Source: Auanema rhodensis | Taxonomy: Eukaryota > Animalia > Nematoda | Reading direction: 5' to 3' | Assembly (NCBI GenBank): GCA_964057225.1 | Contig: OZ059895.1 | Location: forward strand, 12,958,001 to 13,022,000 | Length of the DNA: 64,000 nucleotides | Shown: positions 1-64,000 of the stretch, piece after piece | Layout of the letters: every line of letters starts with the position of its first letter | How positions within the stretch are numbered: the first letter of the stretch is position 1 | Position numbers and translations under genes: made by a program | Notes under the pieces: model-generated | Seen by the model: the letters and a program-made list of their open reading frames with translations, nothing else | Databases searched by the model: none | What the model was told of the DNA's origin: nothing

Positions 1-923
1 GCTCATAAGATTTGATATCATCGAGGAATTTAGATGTAACGTAGAAAATTACATAACTAACATGAAATTGGAAAAAAAAACAATAACGAGGATAAGTATG
101 TAAATCATTGAATATCAGATTTTTTCGCTTACGACCATACCACGTTGAAAGTACGCCATGCAGCTGATTTTCAATTTTATCTCTTCCGTAACAAATGTTT
201 TTAATTTTCCAGCAGTTTTACTTAGATAGCTCAACCCAAGGCATCAAAATATCTTCAATCTTATTTCTATATTACAGTTATAAACCAGTAGTTTATGAAC
301 CTTCATCTTAACTTTACTGTTTCTATCTATTTCCTATTGAAACAAACATTGTTTTAACACTATACAACTGTGAAACCTTTTTTAATTTGTTGTATTTGGA
401 GCTCATAAGATTTGATATCATCGAGGAATTTAGATGTAACGTAGAAAATTACATAACTAACATGAAATTGGAAAAAAAACAATAACGAGGATAAGTATGT
501 AAATCATTGAATATCAGATTTTTTCGCTTACGACCATACCACGTTGAAAGTACGCTATGCAGCTGATTTTCAATTTTATCTCTTCCGTAACAAATGTTTT
601 TAATTTTCCAGCAGTTTTACTTAGATAGCTCAACCCAAGGCATCAAAATATCTTCAATCTTATTTCTATATTACAGTTATAAACCAGTAGTTTATGAACC
701 TTCATCTTAACTTTACTGTTTCTATCTATTTCCTATTGAAACAAACATTGTTTAAACACTATACAACTGTGAAACCTTTTTTAATTTATTGTATTTGGAT
801 CTCATAAGATTTGATATCATCGAGGGATTTAGATGTAACGTAGAAAATTACATAACTAACATGAAATTGGAAAAAAACAATAACGAGGATAAGTATGTAA
901 ATCATTGAATATCAGGTATTTTC

Positions 924-1042
924 GCTTACGACCATACCACGTTGAAAGTACGCCATCCCGTCCGATCTGGCAAGTCAAGCAACGTTGGGCCCGGTTAGTA
1001 CTTGGATCGGGGACGGCTTGGGAATCCCGGGTGCCGTAAGCT
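924..1042 (+). rRNA. 5S rRNA
   Basis: 119 nt GCTTACGACCATACCACG...CCGTAAGCT followed by a T-run (Pol III terminator); closely resembles nematode 5S. Confidence 0.95.
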
Positions 1043-2258
1043 TTTCAAATTTTTTTAACGATCATACCACGTTGAAAGTACGCCATGCAGCTGATTTTCA
1101 ATTTTATCTCTTCAGTAACAAATGTTTTTAATTTTCCAGCAGTTTTACTTAGATAGCTCAACCCAAGGCATCAAAATATCTTCAATCTTATTTCTATATT
1201 ACAGTTATAAACCAGTAGTTTATGAACCTTCATCTTAACTTTACTGTTTCTATCTATTTCCTATTGAAACAAACATTGTTTAAACACAATACAACTGTGA
1301 AACCTTTTTTAATTTATTGTATTTGGATCTCATAAGATTTGATATCATCGAGGGATTTAGATGTAACGTAGAAAATTACATAACTAACATGAAATTGGAA
1401 AAAAAACTTTTACTTAGATAGCTCAACCCAAGGCATCAAAATATCTTCAATCTTATTTCTATATTACAGTTATAAACCAGTAGTTTATGAACCTTCATCT
1501 TAACTTTACTGTTTCTATCTATTTCCTATTGAAACAAACATTGTTTAAACACTATACAACTGTGAAACCTTTTTTAATTTATTGTATTTGGATCTCATAA
1601 GATTTGATATCATCGAGGGATTTAGATGTAACGTGGAAAATTACATAACTAACACGAAATTGGAAAAAAAACAATAACGAGGATAAGTATGTAAATCATT
1701 GAATATCAGATTTTTTCGCTTACGACCATACCACGTTTAAAGTACGCCATGCAGCTGATTTTCAATTTTATCTCTTCCGTAACAAATGTTTTTAATTTTC
1801 CAGCAGTTTTACTTAGATAGCTCAACCCAAGGCATCAAAATATCTTCAATCTTATTTCTATATTACAGTTATAAACCAGTATTTTATGAACCTTCATCTT
1901 AACTTTAACCTTCATCTTAACTAACAAATGTTTTTAATTTTCCAGCAGTTTTACTTAGATAGCTCAACCCAAGGCATCAAAATATCTTCAATCTTATTTC
2001 TATATTACAGTTATAAACCAGTAGTTTATGAACCTTCATCTTAACTTTACTGTTTCTATCTATTTCCTATTGAAACAAACATTGTTTAAACACTATACAA
2101 CTGTGAGACCTTTTTTAATTTATTGTATTTGGATCTCATAAGATTTGATATCATCGAGGAATTTAGATGTAACGTAGAAAATTACAAAACTAACATGAAA
2201 TTGGAAAAAAAACAATAACGAGGATAAGTATGTAAATCATTGAATATCAGGTATTTTC

Positions 2259-2377
2259 GCTTACGACCATACCACGTTGAAAGTACGCCATCCCGTCCGA
2301 TCTGGCAAGTCAAGCAGCGTTGGGCCCGGTTAGTACTTGGATCGGAGACGGCTTGGGAATCCCGGGTGCCGTAAGCT
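2259..2377 (+). rRNA. 5S rRNA
   Basis: Full 119-nt copy. Confidence 0.95.
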
Positions 2378-2787
2378 TTTCAAATTTTTTTAACGATCAT
2401 ACCACGTTGAAAGTACGCAATGCAGCTGATTTTCAATTTTATCTCTTCCGTAACAAATGTTTTTAATTTTCCAGCAGTTTTACTTAGATAACTCAACCCA
2501 AGGCATCAAAATATCTTCAATCTTATTTCTATATAACAGTTATAAACCAGTAGTTTATGAACCTTCATCTTAACTTTACTGTTTCTATCTATTTCCTATT
2601 GAAACAAACATTGTTTAAACACTATACAACTGTGAAACCTTTTTTAATTTATTGTATTTGGATCTTATAAGATTTGATATCATCGAGGGATTTAGATGTA
2701 ACGTAGAAAATTACATAACTAACATGAAATTGGAAAAAAAACAATAACGAGGATAAGTATGTAAATCATTGAATATCAGGTATTTTC

Positions 2788-2906
2788 GCTTACGACCATA
2801 CCACGTTGAAAGTACGCCATCCCGTCCGATCTGGCAAGTCAAGCAACGTTGGGCCCGGTTAGTACTTGGATCGGAGACGGCTTGGGAATCCCGGGTACCG
2901 TAAGCT
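2788..2906 (+). rRNA. 5S rRNA
   Basis: Full 119-nt copy (G110A variant). Confidence 0.95.
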
Positions 2907-3334
2907 TTTCAAATTTTTTTAACAATCATACCACGTTGAAAGTAAGCAATGCAGCTGATTTTCAATTTTATCTCTTCAGTAACAAATGTTTTTAATTTTC
3001 CAGCAGTTTTACTTAGATAGCTCAACCCAAGGCATCAAAACAACCCAAGGCATCAAAATATCTTCAATCTTATTTCTATATTACAGTTATAAACCAGTAG
3101 TTTATGAACCTTCATCTTAACTTTACTGTTTCTATCTATTTCCTATTGAAACAAACATTGTTTAAACACTATACAACTGCGAAACCTTTTTTAATTTATT
3201 GTATTTGGATCTCATAAGATTTGATATCATCGAGGGATTTAGATGTAACGTAGAAAATTACATAACTAACATGAAATTGGAAAAAAAACAATAACGAGGA
3301 TAAGTATGTAAATCATTGAATATCAGGTATTTTC

Positions 3335-3453
3335 GCTTACGACCATACCACGTTGAAAGTACGCCATCCCGTCCGATCTGGCAAGTCAAGCAGCGTTGGG
3401 CCCGGTTAGTACTTGGATTGGAGACGGCTTGGGAATCCCGGGTGCCGTAAGCT
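3335..3453 (+). rRNA. 5S rRNA
   Basis: Full 119-nt copy. Confidence 0.95.
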
Positions 3454-4262
3454 TTTCAAATTTTTTTAACGATCATACCACGTTGAAAGTACGCAATGCA
3501 GCTGATTTTCAATTTTATCTCTTCCGTAACAAATGTTTTTAATTTTCCAGCAGTTTTACTTAGATAGCTCAACCCAAGGCATCAAAATATCTTCAATCTT
3601 ATTTCTATATTACAGTTATAAACCAGTAGTTTATGAACCTTCATCTTAACTTTACTGTTTCTATCTATTTCCTATTGAAACAAACATTGTTTTAACACTA
3701 TACAACTGTGAAACCTTTTTTAATTTATTGTATTTGGAGCTCATAAGATTTGATATCATCGAGGAAATTAGATGTAACGTAGAAAATTACATAACTAACA
3801 TGAAATTGGAAAAAAAACAATAACGAGGATAAGTATGTAAATCATTGAATATCAGATTTTTTCGCTTACGACCATACCACGTTGAAAGTACGCCATGCAG
3901 CTGATTTTCAATTTTATCTCTTCCGTAACAAATGTTTTTAATTTTCCAGCAGTTTTACTTAGATAGCTCAACCCAAGGCATCAAAATATCTTCAATCTTA
4001 TTTCTATATTACAGTTATAAACCAGTAGTTTATGAACCTTCATCTCAACTTTACTGTTTCTATCTATTTCCTATTGAAACAAACATTGTTTAAACACTAT
4101 ACAACTGTGAAACCTTTTTTAATTTATTGTATTTGGATCTCATAAGATTTGATATCATCGAGGGATTTAGATGTAACGTAGAAAATTACAAAACTAACAT
4201 GAAATTGGAAAAAAAACAATAACGAGGATAAGTATGTAAATCATTGAATATCAGGTATTTTC

Positions 4263-4381
4263 GCTTACGACCATACCACGTTGAAAGTACGCCATCCCGT
4301 CCGATCTGGCAAGTCAAGCAGCGTTGGGCCCGGTTAGTACTTGGATCGGAGACGGCTTGGGAATCCCGGGTGCCGTAAGCT
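4263..4381 (+). rRNA. 5S rRNA
   Basis: Full 119-nt copy. Confidence 0.95.
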
Positions 4382-4791
4382 TTTCAAATTTTTTTAACGA
4401 TCATACCACGTTGAAAGTACGCAATGCAGCTGATTTTCAATTTTATCTCTTCCGTAACAAATGTTTTTAATTTTCCAGCAGTTTTACTTAGATAACTCAA
4501 CCCAAGGCATCAAAATATCTTCAATCTTATTTCTATATAACAGTTATAAACCAGTAGTTTATGAACCTTCATCTTAACTTTACTGTTTCTATCTATTTCC
4601 TATTGAAACAAACATTGTTTAAACACTATACAACTGTGAAACCTTTTTTAATTTATTGTATTTGGATCTTATAAGATTTGATATCATCGAGGGATTTAGA
4701 TGTAACGTAGAAAATTACATAACTAACATGAAATTGGAAAAAAAACAATAACGAGGATAAGTATGTAAATCATTGAATATCAGGTATTTTC

Positions 4792-4910
4792 GCTTACGAC
4801 CATACCACGTTGAAAGTACGCCATCCCGTCCGATCTGGCAAGTCAAGCAACGTTGGGCCCGGTTAGTACTTGGATCGGAGACGGCTTGGGAATCCCGGGT
4901 ACCGTAAGCT
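4792..4910 (+). rRNA. 5S rRNA
   Basis: Full 119-nt copy (G110A variant). Confidence 0.95.
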
Positions 4911-5338
4911 TTTCAAATTTTTTTAACAATCATACCACGTTGAAAGTAAGCAATGCAGCTGATTTTCAATTTTATCTCTTCAGTAACAAATGTTTTTAAT
5001 TTTCCAGCAGTTTTACTTAGATAGCTCAACCCAAGGCATCAAAACAACCCAAGGCATCAAAATATCTTCAATCTTATTTCTATATTACAGTTATAAACCA
5101 GTAGTTTATGAACCTTCATCTTAACTTTACTGTTTCTATCTATTTCCTATTGAAACAAACATTGTTTAAACACTATACAACTGCGAAACCTTTTTTAATT
5201 TATTGTATTTGGATCTCATAAGATTTGATATCATCGAGGGATTTAGATGTAACGTAGAAAATTACATAACTAACATGAAATTGGAAAAAAAACAATAACG
5301 AGGATAAGTATGTAAATCATTGAATATCAGGTATTTTC

Positions 5339-5457
5339 GCTTACGACCATACCACGTTGAAAGTACGCCATCCCGTCCGATCTGGCAAGTCAAGCAGCGT
5401 TGGGCCCGGTTAGTACTTGGATTGGAGACGGCTTGGGAATCCCGGGTGCCGTAAGCT
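5339..5457 (+). rRNA. 5S rRNA
   Basis: Full 119-nt copy. Confidence 0.95.
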
Positions 5458-6266
5458 TTTCAAATTTTTTTAACGATCATACCACGTTGAAAGTACGCAA
5501 TGCAGCTGATTTTCAATTTTATCTCTTCCGTAACAAATGTTTTTAATTTTCCAGCAGTTTTACTTAGATAGCTCAACCCAAGGCATCAAAATATCTTCAA
5601 TCTTATTTCTATATTACAGTTATAAACCAGTAGTTTATGAACCTTCATCTTAACTTTACTGTTTCTATCTATTTCCTATTGAAACAAACATTGTTTTAAC
5701 ACTATACAACTGTGAAACCTTTTTTAATTTATTGTATTTGGAGCTCATAAGATTTGATATCATCGAGGAAATTAGATGTAACGTAGAAAATTACATAACT
5801 AACATGAAATTGGAAAAAAAACAATAACGAGGATAAGTATGTAAATCATTGAATATCAGATTTTTTCGCTTACGACCATACCACGTTGAAAGTACGCCAT
5901 GCAGCTGATTTTCAATTTTATCTCTTCCGTAACAAATGTTTTTAATTTTCCAGCAGTTTTACTTAGATAGCTCAACCCAAGGCATCAAAATATCTTCAAT
6001 CTTATTTCTATATTACAGTTATAAACCAGTAGTTTATGAACCTTCATCTCAACTTTACTGTTTCTATCTATTTCCTATTGAAACAAACATTGTTTAAACA
6101 CTATACAACTGTGAAACCTTTTTTAATTTATTGTATTTGGATCTCATAAGATTTGATATCATCGAGGGATTTAGATGTAACGTAGAAAATTACAAAACTA
6201 ACATGAAATTGGAAAAAAAACAATAACGAGGATAAGTATGTAAATCATTGAATATCAGGTATTTTC

Positions 6267-6385
6267 GCTTACGACCATACCACGTTGAAAGTACGCCATC
6301 CCGTCCGATCTGGCAAGTCAAGCAACGTTGGGCCCGGTTAGTACTTGGATCGGAGACGGCTTGGGAATCCCGGGTGCCGTAAGCT
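6267..6385 (+). rRNA. 5S rRNA
   Basis: Full 119-nt copy. Confidence 0.95.
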
Positions 6386-7098
6386 TTTCAAATTTTTTTA
6401 ACGATCATACCAAGGCATCAAAATATCTTCAATCTTATTTCTATATTACAGTTATAAACCAGTAGTTTATGAACCTTCATCTTAACTTTACTGTTTCTAT
6501 CTATTTCCTATTGAAACAAACATTGTTTTAACACTATACAACTGTGAAACCTTTTTTAATTTATTGTATTTGGAGCTCATAAGATTTGATATCATCGAGG
6601 AAATTAGATGTAACGTAGAAAATTACATAACTAACATGAAATTGGAAAAAAAACAATAACGAGGATAAGTATGTAAATCATTGAATATCAGATTTTTTCG
6701 CTTACGACCATACCACGTTGAAAGTACGCCATGCAGCTGATTTTCAATTTTATCTCTTCCGTAACAAATGTTTTTAATTTTCCAGCAGTTTTACTTAGAT
6801 AGCTCAACCCAAGGCATCAAAATATCTTCAATCTTATTTCTATATTACAGTTATAAACCAGTAGTTTATGAACCTTCATCTCAACTTTACTGTTTCTATC
6901 TATTTCCTATTGAAACAAACATTGTTTAAACACTATACAACTGTGAAACCTTTTTTAATTTATTGTATTTGGATCTCATAAGATTTGATATCATCGAGGG
7001 ATTTAGATGTAACGTAGAAAATTACAAAACTAACATGAAATTGGAAAAAAAACAATAACGAGGATAAGTATGTAAATCATTGAATATCAGGTATTTTC

Positions 7099-7217
7099 GC
7101 TTACGACCATACCACGTTGAAAGTACGCCATCCCGTCCGATCTGGCAAGTCAAGCAACGTTGGGCCCGGTTAGTACTTGGATCGGAGACGGCTTGGGAAT
7201 CCCGGGTGCCGTAAGCT
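7099..7217 (+). rRNA. 5S rRNA
   Basis: Full 119-nt copy. Confidence 0.95.
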
Positions 7218-7627
7218 TTTCAAATTTTTTTAACGATCATACCACGTTGAAAGTACGCAATGCAGCTGATTTTCAATTTTATCTCTTCCGTAACAAATGT
7301 TTTTAATTTTCCAGCAGTTTTACTTAGATAGCTCAACCCAAGGCATCAAAATATCTTCAATCTTATTTCTATATTACAGTTATAAACCAGTAGTTTATGA
7401 ACCTTCATCTCAACTTTACTGTTTCTATCTATTTCCTATTGAAACAAACATTGTTTAAACACTATACAACTGTGAAACCTTTTTTAATTTATTGTATTTG
7501 GATCTCATAAGATTTGATATCAACGAGGGATTTAGATGTAACGTAGAAAATTACAAAACTAACATGAAATTGGAAAAAAAACAATAACGAGGATAAGTAT
7601 GTAAATCATTGAATATCAGGTATTTTC

Positions 7628-7746
7628 GCTTACGACCATACCACGTTGAAAGTACGCCATCCCGTCCGATCTGGCAAGTCAAGCAACGTTGGGCCCGGTT
7701 AGTACTTGGATCGGAGACGGCTTGGGAATCCCGGGTGCCGTAAGCT
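7628..7746 (+). rRNA. 5S rRNA
   Basis: Full 119-nt copy. Confidence 0.95.
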
Positions 7747-8156
7747 TTTCAAATTTTTTTAACGATCATACCACGTTGAAAGTACGCAATGCAGCTGATT
7801 TTCAATTTTATCTCTTCCGTAACAAATGTTTTTAATTTTCCAGCAGTTTTACTTAGATAGCTCAACCCAAGGCATCAAAATATCTTCAATCTTATTTCTA
7901 TATTACAGTTACAAACCAGTAGTTTATGAACCTTCATCTTAACTTTACTGTTTCTATCTATTTCCTATTGAAACAAACATTGTTTTAACACTATACAACT
8001 GTGAAACCTTTTTTAATTTATTGTATTTGGATCTCATAAGATTTGATATCATCGAGGGATTTAGATGTAACGTAGAAAATTACATAACTAACATGAAATT
8101 GGAAAAAAAACAATAACGAGGATAAGTATGTAAATCATTGAATATCAGGTATTTTC

Positions 8157-8275
8157 GCTTACGACCATACCACGTTGAAAGTACGCCATCCCGTCCGATC
8201 TGGCAAGTCAAGCAACGTTGGGCCCGGTTAGTACTTGGATCGGAGACGGCTTGGGAATCCCGGGTGCCGTAAGCT
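8157..8275 (+). rRNA. 5S rRNA
   Basis: Full 119-nt copy. Confidence 0.95.
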
Positions 8276-8685
8276 TTTCAAATTTTTTTAACAATCATAC
8301 CACGTTGAAAGTAAGCAATGCAGCTGATTTTCAATTTTATCTCTTCCGTAACAAATGTTTTTAATTTTCCAGCAGTTTTACTTAGATAGCTCAACCCAAG
8401 GCATCAAAATATCTTCAATCTTATTTCTATATTACAGTTATAAACCAGTAGTTTATGAACCTTCATCTCAACTTTACTGTTTCTATCTATTTCCTATTGA
8501 AACAAACATTGTTTAAACACTATACAACTGTGAAACCTTTTTTAATTTATTGTATTTGGATCTCATAAGATTTGATATCATCGAGGGATTTAGATGTAAC
8601 GTAGAAAATTACAAAACTAACATGAAATTGGAAAAAAAACAATAACGAGGATAAGTATGTAAATCATTGAATATCAGGTATTTTC

Positions 8686-8731
8686 GCTTACGACCATACC
8701 ACGTTGAAAGTACGCCATCCCGTCCGATCTG
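8686..8731 (+). pseudogene. 5S gene nt 1-46, interrupted by the Maverick (remainder nt 41-119 at 25262-25340)
   Basis: 5S sequence stops at GATCTG (8726-8731) and resumes with GATCTG at 25262-25267. Confidence 0.95.
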
Positions 8732-9572
8732 AGTAGAGAGCCGTGCAAAATTTACTAACCACGCCCCCAAACAGCTGTCAAAAACATACTTTTGGGGGCG
8801 TCAGCTGCTAAAAACATACTTTTGGGGCGCGTCAGCTGTCAAAAACATATTTTTGAGCGTCAGCTGTTAAAATCATATTTTAGGATCATGGTTCATGGAT
8901 TTTCCTTTTTTAAATATAAAAGTCATGATTTAAAGCATGATTTTTTTTTTTGATTTTTTTTTTAATCAAATTTTAAATTTGTTTATTCAAATGTATGTAT
9001 ATAGTTTTAATTATTTTTAAATATATTAAGTAAAAATAAAAATTATAAATTTTAAATATTTAAATATTTAAATATGTAAATTTGTTTTTTAAATTTTATT
9101 TATTTATTAATAATGTTTGTTTACTTATTTTGTTTATTTTTCATTGTATTGTGTTTGTATTGTTTTTATTTTAAAGAACAGTAAAATTTTTGCATGTATA
9201 TCGTTTTGTTCACCGTACTTGTTACGGGTAATTCAATGGAACACATATCGAAGGTTAATTCGATAAGAACGATATGAAATACAAAATTTAATGGAACACA
9301 TATCGAAGGTTAATTCGATAAGAACGATATAAAATACCAAAATTTAATGGAACACATATCGAAAGTTAATTCGATAAGAACGACATTAAATTATTAATTT
9401 TTGAAATTGCAAATTGTTATTAATTATATTCATTCTAACAAGTAAAGGTTTCAAATTATAATAAAAGATTAGTTTTAAACTTTATTTTACTAATATAACA
9501 ATACAATAACTAAATAGAGCACACATTGAAGGTAAATACAATAAGATTAACAAACAGTTGCGCTGACCTCAA
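8732..9572 (+). repeat. Maverick left terminal inverted repeat
   Basis: Reverse complement of 23265-24251. Contains ~30-bp CAGCTG-bearing subrepeats and three ~55-bp subrepeats. Confidence 0.92.
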
Positions 9573-9779
9573 TGAAACGCATAAAGTTAATTTAATAAGA
9601 ACTAATAACAAAAATTAATCCGACGGGGACAATAAAAACAGATGTATTCAATAAGCTTATTTATTTTAAAGTTCATCGCAACTGCTAGTTTTGACAGCTG
9701 TACCCAAATCCATGTTACATAACAAATTACAATGCCAACAGCAATGTGTAGACTGATATATTCATTATATCAAGGTACA

Positions 9780-12700
9780 ATGGCTGCTAATAGGTTGTGT
9801 CTTTTTGTTTATTTGTTTGTAAACTTTTTCTTTTTTCAGTTATAAACGTTTATGTGAAGAGCTAGGATTTGATTATGAAGAGATTAATCAGCTCAGGTAA
9901 TTTAACAATATTTTGAATCTTTATATATATTTTGTTTTTTAGTAAACGTATAAAGTTTACCGAGGCTGGTGGGATCGAGCTCTGTGAGCCCACATCACCC
10001 ACTTTTAACAGTGGGCCCTCATCATCAAGGGTTATTGAAGTAATAACCTTGGATGACAGTGATGAGTAAGCGATATTAAAAATTATAACAATTAGTTTTT
10101 TTCTTTTTAAGAGAATGGGATCCCGCTACCCCATCAACCAGTGGAGGGCAAGTCGGATATGGAGCGGCTTTCAACGATGTCTGTAAAATAGAGGTGCGAT
10201 CTTTTATTTACATATCATTTCATAATATATCTTTTGAAACATGAAATTTTCTCTTGCTCCAATTGCATATTTTGAAAACATTTTGAAATTTATTTCTCTT
10301 CTTCAATTGCATTCATAAAATTCTCTCTCTCTCATCTTTACATTTCATCTCAATCTATATCTTTTATCAAACAAATTGCAAGTATTTTGAAACTTATATA
10401 TTCATTCTTTTGAACAGCATTCATTTTAAAATCTTTACATTTCATCTCACTATATATCTTTCTTTCAACCAATTTTGAATTCTTACAAATTATAAATATT
10501 TCAAACATTTTGAACTAGTAAAATAATAAAACACCATCTTGACCTTTCCATTTATTTTTAAACATTAACAAATGTTTATAAAAGAAAAAACTTTATATTT
10601 AAAAATCAAATGCCATTTATTTTTAATAAAAGAATATAAAAATAATTTAAAGAAAAGTAAATTTATTAAAAGTTATAAACAAAAATTATTTATATTTAAA
10701 CTAAATATCTAAACTAAATAACCATTATAAAAAGTGTGTATTATAGTGGTCACACCGACGCATAAAACGCACTGGTCGGTTTACCAACGTGGTCGTTAGA
10801 TCGCTCACGTTCCCACATTTGGAAAACATTAATGAGCCAATGCATGTTGTCATGCCGCGGCTATTTAATGAGTTCCTTGATCGGTGCCTTGCTGAAAGTG
10901 GTGTGCCAGATAAACAAAAAGCACTATTTTGTTTATCAATAGAGCACCCATCCTTTGAAAAGGGATCCATATTTATGGATTTCCGTAGAAGGGAGCATTT
11001 GGATGGCGTTGCCATCATGAAGGTACAGCAATCAAAGCGAGAGGCTGTAATTAGCCAGGCAATGAATATTGAAATGTATGTGTTTGATGAGAGACCAGTG
11101 CAGCCAAGCCTGATGCCTGGTGAAGGTAGAGTTGGTTTCTATTTTGATGCCGAACTCAAAATACCTGGCACAATTGAGAACACTGATACACATTGCCTGG
11201 CTAGAGCAGCAGTTGTGGGAATGTGGAAAGCCGATGAAGAGGCAGCAGAAGATGTAATTGAGAAGCGGAGGATTCAAAATCTTCGTCGCAACTACATCTT
11301 GTTGCCAAATCAACCACATCATATCAATTTATTGAATAGGTGTGGTATTTCTGTACATTTACCAAATTATAATTTGAACCATTTAAATATTATTGCAAGT
11401 TGTAATACAGACTATAAGTTTGTAGTATACGCTAGGCCACCTGGACAGCGTATGTACGCTATTCAGCGTATCTTTAATGAAACGGCTAGCAAAGTGGTAA
11501 CACTAGGCTACCGAAATAATCATTATGACTGTATTACTACTTGTAGTAGATCACAGGTTTTTGATGGTATTATATGCCAACACTGTAAATTATCTTACAA
11601 AACAGTGTTGCATAGATGTAAAGCCAAGTGTAAGAAATGCCACACCTTAAAATGTAATTCGATGGAAAATGTGGTTGAGAGTAGCATAAGATGTAATAGT
11701 TGTAGAGTTTTGTTCAAAACTCGTCAATGCTTTGACAGGCATATTAGAAAAACATGTCGAATGTTTAAGGTAATTTAAAAAATATATATAAAATTTAACA
11801 TGACTAAATTCAGACATGTGAAAACTGTGATCATTATCACAGGGTGCGTGCTGATAGACCGCACAATTGCAATGAGAAATTTTGCAAAAAGTGTGGGCAA
11901 ACAAAGCCTGAAGATCACTCTTGTTGTTGGGTACCACCTAACGACAAGAAGAAGGATCAGTTAAAAAAGAGGCAAGAGAAATACAAGGTTTGTATTTAAC
12001 ATCTTTACAAGTGTAATACTTACTTGTTTAAGATTATATTCTATGACTTTGAAACGGTTGTGTTAAAAAGCGGTACAAATGTTCATGAATATGCAGATGA
12101 ACAATGGCCCAATATGGTTGTGTATAATAAATTTTGTGAAAGTTGTATAGACGCCAATTCATGCGAAAAATGCACAACCAAGGAGGGCCATTTTGGGTAC
12201 CAACAAGGTGATAGTGAATGGTCTGTAACAGATCGTTTCCTTGATTGGTTACTCAACTCTGTTGAGAATGATAATGCAATTTTGATTGCGCATAATGGTT
12301 CACGCTTTGACATACATTTCTTGGTGTCTAGGCTGATAAACCGTGGAATATATCCTGATCCAATTTTAAATGGGACCAAGATTATAAGCATGGTTGTCAA
12401 GCCTTTAAGAGGTCAAAAATTTAATCATTTATATTTTAAAGATAGTTATTTATTAGTGCCTTTACCCCTATCAGCGTTACCCAAGGCATTTGGTGTACCT
12501 GATATGAGTAAAGGACAGTTTCCTTACCTCTATAATCACCCAATAAATTATGGCAAAGTGTTGCCATCTTTACCACCAAAACAGTACTATTGTACTGCTA
12601 GAATGAAAGCAGAAGACCTAGCTTCATTCGATATTTGGTATGAAGAGCGTAATCAAAGAGCGTTTGATTTTGATGAAGAGCTTTTGGAATATTGTAGGAC

Positions 12701-14961
12701 AGATGTCCGTATTTTAACCAACTGTATGAAAGTTTACATGAAGTTGGCAACCGCCACCACTGGCTGGAACCCTGTCATACAATGTATGACATTTGCCAGT
12801 TTCTCTTTATTCCAGGCAAGTTTTTTAAAATACAAGCATTTTCAAAACTATTATATTACAGTTGAAAATGAACCACATTAAAGAGAACCAAGTGGGTATT
12901 CTGCCCGAGACTGGTTATTATGCCGGTCAAAAGCAGAGTATAATAGCCATAAAGTATATAAAATGGCTAGAACAAGGATTGGGCCGCCCATTAATGCATA
13001 AGCTTAATGGTGGTGAATTTGCAGTGAGAGTAGATGGCCATCGCTATCTACTCGATGCTTATGACCCCGTTGCCAATCATGGCTATGAGGTGAGTAATTT
13101 GTAATAAATGTAAAAAGTGCAAATTTTTGTAGATTAATGGTTGTATTTACCATGGTTGCCCCCAGTGCACCAACAAGAGCGCTATAGCACCAGGCAGAAA
13201 TGGTGAAACAATGGAAGAGGTAATTGTGACTTTTTTAATCATTTTAATTTTTAAAATTTAGGTTTATGATAAAACCATGAAAAGGCTTGAAGCAATTCAA
13301 AGCCAAGGCATTGGTGTTACCACAGTGTGGGAGCACGAAATTAATGCACAAATTTCGGCCAATGAAGAAATGGCGAAATTTATGCGTGAAACAAATGTTG
13401 TTACACGCTTGGCACCTAGAGATGCCTTTACCGGTGGCCGCACCCAGACATATAAGCTTTTGGCACAAGCTTCGGATAGATACTCGCTCGAGTATGTGGA
13501 CTTTTGTTCACTATATCCATATGTCACCGCTTTTGATGCCTATTACCCTGTAGGTAATCCCAAAGTTATTACTGAGGGTTTCAAAAGCTTTGAGACATGT
13601 TGCCCATACAAGGGGCTAGTAAAATGTGACGTGCTTGCACCCACAAATTTGCTGTACCCTGTATTAGGCACACGTATTGGCGGTAAACTTATTTTTACAA
13701 ACTGCCGCACTTGTGCAGTCAAAAGTAAAAATGTAACATGTGAGCACCAGAATGATGTAAATGCTAGAAAGCTGCATCTAACCGTGACACATGTTGAGCT
13801 CGAGTGTGCCATACAACGTGGCTATAAAGTGCTTAATGTGCATGAGGTGTGGCACTGGGAAGAATGGCAACAAGGAGGCCTGTTTAAAGAGTTTGTACAA
13901 AAGTACATAAAAATTAAACAAGAGGCGTCGGGCTGGCCAAAGCCAAACATGACAGAGGAAGAAAAGGTATGTTTTAACAAAAGTATCACATTAAATAGAA
14001 TTTTACAGGTGATTTATCTCCAAGAGCACGAGGAGAACACTGGTGTTGCTCTGGAGAGCAATAAAATTGAGAAGAATGCTGCCATGCGTAGCATTGCCAA
14101 ACTGCAGCTAAATAGGTTTGTAAACTTTTTAAAACAATACATTACAAATTTGCTTATAGTGTCTGGGGTAAAATGGGTCAAAGACCTGATAAAGCCCAAA
14201 CCAAGATTATTGGTGTTGAGGACCCAGAAATTGGTAGGATCATTACTGATCCTGCAAGGGAACTCACTGGGTTCAAAATTGTGGATAATGTTGCGTACTG
14301 CACAACAGTACCAGAGGATTCACATTTGGCGCCACCGCCTTTTACAAATGTAGCTATTGCGGCCTATACAACCGCTCATGCAAGGCTACTATTGTATAAG
14401 GCGATGGAGAAAATTGGAAAGAATTTGGTGTATACAGGTAATTTTATACTTTGTATTCAATTTAAACTTACATTATTTAGACACGGATTCTCTAATTTAT
14501 CAAAGGTGCCTAGATGAGCCAGATCCAATTGAGGATATGAAGGGTGAATGGTTAGGTAAACTAACCTCTGAAATACCCGATGGTTGGTCAATGACCAAGT
14601 TTGTATCACCAGCGGCAAAAGTTTATAGCTATAAACTTGTAAATGCAGCTGGTGATGTAAAATATGTAACAAAGGCAAAGGGAGTGGTAAGAACGAGCTT
14701 TGACTTTTCAAAAAATTTTATAATTTACAGACGTTGGACCACACGGCAGCATCAGTGGTAAACTTTGAAAGTATGGAGCGACTGGTTCGCGGACTCGTTA
14801 TGGATGGAGAGAAATTGGTTTTAAAAACCAATACGACATTGTTAAAGAGGCAACTCGGTGCCATATCCACAATGGATATGACAAAAAGTACTAGAGTTGT
14901 AATGGATAAACTTTGTTATCTACAAGATTATAGTACTTTACCCTACGGTTATTGTGTTTAA
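9780..14961 (+). CDS. Protein-primed family B DNA polymerase (pPolB), spliced, 14 exons
   Basis: Joining GT(GC)-AG exons by hand gives one continuous frame. Motifs seen: ExoI IIFYDFET, ExoII AHNGSRFD, ExoIII YCRTDV, VSR-like insert EINGCIYHGC, AFTGGRT, motif A DFCSLYP, motif B KLQLNSVWGK, motif C YTDTDS and C-terminal TLPYGY. Approximate introns: 9794-9839, 9897-9942, 10066-10111, 10193-10746, 11770-11813, 11988-12032, 12816-12861, 13090-13132, 13220-13261, 13967-14008, 14115-14159, 14438-14480, 14687-14730. An alternative in-frame ATG lies at 9732. Confidence 0.92.
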
Positions 14962-15096
14962 TATATTTGAATTTATAAATTTTTATCTTGTATATATTTG
15001 TATTTATAAAATTTTATCATTGTACATGTATATTTTTAAAAATAGTTGTATTAATAAATTTTATTCTTAAATCTTTTAAAGAATTTATTACATACA

Positions 15097-16431
15097 TTAC
15101 AAACTGGTATCAATATATGGAGCACGATTGTTGTCAATTGAAAGAATAGAGTCATACTCTGCATAAACAATTGCATATAAGCCCTCTTGCGGCGTTTGTT
15201 GACCAAATTCCAATTTCAAGGCTACATTACCTTGTCGTATAACATCAAATAACTCTGACGAATGCACAGTAGGAGAAATATCAAATACAAAAAATGTGAA
15301 ACCAGCTTTATACATTGCTGGTGTAATACCATTGGATGTATCTGTACGACCAAGTCCCAAACCTTCGAGCATGTCAATATATGCTGTGGCATAGGAAGAT
15401 CGCCATTCTAAATTATAAGGACGGGTAGGTATTACCCTATTGTTGAGCGTCAAGTATATATTTTTCAAATCAAACGGTTTAAAGTTGAATGGCGAATGTT
15501 TAAAAGTACCATTATAAGCGTGTGCGCCAACAAGACCTACTACGACACGTTTTGGTGTATGAGACGTGAATAATATATTATTAGGTGAATCCAAGCGGCC
15601 TCCTTCTATGAAATAAGAGGGCATTTTCACTGATGTCATGGGGTAGTGTATTCGATCCTTTGCGAGTTTATCTTCTATAGCCATAGCTAATCCAGCGTTT
15701 AGATCAAACTCTTGAATGAGCAAATGTACATCGCTGATATCTACTTTCAAATTTGGAAACTCCTCCTTTAATGTAGTATCCTTGTTTTCATTATTCCAGC
15801 CTAGAGTGTCAATTAAAAAGTTATCACGGTTTGGATATGCAGTTAGCTCCATTTTTGAATAGTTTACAAACAGTCGCTCTTGATTAAATAGGTCGATACT
15901 GACGGGAGCAGCCATCTCACACAATATGCCATTTTTTACAAGCGCTTGACGCGTTCTAAATCCAGCACTGGATGCATTATCTATATATCTATCAGCATAA
16001 TATCCTGATATGGCAAGTTTGCTCTCTTTAACATCGTTGCTATACATTAAAATATTCTCGATATATGTTTTATAGGCATGATTCACGGTAGAGTCATACA
16101 CGCTAACATCGCCAATTTTCAAATGATACGAATGTATTAAACTGGCAGCAAATTGTTGACATGGTGCAAAAATAAGGTTGTCTGGTACTGGATCACCGTT
16201 TGTGGTTACAATTTTAAATTTTACATTCAACCAACATCTTCTCAGATTGAGGAATGATTTGGAATTTTGAGCTATAACAAATTCCCATGGTCCTTGAGGA
16301 AGAAAAGTATTTTTCAAAGGGACTTGTACAGTACGAGTAGACTCTACACCTAATGCCGACGCAGGTATATCACCATAGTTGATATTAGGTAAAAGGGCTT
16401 GTGCTGATTTTGAATCTATCAATTTAGCCAT
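15097..16431 (-). CDS. Maverick major capsid protein (double jelly-roll, PY)
   Basis: 444-aa intronless ORF with typical Polinton MCP motifs (PKRVVVGLV, AYNG...PFNFKPF, GFTFFVFDISP, YAEYDSIL.ID..R). Confidence 0.88.
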   Translation of the reverse strand: MAKLIDSKSAQALLPNINYGDIPASALGVESTRTVQVPLKNTFLPQGPWEFVIAQNSKSFLNLRRCWLNVKFKIVTTNGDPVPDNLIFAPCQQFAASLIHSYHLKIGDVSVYDSTVNHAYKTYIENILMYSNDVKESKLAISGYYADRYIDNASSAGFRTRQALVKNGILCEMAAPVSIDLFNQERLFVNYSKMELTAYPNRDNFLIDTLGWNNENKDTTLKEEFPNLKVDISDVHLLIQEFDLNAGLAMAIEDKLAKDRIHYPMTSVKMPSYFIEGGRLDSPNNILFTSHTPKRVVVGLVGAHAYNGTFKHSPFNFKPFDLKNIYLTLNNRVIPTRPYNLEWRSSYATAYIDMLEGLGLGRTDTSNGITPAMYKAGFTFFVFDISPTVHSSELFDVIRQGNVALKLEFGQQTPQEGLYAIVYAEYDSILSIDNNRAPYIDTSL

Positions 16432-16884
16432 TTAAATGTGAAACGACCGCTCACGAGTGATGCACAACCGCTTATGAGGTTTTGTGGTTTTGCGTCGTCG
16501 CCGTTTGCCCAAGCCGGTAAGATCTCGTATAGCTTGCCGGCCGGCTGTTTTAAGAGTTTCCTTGATATTATCGCCTTTCAGCACCCCATCGACAATTTCA
16601 TTACCAGTTTTCAGCAACTGTCCGCCAAGAGGTGAATTTACAACTGGACTATTGCTTACAGCACTGGATAAGGCGTTTCTTCCGGCATTGATGAGATTTT
16701 GGGCTATAGGTGATTGAATGATGCGTGGTAGAAATGATGCCAAAGTTGCCAAAATACCACCCAAACCATGACCCCTCTGCATTCCACGTTGAAACATCAT
16801 TCCGCTAAATGGGGCGCCACCCATTTGTTGATTTAAAAGTGTTGTCCATTGAATAGAGTTGACATCCAAAAGGAGGTGCGGCAT
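16432..16884 (-). CDS. Small Gly-rich/basic virion core protein (Polinton PW/Wasp-type; adenovirus pVI/pX-like organisation)
   Basis: Contains QMGG, QRGHGLGG, an amphipathic helix and a basic tail LTGLG-KRRRR. It abuts the MCP start; first ATG at 16884. Confidence 0.7.
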   Translation of the reverse strand: MPHLLLDVNSIQWTTLLNQQMGGAPFSGMMFQRGMQRGHGLGGILATLASFLPRIIQSPIAQNLINAGRNALSSAVSNSPVVNSPLGGQLLKTGNEIVDGVLKGDNIKETLKTAGRQAIRDLTGLGKRRRRKTTKPHKRLCITRERSFHI

Positions 16885-16935
16885 ATCGAACCGCACGCGC
16901 GCAATACAAAAGTTACACTAGATCATTCTACTAAA

Positions 16936-17391
16936 ATGTATTCGTCTGAAATAGTATCACTATTGCAATCTGTCCCCAGCACTCGGAAACTATTCCTCGG
17001 TGTATATAGCGCTGATACTCTACCCAAAACGCGTCGTAAAAACTTTGCACTTGTCGTAAATACTGACACACATGATAAGCCAGGCACACATTGGCAGGTC
17101 ATCTTTGTCCGTAACAAGCAAGCCTATTTTTTCTGTAGCTTGGGATATAAAATGAACAAGTACATTCAAAATTATCTGGCCAAATATAAAAAGGTAAAAA
17201 TTAATACTTGCAAACCACAACGTTTAATTGAATACACTTGTGGTGGCTATGTGGTATTTGTAATACTAATGTTGTCGGCTGGTAATTCATTTGAAAGCAT
17301 TTGTTCATTTTTTAAACTATTGAAAAATGATGATGTCTTTATTAAAGCGTTTATGCATAAAGTATTCGACTATAAATTGGCTACTATATAA
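16936..17391 (+). CDS. Adenain-like (C5) cysteine protease
   Basis: VVNTD...PGTHW (catalytic His) and PQ.....TCGGY (oxyanion Gln, catalytic Cys); first ATG at 16936. Confidence 0.88.
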   Translation: MYSSEIVSLLQSVPSTRKLFLGVYSADTLPKTRRKNFALVVNTDTHDKPGTHWQVIFVRNKQAYFFCSLGYKMNKYIQNYLAKYKKVKINTCKPQRLIEYTCGGYVVFVILMLSAGNSFESICSFFKLLKNDDVFIKAFMHKVFDYKLATI

Positions 17392-17432
17392 GAAATTTGT
17401 CATTAATAACCTGCTACATTACGTGGTCAGTT

Positions 17433-17603
17433 ATGAATATTCCTTGTCACTGTGAATTATGTGTCAAATACACGTTGGAGCAATCTAAACCAGCGCCTTT
17501 ATACAGGAGAATGTTGAAATGTATTTCAGTGCCATTTATTAAAGGTATAGCATTGGGATTGGGCTTTTGTACAACACTAGTCATATTATTGCTCATTATA
17601 TAA
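17433..17603 (+). CDS. Small predicted tail-anchored membrane protein (56 aa)
   Basis: ATG 17433, a CxCxxC motif and a C-terminal hydrophobic helix GIALGLGFCTTLVILLLII. It fills the gap between the protease and zinc-finger genes. Confidence 0.45.
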   Translation: MNIPCHCELCVKYTLEQSKPAPLYRRMLKCISVPFIKGIALGLGFCTTLVILLLII

Positions 17604-17644
17604 AAGTGGGTTGATTGCGTGTGGTCGTTTTTCATTTTCCTCTA

Positions 17645-18109
17645 ATGGAACTTTTATGTAACAAATATTGTGGTACATGCAAGGAAATATTTTCTTCAAC
17701 CAAGCATTTTAGTGATCACGTTTTGAAAAGACATGCAGGGATTCAACCCATATGTAACAATTATATCAGCAATGCTGACTTTATTCAAAAATATGGACAT
17801 TTGGATGGTGTTCGTAGACGTTTGTGCCCTCATTGTAGTGAAACTTTTGGAACAAGATTCAATTGTGAGCGTCATATTCGGCGTATTCATAATAATAATG
17901 GAACGAATGGTGAAGATGGTGATGGAAATGATACCAGCAAACCCTTTGAAAAAGCTGAGGAGTTTGTACATTCAACCCAATCAAAAAGATGCCGCAGCAA
18001 TAGTGACGGAGAACATTCACAACACGAGCCGAGCGACAAACAAAACTGCCCTAAACTATCTTTTAAACCTTCGAAAATAAAAATGTGGTATTGTATAACT
18101 GTTGAATAA
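17645..18109 (+). CDS. C2H2 zinc-finger protein
   Basis: Two fingers, CGTCKEIFSSTKHFSDHVLKRH and CPHCSETFGTRFNCERHIRRIH; ATG 17645. Confidence 0.75.
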   Translation: MELLCNKYCGTCKEIFSSTKHFSDHVLKRHAGIQPICNNYISNADFIQKYGHLDGVRRRLCPHCSETFGTRFNCERHIRRIHNNNGTNGEDGDGNDTSKPFEKAEEFVHSTQSKRCRSNSDGEHSQHEPSDKQNCPKLSFKPSKIKMWYCITVE

Positions 18110-18114
18110 AGCGT

Positions 18115-18972
18115 TTATTTCATATTTTTAACATGCAATGTAACAACTGTAGAACCATAATTAAATTGCATAGGACGACCAAATTCATCTAAAATTTCAA
18201 TACGTATGGTATCGAGTGTTTGTCTAGTGATTGGTACATAACGAATAGGATTAAATGTTTTGGCAATCATTTTACCAAATTCAGTAGGAGGTGGTACAGG
18301 TAAACATGCAAGTAAATTAGCTTTCACATTACCAAGAATGGAATATTCTACAATATCACAATATATATACATTGTATTAATGTTATTTGAAAAATCAATG
18401 GGACGCCTGGCTATTATTGTATCGTTGATGTTTTTATTTTCAAAACCAAGAAAATATGCAAAATCATCACCAAGCGTTGCATTCAACAATAGTCGCTTGC
18501 TTGTTACAAACTCTATGCGCTGCAATGTTTTGTTAAACTGAAATGTGGCATCTGCGAGCATTTCTTCCACTAGCTTAGCCTCAGCCTGGCGATTATTATA
18601 CCATTTTTTTACATCTTCATCTTTATCTATTAAACTTTTTATACGTGCTTCTTCCTCAGCTCCAAGAGGCTTTGTATTGTTGGCGATAAATGATTCTCTT
18701 CCAGCATTGATTCCGCGTATTATTTCATCACCATTTGCATAGTTGCCTTTAGGCAAGTGTAGAATAAATTTTCTATTGGAAAAACGTAGTGTATAAGATA
18801 AATCTTTTTGAACATTTAATATAGAACAAGGAAAAATGATGTCTGTCAGCCCAATGCAATATCTATTATTGCGTAGCCTTAGTGTTTCAGGTAATCTGGT
18901 AAGAAATACTGATGATGTATTACTTTTTTCAGAGTCAACTGATGATGGAAGAGTAATGTAAAAATCATCCAT
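18115..18972 (-). CDS. Maverick minor capsid protein (penton, PX)
   Basis: N-terminal FYITLPS...F.T.LP....L....Y.IGL.DI.FP and C-terminal MYIYCDIVE....G...ANLL...P.RYVP.....DTIRIEI.DEFG.P..F, typical of Polinton mCP. Confidence 0.88.
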   Translation of the reverse strand: MDDFYITLPSSVDSEKSNTSSVFLTRLPETLRLRNNRYCIGLTDIIFPCSILNVQKDLSYTLRFSNRKFILHLPKGNYANGDEIIRGINAGRESFIANNTKPLGAEEEARIKSLIDKDEDVKKWYNNRQAEAKLVEEMLADATFQFNKTLQRIEFVTSKRLLLNATLGDDFAYFLGFENKNINDTIIARRPIDFSNNINTMYIYCDIVEYSILGNVKANLLACLPVPPPTEFGKMIAKTFNPIRYVPITRQTLDTIRIEILDEFGRPMQFNYGSTVVTLHVKNMK

Positions 18973-19051
18973 GACAAACCACCACTTGATACGTGTACAC
19001 TATTGCAAATGAAATCATTTGCATTTTAGGTACATTTACGAGTGGTTGATT

Positions 19052-19699
19052 ATGGTTTTCAGCTTCAAACTACCCAGTCAGACAACTGTAATAGGTGCTA
19101 CCCAATGCGGTAAAACAACCCTCATAAAGCACATATGTGAAAATACTGAAAAGTTTTTCAACGTCCCCATTGATAGAATATTCTGGTTCAGTCAATGTGG
19201 GTCATCGTCAGGTGTACCAATAAATGATGAGCGTTTAATAATTATTCAAGGGCCTCCTGATCCTGATTTGATAAAAGAACAAAAGGGAGTAAATACTATA
19301 CTAGTGCTGGATGATTTGATGAACTTTTTTTCATCGAATAAAGCAGCAAAGGAATTACTCAACAACATTTTTACAGTATGGGCTCATCACTGGAATTTGG
19401 CAGTGTTTAATCTTGTGCAAGCGGCATTTCAACTGGACAGGACCAGTCGAATCAATAGTACATATATAATACTGATGAAAAGTCATTCAGATATATTACA
19501 AATACGTAATTGTCTGCAGCAATTATTTGGGCCACGTTTCAAAAATGCTCTAGAGGCGTATGATGATGCAATGTCTACTCCCTATAGTCATTTACTGATT
19601 GACAATCATCCTTTAACAAGTGAGAAGCAGCGTATACTATCTGATATAACAGCGGAGAACCCTATTGTTTATGTTGCCAGAAATGTGTTTAGTGTTTAA
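19052..19699 (+). CDS. Genome-packaging ATPase (A32/FtsK-like)
   Basis: Walker A GATQCGKTT, Walker B LVLDDLM, HH...LVQ and SRINSTY; ATG 19052. Confidence 0.9.
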   Translation: MVFSFKLPSQTTVIGATQCGKTTLIKHICENTEKFFNVPIDRIFWFSQCGSSSGVPINDERLIIIQGPPDPDLIKEQKGVNTILVLDDLMNFFSSNKAAKELLNNIFTVWAHHWNLAVFNLVQAAFQLDRTSRINSTYIILMKSHSDILQIRNCLQQLFGPRFKNALEAYDDAMSTPYSHLLIDNHPLTSEKQRILSDITAENPIVYVARNVFSV

Positions 19700-19711
19700 A
19701 GTGCTTGTTCA

Positions 19712-20020
19712 ATGAGTGGTCGTATTTTGTCAAATTTCAACTTTTTGTCTTCTTGCGCCAAAACTCCTTGTTCTGTTTCCTCATTTTCTTTTGCACAAAT
19801 TGAAATTATTGTTGAAATTGTATTTAATATTGTGAAAAATAATAATTTTCTTTTAACTAACAAGGAATATAAAACCCTCTTGCCCATATCTTCATTATTA
19901 CGTCAAATAGCTTTGATACGCACACCGGAAAAGGCTAAATCATTATTGGCAACGCTTTCACACAAACAATTGAAAACAATAGTTACATGTGGTATTGCCT
20001 ATTTTGGTTTTAAATCATGA
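19712..20020 (+). CDS. Small Maverick hypothetical protein (102 aa)
   Basis: ATG-initiated ORF tightly packed between the ATPase and the next ORF (ATGA overlap at 20017). Confidence 0.55.
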   Translation: MSGRILSNFNFLSSCAKTPCSVSSFSFAQIEIIVEIVFNIVKNNNFLLTNKEYKTLLPISSLLRQIALIRTPEKAKSLLATLSHKQLKTIVTCGIAYFGFKS

Positions 20021-20733
20021 AGCTCAACCATAAATATCGACTAATTCCTGTCGACGAGGAAACAATTAATATAGACAAGTTTGATGCAGAGCTCAAGCTT
20101 TTACGAGAAAATAGAGCTATACCCGACTATAAAAAGGCTGAACTATACGAAGACTTGATTGCTCGTCTCAAAAACTATAGAGAAAGTATAGATGCGCCCA
20201 TATCAGTACAAGTGGAAAATGTTGATACACCTCTATTGCCAGAATACAAGTTGCCAAGAAAGTATAACAATTTGTGGGAGAAATTTCCAGAGGTGCGCAC
20301 AAACAAGAATAACCAACTTGTGATTAATAATGAGGCTGTACCAAACACGAATATTACAAAAATTTTAGATTTTGTATTGGATAAAACAAAAACGGAGCCC
20401 AATGGATTTTCAGTCTTGTCAAAGTTTTTAGCCAGTAAAGGCGTACCAAGTTCTAACAAGAAACAAACTAGAAGAGAGTCGGCTGACAATGATTCAGTTG
20501 ACGTTGTAACTAGAGCTGAACCGGCTGTTACAGACTTGGACTCTACTATATTACCTAGAACGCCTCGTCATCGTAAAGCTGTTATTCGATATTCACCATC
20601 ACCGGTTCGTACACTCAAAAGTAAAAGGTCAAAGACTTTTGATACTGCCGCCGAATCATATTACACACCACAAGAAGGAGACTCACAGAATGGCCAAGGT
20701 CGTAAAAGGTTCTACATTAGATTATGGAAATGA
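20017..20733 (+). CDS. Maverick hypothetical protein (238 aa), basic C-terminus ending QNGQG-RKRFYIRLWK
   Basis: ATG-initiated ORF in the operon-like block upstream of the integrase, with a QxGxG motif near the C-terminus. Confidence 0.65.
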   Translation: MKLNHKYRLIPVDEETINIDKFDAELKLLRENRAIPDYKKAELYEDLIARLKNYRESIDAPISVQVENVDTPLLPEYKLPRKYNNLWEKFPEVRTNKNNQLVINNEAVPNTNITKILDFVLDKTKTEPNGFSVLSKFLASKGVPSSNKKQTRRESADNDSVDVVTRAEPAVTDLDSTILPRTPRHRKAVIRYSPSPVRTLKSKRSKTFDTAAESYYTPQEGDSQNGQGRKRFYIRLWK

Positions 20734-21757
20734 TATTTTGGCGAGCATTTATTACGATATAAAACACCCAGCTTCATATACATCAGCCAAGAATTTATTA
20801 TCGCAAGCACGAAAACATGGCATTTCAAAGGTACAAGTTGATGATTTTTTGCAAGATTCTGAAACTTTTACACGACATAAACCAACCAGAATGCGTATGC
20901 AGACTAGAAAGACTAGAGGATGTGGTCGATTTCTAACAGTGCAAGCAGATTTGGTTGATATGCAAAAATATAAAAAATTAAACGACGGCTATGCTTACAT
21001 GTTGACCATGATTGATGTTTATACACGCATGTTATATGTTAGGCCTTTGAAAACTAAAGGTGGTATAGAGGTTGCTAGTGCATTTGAAAGTTTATTCAAG
21101 AATTTTATACCAATTCAGTTGATTACTGATAATGGCACAGAGTTTTATAATAGTCATTGTGAAAAACTATTCAAAAAGTTTGCCATACTGCACGGATCTA
21201 CAAGTTCACCACAAAAGGCTGCAATGGTGGAGCGAGCAAATAGAACTTTAAAAACACGCATGATGAAATATCTCTATTACAAGAATAATCATCGTTGGAT
21301 TGATATCCTAGATGATTTGGTTGAAGGAATAAACAAATCTTATAACCGCTCTATAAAAATGCGGCCCATTGATGTTAAAGCAAATATATTCATTGAAGAA
21401 TATGCACCAGCTGTTAAAAGCCGCTTTAAAATTGGTGATACTGTTCGCATAAGCAAAAATAGGCGTACTTTTGAAAAAAGCTACGAGTCTGGATATACAA
21501 TGGAGCTGTTCACAATTGATGAGGTTGTAACCGGAAACCCAACCGTGTATAAACTTGTAGATTATAATGGTGAACGTATAAAGGGAATATTCTACGAACC
21601 TGAACTTGTCTTGGCTACTAATAAAAGCAACAAGTACTATATAGAAAAAGTTTTAAAAGAGCGTACTCGAAGCGGTAAACGTCAAGTATTTGTAAAATGG
21701 AGTGGATATCCCGACAACTTTAATGAATGGATAGATGCAGAAAATTTAAATGTATAA
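20690..21757 (+). CDS. Retroviral-like c-integrase with C-terminal chromodomain
   Basis: DDE residues in VQADL, ITDNGTEF and VERANRTLK. Chromodomain YYIEKVL...VFVKWSGYPDNFNEWI. First ATG at 20690. Confidence 0.93.
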   Translation: MAKVVKGSTLDYGNDILASIYYDIKHPASYTSAKNLLSQARKHGISKVQVDDFLQDSETFTRHKPTRMRMQTRKTRGCGRFLTVQADLVDMQKYKKLNDGYAYMLTMIDVYTRMLYVRPLKTKGGIEVASAFESLFKNFIPIQLITDNGTEFYNSHCEKLFKKFAILHGSTSSPQKAAMVERANRTLKTRMMKYLYYKNNHRWIDILDDLVEGINKSYNRSIKMRPIDVKANIFIEEYAPAVKSRFKIGDTVRISKNRRTFEKSYESGYTMELFTIDEVVTGNPTVYKLVDYNGERIKGIFYEPELVLATNKSNKYYIEKVLKERTRSGKRQVFVKWSGYPDNFNEWIDAENLNV

Positions 21758-22050
21758 TTTTTCAATGTTATAAACAATTGTAATTATAATAAATGATTTA
21801 TTTGATATATCGCATAATGTAACAATAAAAAACCAGCAAAATACAAACAACAATTCAACCTGGAAAAAAAAAATGTAGACTATTCAAATTTTCAAATTCT
21901 TACCAGTTGGTTGATCATTCGTCCTCAATTGATGAGCCATTGATGGATATTCGCAAGAGCTGGAAAAAAAATGTTACGGCTGAGAATATAAAAATGCCAC
22001 ATAACAAAACAAGAATAAAACGCCAATTGTACTATTTGTGCTTGTTGTAG

Positions 22051-22636
22051 TCAAAATGAAGGATCAAAGCGGATAAACATGTTCAGGTTGAGTGCTTCAG
22101 GACTTAGTTTAAAGTAGAATACATTCTGCTTATAACCAAAAGTCTTTACAGTAGCCTCATCTGCATATATAACAATATAGCCCATATTGTTCAACAATTG
22201 CTTGCACGTCATGGTGTTATAAGAGCGCATCTAAAAAAATTATAAAATTGAAAATAAATAAATATGCAAGCTTACATTAATAGAAAAGTTTTCGGGCTTA
22301 TAGTGACGAAACTCCTTCAAAAGACCCAACGCATCATTCCTTCCTCTACACTTTATACAGAGGCTGAAACAGTGATACTCGTCTATAACCTGCAATGATT
22401 CCCTACAAGTTTTGCAGAGACAAATTGGTCTCATTAATACACTCCTTGGTGGAGTGCTCTCTCTCAGAATCTCCATCTGCTTTATTGGTGAATCTAAATT
22501 AAAGATTTAAAAAAGACAAGTTAAGGTTCATACCAAAACTTGTGAAATTTGGTGCTGGTGTGGGTGGTCGTGGTACTTCAGGTTCAGGCGATTTGCGCAC
22601 AACATTTGTCACATCAGCAAGTACAGCACGCTTCAT
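22051..22636 (-). CDS. Spliced Maverick accessory gene (166 aa) with an N-terminal D-box-like motif and a Cys cluster
   Basis: Exons 22636-22534, 22493-22276 and 22230-22051 join in frame through GT-AG introns of 40 and 45 bp. An upstream TATAAAA lies at ~22789-22795 on -. Confidence 0.72.
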
Positions 22637-23264
22637 TTCCGCTAAAGATCCAACTTTCTAAAATATAAGGCAAACTTGCAGAGAGGAGCAGTCTATGGCG
22701 ATTGGCAAAGAGTGGCAGGAGATGGTGAAACGTCGGATTCTCGGATAGTCGGCAGAGCTGAAATGTAAATGTAGCAAAATTGCCAACCTTTTATACAAAG
22801 ATTTTTGTAAAGTACAACCCATTGTGTTACAATCAAGTTTGCTGATGAAATTCTTTTATTAATTAGATTTTACAGCATATTTATGCAGATATACTCATCT
22901 CATCGACAGTTGCCAGCAGTTGGCGCACTCTGAACCTGTAAACAATCTGCATATTAATTAGTTTTTACATCTCTTTAAACATTATTTTTACCGTTTGTGC
23001 CATAAACAACAGCCATCTCTGTAAAACATTTACGCTTTTTAAACTTTGCTTAATAGCTCATATATTAATCATAGTATACTTTTAAACCCATATTGTACCA
23101 CAAAACATATGACTGCCAACGTTTTATATGTAAAAAATATTTCATTCTTTAATATTTACCAATGATTATATTACGAAACTAAAACTTTTGAAATGTTAAA
23201 ATGATTATACTATATTTAGAACCCCACAGTGCAGTTATTAGTGTTTATTAACCATCGATATGCG

Positions 23265-25261
23265 TTGAGGTCAGCGCAACTGTTTGTTAATCTTATTGTA
23301 TTTACCTTCAATGTGTGCTCTATTTAGTTATTGTATTGTTATATTAGTAAAATAAAGTTTAAAACTAATCTTTTATTATAATTTGAAACTTTTACTTGTT
23401 AGAATAAATATAATTAATAACAATTTGTAATTTCAAAAATTAATAATTTAATGTCGTTCTTATCGAATTAACCTTCGATATGTGTTCCATTAAATTTTGG
23501 TATTTCATATCGTTCTTATCGAATTAACCTTCGATATGTGTTCCATTAAATTTTGGTATTTCATATCGTTCTTATCGAATTAACTTTCGATATGTGTTCC
23601 ATTGAATTTTGTATTTCATATCGTTCTTATCGAATTAACCTTCGATATGTGTTCCATTGAATTACCCATAACAAGTACGGTGAACAAAACGATATACATG
23701 CAAAAATTTTACTGTTCTTTAAAATAAAAACAATACAAACACAATACAATAAAAAATAAACAAATCAAGTAAACAAACATTATTAATAAATATAATAAAG
23801 AAATAAATAAAATTTAAAAACAAATTTATATATTTAAAATTTAAATATAATTTAAATATTTAAAGTTTAAATATAATTTATATATATATAAAATTTAAAT
23901 ATAATTTAAATATTTAAAATTAAGATATTTATTTTTACTTAATATATTTAAAAATAATTGAAAATATATACATACATTTGAAAAAGCATATTTAAATTTG
24001 ATTTAAAAAAAAAAAATTAAAAAAAAAAATCAAAAAAAAAAAATCATGCTTTAAATCATGATTTTTAAATTTAAAAAAGGAAAATCCATGAACCATGATC
24101 CCAAAATATGATTTTAACAGCTGACGCTCAAAAATATGTTTTTGACAGCTGACGCGCCCCAAAAGTATGTTTTTAGCAGCTGACGCCCCCAAAAGTATGT
24201 TTTTGACAGCTGTTTGGGGGCGTGGTTAGTAAATTTTGCACGGCTCTCTACCAAGTACGGTGAACAAAACGATATACATGCAAAAATTTTACTGTTCTTT
24301 AAAATAAAAACAATACAAACACAATACAATAAAAAATAAACAAATCAAGTAAACAAACATTATTAATAAATATAATAAAGAAATAAATAAAATTTAAAAA
24401 CAAATTTATATATTTAAAATTTAAATATAATTTAAATATTTAAAGTTTAAATATAATTTATATATATATAAAATTTAAATATAATTTAAATATTTAAAAT
24501 TAAGATATTTATTTTTACTTAATATATTTAAAAATAATTGAAAATATATACATACATTTGAAAAAGCATATTTAAATTTGATTTAAAAAAAAAAATTTAA
24601 AAAAAAAATCAAAAAAAAAAAATCATGCTTTAAATCATGATTTTTAAATTTAAAAAAGGAAAATCCATGAACCATGATCCCAAAATATGATTTTAACAGC
24701 TGACGCTCAAAAATATGTTTTTGACAGCTGACGCGCCCCAAAAGTATGTTTTTAGCAGCTGACGCCCCCAAAAGTATGTTTTTGACAGCTGTTTGGGGGC
24801 GTGGTTAGTAAATTTTGCACGGCTCTCTACCAAGTACGGTGAACAAAACGATATACATGCAAAAATTTTACTGTTCTTTAAAATAAAAACAATACAAACA
24901 CAATACAATAAAAAATAAACAAATCAAGTAAACAAACATTATTAATAAATATAATAAAGAAATAAATAAAATTTAAAAACAAATTTATATATTTAAAATT
25001 TAAATATAATTTAAATATTTAAAGTTTAAATATAATTTATATATATATAAAATTTAAATATAATTTAAATATTTAAAATTAAGATATTTATTTTTACTTA
25101 ATATATTTAAAAATAATTGAAAATATATACATACGCTCAAAAATATGTTTTTGACAGCTGACGCGCCCCAAAAGTATGTTTTTAGCAGCTGACGCCCCCA
25201 AAAGTATGTTTTTGACAGCTGTTTGGGGGCGTGGTTAGTAAATTTTGCACGGCTCTCTACT
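23265..25261 (-). repeat. Maverick right TIR with its outer ~580 bp present three times in tandem
   Basis: Units are 23672-24251, 24252-24830 and 24831-25261. Each begins CAAGTACGG and ends GGCTCTCTAC. Confidence 0.92.
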
Positions 25262-25750
25262 GATCTGGCAAGTCAAGCAACGTTGGGCCCGGTTAGTACT
25301 TGGATCGGAGACGGCTTGGGAATCCTGGGTGCCGTAAGCTTTTCAAATTTTTTTAACGATCATACCACGTTGAAAGTACGCAATGCAGCTGATTTTCAAT
25401 TTTATCTCTTCCGTAACAAATGTTTTTAATTTTCCAGCAGTTTTACTTAGATAGCTCAACCCAAGGCATCAAAATATCTTCAATCTTATTTCTATATTAC
25501 AGTTACAAACCAGTAGTTTATGAACCTTCATCTTAACTTTACTGTTTCTATCTATTTCCTATTGAAACAAACATTGTTTTAACACTATACAACTGTGAAA
25601 CCTTTTTTAATTTATTGTATTTGGATCTCATAAGATTTGATATCATCGAGGGATTTAGATGTAACGTAGAAAATTACATAACTAACATGAAATTGGAAAA
25701 AAAACAATAACGAGGATAAGTATGTAAATCATTGAATATCAGGTATTTTC

Positions 25751-25869
25751 GCTTACGACCATACCACGTTGAAAGTACGCCATCCCGTCCGATCTGGCAA
25801 ATCAAGCAACGTTGGGCCCGGTTAGTACTTGGATCGGAGACGGCTTGGGAATCCCGGGTGCCGTAAGCT
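25751..25869 (+). rRNA. 5S rRNA
   Basis: Full 119-nt copy. Confidence 0.95.
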
Positions 25870-26297
25870 TTTCAAATTTTTTTAACAATCATACCACGTT
25901 GAAAGTAAGCAATGCAGCTGATTTTCAATTTTATCTCTTCAGTAACAAATGTTTTTAATTTTCCAGCAGTTTTACTTAGATAGCTCAACCCAAGGCATCA
26001 AAACAACCCAAGGCATCAAAATATCTTCAATCTTATTTCTATATTACAGTTATAAACCAGTAGTTTATGAACCTTCATCTTAACTTTACTGTTTCTATCT
26101 ATTTCCTATTGAAACAAACATTGTTTAAACACTATACAACTGTGAAACCTTTTTTAATTTATTGTATTTGGATCTCATAAGATTTGATATCATCGAGGGA
26201 TTTAGATGTAACGTAGAAAATTACATAACTAACATGAAATTGGAAAAAAAACAATAACGAGGATAAGTATGTAAATCATTGAATATCAGGTATTTTC

Positions 26298-26416
26298 GCT
26301 TACGACCATACCACGTTGAAAGTACGCCATCCCGTCCGATCTGGCAAGTCAAGCAGCGTTGGGCCCGGTTAGTACTTGGATCGGAGACGGCTTGGGAATC
26401 CCGGGTGCCGTAAGCT
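26298..26416 (+). rRNA. 5S rRNA
   Basis: Full 119-nt copy. Confidence 0.95.
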
Positions 26417-27225
26417 TTTCAAATTTTTTTAACGATCATACCACGTTGAAAGTACGCAATGCAGCTGATTTTCAATTTTATCTCTTCCGTAACAAATGTT
26501 TTTAATTTTCCAGCAGTTTTACTTAGATAGCTCAACCCAAGGCATCAAAATATCTTCAATCTTATTTCTATATTACAGTTATAAACCAGTAGTTTATGAA
26601 CCTTCATCTTAACTTTACTGTTTCTATCTATTTCCTATTGAAACAAACATTGTTTTAACACTATACAACTGTGAAACCTTTTTTAATTTATTGTATTTGG
26701 AGCTCATAAGATTTGATATCATCGAGGAAATTAGATGTAACGTAGAAAATTACATAACTAACATGAAATTGGAAAAAAAACAATAACGAGGATAAGTATG
26801 TAAATCATTGAATATCAGATTTTTTCGCTTACGACCATACCACGTTGAAAGTACGCCATGCAGCTGATTTTCAATTTTATCTCTTCCGTAACAAATGTTT
26901 TTAATTTTCCAGCAGTTTTACTTAGATAGCTCAACCCAAGGCATCAAAATATCTTCAATCTTATTTCTATATTACAGTTATAAACCAGTAGTTTATGAAC
27001 CTTCATCTCAACTTTACTGTTTCTATCTATTTCCTATTGAAACAAACATTGTTTAAACACTATACAACTGTGAAACCTTTTTTAATTTATTGTATTTGGA
27101 TCTCATAAGATTTGATATCATCGAGGGATTTAGATGTAACGTAGAAAATTACAAAACTAACATGAAATTGGAAAAAAAACAATAACGAGGATAAGTATGT
27201 AAATCATTGAATATCAGGTATTTTC

Positions 27226-27344
27226 GCTTACGACCATACCACGTTGAAAGTACGCCATCCCGTCCGATCTGGCAAGTCAAGCAACGTTGGGCCCGGTTAG
27301 TACTTGGATCGGAGACGGCTTGGGAATCCCGGGTGCCGTAAGCT
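27226..27344 (+). rRNA. 5S rRNA
   Basis: Full 119-nt copy. Confidence 0.95.
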
Positions 27345-27754
27345 TTTCAAATTTTTTTAACGATCATACCACGTTGAAAGTACGCAATGCAGCTGATTTT
27401 CAATTTTATCTCTTCCGTAACAAATGTTTTTAATTTTCCAGCATTTTTACTTAGATAGCTCAACCCAAGGCATCAAAATATCTTCAATCTTATTTCTATA
27501 TTACAGTTACAAACCAGTAGTTTATGAACCTTCATCTTAACTTTACTGTTTCTATCTATTTCCTATTGAAACAAACATTGTTTTAACACTATACAACTGT
27601 GAAACCTTTTTTAATTTATTGTATTTGGATCTCATAAGATTTGATATCATCGAGGGATTTAGATGTAACGTAGAAAATTACATAACTAACATGAAATTGG
27701 AAAAAAAACAATAACGAGGATAAGTATGTAAATCATTGAATATCAGGTATTTTC

Positions 27755-27873
27755 GCTTACGACCATACCACGTTGAAAGTACGCCATCCCGTCCGATCTG
27801 GCAAGTCAAGCAGCGTTGGGCCCGGTTAGTACTTGGATCGGAGACGGCTTGGGAATCCCGGGTGCCGTAAGCT
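27755..27873 (+). rRNA. 5S rRNA
   Basis: Full 119-nt copy. Confidence 0.95.
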
Positions 27874-28283
27874 TTTCAAATTTTTTTAACGATCATACCA
27901 CGTTGAAAGTACGCAATGCAGCTGATTTTCAATTTTATCTCTTCCGTAACAAATGTTTTTAATTTTCCAGCAGTTTTACTTAGATAACTCAACCCAAGGC
28001 ATCAAAATATCTTCAATCTTATTTCTATATAACAGTTATAAACCAGTAGTTTATGAACCTTCATCTTAACTTTACTGTTTCTATCTATTTCCTATTGAAA
28101 CAAACATTGTTTAAACACTATACAACTGTGAAACCTTTTTTAATTTATTGTATTTGGATCTCATAAGATTTGATATCATCGAGGGATTTAGATGTAACGT
28201 AGAAAATTACAAAACTAACATGAAATTGGAAAAAAAACAATAACGAGGATAAGTATGTAAATCATTGAATATCAGGTATTTTC

Positions 28284-28402
28284 GCTTACGACCATACCAC
28301 GTTGAAAGTACGCCATCCCGTCCGATCTGGCAAGTCAAGCAACGTTTTGCCCGGTTAGTACTTGGATCGGAGACGGCTTGGGAATCCCGGGTGCCGTAAG
28401 CT
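28284..28402 (+). rRNA. 5S rRNA (GG64-65TT variant)
   Basis: Full-length copy with GTTTTGCCC instead of GTTGGGCCC. Confidence 0.9.
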
Positions 28403-28812
28403 TTTCAAATTTTTTTAACGATCATACCACGTTGAAAGTACGCAATGCAGCTGATTTTCAATTTTATCTCTTCCGTAACAAATGTTTTTAATTTTCCAGC
28501 AGTTTTACTTAGATAGCTCAACCCAAGGCATCAAAATATCTTCAATCTTATTTCTATATTACAGTTACAAACCAGTAGTTTATGAACCTTCATCTTAACT
28601 TTACTGTTTCTATCTATTTCCTATTGAAACAAACATTGTTTTAACACTATACAACTGTGAAACCTTTTTTAATTTATTGTATTTGGATCTCATAAGATTT
28701 GATATCATCGAGGGATTTAGATGTAACGTAGAAAATTACAAAACTAACATGAAATTGGAAAAAAAACAATAACGAGGATAAGTATGTAAATCATTGAATA
28801 TCAGGTATTTTC

Positions 28813-28931
28813 GCTTACGACCATACCACGTTGAAAGTACGCCATCCCGTCCGATCTGGCAAGTCAAGCAACGTTGGGCCCGGTTAGTACTTGGATCGGA
28901 GACGGCTTGGGAATCCCGGGTGCCGTAAGCT
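28813..28931 (+). rRNA. 5S rRNA
   Basis: Full 119-nt copy. Confidence 0.95.
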
Positions 28932-29341
28932 TTTCAAATTTTTTTAACGATCATACCACGTTGAAAGTACGCAATGCAGCTGATTTTCAATTTTATCTCT
29001 TCCGTAACAAATGTTTTTAATTTTCCAGCAGTTTTACTTAGATAGCTCAACCCAAGGCATCAAAATATCTTCAATCTTATTTCTATATTACAGTTACAAA
29101 CCAGTAGTTTATGAACCTTCATCTTAACTTTACTGTTTCTATCTATTTCCTATTGAAACAAACATTGTTTTAACACTATACAACTGTGAAACCTTTTTTA
29201 ATTTATTGTATTTGGATCTCATAAGATTTGATATCATCGAGGGATTTAGATGTAACGTAGAAAATTACATAACTAACATGAAATTGGAAAAAAAACAATA
29301 ACGAGGATAAGTATGTAAATCATTGAATATCAGGTATTTTC

Positions 29342-29460
29342 GCTTACGACCATACCACGTTGAAAGTACGCCATCCCGTCCGATCTGGCAAGTCAAGCAA
29401 CGTTGGGCCCGGTTAGTACTTGGATCGGAGACGGCTTGGGAATCCCGGGTGCCGTAAGCT
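29342..29460 (+). rRNA. 5S rRNA
   Basis: Full 119-nt copy. Confidence 0.95.
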
Positions 29461-29888
29461 TTTCAAATTTTTTTAACAATCATACCACGTTGAAAGTAAG
29501 CAATGCAGCTGATTTTCAATTTTATCTCTTCAGTAACAAATGTTTTTAATTTTCCAGCAGTTTTACTTAGATAGCTCAACCCAAGGCATCAAAACAACCC
29601 AAGGCATCAAAATATCTTCAATCTTATTTCTATATTACAGTTATAAACCAGTAGTTTATGAACCTTCATCTTAACTTTACTGTTTCTATCTATTTCCTAT
29701 TGAAACAAACATTGTTTAAACACTATACAACTGTGAAACCTTTTTTAATTTATTGTATTTGGATCTCATAAGATTTGATATCATCGAGGGATTTAGATGT
29801 AACGTAGAAAATTACATAACTAACATGAAATTGGAAAAAAAACAATAACGAGGATAAGTATGTAAATCATTGAATATCAGGTATTTTC

Positions 29889-30007
29889 GCTTACGACCAT
29901 ACCACGTTGAAAGTACGCCATCCCGTCCGATCTGGCAAGTCAAGCAACGTTGGGCCCGGTTAGTACTTGGATCGGAGACGGCTTGGGAATCCCGGGTGCC
30001 GTAAGCT
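29889..30007 (+). rRNA. 5S rRNA
   Basis: Full 119-nt copy. Confidence 0.95.
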
Positions 30008-30417
30008 TTTCAAATTTTTTTAACAATCATACCACGTTGAAAGTACGCAATGCAGCTGATTTTCAATTTTATCTCTTCCGTAACAAATGTTTTTAATTTT
30101 CCAGCAGTTTTACTTAGATAGCTCAACCCAAGGCATCAAAATATCTTCAATCTTCTTTCTATATTACAGTTATAAACCAGTAGTTTATGAACCTTCATCT
30201 TAACTTTACTGTTTCTATCTATTTCCTATTGAAACAAACATTGTTTTAACACTATACAACTGTGAAACCTTTTTTAATTTATTGTATTTGGATCTCATAA
30301 GATTTGATATCATCGAGGGATTTAGATGTAACGTAGAAAATTACAAAACTAACATGAAATTGGAAAAAAAACAATAACGAGGATAAGTATGTAAATCATT
30401 GAATATCAGGTATTTTC

Positions 30418-30536
30418 GCTTACGACCATACCACGTTGAAAGTACGCCATCCCGTCCGATCTGGCAAGTCAAGCAACGTTGGGCCCGGTTAGTACTTGGA
30501 TCGGAGACGGCTTGGGAATCCCGGGTGCCGTAAGCT
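30418..30536 (+). rRNA. 5S rRNA
   Basis: Full 119-nt copy. Confidence 0.95.
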
Positions 30537-30946
30537 TTTCAAATTTTTTTAACGATCATACCACGTTGAAAGTACGCAATGCAGCTGATTTTCAATTTTA
30601 TCTCTTCCGTAACAAATGTTTTTAATTTTCCAGCAGTTTTACTTAGATAGCTCAACCCAAGGCATCAAAATATCTTCAATCTTATTTCTATATTACAGTT
30701 ACAAACCAGTAGTTTATGAACCTTCATCTTAACTTTACTGTTTCTATCTATTTCCTATTGAAACAAACATTGTTTTAACACTATACAACTGTGAAACCTT
30801 TTTTAATTTATTGTATTTGGATCTCATAAGATTTGATATCATCGAGGGATTTAGATGTAACGTAGAAAATTACATAACTAACATGAAATTGGAAAAAAAA
30901 CAATAACGAGGATAAGTATGTAAATCATTGAATATCAGGTATTTTC

Positions 30947-31065
30947 GCTTACGACCATACCACGTTGAAAGTACGCCATCCCGTCCGATCTGGCAAGTCA
31001 AGCAACGTTGGGCCCGGTTAGTACTTGGATCGGAGACGGCTTGGGAATCCCGGGTGCCGTAAGCT
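30947..31065 (+). rRNA. 5S rRNA
   Basis: Full 119-nt copy. Confidence 0.95.
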
Positions 31066-31493
31066 TTTCAAATTTTTTTAACAATCATACCACGTTGAAA
31101 GTAAGCAATGCAGCTGATTTTCAATTTTATCTCTTCAGTAACAAATGTTTTTAATTTTCCAGCAGTTTTACTTAGATAGCTCAACCCAAGGCATCAAAAC
31201 AACCCAAGGCATCAAAATATCTTCAATCTTATTTCTATATTACAGTTATAAACCAGTAGTTTATGAACCTTCATCTTAACTTTACTGTTTCTATCTATTT
31301 CCTATTGAAACAAACATTGTTTTAACACTATACAACTGTGAAACCTTTTTTAATTTATTGTATTTGGAGCTCATAAGATTTGATATCATCGAGGAAATTA
31401 GATGTAACGTAGAAAATTACAAAACTAACATGAAATTGGAAAAAAAACAATAACGAGGATAAGTATGTAAATCATTGAATATCAGGTATTTTC

Positions 31494-31612
31494 GCTTACG
31501 ACCATACCACGTTGAAAGTACGCCATCCCGTCCGATCTGGCAAGTCAAGCAGCGTTGGGCCCGGTTAGTACTTGGATCGGAGACGGCTTGGGAATCCCGG
31601 GTGCCGTAAGCT
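31494..31612 (+). rRNA. 5S rRNA
   Basis: Full 119-nt copy. Confidence 0.95.
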
Positions 31613-32421
31613 TTTCAAATTTTTTTAACGATCATACCACGTTGAAAGTACGCAATGCAGCTGATTTTCAATTTTATCTCTTCCGTAACAAATGTTTTTA
31701 ATTTTCCAGCAGTTTTACTTAGATAGCTCAACCCAAGGCATCAAAATATCTTCAATCTTATTTCTATATTACAGTTATAAACCAGTAGTTTATGAACCTT
31801 CATCTTAACTTTACTGTTTCTATCTATTTCCTATTGAAACAAACATTGTTTTAACACTATACAACTGTGAAACCTTTTTTAATTTATTGTATTTGGAGCT
31901 CATAAGATTTGATATCATCGAGGAATTTAGATGTAACGTAGAAAATTACATAACTAACATGAAATTGGAAAAAAAACAATAACGAGGATAAGTATGTAAA
32001 TCATTGAATATCAGATTTTTTCGCTTACGACCATACCACGTTGAAAGTACGCCATGCAGCTGATTTTCAATTTTATCTCTTCCGTAACAAATGTTTTTAA
32101 TTTTCCAGCAGTTTTACTTAGATAGCTCAACCCAAGGCATCTAAATATCTTCAACCTTATTTCTATATTACAGTTATAAACCAGTAGTTTATGAACCTTC
32201 ATCTTAACTTTACTGTTTCTATCTATTTCCTATTAAAACAAACATTGTTTAAACACTATACAACTGTGAAACCTTTTTTAATTTATTGTATTTGGATTTC
32301 ATAAGATTTGATATCATCGAGGAATTTAGATGTAACGTAGAAAATTACATAACTAACATGAAATTGGAAAAAAAACAATAACGAGGATAAGTATGTAAAT
32401 CATTGAATATCAGATATTTTC

Positions 32422-32540
32422 GCTTACGACCATACCACGTTGAAAGTACGCCATCCCGTCCGATCTGGCAAGTCAAGCAACGTTGGGCCCGGTTAGTACT
32501 TGGATCGGAGACGGCTTGGGAATCCCGGGTGCCGTAAGCT
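32422..32540 (+). rRNA. 5S rRNA
   Basis: Full 119-nt copy. Confidence 0.95.
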
Positions 32541-33766
32541 TTTCAAATTTTTTTAACGATCATACCACGTTGAAAGTAAGCAATGCAGCTGATTTTCAAT
32601 TTTATCTCTTCAGTAACAAATGTTTTTAATTTTCCAGCAGTTTTACTTAGATAGCTCAACCCAAGGCATCAAAACAACCCAAGGCATCACAATATCTTCA
32701 ATCTTATTTCTATATTACAGTTATAAACCAGTAGTTTATGAACCTTCATCTTAAATTTACTGTTTCTATCTATTTCCTATTAAAACAAACATTGTTTAAA
32801 CACTATACAACTGTGAAACCTTTTTTAATTTATTGTATTTGGAGCTCATAAGATTTGATATCATCGAGGAGTTTAGATGTAACGTAGAAAATTACATAAC
32901 TAACATGAAATTGGAAAAAAAACAATAACGAGGATAAGTATGTAAATCATTGAATATCAGATTTTTTCGCTTACGACCATACCACGTTGAAAGTACGCCA
33001 TGCAGCTGATTTTCAATTTTATCTCTTCCGTAACAAATGTTTTTAATTTTCCAGCAGTTTTACTTAGATAGCTCAACCCAAGGCATCAAAATATCTTCAA
33101 TCTTATTTCTATATTACAGTTATAAACCAGTAGTTTATGAACCTTCATCTCAACTTTACTGTTTCTATCTATTTCCTATTAAAACAAACATTGTTCAAAC
33201 ACTATACAACTGTGAAACCTTTTTTAATTTATTGTATTTGGAGCTCATAAGATTTGATATCATCGAGGAGTTTAGATGTAACGTAGAAAATTACATAACT
33301 AACATGAAATTGGAAAAAAAACAATAACGAGAATAAGTATGTAAATCATTGAATATCAGATTTTTTCGCTTACGACCATACCACGTTGAAAGTACGCCAT
33401 GCAGCTGATTTTCAATTTTATCTCTTCCGTAACAAATGTTTTTAATTTTCCAGCAGTTTTACTTAGATAGCTCAACCCAAGGCATCAAAATATCTTCAAT
33501 CTTATTTCTACATTACAGTTATAAACCAGTAGTTTATGAACCTTCATCTCAACTTTACTGTTTCTATCTATTTCCTAATGAAACAAACATTGTTTAAACA
33601 CTATACAACTGTGAAACCTTTTTTAATTTATTGTATTTGGATCTCATAAGATTTGATATCATCGAGGGATTTAGATGTAACGTAGAAAATTACAAAACTA
33701 ACATGAAATTGGAAAAAAAACAATAACGAGGATAAGTATGTAAATCATTGAATATCAGGTATTTTC

Positions 33767-33885
33767 GCTTACGACCATACCACGTTGAAAGTACGCCATC
33801 CCGTCCGATCTGGCAAGTCAAGCAACGTTGGGCCCGGTTAGTACTTGGATCGGAGACGGCTTGGGAATCCCGGGTGCCGTAAGCT
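33767..33885 (+). rRNA. 5S rRNA
   Basis: Full 119-nt copy. Confidence 0.95.
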
Positions 33886-34694
33886 TTTCAAATTTTTTTA
33901 ACGATCATACCACGTTGAAAGTACGCAATGCAGCTGATTTTCAATTTTATCTCTTCCGTAACAAATGTTTTTAATTTTCCAGCAGTTTTACTTAGATAGC
34001 TCAACCCAAGGCATCAAAATATCTTCAATCTTATTTCTATATTACAGTTACAAACCAGTAGTTTATGAACCTTCATCTTAACTTTACTGTTTCTATCTAT
34101 TTCCTATTAAAACAAACATTGTTCAAACACTATACAACTGTGAAACCTTTTTTAATTTATTGTATTTGGAGCTCATAAGATTTGATATCATCGAGGAGTT
34201 TAGATGTAACGTAGAAAATTACATAACTAACATGAAATTGGAAAAAAAACAATAACGAGAATAAGTATGTAAATCATTGAATATCAGATTTTTTCGCTTA
34301 CGACCATACCACGTTGAAAGTACGCCATGCAGCTGATTTTCAATTTTATCTCTTCCGTAACAAATGTTTTTAATTTTCCAGCAGTTTTACTTAGATAGCT
34401 CAACCCAAGGCATCAAAATATCTTCAATCTTCTTTCTATATTACAGTTATAAACCAGTAGTTTATGAACCTTCATCTCAACTTTACTGTTTCTATCTATT
34501 TCCTAATGAAACAAACATTGTTTAAACACTATACAACTGTGAAACCTTTTTTAATTTATTGTATTTGGATCTCATAAGATTTGATATCATCGAGGGATTT
34601 AGATGTAACGTAGAAAATTACAAAACTAACATGAAATTGGAAAAAAAACAATAACGAGGATAAGTATGTAAATCATTGAATATCAGGTATTTTC

Positions 34695-34813
34695 GCTTAC
34701 GACCATACCACGTTGAAAGTACGCCATCCCGTCCGATCTGGCAAGTCAAGCAACGTTGGGCCCGGTTAGTACTTGGATCGGAGACGGCTTGGGAATCCCG
34801 GGTGCCGTAAGCT
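34695..34813 (+). rRNA. 5S rRNA
   Basis: Full 119-nt copy. Confidence 0.95.
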
Positions 34814-35222
34814 TTTCAAATTTTTTTAACGATCATACCACGTTGAAAGTACGCAATGCAGCTGATTTTCAATTTTATCTCTTCCGTAACAAATGTTTTT
34901 AATTTTCCAGCAGTTTTACTTAGATAGCTCAACCCAAGGCATCAAAATATCTTCAATCTTATTTCTATATTACAGTTACAAACCAGTAGTTTATGAACCT
35001 TCATCTTAACTTTACTGTTTCTATCTATTTCCTATTGAAACAAACATTGTTTTAACACTATACAACTGTGAAACCTTTTTCAATTTATTGTATTTGGATC
35101 TCATAAGATTTGATATCATCGAGGGATTTAGATGTAACGTAGAAAATCACATAACTAACATGAAATTGGAAAAAAACAATAACGAGGATAAGTATGTAAA
35201 TCATTGAATATCAGGTATTTTC

Positions 35223-35341
35223 GCTTACGACCATACCACGTTGAAAGTACGCCATCCCGTCCGATCTGGCAAGTCAAGCAACGTTGGGCCCGGTTAGTAC
35301 TTGGATCGGAGACGGCTTGGGAATCCCGGGTGCCGTAAGCT
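35223..35341 (+). rRNA. 5S rRNA
   Basis: Full 119-nt copy. Confidence 0.95.
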
Positions 35342-35663
35342 TTTCAAATTTTTTTAACGATCATACCACGTTGAAAGTACGCCATGCAGCTGATTTTCAA
35401 TTTCATCTCTTCCGTAACAAATGTTTTTAATTTTCCAGCAGTTTTACTTAGATAGCTCAACCCAAGGCATCAAAATATCTTCAATCTTATTTCTATATTA
35501 CAGTTATAAACCAGTAGTTTATGAACCTTCATCTTAACTTTACTGTTTCTATCTATTTCCTATTGAAACAAACATTGTTTAAACACTATACAACTGTGAA
35601 ACCTTTTTTAATTTATTGTATTTGGATCTCATAAGATTTGATATCATCGAGGGATTTAGATGT

Positions 35664-36080
35664 TGTTACATACATATCTCAAAGGAAAGCAGCTGACCAT
35701 GGCAGCTGCTATTATTAAACTAATGCAAATAGTTTTTAAGCAATTCTGAGAATATTCTAGATGCACTTTTTATAAGCTTTGTAACAATTTGTGTAAACTG
35801 AGTAGGAGTTGTATGGATATATAAACCTGAGTCCTCAAGACTCAGGCATCTCATTATCTCATTATCTTACTTTCTCTTTATCTTCTTTATATTCTCTTTC
35901 TTAACTCTAGCTTTAATCTTTGTATAATTATATTATAATGCGAACAATAAACCTTTATATATTTCATCTCTTGTTTCTTATTTCACCTTACATTACACAC
36001 ATATATTTAAAATCATACTCATCTTCTCATAGTCTGTTTGGATCTCTCAACTTGGAACCATTGGGAATCTAAATGGAACG
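35664..36080 (+). repeat. 5' LTR (417 bp)
   Basis: Begins TGT where the spacer match ends. TATATAAA at ~35817, AATAAA at ~35946, and the PBS follows immediately. Confidence 0.82.
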
Positions 36081-36098
36081 TGGAGGTTCCGCCGAGAT
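36081..36098 (+). promoter_or_regulatory. Primer-binding site, probably tRNA-Gln
   Basis: TGGAGGTTCCGCCGAGAT is complementary to the eukaryotic tRNA-Gln 3' end (…AUCUCGGUGGAACCUCCA), allowing one G-U pair. Confidence 0.8.
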
Positions 36099-37347
36099 CC
36101 TTCCTTTTGGACAGGATCTCGTAAAGGAACTCAAGCGCTACCGTCTACATCTCTTATTCAGTTAAAAATCTTATCTCTCTCTTAAAGTTAGCTTATAATA
36201 TTTTCTTAAAAACTCTAAAACTTTTCTATTAAAAAATTATATCCAAAACTCTTCACAAAAACTCAGTTTTCTATTCATTATATTCTCATAAATCATTTTC
36301 AATTATTCATAAGTGTACCTATATCATTTATCATTCTCTCTATCCAAAATCCTGTATACGAAAATTGTTCAAATTCAATAATTAACTTTTCTAAGAATTA
36401 TAAGTTTATTTTCACATTTTTTGAACAAAAATAGTTAAGTTCTTTATAAAATTAATTTAGAATTAAGAAATAAAAAGAAATATTGCTTCTATACCTCTCA
36501 ATCTTAATCATCTTATCATATTATCTCAATCTTCATCTTATCATACTATCTTAATCATCCTATCATCCTATCATACCATATTTTCATTATTTTCTTTATG
36601 TTCGTTTATAAAACTATTATTCTTATACTACTACACTGTATTCTCATAAACCCACCCCTTCCCCCCCCCCGTAATTTCATAAGCAAGAAATCCCGTGTTA
36701 AACACGACAGAAAAAATATTTATTAGGCGCAGCGTACCCAAATTCCGCTTACCTTAGCACCTGAAAAAAAAAAAAAACGAAAAATAATTAAATTAATCAA
36801 TAAGTTTTAACTCATACGCAAAAACCATCCCCCCTCGTTAAGAATAATGCCAGACACTCAAGAGACTCGAGCGGAGGCCGACACTCAGGATAAGACGTAC
36901 GCCCCATGAAATAATTAGAGAATTTTTGAATTGAAATCTGCCCCACATTGATATAAATAATAAGAGTGGTCTCGCCATCATAGAGTCAGGGAGCAGGATG
37001 CAGAAGGCAGCTGACATACCTGTGACTCAGATAGGTTAATGAGGTCTGGGAAAATGAAATGATTGCGAAAATTCTATTTTGTATCCTTGTCCCAAAAGAC
37101 TGGCGAACTATTAACTTTCATTTCATGCCTTTTTCACAATATAGAACTTGTCCCTTCGAAAAGGCACACTAGTTTCAAACCTGTGTTAGACCCGGACGAG
37201 CTATATTGGTAAAGAGATTACTTGCAAGACTAGCTACCTTCATAAGAATCGCGCACACAAACCCAACATTATTCTTTACGTTTTTCTATATATAAAATTA
37301 TTTTGGCACACGTTGGATATAACAAATTTCCTTACAGGATACCAACG

Positions 37348-40300
37348 ATGCTGCCCAATACTGGTCCAAAACCTCCGCTGGACCCTGCTGCCACTTCAAA
37401 TATTATAAGAAGAAAAAGACAACCGCCCGCAACATATTCTCCCCCCTCTGCAAAACAAGCGAAGTTAAGCATTAAAACAAAGTCAATGGTAATACATACC
37501 CCAAGACATCGCGGCATTCAAAAACAATTCACCAATCCCAAATCACATGAAAAAACGAAGAAACAAAAAACAGACATAGTCGAAAGAAACACCTTAGAAA
37601 AGAAAATTATCCCAAACATTAAACCTATTCCTAAAAACATAGCAAGCAAAGGGAACCCTCAAAACCCCCCAACCAACACCATACCAAATACAATCAACCC
37701 AATCAATCCTTTAATAGCCACCCCTAGAAGAAGCAATACACCAACCACACAAAAATCACCTACGCCCGCACTTTCTTCAACCACACCCGCAGTAAGCTCA
37801 TCCCCACCTCTACGAATCTCACCTTCATCCATTGATCATTCTACATCTGGGCATTCTCTATCTCCGTCTCTTCCATCGCAAACTAATCAAGCAAATACTT
37901 TTGTTGCAGAAAACAAGAGAATTAACCCAAGAATGGACCCAATGGACGAAGGCGCACCACTTACGCAAACCTCGGGAAGGGCACCTGTTCCAACACCTAC
38001 AATCATCCCTCAACCAGCAGCGATTCCGTCCGCCATACGCGATATAAAAGCTCCACGCTACGATGGAAAAACACCATTCAACCGCTATCTACTATACCTA
38101 GATGAACACTTCAACGCTACAAGAACAACTATGCCCGAACGTCTTCAAAGCATACAATTATTGCTAGAAGATGATCGAGCAAGAGAAGCGTACAGAAAAC
38201 TCACAACCGAAGATAAGCGACTTGGATGGGACCATGTCAAGAAGCGACTCTCAGAAATGATCACACCGAAAAAACAGAGAGAACGAGCAATGCACCGCCT
38301 ACATGGCTTGAAACAGTTACCAACGGAATCGGTACAAAGCTTTGCAACAAGATGTTCTAACGAAGCCTACTCGGCTATGGACATGAACAACGAAAGTGAG
38401 CTTAACATGCTCCGATCCACTTTCACCTGGGGACTAAGACCCGAAATAAGCGAACATGTTAGCCGTCTAGACCCACCAAACTTTGAGGAAGCTTACGAAA
38501 TGGCCTTACGAGAAGAACTCTTTATACAAAATAGACCACCATCGTTCGTCAACAATATGGAGAAGTCGTTCAACAACCTCAACATTCGAGACTCAAAGGA
38601 CAACAATCAATACCAGAGAAACGAATCTAAGGAATTCAAAGGAACCAAACCGATGTATAATGGCAATGGCAAACCACACAACCGATATCCGGACAGATAC
38701 AACAACCAATATCGGCCTCATCAACACCAATACAGGAACCATAACTCACGATTCTCTCAAAATAAGGGATCAAGACAAAACTACTTCAACAGATCACGGA
38801 ACAGAAGCCAAGAAAGACCATACTATCGAAACCGCGACCAAAACTATAGCGGACACAACAACCGGCGACAATCAAATAATCACGAACAATACCCCTCTCA
38901 ATACAATCGAAGCCAATACAACAATTATAGAAGTCGCCCGCGCAGCACCTCCAATGGACCGGAACGGTATAGAGAACGCACACAGAGCCCAGGAGTACGT
39001 TTTCAAGTCAACAACGTCACGGAAAACGAAGTACCGAACAACAAAAGAAAATCAACACCATTCCTACCCCTCTTTATCACAATTATCGCACTCATTATAA
39101 ACACATGCAGTGCAGAAACAACGTACCAGTTATGCACAGGAAACAGAGGAGGAATATATGTCGAGCCGCCATCTCCAACAGCTTGCCGATCCATCGCACC
39201 AACTAATAACCATATCCAGAAGACAACAGCAGAATTGTTCATCCAAAACCTACAACCAAAAGAATGGGAAGCATGGAAATGTGCAATTGAAACTTACCAA
39301 CTCTGCATTCACGACGTTTTCTTCATCAGAGAAACTAATGTCTCACTAGCAAAAGTTTCACCAACAACACTGCAAGAATGTTCGTCAGCTATTAAAGAAA
39401 GAATATTCAACGGTACCAACCTTCAAAGAGAAGCACCAGGACTCTATGGAACTCCATTCCCAGAGACAACCATTACTAATGGTATATGGAAACAGGAATG
39501 CGAACAACGTACCAGATTCATAGCTGAACGAGGACACATGACCAGCCTACAAGACAATACAGTACTCTCAGATATATTCATAAACGACAACGGATGCACC
39601 AGTGACAAAGGACAATGCCTAACCAACAACGCTCTCATCATATGGACCCCACCATCAGAAAAACATAGTTGCTCGTACACTTCATTAGGCTCTCACGAAG
39701 TTTTTATATCAGAAGACACCATATTGATTCCCGGAATTCAAAGTGCTTTTATTCTAAACAATAAAACACCGGAAAAAGAAGCCTCCTCATGCTTACAAAA
39801 AGATATATTTACTACAAATAGTGGAACTCTAATCTCCTTCAACTCAACCTCAAGCTTAGGACGATCAAGAAGACACGCAATCACGGAATACCCTAAAGGA
39901 TTCTTGACAGTTCATCAATACCCCTCGCTAAGATATTCAGCCAGCAAAACCGGAACTATTCTACTATATACAACCTATATTCAACGGAAAAGACTTGACA
40001 TCCATTACAATCTCAATAACATAACAAATATGTTACCTAAGTATATCGCAATCTTCAAATACCTAGGTATAAATTTTGATGTTATCAAAAATCGTCTTAT
40101 ATGGCACAAATATGAAGACGTCAACATAGCCATTCTACACGCCCTAGGAGAAGCAGAAATAAGAGAAGCAACAAAAATCGCGATCGATAATCTATCGTAT
40201 AAGGAACTTACGCATAAACTTAGCAAACGGATCACAATTAAGGATTTTAAGAAGATACTACCAACCAAAACAGGAGACTACTATGAAATCGCGAAAGAAA

Positions 40301-43300
40301 TTGCTTACTCACTTGCGGAAATACCTACTACGTTAGCTACAGGAGAAACAACACCATCTTTAGAAGAATACTTATATCAACTCATGCCACCAAGAAAACC
40401 AAGACTCACCAAGACACGAAACGATTTAGAACTGTACGAACAACTAGCACAAGCAAAAATTATCCTGAACGCAATAAATAATCCGAAGAAGCTACATTCA
40501 AAAGAAGAATACGAAGCAGAAATGAAGAAATGGATCAAATATGAAAAAGAACTGAACTTACCACCATTACAACTGCCAAACTACACAGTTATCTTCGATG
40601 GCGACGATATATTCTACGGCTTCCGGAAAAGAAATCCTACAAATTATAGCATTACACAAGAGGATAGTGAAAAATTTTATAATCATTATCTACCCCTTAT
40701 CAGTACTCCCGGAACACGACCTTTTGCAACCACAATTAGAAGCACTTCGACCCCCCTACAAACTACTACTACAACCACTACCACGACCCCTAAGCCTACA
40801 ACCATAAGGAACGTCATCACTTCGACAATCACACCCAAAACACATATATCCACAACAACTAGACCCAAACCAACAATACCCACGTCTTCATCAACTACTA
40901 CTACTACTACCACTACTACTACTACTACTTCTACTACTGCTAGACTCAGATCAACAACAACCACAACACCTACAACAACCACAACTATATTCACCACTCA
41001 TCGACCAACACAATCATTCTCCACCCCCCAATCTACATTCAATATTACTACAAACCCAATCACAATCACCTCAAGCCAGGAATACAATAGGAAAGAATCA
41101 CTCACCAAGTCACCGCCTCCAAGAACTACAAAAAGATCTATCACTACCACTCGCAGCACACCTGAAGAAATATCATCACATATTGGTAAGAAAGATCACG
41201 TAGACTACCTTAAAGCTAAGAACGATATCGTCCAAAAATGGAATGAACATCTTCATCAACAAGAAACGCAATCTCATCTACAATATGCCACTACCAATCT
41301 GGAAGATGATATCATACGTACGTTCACAACAAACAGAAACAACATCTGCCACGTACAAAATAAACAACTACTTACCTGGTGGGCTATTCTTCAAATAAAT
41401 CCTACTATAGGGATGCGTACAATGCTACGACGACAGGATATATCTGCAAGATTCATAAATGATAAACTAATTTATGTAATGCCATGCACACCAATTCAAA
41501 TTACAAAAACATACCGCGATCACAAAGTCAACAGCACGTGTTTTCTGGAAACCCCAGTCGAAACGGAACATCACGGCCAACTGTTCATCCTACCAGGTAC
41601 AAGAGACCTCACACCGATGGCACATGCCATACCATGCGGATTCACAATCAAGGATCCCTGGAAAGAAAACGATCAATGGACTAATAATAACCAATCAATA
41701 AATGTAACATCACCAGCATACATCGACGAGTTAGGATCAATCAACCTAGAACATATCAAGTTTAATGGAAGCAACATTTTCAACAACCTAACAGAATCAA
41801 CGTTTCCTATGGCACTAGCAATATCATATGGATCCAGCTTAGCAACGCTACAGGCTACTTTACCAGGAAGAATAAAACCTGTAATCAAACAAAGATTAAT
41901 TCCTAACATGAACCCTGTTACCCTAACAGCAGGAGCAGCCAGCAGCTTACTACTCAGCTACGAACATACAAAAGAAGCTATAACTTGGAAAATGTTTGAC
42001 TTTCTGTCACCAATATGGGAAAAGATTCAAACCTGGACACTACGCGTACTTGCTATCATTGGATCAATCATCATAACAATTGGCATAATCACACTCGCCA
42101 CCTGGATAATAAAAATATACGCATGTAGTTCAAGGATACCCATCAACAATGTCAAATGGGAAGCAGAATACTTACAACCACTATCAACTGAGAACACAAG
42201 AACAGAAACATCTCATCCTTCTCCGTCCGCTCCATACGTCGACAACCATCACAACAGCTGTCAACTCACATTGTATGATCCTTCAGCACCAATTCCTGAA
42301 CACATTTATGAAGCTTATTTCCCTACAAGCATGAAGAAAGAAAACATAAACTACATAGGAGGATCACAATTACCGTTTGTCCCAATTTCAATCCACAATC
42401 ACATCTTTAAGGCACTATGGGACACGGGAGCATCAGCATCATACATGCGAGAATCCACCTTCAAACAACTGCCCGCTGCAACGATGGTACTAAAACAAAC
42501 AACAGCGATAGTCGCGAATAAATCTAAATTCTCATTTATGGGATACACAAGGATCCTCATAACAATAGGAACAACAGAAACAGAACACAAATTTTATGTA
42601 GCAGAAGATAACTACTGTCCAGCACCAGTGTTACTTGGAATAGACTTCATGGAAGCATTACATCAACAAGGAATTTACACCTCACTTCGACCGCTGGATA
42701 AAACAATTGTTATCGGCACAACACATGTTCCACTAGCACGAGAAACATCTCCGTGGGAACACCAGACCACGAAAGCATATGTGGTTAGCTTAGAAAACAA
42801 AACGCTGAGACCAGGAGAAACAAGAACGCTCACGCTAGAAGTACACGATCCAGAAAGCTATGAACAGGCGTTTCTAGATTGTAAGAAACCAGGCAACAAA
42901 CTCTCTTTCACGCCTACTATATTTACGCCAACTGGATACGGAGTACAAATTTACGCGACGAATATATGCAAACAGCCACTCGAAATTCAAATGAATCAAG
43001 AAATAGGGATAGCAGAAGCGATACCAAAGGACAACCAAGAAAAATACGAAGGACAATACATACCTCCGGAAGCTCGATGGGAAGAGCAACTGCCATATTT
43101 TCCAGACAATTTCATCAATGAGCTTGACCTTTCAGAAGCCTGCTTCTCACAAATCGAACAACAGCAACTGAAAGAAATAATTTTACTACATAAACAAGCG
43201 TTTCTCAACGAAGATAGAAATATCGGACTCTTCCTAGGACCAATTGAACACTCCATTCCAATCATGCCAGGAAAAACACCATCATTCAAAATTACTTATC

Positions 43301-44595
43301 GTATACCACTCTCCCAACAAGAAGAAGTGGAGAAACAAATAGAAGAAATGCTACAACAAAGAATCATTGAACCATCAAACTCAATGACAACTAGTCCAGT
43401 AATTTTGGTGAAGAAGAAAGACAAAACTTACAGATTTGTAACGGACTTTCGAGCTTTGAATGCAATCACTCAGAAACAAGTATATGTTATATCAAACATA
43501 CAGGACATCCTAGATTTGGCCGCTGGAGCAAGGATCTTCAGCAACTTTGATTTAGTATCTGGATTTTTCCAAATACCTCTTAAGAAAGAAGATCGTCATC
43601 TTACAGCTTTCACAACAACAAGTGGAACTTACCAATATTGTCGAATGCCGATGGGATTATGTGGATCACCCCATACTTTTCAAAACGCAGTACGATACCT
43701 GCAATCAATGGTTAAATGCAAGCTATTCGTATATCTAGATGATTTACTGTTAATCTCTGAATCTACGACAGCACATTTAAAAGATATTGAAGAAGTTTTG
43801 GAAGCAGTAACTCAAATAGGATTCAAAATAAAACTGAAGAAATGCGCATTCGCAAGAAAGGAAGTAAAATTTCTAGGATACATAGTTGGACAAGAAGGAA
43901 TTAAACCGGACCCACATAAAATCAAGGCAATACAAGATTATCCCCAACCAAAATCAACAACAGGAGTAAGAGCTTTCATGGGAGTAGTAAACTACTTCAG
44001 AAGGTTCATAAAGAACGCTGCAGGAATAGCAACACCACTCTACAACCTCACTCGGAAAGACACTCCGTTCAAATGGACAGAAGAAGAAGAAATTGCTTTT
44101 AATACTTTGAAGAAAACATTGACTCAAGCACCTGTGTTACAAGCACCAATCCCGAAACGACCATATGTTATTGAAAGTGACGGAAGTATGATAGCAGTTG
44201 GCGCTGTACTACTTCAAGCGAAAGACGATCAAGAACCATTACATCCAATAGCTTTTGCTAGTCGGAAACTCAACAAAGCTGAAAGGAATTATCCACCAAT
44301 AGAAGTAGAAGCATTAGCTCTTACATTCGCCGTCAACCAATTTCGCACCTACATACTAGGAACAGCAACCAAAATTATCACGGACCATAGACCACTCACT
44401 AGTTTAATGACTAGAAAGGATTTAATAGGTCGTTTAGCAAAATTTCAAATTGTTTTACAAGAATACGATATTGAAATTATCTACAGACCAGGAAAATTAA
44501 ACAGTGTATGTGACGCATTATCACGATATTTTGAAGATGAAATCAACGAAGCAAAACCACCAGCTACGTCAACCGACTTTAGTTTAATCAAATAA
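37348..44595 (+). CDS. Gag-Env-PR-RT-RNaseH polyprotein
   Basis: Capsid-like region (RYDGK...LKQLPTESVQSF...GLRPEI) followed by an R/N/Q-rich NC-like tract. Then a signal peptide at ~39058-39114, a Cys-rich ectodomain, RSRR at 39862, a Thr-rich tract at ~40730-41160 and a TM at ~42046-42120. Protease DTGA at 42421, RT YLDD at ~43732, RNase H ESDGS...TDHRPL...DALSR. The first ATG (37348) follows a TTACAG acceptor. Confidence 0.92.
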   Translation: MLPNTGPKPPLDPAATSNIIRRKRQPPATYSPPSAKQAKLSIKTKSMVIHTPRHRGIQKQFTNPKSHEKTKKQKTDIVERNTLEKKIIPNIKPIPKNIASKGNPQNPPTNTIPNTINPINPLIATPRRSNTPTTQKSPTPALSSTTPAVSSSPPLRISPSSIDHSTSGHSLSPSLPSQTNQANTFVAENKRINPRMDPMDEGAPLTQTSGRAPVPTPTIIPQPAAIPSAIRDIKAPRYDGKTPFNRYLLYLDEHFNATRTTMPERLQSIQLLLEDDRAREAYRKLTTEDKRLGWDHVKKRLSEMITPKKQRERAMHRLHGLKQLPTESVQSFATRCSNEAYSAMDMNNESELNMLRSTFTWGLRPEISEHVSRLDPPNFEEAYEMALREELFIQNRPPSFVNNMEKSFNNLNIRDSKDNNQYQRNESKEFKGTKPMYNGNGKPHNRYPDRYNNQYRPHQHQYRNHNSRFSQNKGSRQNYFNRSRNRSQERPYYRNRDQNYSGHNNRRQSNNHEQYPSQYNRSQYNNYRSRPRSTSNGPERYRERTQSPGVRFQVNNVTENEVPNNKRKSTPFLPLFITIIALIINTCSAETTYQLCTGNRGGIYVEPPSPTACRSIAPTNNHIQKTTAELFIQNLQPKEWEAWKCAIETYQLCIHDVFFIRETNVSLAKVSPTTLQECSSAIKERIFNGTNLQREAPGLYGTPFPETTITNGIWKQECEQRTRFIAERGHMTSLQDNTVLSDIFINDNGCTSDKGQCLTNNALIIWTPPSEKHSCSYTSLGSHEVFISEDTILIPGIQSAFILNNKTPEKEASSCLQKDIFTTNSGTLISFNSTSSLGRSRRHAITEYPKGFLTVHQYPSLRYSASKTGTILLYTTYIQRKRLDIHYNLNNITNMLPKYIAIFKYLGINFDVIKNRLIWHKYEDVNIAILHALGEAEIREATKIAIDNLSYKELTHKLSKRITIKDFKKILPTKTGDYYEIAKEIAYSLAEIPTTLATGETTPSLEEYLYQLMPPRKPRLTKTRNDLELYEQLAQAKIILNAINNPKKLHSKEEYEAEMKKWIKYEKELNLPPLQLPNYTVIFDGDDIFYGFRKRNPTNYSITQEDSEKFYNHYLPLISTPGTRPFATTIRSTSTPLQTTTTTTTTTPKPTTIRNVITSTITPKTHISTTTRPKPTIPTSSSTTTTTTTTTTTTSTTARLRSTTTTTPTTTTTIFTTHRPTQSFSTPQSTFNITTNPITITSSQEYNRKESLTKSPPPRTTKRSITTTRSTPEEISSHIGKKDHVDYLKAKNDIVQKWNEHLHQQETQSHLQYATTNLEDDIIRTFTTNRNNICHVQNKQLLTWWAILQINPTIGMRTMLRRQDISARFINDKLIYVMPCTPIQITKTYRDHKVNSTCFLETPVETEHHGQLFILPGTRDLTPMAHAIPCGFTIKDPWKENDQWTNNNQSINVTSPAYIDELGSINLEHIKFNGSNIFNNLTESTFPMALAISYGSSLATLQATLPGRIKPVIKQRLIPNMNPVTLTAGAASSLLLSYEHTKEAITWKMFDFLSPIWEKIQTWTLRVLAIIGSIIITIGIITLATWIIKIYACSSRIPINNVKWEAEYLQPLSTENTRTETSHPSPSAPYVDNHHNSCQLTLYDPSAPIPEHIYEAYFPTSMKKENINYIGGSQLPFVPISIHNHIFKALWDTGASASYMRESTFKQLPAATMVLKQTTAIVANKSKFSFMGYTRILITIGTTETEHKFYVAEDNYCPAPVLLGIDFMEALHQQGIYTSLRPLDKTIVIGTTHVPLARETSPWEHQTTKAYVVSLENKTLRPGETRTLTLEVHDPESYEQAFLDCKKPGNKLSFTPTIFTPTGYGVQIYATNICKQPLEIQMNQEIGIAEAIPKDNQEKYEGQYIPPEARWEEQLPYFPDNFINELDLSEACFSQIEQQQLKEIILLHKQAFLNEDRNIGLFLGPIEHSIPIMPGKTPSFKITYRIPLSQQEEVEKQIEEMLQQRIIEPSNSMTTSPVILVKKKDKTYRFVTDFRALNAITQKQVYVISNIQDILDLAAGARIFSNFDLVSGFFQIPLKKEDRHLTAFTTTSGTYQYCRMPMGLCGSPHTFQNAVRYLQSMVKCKLFVYLDDLLLISESTTAHLKDIEEVLEAVTQIGFKIKLKKCAFARKEVKFLGYIVGQEGIKPDPHKIKAIQDYPQPKSTTGVRAFMGVVNYFRRFIKNAAGIATPLYNLTRKDTPFKWTEEEEIAFNTLKKTLTQAPVLQAPIPKRPYVIESDGSMIAVGAVLLQAKDDQEPLHPIAFASRKLNKAERNYPPIEVEALALTFAVNQFRTYILGTATKIITDHRPLTSLMTRKDLIGRLAKFQIVLQEYDIEIIYRPGKLNSVCDALSRYFEDEINEAKPPATSTDFSLIK

Positions 44596-44916
44596 AATAA
44601 GAAACTAGAATTCGAAAGCTTTTTTTATAAAAGATTCCACGGAATAAGGTGGAACGTAATTCTTTTTATACAAATTCATTCACTTTTTACATTCTATAGT
44701 TTGCTATATAAACCCGTAGAAAACACACTAAGGGAGATCTTCTATCATGTAGTTTTAGACTTTAACTTTACTTGTTTGTAGTTTATAACATTTCCTATTG
44801 TAGTTTTCACTATATAATAAAACAGTTGCTAATTTATCTACTTGTTGAACAATGAAACCCTTGCACAAAATCCATCTGAAACCCTAGTCGGAACCCTAGG
44901 GCAATCAAATGGAACG
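44555..44916 (+). repeat. LTR-like segment from a related but different element (5' boundary approximate)
   Basis: Contains TATATAAACC (~44705) and AATAAA (~44816). It shares the terminal motif GGAACC...GGG.AATC.AAATGGAACG with the 5' LTR, but the interior does not align by eye. Confidence 0.65.
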
Positions 44917-46082
44917 TGTTTTTTTTCCAATTTCATGTTAGTTATGTAATTTTCTACGTTACATCTAAATCCCTCGATGATATCAAATCTTATGAGATCC
45001 AAATACAATAATTTAAAAAAGGTTTCACAGTTGTATAGTGTTTAAACAATGTTTGTTTCAATAGGAAATAGATAGAAACAGTAATGTTAAGATGAAGGTT
45101 CATAAACTACTGGTTTATAACTGTAATATAGAAATAAGATTGAAGATATTTTGATGCCTTGGGTTGAGCTATCTAAGTAAAACTGCTGGAAAATTAAAAA
45201 CATTTGTTACGGAAGAGATAAAATTGAAAATCAGCTGCATGGCGTACTTTCAACGTGGTATGGTCGTAAGCGAAAATATCTGATATTCAATGATTTACAT
45301 ACTTATCCTCGTTATTGTTTTTTTTTCCAATTTCATGTTAGTTATGTAATTTTCTACGTTACATCTAAATTCCTCGATGATATCAAATCTTATGAGCTCC
45401 AAATACAATAAATTAAAAAAGGTTTCACAGTTGTATAGTGTTAAAACAATGTTTGTTTCAATAGGAAATAGATAGAAACAGTAAAGTTAAGATGAAGGTT
45501 CATAAACTACTGGTTTATAACTGTAATATAGAAATAAGATTGAAGATATTTTGATGCCTTGGGTTGAGCTATCTAAGTAAAACTGCTGGAAAATTAAAAA
45601 CATTTGTTACGGAAGAGATAAAATTGAAAATCAGCTGCATGGCGTACTTTCAACGTGGTATGGTCGTAAGCGAAAATATCTGATATTCAATGATTTACAT
45701 ACTTATCCTCGTTATTGTTTTTTTTTTCCAATTTCATGTTAGTTATGTAATTTTCTACGTTACATCTAAATCCCTCGATGATATCAAATCGTATGAGATC
45801 CAAATACAATAAATTAAAAAAGGTTTCACAGTTGTATAGTGTTTAAACAATGTTTGTTTCAATAGGAAATAGATAGAAACAGTAAAGTTAAGATGAAGGT
45901 TCATAAACTACTGGTTTATAACTGTAATATAGAAATAAGATTGAAGATATTTTGATGCCTTGGGTTGAGCTATCTAAGTAAAACTGCTGGAAAATTAAAA
46001 ACATTTGTTACGGAAGAGATAAAATTGAAAATCAGCTGCATTGCGTACTTTCAACGTGGTATGATCGTTAAAAAATTTGAAA

Positions 46083-46201
46083 AGCTTACGGCACCCGGGA
46101 TTCCCAAGCCGTCTCCGATCCAAGTACTAACCGGGCCCAACGTTGCTTGACTTGCCAGATCGGACGGGATGGCGTACTTTCAACGTGGTATGATCGTAAG
46201 C
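46083..46201 (-). rRNA. 5S rRNA
   Basis: Full copy on - (C9T variant). Confidence 0.93.
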
Positions 46202-46610
46202 GAAAATACCTGATATTCAATGATTTACATACTTATCCTCGTTATTGTTTTTTTTCCAATTTCATGTTAGTTATGTAATTTTCTACGTTACATCTAAATC
46301 CCTCGATGATATCAAATCTTATGAGATCCAAATACAATAATTTAAAAAAGGTTTCACAGTTGTATAGTGTTTAAACAATGTTTGTTTCAATAGGAAATAG
46401 ATAGAAACAGTAATGTTAAGATGAAGGTTCATAAACTACTGGTTTATAACTGTAATATAGAAATAAGATTGAAGATATTTTGATGCCTTGGGTTGAGCTA
46501 TCTAAGTAAAACTGCTGGAAAATTAAAAACATTTGTTACGGAAGAGATAAAATTGAAAATCAGCTGCATTGCGTACTTTCAACGTGGTATGATCGTTAAA
46601 AAATTTGAAA

Positions 46611-46729
46611 AGCTTACGGCACCCGGGATTCCCAAGCCGTCTCCGATCCAAGTACTAACCGGGCCCAACGTTGCTTGACTTGCCAGATCGGACGGGATGG
46701 CGTACTTTCAACGTGGTATGATCGTAAGC
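46611..46729 (-). rRNA. 5S rRNA
   Basis: Full copy on - (C9T variant). Confidence 0.93.
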
Positions 46730-47138
46730 GAAAATACCTGATATTCAATGATTTACATACTTATCCTCGTTATTGTTTTTTTTCCAATTTCATGTTAGTT
46801 ATGTAATTTTCTACGTTACATCTAAATCCCTCGATGATATCAAATCTTATGAGATCCAAATACAATAATTTAAAAAAGGTTTCACAGTTGTATAGTGTTT
46901 AAACAATGTTTGTTTCAATAGGAAATAGATAGAAACAGTAATGTTAAGATGAAGGTTCATAAACTACTGGTTTATAACTGTAATATAGAAATAAGATTGA
47001 AGATATTTTGATGCCTTGGGTTGAGCTATCTAAGTAAAACTGCTGGAAAATTAAAAACATTTGTTACGGAAGAGATAAAATTGAAAATCAGCTGCATTGC
47101 GTACTTTCAACGTGGTATGATCGTTAAAAAATTTGAAA

Positions 47139-47257
47139 AGCTTACGGCACCCGGGATTCCCAAGCCGTCTCCGATCCAAGTACTAACCGGGCCCAACGTT
47201 GCTTGACTTGCCAGATCGGACGGGATGGCGTACTTTCAACGTGGTATGATCGTAAGC
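47139..47257 (-). rRNA. 5S rRNA
   Basis: Full copy on - (C9T variant). Confidence 0.93.
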
Positions 47258-48066
47258 GAAAATACCTGATATTCAATGATTTACATACTTATCCTCGTTA
47301 TTGTTTTTTTTCCAATTTCATGTTAGTTATGTAATTTTCTACGTTACATCTAAATCCCTCGATGATATCAAATCTTATGAGATCCAAATACAATAATTTA
47401 AAAAAGGTTTCACAGTTGTATAGTGTTTAAACAATGTTTGTTTCAATAGGAAATAGATAGAAACAGTAATGTTAAGATGAAGGTTCATAAACTACTGGTT
47501 TATAACTGTAATATAGAAATAAGATTGAAGATATTTTGATGCCTTGGGTTGAGCTATCTAAGTAAAACTGCTGGAAAATTAAAAACATTTGTTACGGAAG
47601 AGATAAAATTGAAAATCAGCTGCATGGCGTACTTTCAACGTGGTATGGTCGTAAGCGAAAATATCTGATATTCAATGATTTACATACTTATCCTCGTTAT
47701 TGTTTTTTTTCCAATTTCATGTTAGTTATGTAATTTTCTACGTTACATCTAAATTCCTCGATGATATCAAATCTTATGAGCTCCAAATACAATAAATTAA
47801 AAAAGGTTTCACAGTTGTATAGTGTTAAAACAATGTTTGTTTCAATAGGAAATAGATAGAAACAGTAAAGTTAAGATGAAGGTTCATAAACTACTGGTTT
47901 ATAACTGTAATATAGAAATAAGATTGAAGATATTTTGATGCCTTGGGTTGAGCTATCTAAGTAAAACTGCTGGAAAATTAAAAACATTTGTTACGGAAGA
48001 GATAAAATTGAAAATCAGCTGCATTGCGTACTTTCAACGTGGTATGATCGTTAAAAAAATTTGAAA

Positions 48067-48119
48067 AGCTTACGGCACCCGGGATTCCCAAGCCGTCTCC
48101 GATCCAAGTACTAACCGGG
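48067..48119 (-). pseudogene. 5S gene nt 67-119, interrupted by the MULE (nt 1-75 at 52258-52332)
   Basis: CTAACCGGG is duplicated at 48111-48119 and 52258-52266. Confidence 0.93.
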
Positions 48120-51100
48120 GGCAAACTGACAAGTTTACCAAACTTTAGGTTTACCAAACTAGGTTTACCAAGAAATAGACAAGTTTACCATAGTTATATG
48201 GTATACCAGGTTTACCAGGTTTACCAAAGTATACCCAATATTAATTTGTGAACACTTCGCAAGGTTTACCAAGTATACCAAATTTACCAAGTTTACCAAA
48301 AAAATATCTTTATACTAAGTATACCAAAATACAAAAAGTTGTAGTTTGAAATTGTATGTTTTTTTTTTCAAGGTAGTGATAATAATATCAGGAAAAAGAA
48401 TTTTATATCAATTGAACATGATGTGTTAAAAAAATGGAAATTTAATTCTTAAAAAACCTTCTGTTTCGCATGTTTTCTTTTTGTGGAGCTGTTGCATACA
48501 TGAAAAGTGTTCATTAAAGATGTTAAGTAATCGTTCTAACTGACCTTTTGATAATGATTTTCAAATTGCTGAGAGTGTGTGATGGATCAATATTGTAAAT
48601 GAAATGAAATATTAAATTTTAAATATGCTAGTTTACTGACCTTATTAATGCTCTTGTTGTTTGATTTTTGTAGCTACGGCACTTCATGAAAGTGAGTAGT
48701 AGCGTTCCTGTTGTCCCCCTGGCCCTGGTATCAGAATCTCGTCATCTGAATCGGCTGTTGAGCTATAATGAAAATTGATTACAAATCGAGGTATTTGAAA
48801 CCTACTCCATGTCGTAGTAGTTTCTCTTACGGTTCGTTTTCGAAAATTGAGAACCAAATCTTCTGTGATCAAACTTTGATCCGTCAGCTGGTCTCAATTG
48901 CTCAGCTTGTACATCTCGCACTGTTCTCTCATTTCTTTTTCGTTCCAGATTTTCCACGATCGCTCTTTTCTTTGTTTCGTTTTCTAACGATATGAAGACA
49001 GCTAGCCTGGAACAAAAATATAATATTTTGTTTCTCAAACTTAAGAAACCTGTGTTGGCATAGAGCATGCTTAGGGCAATTTCGTTGCGTGCATCCCGGA
49101 CTGGAGCATACAAGCTCATTATTGGTCTCATTGACACATCCCAATCTGGAATAACAATGATAAACTCAAAATAAAAAATCTTAGCTTACGCTCCCGTACT
49201 GTCCTTGGTGAAATATATGCCTGCCTTTGCAGCAGGAAATACCTCCAAACGCTGAACAGTTTCAAAAAACATGTCCGCATTGCTGGTCCCGACTGGCTCA
49301 CTCATCCATGATGGATAGCTTGACAACGAATTTTCAAAAATGAAATCACTCAAACCGAAAAGTTTGAGCTTATTCATTTTTTCAATGCGTGTCATTACTA
49401 ACCACTCATGGTTTTCAACATGAAAATGAGTGGCCAGTTTGTCGGATTTCTGATGAACGGCTCCAATTCGTTCTTTAATTTCTTCTATAACAAAATTACT
49501 AGTTATTTTCAATATGATTTTATTACCTTCATGTAGTTGCAGCATTTTCTCTAAAACTTGATGAGCCGGAATAGGGTGAGGTATTCTAGCTTTCAATTGA
49601 AAGTTCTTCGACTCCAACAAGTTTGTTGAAAAAAATTGTTGGCTTTGCCCAGCTCTCAATTTTTGAATCAAACTATTGGTTTGATATAAATCGTCCTTGT
49701 TCGTAAGAAGCCTAAATTAAAAAAAAATAAAAGAATTTAAAAAAAAACCAACCATTGTCGAGTTCTTTCTTCACAATTCCTTACAATATCTTGGATTTTC
49801 CTTTCATATTCATCACGGTTTAGTGATGATAGAGCCCCTTTCCTCATGATCGTTCCATATTCAGTCTTAAAACATAAAAATAGTGTTTAAAAACAATATC
49901 AAGTATACCTCTTTTTTTCTCCCAAATATTTTATGGAGGATGTGTTCCTTTCTCTCAGCATCATCGTTCTTGCCGAATGTGCTTTTGATGTTCTCCATTC
50001 GGTGCACGGAACATCTTAGCGGCACAGCATCTTTTAAAAATGATCCCTAAAATAAAGAACAATTAAACCTTATGTAAAAAAATTTCTTACAGTATTGTAT
50101 GCTTTAAAAGCATCTTCTCCATCATGACACAAACCAGCGATTCTTTTGTGTTTTCCATATTGTGAGAGCATCTTATTTAAAAATGCTGAGAAAGCTTCAT
50201 GGTTGGAAGCATGTTTGGTACTATGTACCATACATGCAAGCATTATGCCTGCATTTTTTCCAGATTTTTTCGACCTGAATATACAAAATTTTAAAAAAAG
50301 ATATGATTAATGAAAACTTACGTAAACATGTCGGATACACCAAGAGCTAACGTGATGTACTCACCACTACTGATTGAGAACGTCGTATCAATCATTATAA
50401 TGCTGCCTATTGTTGGAAGGGCTCCAGAAGCATTTACTTGGTTCAGAATCCTCACTGAAATATGAAAAAAATTAAGTTTCAATGATAAAATACTCACCAA
50501 AAGCTTCCTTTGCCTCTTGTTTTGGCAAATATTGAATGCTTTCAACAAAGCGGAGGTGGTCATCCATGTCTTCAACCGTTGGCAATGACGCACAAAAATG
50601 TTTGAAAGCTGCTGGGTATCCAACAATCTGACAGAACGCTACACCACGATCTAGAATGTAAATTATTACTATTAAAACAAATAAAAATAAAATTTAATCT
50701 GTTCTTTCTACTTTAATTGGCTCCATATGCTCTACCTTCATGCTGCCATTCGCGAATCTATCAACAAGCTTGTTGATATCGCTGGGTGATCGCTTGCCAG
50801 TGCCCGACTTAATGTGGGTGCTAACACTGCGAGCAAGACTGGTCAGCTAAAAATGAAAATGTAGAAAAAACATGAAACTTTCACACTTGCCTGACTAGAG
50901 CTGATCTCAGAATCCTTGAGCATTTCCTTAGCAGCAGCTGTTGTTCTGTTTTCCAGAACATTTTTGACATCTTGGCTAACGGAAGGCATTATTCTCTGCT
51001 TCGCGGGCACGAAGTTTTGCAGAGATTCCTAAATATAGTACATAGAGCAAAAAGCAAAATAAGAGAACTTGCCTGCACGTTGTAAATTATTAAAACGGGT

Positions 51101-52257
51101 TCAATAATTTTTTCCTTGCCTTGTACGATCATATGAATCTAAAACAAAAATTAATTGTAAATCTTAAATAAACAAAACACCTCTTTGGTGAGATCCATAT
51201 CGGGTTTCTTACAGCGGATGGTTCTGTAAGTAAATTCGGCACAATCATCCTTGGAGCAAAGGATGTATTGCCCGTCAACCAGTTTACAACCTCTGGAAGA
51301 GGTCTTGTTGTTAATAGCAGGCAGACCATTGCCTCCTGAAACAAACTATATATAGAAACTTGAAAATATAAAACTAACCTTTTCTGTTCCATGGAGTGAA
51401 GATATCCCGAGTAATATCCTTGTAGACAATGAATTGTCTTTTTGAAATTCTAAAAAAAATTTTACCCTGATGCATGCCCAATAAATCAGGCATGCAATCA
51501 AGAACAGCAATGCTGTTATCGAAAAGGAGTTCAAAAGCATTCATAGTTGAAAGGTTTAGGTGAGCGTTAAACGTGAAGTTTAAAATTGGTTTGATTAAAT
51601 CAAATTATTTTTTATGTTCATGATGATGTTCACAATTTTTGTTTTTTTATGAACTATATATGACGCTCAATTGTCATCCAATTGATGGTAGGTGTCATTA
51701 ATATGGTATACCGGAGGGTTCAACACGCGTTATAATGAACTTATGTTACATTTTTCTTAAATATGAACAATATTTTTAACACTTATAAGACAATCTTGTC
51801 AAATATTAATATTTATTTTATTAATAAGTTCTATATCAGTCTAGATAAAACATTTTAGAAATTTCATTCAAGGTTCTTTGATAATAGATTCTATTTCAGT
51901 TTACAAGAATTTTGAGATTAGGATGATTTAGATTTTGACTTTTCTTACTATATCTTTTTAAAACTTATACTTTTAAATTTACTCATCAATCATTTGAAAA
52001 AAAACTTACATTTTCACATCTTTATCATATTTGTTTCTTATACCTGAAAACTTCTTCAAAATACTCAAAACTTTTTTTAATCTATTTTGTTTAATTTGGT
52101 ATACTTGGTAAACCTTGCAAAGTGTTCACAAATTAATATTGGGTATACTTTGGTAAACCTGGTAAACCTGGTATACCATATAACTATGGTAAACTTGTCT
52201 ATTTCTTGGTAAACCTAGTTTGGTAAACCTAAAGTTTGGTAAACTTGTCAGTTTACC
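48120..52257 (-). mobile_element. Mutator/MULE DNA transposon (4,138 bp)
   Basis: 165-bp TIRs (48120-48284 and 52093-52257, ~2 mismatches, many GTTTACCA motifs), a 9-bp TSD CTAACCGGG and a MULE transposase gene. Confidence 0.92.
48684..51540 (-). CDS. MULE DDE transposase with SWIM-type zinc finger, multi-exon (start uncertain)
   Basis: Spliced exons give IMIDTTF (D1), LCHDGEDAF (D2), RCSVH (CxxH), STNLLESKNFQLK (E) and C...C...LCQHRLAV (SWIM-like). Confidence 0.82.
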
Positions 52258-53940
52258 CTAACCGGGCCCAACGTTGCTTGACTTGCCAGATCGGACGGGA
52301 TGGCGTACTTTCAACGTGGTATGGTCGTAAGCGAAAATATCTGATATTCAATGATTTACATACTTATCCTCGTTATGGTTTTTTTTCCAATTTCATGTTA
52401 GTTATGTAATTTTCTACGTTACATCTGAATCCCTCGATGATATCAAATCTTATGAGATCCAAATACAATAAATTAAAAAAGGTTTCACAGTTGTATAGTG
52501 TTTAAACAATGTTTGTTTCAATAGGAAATAGATAGAAACAGTAAAGTTAAGATGAAGGTTCATAAACTACTGGTTTATAACTGTAATATAGAAATAAGAT
52601 TGAAGATATTTTGATGCCTTGGGTTGAGCTATCTAAGTAAAACTGCTGGAAAATTAAAAACATTTGTTACGGAAGAGATAAAATTGAAAATCAGCTGCAT
52701 GGCGTACTTTCAACGTGGTATGGTCGTAAGCGAAAAAATCTGATATTCAATGATTTACATACTTATCCTCGTTATTGTTTTTTTTCCAATTTCATGTTAG
52801 TTATGTAATTTTCTACGTTACATCTAAATTCCTCGATGATATCAAATCTTATGAGCTCCAAATACAATAAATTAAAAAAGGTTTCACAGTTGTATAGTGT
52901 TAAAACAATGTTTGTTTCAATAGGAAATAGATAGAAACAGTGAAGTTAAGATGAAGGTTCATAAACTACTGGTTTATAACTGTAATATAGAAATAAGATT
53001 GAAGATATTTTGATGCCTTGGGTTGAGCTATCTAAGTAAAACTGCTGGAAAATTAAAAACATTTGTTACGGAAGAAATAAAATTGAAAATCAGCTGCATG
53101 GCGTACTTTCAACGTGGTATGGTCGTAAGCGAAAAAATCTGATATTCAATGATTTACATACTTATCCTCGTTATTGTTTTTTTTTTCAATTTCATGTTAG
53201 TTATGTAATTTTCTACGTTACATCTAAATTCCTCGATGATATCAAATCTTATGAGCTCCAAATACAATAAATTAAAAAAGGTTTCACAGTTGTATAGTGT
53301 TAAACAATGTTTGTTTCAATAGGAAATAGATAGAAACAGTAAAGTTAAGATGAACGTTCATAAACTACTGGTTTATAACTGTAATATAAAAATAAGATTG
53401 AAGATATTTTGATGCCTTGGGTTGAGCTATCTAAGTAAAACTGCTGGAAAATTAAAAACATTTGTTACGGAAGAGATAAAATTGAAAATCAGCTGCATGG
53501 CGTACTTTCAACGTGGTATGGTCGTAAGCGAAAAAATCTGATATTCAATGATTTACATACTTATCCTCGTTATTGTTTTTTTTTTCAATTTCATGTTAGT
53601 TATGTAATTTTCTACGTTACATCTAAATTCCTCGATGATATCAAATCTTATGAGCTCCAAATACAATAAATTAAAAAAGGTTTCACAGTTGTATAGTGTT
53701 AAAACAATGTTTGTTTCAATAGGAAATAGATAGAAACAGTAAAGTTAAGATGAAGGTTCATAAACTACTGGTTTATAACTGTAATATAAAAATAAGATTG
53801 AAGATATTTTGATGCCTTGGGTTGAGCTATCTAAGTAAAACTGCTGGAAAATTAAAAACATTTGTTACGGAAGAGATAAAATTGAAAATCAGCTGCATTG
53901 CGTACTTTCAACGTGGTATGATCGTTAAAAAATTTTGAAA

Positions 53941-54059
53941 AGCTTACGGCACCCGGGATTCCCAAGCCGTCTCCGATCCAAGTACTAACCGGGCCCAACG
54001 TTGCTTGACTTGCCAGATCGGACGGGATGGCGTACTTTCAACGTGGTATGGTCGTAAGC
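53941..54059 (-). rRNA. 5S rRNA
   Basis: Full copy on -. Confidence 0.95.
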
Positions 54060-57000
54060 GAAAAAATCTGATATTCAATGATTTACATAATTATCCTCGT
54101 TATTGTTTTTTTTCCAATTTCATGTTAGTTATGTAATTTTCTACGTTACATCTGAATCCCTCGATGATATCAAATCTTATGAGATCCAAATACAATAAAT
54201 TAAAAAAGGTTTCACAGTTGTATAGTGTTTAAACAATGTTTGTTTCAATAGGAAATAGATAGAAACAGTAAAGTTAAGATGAAGGTTCATAAACTACTGG
54301 TTTATAACTGTAATATAGAAATAAGATTGAAGATATTTTGATGCCTTGGGTTGAGCTATCTAAGTAAAACTGCTGGAAAATTAAAAACATTTGTTACGGA
54401 AGAGATAAAATTGAAAATCAGCTGCATGGCGTACTTTCAACGTGGTATGGTCGTAAGCGAAAAAATCTGATATTCAATGATTTACATACTTATCCTCGTT
54501 ATTGTTTTTTTTCCAATTTCATGTTAGTTATGTAATTTTCTACGTTACATCTAAATTCCTCGATGATATCAAATCTTATGAGCTCCAAATACAATAAATT
54601 AAAAAAGGTTTCACAGTTGTATAGTGTTAAAACAATGTTTGTTTCAATAGGAAATAGATAGAAACAGTGAAGTTAAGATGAAGGTTCATAAACTACTGGT
54701 TTATAACTGTAATATAGAAATAAGATTGAAGATATTTTGATGCCTTGGGTTGAGCTATCTAAGTAAAACTGCTGGAAAATTAAAAACATTTGTTACGGAA
54801 GAAATAAAATTGAAAATCAGCTGCATGGCGTACTTTCAACGTGGTATGGTCGTAAGCGAAAAAATCTGATATTCAATGATTTACATACTTATCCTCGTTA
54901 TTGTTTTTTTTCCAATTTCATGTTAGTTATGTAATTTTCTACGTTACATCTGAATCCCTCGATGATATCAAATCTTATGAGATCCAAATACAATAAATTA
55001 AAAAAGGTTTCACAGTTGTATAGTGTTTAAACAATGTTTGTTTCAATAGGAAATAGATAGAAACAGTAAAGTTAAGATGAAGGTTCATAAACTACTGGTT
55101 TATAACTGTAATATAGAAATAAGATTGAAGATATTTTGATGCCTTGGGTTGAGCTATCTAAGTAAAACTGCTGGAAAATTAAAAACATTTGTTACGGAAG
55201 AAATAAAATTGAAAATCAGCTGCATGGCGTACTTTCAACGTGGTATGGTCGTAAGCGAAAAAATCTGATATTCAATGATTTACATACTTATCCTCGTTAT
55301 TGTTTTTTTTCCAATTTCATGTTAGTTATGTAATTTTCTACGTTACATCTAAATTCCTCAATGATATCAAATCTTATGAGCTCCAAATACAATAAATTAA
55401 AAAAGGTTTCACAGTTGTATAGTGTTTAAACAATGTTTGTTTCAATAGGAAATAGATAGAAACAGTAAAGTTAAGATGAAGGTTCATAAACTACTGGTTT
55501 ATAACTGTAATATAGAAATAAGATTGAAGATATTTTGATGCCTTGGGTTGAGCTATCTAAGTAAAACTGCTGGAAAATTAAAAACATTTGTTACGGAAGA
55601 GATAAAATTGAAAATCAGCTGCATGGCGTACTTTCAACGTGGTATGGTCGTAAGCGAAAAAATCTGATATTCAATGATTTACATACTTATCCTCGTTATT
55701 GTTTTTTTTCCAATTTCATGTTAGTTATGTAATTTTCTACGTTACATCTAAATTCCTCAATGATATCAAATCTTATGAGCTCCAAATACAATAAATTAAA
55801 AAAGGTTTCACAGTTGTATAGTGTTAAAACAATGTTTGTTTCAATAGGAAATAGATAGAAACAGTGAAGTTAAGATGAAGGTTCATAAACTACTGGTTTA
55901 TAACTGTAATATAGAAATAAGATTGAAGATATTTTGATGCCTTGGGTTGAGCTATCTAAGTAAAACTGCTGGAAAATTAAAAACATTTGTTACGGAAGAA
56001 ATAAAATTGAAAATCAGCTGCATGGCGTACTTTCAACGTGGTATGGTCGTAAGCGAAAAAATCTGATATTCAATGATTTACATACTTTTCCTCGTTATTG
56101 TTTTTTTTTCAATTTCATGTTAGTTATGTAATTTTCTACGTTACATCTAAATTCCTCGATGATATCAAATCTTATGAGCTCCAAATACAATAAATTAAAA
56201 AAGGTTTCACAGTTGTATAGTGTTAAACAATGTTTGTTTCAATAGGAAATAGATAGAAACAGTAAAGTTAAGATGAACGTTCATAAACTACTGGTTTATA
56301 ACTGTAATATAAAAATAAGATTGAAGATATTTTGATGCCTTGGGTTGAGCTATCTAAGTAAAACTGCTGGAAAATTAAAAACATTTGTTACGGAAGAGAT
56401 AAAATTGAAAATCAGCTGCATGGCGTACTTTCAACGTGGTATGGTCGTAAGCGAAAAAATCTGATATTCAATGATTTACATACTTATCCTCGTTATTGTT
56501 TTTTTTTTCAATTTCATGTTAGTTATGTAATTTTCTACGTTACATCTAAATTCCTCGATGATATCAAATCTTATGAGCTCCAAATACAATAAATTAAAAA
56601 AGGTTTCACAGTTGTATAGTGTTAAACAATGTTTGTTTCAATAGGAAATAGATAGAAACAGTAAAGTTAAGATGAAGGTTCATAAACTACTGGTTTATAA
56701 CTGTAATATAGAAATAAGATTGAAGATATTTTGATGCCTTGGGTTGAGCTATCTAAGTAAAACTGCTGGAAAATTAAAAACATTTGTTACGGAAGAGATA
56801 AAATTGAAAATCAGCTGCATGGCGTACTTTCAACGTGGTATGGTCGTAAGCGAAAAAATCTGATATTCAATGATTTACATACTTATCCTCGTTATTGTTT
56901 TTTTTCCAATTTCATGTTAGTTATGTAATTTTCTACGTTACATCTAAATTCCTCGATGATATCAAATCTTATGAGCTCCAAATACAATAAATTAAAAAAG

Positions 57001-59256
57001 GTTTCACAGTTGTATAGTGTTAAAACAATGTTTGTTTCAATAGGAAATAGATAGAAACAGTGAAGTTAAGATGAAGGTTCATAAACTACTGGTTTATAAC
57101 TGTAATATAGAAATAAGATTGAAGATATTTTGATGCCTTGGGTTGAGCTATCTAAGTAAAACTGCTGGAAAATTAAAAACATTTGTTACGGAAGAAATAA
57201 AATTGAAAATCAGCTGCATGGCGTACTTTCAACGTGGTATGGTCGTAAGCGAAAAAATCTGATATTCAATGATTTACATACTTATCCTCGTTATTGTTTT
57301 TTTTCCAATTTCATGTTAGTTATGTAATTTTCTACGTTACATCTGAATCCCTCGATGATATCAAATCTTATGAGATCCAAATACAATAAATTAAAAAAGG
57401 TTTCACAGTTGTATAGTGTTTAAACAATGTTTGTTTCAATAGGAAATAGATAGAAACAGTAAAGTTAAGATGAAGGTTCATAAACTACTGGTTTATAACT
57501 GTAATATAGAAATAAGATTGAAGATATTTTGATGCCTTGGGTTGAGCTATCTAAGTAAAACTGCTGGAAAATTAAAAACATTTGTTACGGAAGAAATAAA
57601 ATTGAAAATCAGCTGCATGGCGTACTTTCAACGTGGTATGGTCGTAAGCGAAAAAATCTGATATTCAATGATTTACATACTTATCCTCGTTATTGTTTTT
57701 TTTCCAATTTCATGTTAGTTATGTAATTTTCTACGTTACATCTAAATTCCTCAATGATATCAAATCTTATGAGCTCCAAATACAATAAATTAAAAAAGGT
57801 TTCACAGTTGTATAGTGTTTAAACAATGTTTGTTTCAATAGGAAATAGATAGAAACAGTAAAGTTAAGATGAAGGTTCATAAACTACTGGTTTATAACTG
57901 TAATATAGAAATAAGATTGAAGATATTTTGATGCCTTGGGTTGAGCTATCTAAGTAAAACTGCTGGAAAATTAAAAACATTTGTTACGGAAGAGATAAAA
58001 TTGAAAATCAGCTGCATGGCGTACTTTCAACGTGGTATGGTCGTAAGCGAAAAAATCTGATATTCAATGATTTACATACTTATCCTCGTTATTGTTTTTT
58101 TTCCAATTTCATGTTAGTTATGTAATTTTCTACGTTACATCTAAATTCCTCAATGATATCAAATCTTATGAGCTCCAAATACAATAAATTAAAAAAGGTT
58201 TCACAGTTGTATAGTGTTAAAACAATGTTTGTTTCAATAGGAAATAGATAGAAACAGTGAAGTTAAGATGAAGGTTCATAAACTACTGGTTTATAACTGT
58301 AATATAGAAATAAGATTGAAGATATTTTGATGCCTTGGGTTGAGCTATCTAAGTAAAACTGCTGGAAAATTAAAAACATTTGTTACGGAAGAAATAAAAT
58401 TGAAAATCAGCTGCATGGCGTACTTTCAACGTGGTATGGTCGTAAGCGAAAAAATCTGATATTCAATGATTTACATACTTTTCCTCGTTATTGTTTTTTT
58501 TTCAATTTCATGTTAGTTATGTAATTTTCTACGTTACATCTAAATTCCTCGATGATATCAAATCTTATGAGCTCCAAATACAATAAATTAAAAAAGGTTT
58601 CACAGTTGTATAGTGTTAAACAATGTTTGTTTCAATAGGAAATAGATAGAAACAGTAAAGTTAAGATGAACGTTCATAAACTACTGGTTTATAACTGTAA
58701 TATAAAAATAAGATTGAAGATATTTTGATGCCTTGGGTTGAGCTATCTAAGTAAAACTGCTGGAAAATTAAAAACATTTGTTACGGAAGAGATAAAATTG
58801 AAAATCAGCTGCATGGCGTACTTTCAACGTGGTATGGTCGTAAGCGAAAAAATCTGATATTCAATGATTTACATACTTATCCTCGTTATTGTTTTTTTTT
58901 TCAATTTCATGTTAGTTATGTAATTTTCTACGTTACATCTAAATTCCTCGATGATATCAAATCTTATGAGCTCCAAATACAATAAATTAAAAAAGGTTTC
59001 ACAGTTGTATAGTGTTAAAACAATGTTTGTTTCAATAGGAAATAGATAGAAACAGTAAAGTTAAGATGAAGGTTCATAAACTACTGGTTTATAACTGTAA
59101 TATAAAAATAAGATTGAAGATATTTTGATGCCTTGGGTTGAGCTATCTAAGTAAAACTGCTGGAAAATTAAAAACATTTGTTACGGAAGAGATAAAATTG
59201 AAAATCAGCTGCATTGCGTACTTTCAACGTGGTATGATCGTTAAAAAAATTTGAAA

Positions 59257-59375
59257 AGCTTACGGCACCCGGGTTTTCCAAGCCGTCTCCGATCCAAGTA
59301 CTAACCGGGCCCAACGTTGCTTGACTTGCCAGATCGGACGGGATGGCGTACTTTCAACGTGGTATGGTCGTAAGC
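59257..59375 (-). rRNA. 5S rRNA (G99A/T102A variant)
   Basis: Full-length copy on -. Confidence 0.9.
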
Positions 59376-60584
59376 GAAAATACCTGATATTCAATGATTT
59401 ACATACTTATCCTCGTTATTGTTTTTTTTTTCAATTTCATGTTAGTTATGTAATTTTCTACGTTACATCTAAATTCCTCGATGATATCAAATCTTATGAG
59501 CTCCAAATACAATAAATTAAAAAAGGTTTCACAGTTGTATAGTGTTAAAACAATGTTTGTTTCAATAGGAAATAGATAGAAACAGTGAAGTTAAGATGAA
59601 GGTTCATAAACTACTGGTTTATAACTGTAATATAGAAATAAGATTGAAGATATTTTGATGCCTTGGGTTGAGCTATCTAAGTAAAACTGCTGGAAAATTA
59701 AAAACATTTGTTACGGAAGAAATAAAATTGAAAATCAGCTGCATGGCGTACTTTCAACGTGGTATGGTCGTAAGCGAAAAAATCTGATATTCAATGATTT
59801 ACATACTTTTCCTCGTTATTGTTTTTTTTTCAATTTCATGTTAGTTATGTAATTTTCTACGTTACATCTAAATTCCTCGATGATATCAAATCTTATGAGC
59901 TCCAAATACAATAAATTAAAAAAGGTTTCACAGTTGTATAGTGTTAAACAATGTTTGTTTCAATAGGAAATAGATAGAAACAGTAAAGTTAAGATGAACG
60001 TTCATAAACTACTGGTTTATAACTGTAATATAAAAATAAGATTGAAGATATTTTGTTGCCTTGGGTTGAGCTATCTAAGTAAAACTGCTGGAAAATTAAA
60101 AACATTTGTTACGGAAGAGATAAAATTGAAAATCAGCTGCATGGCGTACTTTCAACGTGGTATGGTCGTAAGCGAAAAAATCTGATATTCAATGATTTAC
60201 ATACTTATCCTCGTTATTGTTTTTTTTTTCAATTTCATGTTAGTTATGTAATTTTCTACGTTACATCTAAATTCCTCGATGATATCAAATCTTATGAGCT
60301 CCAAATACAATAAATTAAAAAAGGTTTCACAGTTGTATAGTGTTAAAACAATGTTTGTTTCAATAGGAAATAGATAGAAACAGTAAAGTTAAGATGAAGG
60401 TTCATAAACTACTGGTTTATAACTGTAATATAAAAATAAGATTGAAGATATTTTGATGCCTTGGGTTGAGCTATCTAAGTAAAACTGCTGGAAAATTAAA
60501 AACATTTGTTACGGAAGAGATAAAATTGAAAATCAGCTGCATTGCGTACTTTCAACGTGGTATGATCGTTAAAAAAATTTGAAA

Positions 60585-60703
60585 AGCTTACGGCACCCGG
60601 GTTTTCCAAGCCGTCTCCGATCCAAGTACTAACCGGGCCCAACGTTGCTTGACTTGCCAGATCGGACGGGATGGCGTACTTTCAACGTGGTATGGTCGTA
60701 AGC
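60585..60703 (-). rRNA. 5S rRNA (G99A/T102A variant)
   Basis: Full-length copy on -. Confidence 0.9.
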
Positions 60704-61512
60704 GAAAATACCTGATATTCAATGATTTACATACTTATCCTCGTTATTGTTTTTTTTTCAATTTCATGTTAGTTATGTAATTTTCTACGTTACATCTAAA
60801 TTCCTCGATGATATCAAATCTTATGAGCTCCAAATACAATAAATTAAAAAAGGTTTCACAGTTGTATAGTGTTAAACAATGTTTGTTTCAATAGGAAATA
60901 GATAGAAACAGTAAAGTTAAGATGAACGTTCATAAACTACTGGTTTATAACTGTAATATAAAAATAAGATTGAAGATATTTTGTTGCCTTGGGTTGAGCT
61001 ATCTAAGTAAAACTGCTGGAAAATTAAAAACATTTGTTACGGAAGAGATAAAATTGAAAATCAGCTGCATGGCGTACTTTCAACGTGGTATGGTCGTAAG
61101 CGAAAAAATCTGATATTCAATGATTTACATACTTATCCTCGTTATTGTTTTTTTTTTCAATTTCATGTTAGTTATGTAATTTTCTACGTTACATCTAAAT
61201 TCCTCGATGATATCAAATCTTATGAGCTCCAAATACAATAAATTAAAAAAGGTTTCACAGTTGTATAGTGTTAAAACAATGTTTGTTTCAATAGGAAATA
61301 GATAGAAACAGTAAAGTTAAGATGAAGGTTCATAAACTACTGGTTTATAACTGTAATATAAAAATAAGATTGAAGATATTTTGATGCCTTGGGTTGAGCT
61401 ATCTAAGTAAAACTGCTGGAAAATTAAAAACATTTGTTACGGAAGAGATAAAATTGAAAATCAGCTGCATTGCGTACTTTCAACGTGGTATGATCGTTAA
61501 AAAAATTTGAAA

Positions 61513-61631
61513 AGCTTACGGCACCCGGGTTTTCCAAGCCGTCTCCGATCCAAGTACTAACCGGGCCCAACGTTGCTTGACTTGCCAGATCGGACGGGAT
61601 GGCGTACTTTCAACGTGGTATGGTCGTAAGC
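61513..61631 (-). rRNA. 5S rRNA (G99A/T102A variant)
   Basis: Full-length copy on -. Confidence 0.9.
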
Positions 61632-62041
61632 GAAAATACCTGATATTCAATGATTTACATACTTATCCTCGTTATTGTTTTTTTTTTCAATTTCATGTTA
61701 GTTATGTAATTTTCTACGTTACATCTAAATTCCTCGATGATATCAAATCTTATGAGCTCCAAATACAATAAATTAAAAAAGGTTTCACAGTTGTATAGTG
61801 TTAAAACAATGTTTGTTTCAATAGGAAATAGATAGAAACAGTAAAGTTAAGATGAAGGTTCATAAACTACTGGTTTATAACTGTAATATAAAAATAAGAT
61901 TGAAGATATTTTGATGCCTTGGGTTGAGCTATCTAAGTAAAACTGCTGGAAAATTAAAAACATTTGTTACGGAAGAGATAAAATTGAAAATCAGCTGCAT
62001 TGCGTACTTTCAACGTGGTATGATCGTTAAAAAAATTTAAA

Positions 62042-62097
62042 AGCTTACGACACCCGGGATTCCCAAGCCGTCTCCGATCCAAGTACTAACCGGGCCC
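62042..62097 (-). pseudogene. 5S gene nt 64-119, interrupted by the BEL/Pao element
   Basis: 5S match ends at CGGGCCC|TGTCG. Confidence 0.92.
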
Positions 62098-62430
62098 TGT
62101 CGTTTGACAACTGGACTATTACCTCCAAGTATCAGTCCAAGTATGGAGTCGGTTCGTATGAGTGCGGTATTATGCGTTAAGACAAGTTAAATGAAGAAAG
62201 GTTTATTCAACAAAATGCAACAACAGTAAATTGAACAAGTGGATTGATTTACGAATTTCCAAGAAATTCCTAAAATCAAAACAAAATTGGTGAGACATAA
62301 AAATTTTAACCATTTGGTTCTCCCTTTTATAGGGAGGCACCAGATGGTTAAAGGGGGTGGAGTTAATACAAAAAAAAATACAACAAAACGTTAACACAAT
62401 AAAGTTCGTATTTTCACGTTGACCGTGACA
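62098..62430 (-). repeat. 3' LTR (333 bp)
   Basis: On -, the termini are TGTCACGG...ACGACA, with TATAAAAG at ~62325-62332, AATAAA at ~62202-62207 and a PPT at 62431-62438. Confidence 0.82.
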
Positions 62431-62439
62431 TTCCCGGCA

Positions 62440-62901
62440 TTATGTATATCTTTTACGTTTGACGTCACCACAGACCACCCCATGGTGAGTATCGGCCTTG
62501 CACTTATAGCAGGATACTTCGCACATTGTTGAATGTTTTGGGTTCAAACATTTTATGCATAGTCCCAATTCGTGTAAGCGTATGGTACGCTCTGGGGACG
62601 AGGGGTAAATCGGACAAGCAGCTGTACGATGGCCATCAGCTGTAGGCTTGTTGCAGAATATGCAGGAGGCTTTAGGAGCCGTCTGAACAGCTAAATTATC
62701 GAGCTTTAGATTCAGTGTGTTGTTGATGTTATCCAGGCGCGCGGAAATGTGGTTGACAGCGCTGGCGAGGTTATCATAAAACCTTTTCTCTAGAACCATT
62801 AGCTGCCTTAGGTTGGCAGTGGTGTTGGGTAGATGAGAATAATTTTTGAGATCTTCCTCAAAGGAAGTGTTCTCACTTAAATTGGACGTTATTTCATCCA
62901 T
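62440..62901 (-). CDS. Coiled-coil plus triple CCHC zinc-knuckle accessory protein
   Basis: CIFC..H..C, CIKC..H..C and CYKC..HH..C with BEL Gag-like spacing. The stop codon abuts the PPT. Confidence 0.75.
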   Translation of the reverse strand: MDEITSNLSENTSFEEDLKNYSHLPNTTANLRQLMVLEKRFYDNLASAVNHISARLDNINNTLNLKLDNLAVQTAPKASCIFCNKPTADGHRTAACPIYPSSPERTIRLHELGLCIKCLNPKHSTMCEVSCYKCKADTHHGVVCGDVKRKRYT

Positions 62902-63342
62902 TAGCACTGAATTGAGAAAAACAATGGTTTCCCTCTTTATATATTTGTTCGCATCTGTGGGTTGACCTATGATAAACGTCCCTTAGTTTATTGTAGAATA
63001 GTATGTGTTTACGGATACAATGTATAAAAAGCCTGTACAAAGGATTACTTTTTATGTGTATTATTTGGATAAATAAACTTGATGTTATCAAAGATTGAAG
63101 ATCTTGATAAAAAGATTTGTTTGTTTATAACTGTTGCATTTGTTTCTATATGTAGTGATTTTCTTTTGTTTATATTATTTTATGACCTATTTTTGCTTTG
63201 TTTATATTTTTTACTATTGTACTACGTGTGATTAGTAATTTAATTTTTATTGTATTCGTGAAGTTTTTGTACTTCCCTCTTGACTTTATTTTTTATTTTT
63301 TATTTTATTTTTTTTTTATTTTTATAGTTGTAATTGTTGCAG

Positions 63343-63774
63343 ATGTCACAATTACAGTATCAGGTTGAAGAGGAGATTGGAGAAGACGAGCTCGGTCCAT
63401 ATGAACTATGCGAACGATGCAAGGCGCAAGATACTCATCGCATACGGGAGGGCCCGGTAAGCTTATTATTTTTTTTTTTTTTTAATTTAATTAAATTTAT
63501 TTATTTATTTGTTTATTTTATTTTATCTCAGTATTGTTGCAGATGACAGACGATGAGCTTTATCCGGAGGATGGAGTCGAGCCAACTCGGGAGCAGCTCA
63601 TCTACATGTTCTCGAGGATGCCGTTGCCTCCCAACTGCAGATTCTGCAGGGCAAAGAACCCCCGCCACCACGAACGTGAGGAGGTAAGCTTATATATTTT
63701 AACTGTGAATGTAAGTATTGTTGTAGATGTCAGACGATGATGGTGAGGGGTATCCAGATATTTCAAGTATATAG
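63343..63774 (+). CDS. Three-exon antisense gene inside the BEL element (100 aa, acidic, two CxxC motifs)
   Basis: Exons 63343-63456, 63543-63683 and 63727-63774 are all phase 0. Donors are GTAAGC and acceptors are TTGTTGYAG. Confidence 0.6.
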
Positions 63775-63898
63775 TGTTTTTGTTTTGTTTTTGTTTTTGT
63801 TTTTGTTTTTTTTTTTTGTGTTTTTAAACTGTTCTTATAGCTAATTAATAAAGTTTTTTTTTTTTTTTTTTTTTTATTACTACAGTAAGATTAGTGTT

Positions 63899-64000
63899 TT
63901 AATTTTTATTTGTGCTAGACTCAGCTCTGTGTCTAGGATTCCTGAGCATTTTTCTCAGTAATGATGTAATGATCATTACAATTTTTATCATCTGAACGAT
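63899..64000 (-). CDS. Probable C-terminus of the BEL element's main/env ORF (hydrophobic segment plus basic tail), truncated by the window edge
   Basis: Open frame IVQMIKIVMIITSLLRKMLRNPRHRAESSTNKN*. Confidence 0.35.
   Translation of the reverse strand: MVQMIKIVMIITSLLRKMLRNPRHRAESSTNKN

Follow-up and report, generated by a model that had tools for sequence, protein, structure and literature searches.

Multicopy RNA genes are a classic safe harbour for mobile elements and are used as such by R1/R2, Dada, Mutsu and the Starships. In invertebrates including nematodes, NeSL-1 (Caenorhabditis elegans), R1/R2/R4 and Pokey (28S rDNA) insert site-specifically in tandem arrays of multicopy RNA genes. 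Elements guided by Pol III (Ty3, Ty1, TRE5-A and DGLT-A) keep characteristic distances and integrate outside the gene. R-elements are included in PMC10946416. The nearest precedent for the locus described here is provided by the 5S-targeting Starships of Pezizomycotina, several lineages of which have converged on different positions within the 5S coding region (PMC11162782). Dada-5S elements of ray-finned fish are DNA transposons that lie inside multicopy small-RNA genes including 5S, with short TSDs and the logic of a harmless target (PMC8869645, PMC3706591), and Mutsu inserts sequence-specifically inside the 5S genes of zebrafish (PMC5340908). The association of Ty3 and Ty1 of yeast and of TRE5-A and DGLT-A of Dictyostelium with Pol III genes is mediated by TFIIIB, TFIIIC or Pol III contacts, which set defined offsets outside the gene (PMC5911963, PMC7459421, PMC5391098).

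Here we analysed a stretch of 64,000 nt from the nematode Auanema rhodensis (the window), in which mobile elements interrupt an array of 5S genes. Compared to the Starships, which belong to one superfamily (tyrosine recombinase) with many insertions in fungi, this locus holds different superfamilies as single copies in an animal. Dada specificity has been established across many copies and relies on primary-sequence recognition, whereas in the window each family has a single copy and a Dada-type transposase is missing; the TSDs found here (6 bp together with a pPolB/rve set, 9 bp together with 171-nt TIRs) point to a Maverick and a Mutator-like element. Mutsu is a non-LTR element, a type not found in the window, and NeSL-1, R1/R2/R4 and Pokey differ in superfamily and target gene, their specificity having been established from numerous copies inserted at the same nucleotide. 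With Ty3, Ty1, TRE5-A and DGLT-A the locus shares the association with a Pol III gene and the position of its gypsy-type ends upstream of 5S starts, but three of its five junctions lie within 5S itself, at nt 41-75, and the upstream offsets, -88 and -44, are unequal. Because of these gene-internal hits, it resembles Dada-5S, Mutsu or the Starships more than the Pol III-guided elements. The case is well documented and the sample small, comprising one window, one copy per family and five junctions.

Structure of the interrupted 5S array

The window is a partly degenerate stretch of 5S rDNA array, amounting to 32,161 bp of array sequence, in which Rfam detected 5S genes, 33 of them complete, along with one partial match. 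No tRNA genes were found in the window. A 529-bp reference unit (window 7099-7627, with the 5S gene at unit nt 1-119) was mapped to the window by blastn. There are about 36 units with a 5S gene and about 32 deleted units of 399 bp, the latter having arisen by deletion between 29-bp direct repeats at unit 5-33 and 135-163. Four blocks had no unit match: 8732-25261, 35664-44916, 48120-52257 and 62098-64000. On the plus strand, the array extends from 1 to 8731, where units of 529 or 547 bp with a full 5S gene are mixed with 399-bp units and the final unit is broken off at 5S nt 46, and from 25262 to 35663, resuming at 5S nt 41 and stopping at unit nt 441. On the minus strand, it covers 44917-48119, beginning at unit nt 485 and stopping at 5S nt 67, and 52258-62097, which consists chiefly of 399-bp units and stops at 5S nt 64. 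Its orientation flips once in the window, from plus to minus. With 53-62% GC, as compared to 23-35% in the spacer, the 5S gene is the sole GC-rich island within an AT-rich unit.

Identity of the elements in the four blocks

The block at 8732-25261 (plus strand, 16,530 bp) is a Maverick/Polinton element. Its protein-primed B-family DNA polymerase (pPolB; 12024-14353, plus strand) was matched twice by Pfam DNA_pol_B_2 (E 9e-23 and 3e-16; 81 and 60 bits, cut-off 25.8), with the homology distributed over two reading frames; the gene is thus interrupted at least once, by either an intron or a break. The integrase (20639-21757, plus strand) combines an rve core (35.6 bits) with a C-terminal chromodomain (Chromo, 33.7 bits), both over cut-off; Maverick integrases of the rve type often carry such a domain. 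Chromodomains of chromoviruses read repressive histone marks, and this domain on the Maverick integrase would therefore offer a chromatin route, not a Pol III route. The capsid module of Mavericks consists of a double jelly-roll major capsid protein, an adenain-like protease and a packaging ATPase. A possible adenovirus-type cysteine protease (16849-17391, plus strand; Peptidase_C5, E 0.0014) and a possible packaging ATPase (19019-19699, plus strand; ATPase_2/AAA_14, P-loop only) gave weak matches under cut-off, and a 444-aa ORF had no sequence match in the PDB and an AF2 model with a pLDDT of only 32. The TIRs are at least 0.8 kb long and their outermost 129 nt are 100% complementary, a perfect terminus which marks this copy as young. 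Junction read-out identified a 6-bp TSD, GATCTG (8726-8731, right copy 25262-25267), which is 5S nt 41-46. Long TIRs, a TSD of 5-8 bp and a size of 13-25 kb are hallmarks of Mavericks (PMC10748475); with its pPolB, rve integrase, long TIRs, TSD length and size of 16.5 kb, the window copy agrees with the superfamily.

The 4.1-kb block at 48120-52257 is a non-autonomous TIR element, Mutator-like by structure. Its TIRs of 171 nt are 98% identical and contain many GGTTTACC-type subrepeats, and its 9-bp TSD, CTAACCGGG (48111-48119 and 52258-52266), is the reverse complement of 5S nt 67-75. MULEs are recognised by a TSD of 9-11 bp, TIRs of 100 bp or more and a MURA-type DDE transposase (Pfam MULE or Transposase_mut). 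The TSD and TIR lengths of the element are within these ranges, and a Pfam search of ten ORF pieces returned no match of any kind at E <= 1, and hence no transposase; the largest piece had no homologues and no exact gene on record. At best, the element is a non-autonomous member of the MULEs, and it may alternatively be of Merlin type (8-9-bp TSD). A scan of public metagenome contigs with its TIR terminus gave two matches, one of them due to chance and located within a bacterial gene, the other doubtful and not accompanied by 5S.

At 62098-64000 (minus strand), a BEL/Pao remnant runs off the window end. Its outer ~330 bp are LTR-like, with a TATA box, AATAAA and a terminal ...ACA on the minus strand, which is the element strand, corresponding to TGT on the plus strand. 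The minus-strand array stops at 5S nt 64 straight against TGTCG..., so that the boundary lies between nt 63 and 64. This junction is seen from one side, with array on one flank, and the second LTR and TSD are beyond the window. A 180-aa ORF (62443-62982, minus strand), located 345 bp from the element end, is a putative partial gag whose zinc-knuckle part matches BEL/Pao gags, in proteins with DUF1759, DUF1758, Peptidase_A17 and RVT_1. DUF1759 itself was not detected in the remnant, and neither Pao peptidase (A17), RT, RNase H nor integrase was found in 62098-64000; more of the element may lie past the window.

The block at 35664-44916 (plus strand) is an element of Ty3/gypsy type and of the GAG-ENV-POL kind known from nematodes, with a putative gB-type env. 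A single, unbroken ORF of 2430 codons (37303-44595, plus strand) comprises gag, a gB-like region, protease, RT and RNase H (gag-asp_proteas 32.6 bits, RVT_1 116 bits, RT_RNaseH 110 bits), and the last three domains confirm the gypsy-type identity. The gB-like region matched Glycoprotein_B weakly (23.5-24.5 bits, under the cut-off of 43) and had no sequence match in the PDB. The relatives of the element are from rhabditid nematodes, which makes a rhabditid host probable; one of them, P0078, reached 46 bits for Monjiviricetes_fusion (cut-off 27), and in those of Auanema and Ancylostoma the position of the gB-like region is occupied by a class III fusion-protein domain. In P0078, RNase H is followed by Integrase_H2C2. 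The ORF of the window copy terminates 42 codons past RNase H with 321 bp left, and neither an rve nor an H2C2 match was found.

The left LTR-like end (35664-36081, plus strand) begins with TGTTAC, finishes with AAATGGAACG and is followed by a TGG-starting stretch that looks like a primer-binding site. At the right end (44596-44916, plus strand), the last ~27 nt alone resemble it, 21 of 27 nt being alike at the terminus and both ends finishing with AAATGGAACG, while the remainder is dissimilar and no direct repeat was found that would make an LTR pair. Intact Ty3/gypsy elements have two matching LTRs and a 4-6-bp TSD; no TSD was found here, the 5-bp flanks differ and the flanking arrays are inverted. 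Compared with the elements of this type described from nematodes (PMC13524379), the window copy shares gag, the gB-like region and PR-RT-RNase H, all in one ORF, and it differs in lacking integrase and a matching LTR pair and in a gB match under cut-off. On the left, the array gives way to the element after unit nt 441, which leaves 88 bp to the following 5S start; the right junction falls on unit nt 485, with 44 bp to a 5S start, and adjoins a 399-bp unit without internal promoter. A second array breakpoint, at unit 484, lies beside the same A8 run as the right junction.

Missing integrase, unmatched ends, lack of a TSD and inverted flanking arrays rule out a simple insertion for this block. 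It is best read as the product of two related gypsy-type elements, one at spacer nt 441 and one at nt 485, that would have inserted in opposing orientations and would later have been joined by an illegitimate inversion, which would also have removed the integrase and flipped the array. We infer this from the absence of direct repeats, the common terminus of ~27 nt, the inverted flanks, the integrase missing relative to P0078 and the breakpoint at unit 484. Alternatively, there may be an assembly error at the array inversion.

An earlier note on this DNA had proposed five junctions and four superfamilies. The junction sequences confirmed all five coordinates, and three superfamily names hold (Maverick, Ty3/gypsy and BEL/Pao). 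Domains, TIRs and the 6-bp TSD agree with a Maverick at 5S nt 41-46. For the proposed MULE the TSD at nt 67-75 stands, and the superfamily is presumed from structure, neither transposase nor homologues having been found. The BEL/Pao junction at nt 63/64 was correct; the identity gained support only after an exhaustive search, through the zinc-knuckle match, and the second side of the junction lies past the window end. The two gypsy-type junctions were rightly placed at -88 and -44 and rightly assigned, but their interpretation as the LTR pair of one insertion had to be abandoned, given that pair, integrase and TSD are lacking and the flanks are inverted.

Clustering of junctions in the 5S gene

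The three gene junctions fall within 35 bp (5S nt 41-75). In agreement with the earlier note, unit mapping showed that the 399-bp units lack the hit region and found no other interruption in the remaining spacer. Under a uniform model, the probability of three out of three insertions in the gene was P = 0.0023, and P = 0.0009 for nt 34-119; a scan test of clustering gave P = 0.014. All five junctions lie inside a 163-bp arc from -88 to +75 of the 5S start (P = 0.055), and the two gypsy-type junctions alone were not significant. Insertion may instead have been uniform along the array, the clustering being a pattern read post hoc into a small number of events. In favour of this, the gene-body events number only three, including one with a single visible flank, the window was selected by scanning many windows and patterns, and the two fully verified insertions alone yield P = 0.009 to 0.03. 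Since the gene body makes up just 10-13% of the array bases and the different tests of the uniform model range from P = 0.0009 to P = 0.014, we regard chance as rather improbable. The clustering is suggestive of targeting, which one window cannot prove.

Local GC is 0.57-0.62 at the three gene sites, compared to 0.29 at the two spacer sites. When insertion was restricted by a GC threshold, the concentration of all three events in nt 34-119 was no longer unusual (P = 0.15 for local GC >= 0.45, P = 0.43 for >= 0.5). The clustering reported in the earlier note is real and, under the uniform model, nominally non-random, but evolved 5S/Pol III targeting, proposed there as its cause, is not demonstrated, in part because the GC-dependent null removes the signal.

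We tentatively favour, at somewhat below an even chance, a combination of a tolerant array, an insertion bias common to unrelated integration enzymes and the two-element inversion. The array would act as a tolerant landing zone where the loss of one 5S copy among many costs nothing, so that insertions are retained; the window preserves no fewer than four or five independent events, which belong to three confirmed superfamilies and a presumed one. The hits at 5S nt 41-75 would reflect a local bias for GC-rich, probably specially packaged gene DNA. Such a bias is the most likely origin of the three gene hits, with chromatin or composition as its putative cause. That one composition or chromatin bias is common to three unrelated enzymes is an assumption; the separate evolution of four systems of Pol III tethering seems less likely to us. 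The gypsy-type ends in the AT-rich spacer are outside the GC explanation and would need the tolerant-array part alone.

The TSD of the TIR element (nt 67-75) and the BEL junction (nt 63/64), located in different units, are ~3 bp apart. From a broad GC preference a looser spacing would be expected, and this runs counter to a GC bias. Both sites lie around the GGGCCC palindrome at nt 64-69, and the CCCG/GGGC core used inside 5S by some Starship families (PMC11162782) is present here at nt 64-72. Recognition of a specific 5S sequence by at least one family (Maverick, TIR element or BEL/Pao), with the others as bystanders, would account for this spacing and for gene-internal insertions with clean TSDs, a kind of insertion for which Dada-5S is a precedent among DNA transposons, and the 100% complementary 129-nt terminus of the young Maverick is consistent with it. 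However, each family is represented by one copy, the metagenome scan added no clear second copy and site-specific Mavericks, MULEs and BEL/Pao elements are absent from a 2024 review of TEs in rDNA, so that we hold sequence recognition to be possible but doubtful.

The position of the internal control region in 5S is known from Xenopus, and three junctions lie at or beside it if placed accordingly. Together with the 163-bp arc that holds all five junctions, the nominal significance under the uniform null and the convergent 5S targeting documented in fungal Starships (PMC11162782), this could indicate that each of the four families evolved targeting to the 5S/Pol III complex (TFIIIA/TFIIIC/TFIIIB) as a multicopy safe harbour. 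The arc itself only reached P = 0.055, the GC-threshold null abolishes the gene-body signal and each family has a single copy. Moreover, Ty3, Ty1, TRE5-A and DGLT-A spare the gene by inserting outside it, whereas three insertions here destroy it; the offsets of -88 and -44 are unequal, the right gypsy-type junction adjoins a unit without internal promoter, and both gypsy-type junctions sit on a rearranged chimera without integrase. We therefore judge such fourfold targeting to be improbable.

Implications for safe-harbour strategies

A mobile element may or may not harm its host, depending on its rules of target choice. There is a small chance that one or more of these elements, the young Maverick with its chromodomain integrase and the TIR element being the most attractive candidates, have genuine specificity for a site within the 5S gene, as the first in their superfamily, and that in one animal genome unrelated superfamilies have also converged on the same ~35 bp of 5S, like the Starship lineages in fungi. 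If Mavericks, Mutator-like or BEL/Pao elements aim at 5S, new superfamilies would join the safe-harbour strategy, and the locus would exemplify natural convergence on one site of 35 bp. If GC-rich or packaged DNA explains the pattern, the locus would be a warning that clustering in a repeat unit can arise without dedicated targeting.

Insertion junctions in the 5S rRNA gene array

Comparison of a 529-bp reference unit (window 7099-7627, with the 5S gene at unit nt 1-119) with the whole window assigned 32,161 bp to the array, which lies in plus orientation as far as 35663 and in minus orientation between 44917 and 62097, and left four blocks without a match (8732-25261, 35664-44916, 48120-52257 and 62098-64000). 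Rfam matches across the whole window comprised 33 complete 5S rRNA genes and one partial match. No tRNA genes and no RNA families other than 5S were found in the window, the spacer containing neither SL1 nor another RNA family. Unit mapping in the window distinguished about 36 units bearing a 5S gene, which measure 529 bp or, with an 18-bp tandem duplication, 547 bp, and about 32 units of 399 bp. A transposon footprint was considered for the additional 18 bp and rejected, as they form a simple tandem duplication. The 399-bp units (e.g. 3864-4262 and 54060-58857) all derive from the 529-bp unit by a deletion. Its endpoints are set by a pair of 29-bp direct repeats, one at 5S nt 5-33 and its 93%-identical counterpart at unit nt 135-163; deletion between these repeats therefore accounts for the absence of most of the gene, of which only the first 33 nt remain. 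Higher-order repeats occur in the array (2259-6266; 54858-58857), a 2004-bp block (529+547+529+399) forms a tandem pair, and among the 399-bp units the identity values recur with a period of six units.

When the junction sequences were read out, the junction coordinates of the earlier note were found to be exact. The block at 8732-25261, a Maverick/Polinton, carries GATCTG on either flank, corresponding to 5S nt 41-46, and the element with terminal inverted repeats (TIRs) at 48120-52257 is flanked on either side by CTAACCGGG, the reverse complement of nt 67-75. At the third gene-body junction, that of the BEL/Pao remnant (62098-64000), the minus-strand array halts at nt 64, abutting TGTCG. The gypsy-type block (35664-44916) is preceded on the left by unit nt 441, 88 bp ahead of the next 5S start, and on the right it adjoins the inverted array, whose unit nt 485 lies 44 bp ahead of a start. 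Three of the five junctions thus destroy a 5S gene.

The clustering in the gene body that had been noted is real and nominally non-random under a uniform model of the window array, at P values from 0.0009 to 0.014 which are post hoc, since the window was chosen by a scan. All three events lie in the 5S gene (13.2% of array bases; P = 0.0023) and within nt 34-119 (9.6% of array bases; P = 0.0009), and a scan along the unit for three events in any 35 bp gave P = 0.014. Counting only the two fully verified insertions (2/2) gave P = 0.009, and the placement of all five junctions within a 163-bp arc P = 0.055. Chance, with insertion uniform along the array, is improbable as the explanation, the uniform model telling against it and the post hoc character of the P values in its favor. 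The GC content of the gene is 53-62% versus 23-35% in the spacer. For 3/3 in nt 34-119, weighting sites in proportion to local GC gave P = 0.005 and to GC squared P = 0.021; restriction to sites with local GC of at least 0.45 or 0.5 raised P to 0.15 and 0.43, respectively. Hence the pattern is real under the uniform model, yet it is accounted for equally well by targeting and by a shared preference for the sole GC-rich DNA of the repeat.

Elements interrupting the gene body

The Maverick is 16.5 kb long, with inverted ends of at least 0.8 kb whose outermost 129 nt are perfectly complementary. These perfect termini and the intact target site duplication (TSD) point to a recent insertion. The element shows homology to a protein-primed polymerase and encodes an rve integrase with a chromodomain, whereas matches to an ATPase and an adenovirus-type protease are weak. 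Since the polymerase homology is spread over two reading frames, by an intron or a break, the polymerase is interrupted at least once. By reading chromatin through its chromodomain, the element could gain access to a repeat array that is partly dead. No capsid gene was confirmed; a 444-aa ORF had no match in a PDB sequence search, and its single-sequence AlphaFold model reached a pLDDT of 32; another ORF (17615-18109) gave a weak, below cut-off C2H2 zinc-finger match. The right end (23669-25134) contains about 2.5 tandem copies of a segment of about 580 bp, because of which two further copies of the outermost 128 nt of the TIR lie inside the element at 100% identity (24124-24251, 24703-24830). 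Both TIRs include 56-bp tandem repeats (9230-9391, 23446-23663).

The TIR element has 171-nt inverted ends, 98% identical and rich in short subrepeats, and a 9-bp TSD, and by structure alone fits a non-autonomous Mutator-like element. Its earlier designation as a MULE was not confirmed beyond these structural features. None of ten ORF pieces had a Pfam match, to a transposase or otherwise, and for the largest piece a word-indexed search found no homologue and an exact-product look-up no recorded gene; the superfamily name is therefore structural only. The 20-nt TIR terminus matched two public metagenome contigs, neither with a 5S gene, in a scan in which about two chance matches are expected for a 20-mer. 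One of these lies in a bacterial gene for a repeat protein and is a chance match; the other is doubtful.

For 62098-64000, none of ten ORF pieces had a Pfam match and a word-indexed search with a 180-aa minus-strand ORF was blank. Exhaustive HMMER search, the sole search finding relatives, yielded 77 matches to this ORF; the long ones among them are gags or polyproteins of BEL/Pao elements with DUF1759, DUF1758, Pao peptidase A17 and RT, and the ORF aligns directly past DUF1759, with the zinc-knuckle part of gag. The 330-odd bp from the ORF to the junction are LTR-like on the minus strand (TATA box, AATAAA, terminal ACA). Together, the relatives and the LTR-like end support the proposed assignment to BEL/Pao as the probable one, and the junction is seen from one side only. 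The gag is partial, and no pol domains were found between it and the element end. For one relative of the zinc-knuckle region, the predicted protein also contains a Phlebovirus G2 fusion domain, reminiscent of the phlebovirus-type env known from BEL/Pao elements of nematodes. Within the remnant, three short exon-like pieces on the plus strand (63341-63760), each ATG-initial and paralogous-looking, are bounded by ttgttgcag and gtaagc and match no family.

A probably rearranged gypsy-type block in the spacer

An uninterrupted ORF of 2430 codons (37303-44595) encodes gag, a region weakly matching herpesvirus gB, and then protease, RT and RNase H; its middle region had no match in a PDB sequence search. 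The closest relatives of this ORF are a protein of Ancylostoma duodenale and a partial one, 43% identical, of Auanema sp. JU1783, each of which carries a class III viral fusion-protein domain located between gag and protease. This layout is the GAG-ENV-POL arrangement of nematode Ty3/gypsy elements carrying a gB-type env, an order already described (PMC13524379). It makes a rhabditid nematode the probable host, and the window shows no sign of human origin. The ORF stops 42 codons past RNase H and the block lacks an integrase, whereas the Auanema relative runs on into an integrase zinc-binding domain.

The positions of the two junctions, previously ascribed to Gypsy LTRs, hold, but the copy is not a simple insertion, on four grounds: the missing integrase, the complete absence of direct repeats from the block, its unlike ends and its flanks. 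The left 418 bp are LTR-like, and the sequence after them begins with TGG, much as a primer-binding site would; the right 321 bp have only the last ~27 nt in common with the left end, including the same AAATGGAACG terminus. The 5 bp flanking the block differ between sides, and the flanking arrays are mutually inverted (35524-35663 and 44961-45100, 99% complementary across 140 nt). We infer that two related elements of opposite orientation may have entered the spacer, one at nt 441 and one at nt 485, and that an illegitimate inversion would then have joined them and removed the integrase; this one event would account for integrase loss, unpaired ends, unlike flanks and inverted arrays. The alternative is mis-assembly, the orientation flip across the element being either a true inversion or an assembly join.

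A separate array breakpoint at 1407/1408 joins unit nt 484 to nt 220 beside a run of eight A, the same unit position and A run as at the right gypsy junction (485), and unit ~484/485 may be a fragile spot. The sequence from 62098 onwards was considered as the reciprocal product of the gypsy inversion and rejected, as it shares no sequence with 35664-44916 and its junction lies at 5S nt 64, not at unit ~441.

Insertion bias versus 5S targeting

Elements guided by Pol III factors (Ty3, Ty1, TRE5-A, DGLT-A) insert at defined distances outside the gene. The proposal in the earlier note that all four families have evolved Pol III/5S targeting, prompted by their convergence on the 5S gene, is the least probable explanation and very unlikely. 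The gene-destroying junctions found here rather resemble those of sequence-specific residents of multicopy RNA genes, such as Dada-5S (PMC8869645, PMC3706591), Mutsu (PMC5340908) and Starships. That at least one family is truly 5S-specific is likewise unlikely, albeit ranking above chance. We tentatively favor, ahead of these three, an array that would tolerate insertions combined with a local insertion bias common to the unrelated elements. The TSD of the TIR element and the BEL end, however, lie no more than ~3 bp apart in the vicinity of the GGGCCC palindrome (nt 64-69), which is tighter than a broad composition bias predicts.

Both the safe-harbour idea and convergence on 5S are already known, at least five distinct target positions within 5S having arisen among Starships (PMC11162782). 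A 2024 review of transposable elements in rDNA names neither Mavericks nor Mutator or BEL/Pao elements among those in 5S genes. The insertions in the window therefore add new cases to a known kind of association and do not represent a new mechanism.

Follow-up and report, generated by a model that had tools for sequence, protein, structure and literature searches.

How does a retroelement that carries its envelope protein (Env) in the middle of a polyprotein make capsids, spikes, and packaged enzymes? The question is raised by a reading frame in the window, by which we mean the whole 64,000-nt stretch of Auanema rhodensis contig OZ059895.1 that was analysed. The frame is uninterrupted on the plus strand from 37348 to 44595 (2415 aa counted from the ATG, with no internal stop), and its parts are, in order, Gag, an internal signal, an ectodomain, a transmembrane (TM) helix, protease (PR), reverse transcriptase (RT), and RNase H (Table 1). 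This layout is already known, but how it yields all three kinds of product is not explained in the available text of the main description (PMC13524379). We put at about three in four the probability that the window holds a 3'-truncated copy of a nematode Ty3/gypsy GAG-ENV-POL element whose polyprotein is predicted to cross the ER membrane twice and is likely cut by host enzymes and by its own protease. What we add is a specific processing model and a spliced antisense RNA.

Table 1. Features of the element and its flanks (window coordinates; aa numbers refer to the ORF)
Feature	Position	Strand	Basis
5S rDNA tandem array (399/529/547-nt units), left of element	25262..35663	+	repeat analysis
5' LTR, starts TG; TATA-like 35818, AATAAA 35946	35664..36080	+	sequence; contigs of other runs
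Primer-binding site, tRNA-Gln type, abutting LTR	36081..36098	+	complementarity to tRNA-Gln 3' end
Single ORF Gag-signal-Env-TM-PR-RT-RNase H, without integrase	37348..44595	+	ORF, Pfam, hydropathy
Gag	37348..39006	+	Retrotrans_gag aa 275-364 (Pfam PF03732)
Candidate viral-protease site (aa 554), upstream of internal signal	39007..39018	+	motif enrichment, cleavage inferred
Internal signal sequence h/c-region (aa 572-589, predicted)	39061..39114	+	hydropathy; in 21/24 homologs
Class III (gB/chuvirus-like) ectodomain, predicted	39115..42027	+	Pfam, AlphaFold2 model, Foldseek, VIA-align
Furin-like RSRR (aa 839)	39862-39873	+	within ectodomain, sequence
Inserted helical domain	about aa 860-1125 of ORF	+	AlphaFold2 model, homolog comparison
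Thr-rich low-confidence stretch	about aa 1130-1280 of ORF	+	AlphaFold2 model
Transmembrane helix, predicted stop-transfer	42034..42117	+	hydropathy; TM conserved in homologs
Candidate viral-protease site (aa 1599), just after TM	42142..42153	+	motif enrichment, cleavage inferred
Candidate viral-protease site (aa 1667), PR N-terminus	42346..42357	+	motif enrichment, cleavage inferred
Aspartyl protease (DTG), reverse transcriptase (YLDD), RNase H	42370..44466	+	Pfam, motifs
14 GT-AG introns of antisense RNA over env and pol	39250..43576	-	contig joints
Fragment of different LTR-like sequence, 352 nt; TATA-like 44705, AATAAA 44816	44565..44916	+	
5S rDNA tandem array, right of element, opposite orientation	44917..48119	-	repeat analysis

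Domain layout and relatives

The preliminary description of this locus proposed one frame with Env between Gag and Pol, and this is borne out by the ORF, by the order of the Pfam matches, and by the only two stretches above the hydropathy cut (about aa 569-591 and aa 1560-1594). Pfam places the aspartyl protease at aa 1675-1772, RVT_1 at 2021-2180, and RNase H at 2243-2373. These Pol domains are of the Ty3/gypsy type (PF13975, PF00078, and PF17917/PF17919), and the RT-RNase H neighbours of the window are gypsy-type. In the window, Pfam found neither the Pao peptidase and DUF1759 domains that mark BEL/Pao elements nor an env after integrase. The C-terminal part of Gag is basic and rich in R, N, Q, and Y, and a sequence scan of Gag found no CCHC knuckle (its sole cysteine is aa 336). 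The furin-like RSRR reported earlier is present in the ectodomain, but to call the ectodomain Cys-rich was an overstatement (14 Cys in about 970 aa).

A resemblance of the ectodomain to class III fusogens was first spotted by eye, and structure searches uphold it. We used AlphaFold2 to model aa 592-1561 as a monomer from an alignment of 86 rows (the window protein and 85 of the 152 proteins described below). The model (mean pLDDT 72, pTM 0.41) combines a beta-rich N-terminal region and a C-terminal beta domain with a central helix of 69 residues. Its top Foldseek match in the PDB is HSV gB (E = 1e-10), and its top matches in a viral library are rhabdo-like, nyavirus, and chu-like glycoproteins (E = 1e-14 to 1e-9). 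VIA-align of the model against herpes gB gave a Z of 12.7 with an rmsd of 4.2 over 384 aligned residues, and a Foldseek-free search of 48,161 chains gave 10 rows with Z ≥ 5, every one of them a class III fusogen. Also, Pfam matches Glycoprotein_B (PF00606) at aa 1308-1386 with E = 4e-5, which is under the curated cut-off, and PF24664 is above its cut-off in the two closest relatives. The predicted ectodomain resembles the class III (herpes gB-like) fold, and in its modelled fold it is like the glycoproteins of herpesviruses, nyamiviruses, chuviruses, and rhabdo-like viruses. It differs from class III viral glycoproteins in sequence (8-18% identity), in sitting inside a polyprotein, and in having a large insert at the furin loop.

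This insert of about 440 aa (a helical domain followed by a Thr-rich stretch) splits the two gB-like halves of the ectodomain. Its length in relatives ranges from 29 to 522 aa, and the helical part is common to the window and its two closest relatives. The helical domain had no usable Atlas match, and when folded from a single sequence it reached a pLDDT of 41. In a structure search with the whole model, the only rows matching the insert were death domains (Z of 3.5-4.0).

Relatives with the same order exist, which rules out a one-off capture of env. An HMMER search with env gave 257 matches, the best 150 of which were taken up, and the set examined comprised 152 proteins. Among the matches listed, at least 44 of the 152 have env before pol in one chain (a few of these calls rest on short pol matches), 4 have pol before env, and 104 have env only. 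Many of these homologs are gene predictions, and a predicted single protein is not always a single genomic ORF. A query with the C-terminal part of Env found two proteins among 2167 candidates, both from Auanema and both with env before pol, and with RT-RNase H as the query, env was upstream of RT in 22 of 37 matches. When 19 long env homologs were scanned with Pfam, the Ty3/gypsy polyproteins were distinct from five BEL/Pao proteins, which have Pao peptidase/DUF1759 domains and env last. As the env-before-pol order recurs in many relatives, the insertion of env is a trait of the lineage.

We built a tree of 48 rows by a quick method (the window and 47 proteins with full RT and RNase H; others were dropped). 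The window falls in a clade of 29 rows (SH-aLRT 100), 28 of which have env before RT; the rows were found partly via env, so the sampling leans on env, and the published authors' own sequences are absent. Named members of the clade are rhabditid and strongylid nematodes (Auanema, Heterorhabditis, Caenorhabditis, Diploscapter, Oesophagostomum, and Ancylostoma). Its sole env-less row (P0168, Caenorhabditis brenneri, 1417 aa) reflects either a loss of env or a partial gene model. The closest relatives found, P0001 and P0002, are from Auanema sp. JU1783 and have the same domain order as the window. P0001, with which the window pairs in the tree, is 47% identical to it in Env and 78% in RT-RNase H, and P0002 is 42% identical in Env. 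P0001 reaches into the zinc-binding domain of integrase, whereas the window copy has no integrase.

The position of env between gag and pol is not novel. Sacco and colleagues reportedly described a continuous gag-env-pro-pol ORF in 2022 and named the clade NERV. In the available text of Chary and Hayashi (eLife RP108449, PMC13524379), elements of Nematoda, Bryozoa, and Platyhelminthes have a gB-type ENV and the order GAG-ENV-POL, and Sacco et al. 2022 (J Gen Virol 103:1739) are credited for the nematode elements. The window element is a new, defective member of this published nematode group. Going by the same text, it shares with the nematode GAG-ENV-POL errantiviruses the Ty3/gypsy Pol, the HSV/gB-type env in mid-element, and a tRNA-Gln primer-binding site abutting the LTR (as in at least 8 of the 36 nematode elements in supplement 1 of PMC13524379). 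It differs from them in lacking integrase and a matching 3' LTR and in having the ectodomain insert. In our quick tree, from which the published papers' own sequences are absent, its RT groups with nematode env-before-pol elements. The strings "polyprotein," "antisense," "splic," and "rDNA" do not occur in the main text of PMC13524379, so the processing model and the antisense RNA appear not to be discussed in that text. Atlas virus and other nematode belpaoviruses also encode one polyprotein, but in the order Gag-Pol-Env, with a BEL/Pao Pol and a class II phlebovirus-like fusogen at the end (available text of PMC9094657). That layout needs only one return across the membrane, whereas the window element is predicted to cross twice.

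Proposed processing of the polyprotein

The preliminary description proposed a two-pass, flavivirus-like topology, and we compared 28 homologs that have both Env halves and Pol. A TM between env and pol is found in 28 of 28, the ectodomain is free of hydrophobic stretches in 27 of 28, and the internal signal is present in 21 of the 24 that have upstream sequence. (A furin-type site near the variable insert is found in 16 of 28.) This hydrophobic pattern supports the predicted in-then-out topology. As we picture it, Gag would be made in the cytosol, the internal signal would open translocation, and Env would enter the lumen. The TM would stop transfer and leave PR-RT-RNase H (and integrase, where there is one) hanging on the cytosolic tail of Env. 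Signal peptidase would free the N-terminus of Env, and RSRR may be cut by furin.

Signal peptidase cuts after the signal and leaves the hydrophobic signal on the upstream protein, so the C-terminus of Gag would still be anchored by it. Thus, the earlier proposal that signal peptidase separates Gag from Pol fits the topology but would not free Gag from the membrane. We propose that the element's protease ends this anchoring by cutting a [VI]N-x-[VILM] motif about 15 aa upstream of the signal. The protease would also cut just past the TM and ahead of PR. Gag and Pol would then meet on one face of the membrane, beside Env, and would be released there.

The motif was picked after viewing the junctions in 19 close relatives, and we scored it in 35-aa windows; the counts include the window protein, and the related proteins are not independent. 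It is present before the signal in 17 of 28 proteins and absent from 11 (shuffle mean 1.2, maximum 5), present after the TM in 22 of 50 and absent from 28 (shuffle mean 2.4, maximum 8), and present before PR in 17 of 47 and absent from 30 (shuffle mean 3.3, maximum 9). Entire TM-to-PR tails contain it in 34 of 46 proteins (shuffle mean 6.8, maximum 14). The background is 1-4% (27 of 613 ectodomain windows and 5 of 358 RT-RNase H windows). The linker between RNase H and integrase, which is normally cut by Ty3/gypsy proteases, served as a positive control that was not inspected systematically beforehand, and it has the motif in 15 of 37 proteins (shuffle mean 3.3, maximum 9). Before the signal, the motif occurs in none of eight proteins with pol before env or with env last, in some of which the signal is poorly defined. 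The window protein has it at aa 116, 119, 401, and 1923 in addition to aa 554, 1599, and 1667.

Because these motifs lie near the signal and the TM and are enriched over background, the element's protease likely releases both Gag, from the signal anchor, and Pol, from the tail of Env, as judged from sequence patterns. The conserved motifs give three exact candidate positions for protease-dependent release of Gag and Pol. In flaviviruses, NS2B-NS3 frees the capsid from its anchor. By analogy only (the element is not a flavivirus), Gag here would correspond to a capsid tethered by an internal signal and released by the viral protease. We consider it moderately probable that this flavivirus-style double processing operates, with Gag leaving the signal anchor and Pol the Env tail under the control of the element's own protease. 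If true, this would be a route of retroelement assembly unlike orthoretroviral Gag-Pol packaging. The motif also has the same shape as the Gag protease site of foamy virus, given as RAVN/TVTQ in the available text of PMC3798896, and the element is not a spumavirus.

The preliminary description instead had signal peptidase alone part Gag from the rest, with Pol entering particles tied to the Env tail at 1:1:1. The two-pass topology would suit this, and so would the short TM-to-PR tail (median 85 aa); also, a protease that is delayed until budding could let Pol ride on Env first. Nevertheless, the hydrophobic signal would remain on Gag, and relatives conserve protease-like motifs immediately upstream of the signal and immediately downstream of the TM, so we think it rather unlikely that signal peptidase acts alone, and packaging of Pol via Env at 1:1:1 would be one option only. 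Equal synthesis of Gag, Env, and Pol does not account for the excess of Gag that is usual and normally needed, which would favor sense splicing or another RNA-level switch that gives Gag-only or Gag-Pol mRNAs and leaves the full polyprotein as a minor product. Such a switch has a precedent in the nematode gypsy element Cer1 of C. elegans, which uses sense splicing to make a spliced mRNA (CERV) from its long ORF region (available text of PMC10309623), and another point in its favor is that the listing of joints in one comparison stops at 15 of 18 rows. We looked for splicing that skips env, as had been suggested, in contigs from four runs of a single study that are guessed to be RNA, with three DNA runs for contrast. 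No sense gag-to-pol splice is among the joint rows listed for the guessed-RNA contigs, which drop rare forms; a second comparison, listed in full, shows none either. The 14 joints listed, between 39247 and 43577, are all CT..AC and none is GT..AG; a 3282-nt contig from run X11 spans the gag-env border unspliced; and splice-like motifs are few on the plus strand. So, an RNA-level switch seems improbable, and we retain double cleavage by the host's and the element's proteases as the preferred reading.

A spliced antisense RNA

Read on the minus strand, the CT..AC joints are GT-AG introns of an antisense RNA. Eleven are 41-77 nt long and three are 469-1015 nt long. Thirteen of the 14 occur in at least two of the guessed-RNA runs, and none occurs in the three DNA runs. 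A random deletion of such sizes would have CT..AC ends with a chance of 1%, and the donors resemble the consensus.

We considered an antisense protein-coding gene and rejected it: once the 14 introns are removed, no stop-free run exceeds 88 aa, versus 103 aa on the unspliced antisense strand (one exon path, among the joint rows listed). Selection for antisense splice donors is likewise unsupported. Simple synonymous shuffling predicts 16.4 donors where 30 are observed, but if codon-junction dinucleotides are kept, the expectation rises to 24.2 (z = 1.8, rank 31 of 419 motifs) and the enrichment is lost; acceptors were not enriched in the shuffle test. As the joined RNA is non-coding and the donor enrichment is lost, the introns are likely due to cryptic splicing of an antisense transcript on the T-rich strand. 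Read-through, or antisense transcription driven by an LTR, is the most likely origin of the RNA, and its source may be any copy of the family, which is young, apparently multi-copy, and probably transcribed in A. rhodensis. That the RNA is a regulator encoded by the element is doubtful, because the donor enrichment vanished under the stricter control. Similarly, we give little credence to the joint proposal that double protease processing goes together with a multiply spliced antisense RNA by which the family tunes its own expression. As a possible trigger of silencing, the spliced RNA is a concrete candidate. In C. elegans, LTR elements are silenced by antisense siRNAs (available text of PMC7084138). 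Among titles and abstract openings on spliced antisense LTR RNAs in nematodes, we found nothing on the GAG-ENV-POL family.

A broken copy in a 5S rDNA array

The insertion point of the 5' LTR lies 87 nt ahead of the expected start of the repeat unit's 5S gene. Contigs from other runs carry this LTR with other flanks and have loose ends at 35664 and 36080. The first 12 nt of the primer-binding site (36081-36092) have one mismatch to each of two Gln tRNA ends that the available text of PMC13524379 lists for Caenorhabditis elements; the site was judged against these listed ends. The leader from the primer-binding site to the ATG (36099-37347) is AT-rich and unusually long (1.25 kb), and it contains most of the indels listed in comparison with other copies.

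The 3' end is broken. Pfam found no integrase in the window copy, and the frame ends 27 aa past the RNase H end motif, a motif beyond which 13 close relatives extend for 197-1100 aa. At 44564, contigs from 7 of 7 public runs (of 15) continue into other sequence, one of them for about 2.9 kb, and none of the contigs listed bridges this position. In the window, the sequence passes instead into a fragment of a different LTR-like sequence, which supplies the stop codon of the ORF and ends 44 nt upstream of a minus-strand 5S position. We did not find two matching LTRs with a target-site duplication: the ends share only about 28 nt, over which the fragment is 86% like the end of the 5' LTR (local alignment score 184, versus a mean of 158 and a maximum of 189 in 200 shuffles). 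Also, the final 352 nt are found in a separate contig of lower depth with a different upstream flank. Both LTR-like ends (36067-36080 and 44903-44916) finish in ...GGAACG, where CA is usual. The break is most simply read as a deletion or rearrangement that joined two LTR elements within the 5S array, and the junction at 44564 may instead have arisen when the repeats were assembled.

Could the integrase-less form be more than debris, namely a Gag-Env-RT gene that is functional or co-opted by the host? Its 2415 codons are open, and the new stop lies close behind. On the other side, the main contigs of the seven runs leave the window sequence at 44564, the close relatives run on beyond the RNase H motif, the right end consists of part of another LTR-like sequence, and the 5S arrays change direction from one side of the element to the other. 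Where differences from other copies are listed, they are sparse point changes, which explains the open frame without selection. So, we regard such a gene as highly improbable. We also reject a natural integrase-less lineage, given the divergence of 7 of 7 runs at 44564 and the 13 relatives that continue past the motif. The window copy is best read as a truncated member of its family.

A low-depth contig from DNA run X6 skips 5037 nt (37718-42756), a multiple of 3, with CA..TG ends. The skip removes the capsid core, Env, and PR, and it is an internally deleted copy and not a splice.

Both LTR junctions precede a 5S start, by 87 and 44 nt. We reject targeting of 5S upstream regions: two sites show nothing, other copies are otherwise flanked, and three unrelated elements lie in the array. 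Among titles and abstract openings on 5S insertion and on Burro, we found nothing on the GAG-ENV-POL family. The array spans window positions 1-62097 (34 Rfam matches), with units of 399, 529, and 547 nt that mix whole and truncated copies and change orientation across the retroelement. An insert of about 4.1 kb with terminal inverted repeats (48120-52257) lies in a minus-strand 5S gene, and its 176-aa ORF has no Pfam match. A non-repeat insert (62098-64000), whose 180-aa ORF also has no Pfam match, starts inside a 5S gene at about position 64-67, about as the 48120-52257 insert does. Finally, a Maverick/Polinton-like element (8732-25261) is inserted in a 5S gene with a 6-bp duplication at 5S position 41-46. 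Its terminal inverted bases are identical (60 of 60), and it encodes PolB in two ORF pieces, an adenoviral-type protease, an ATPase, and a chromodomain integrase.
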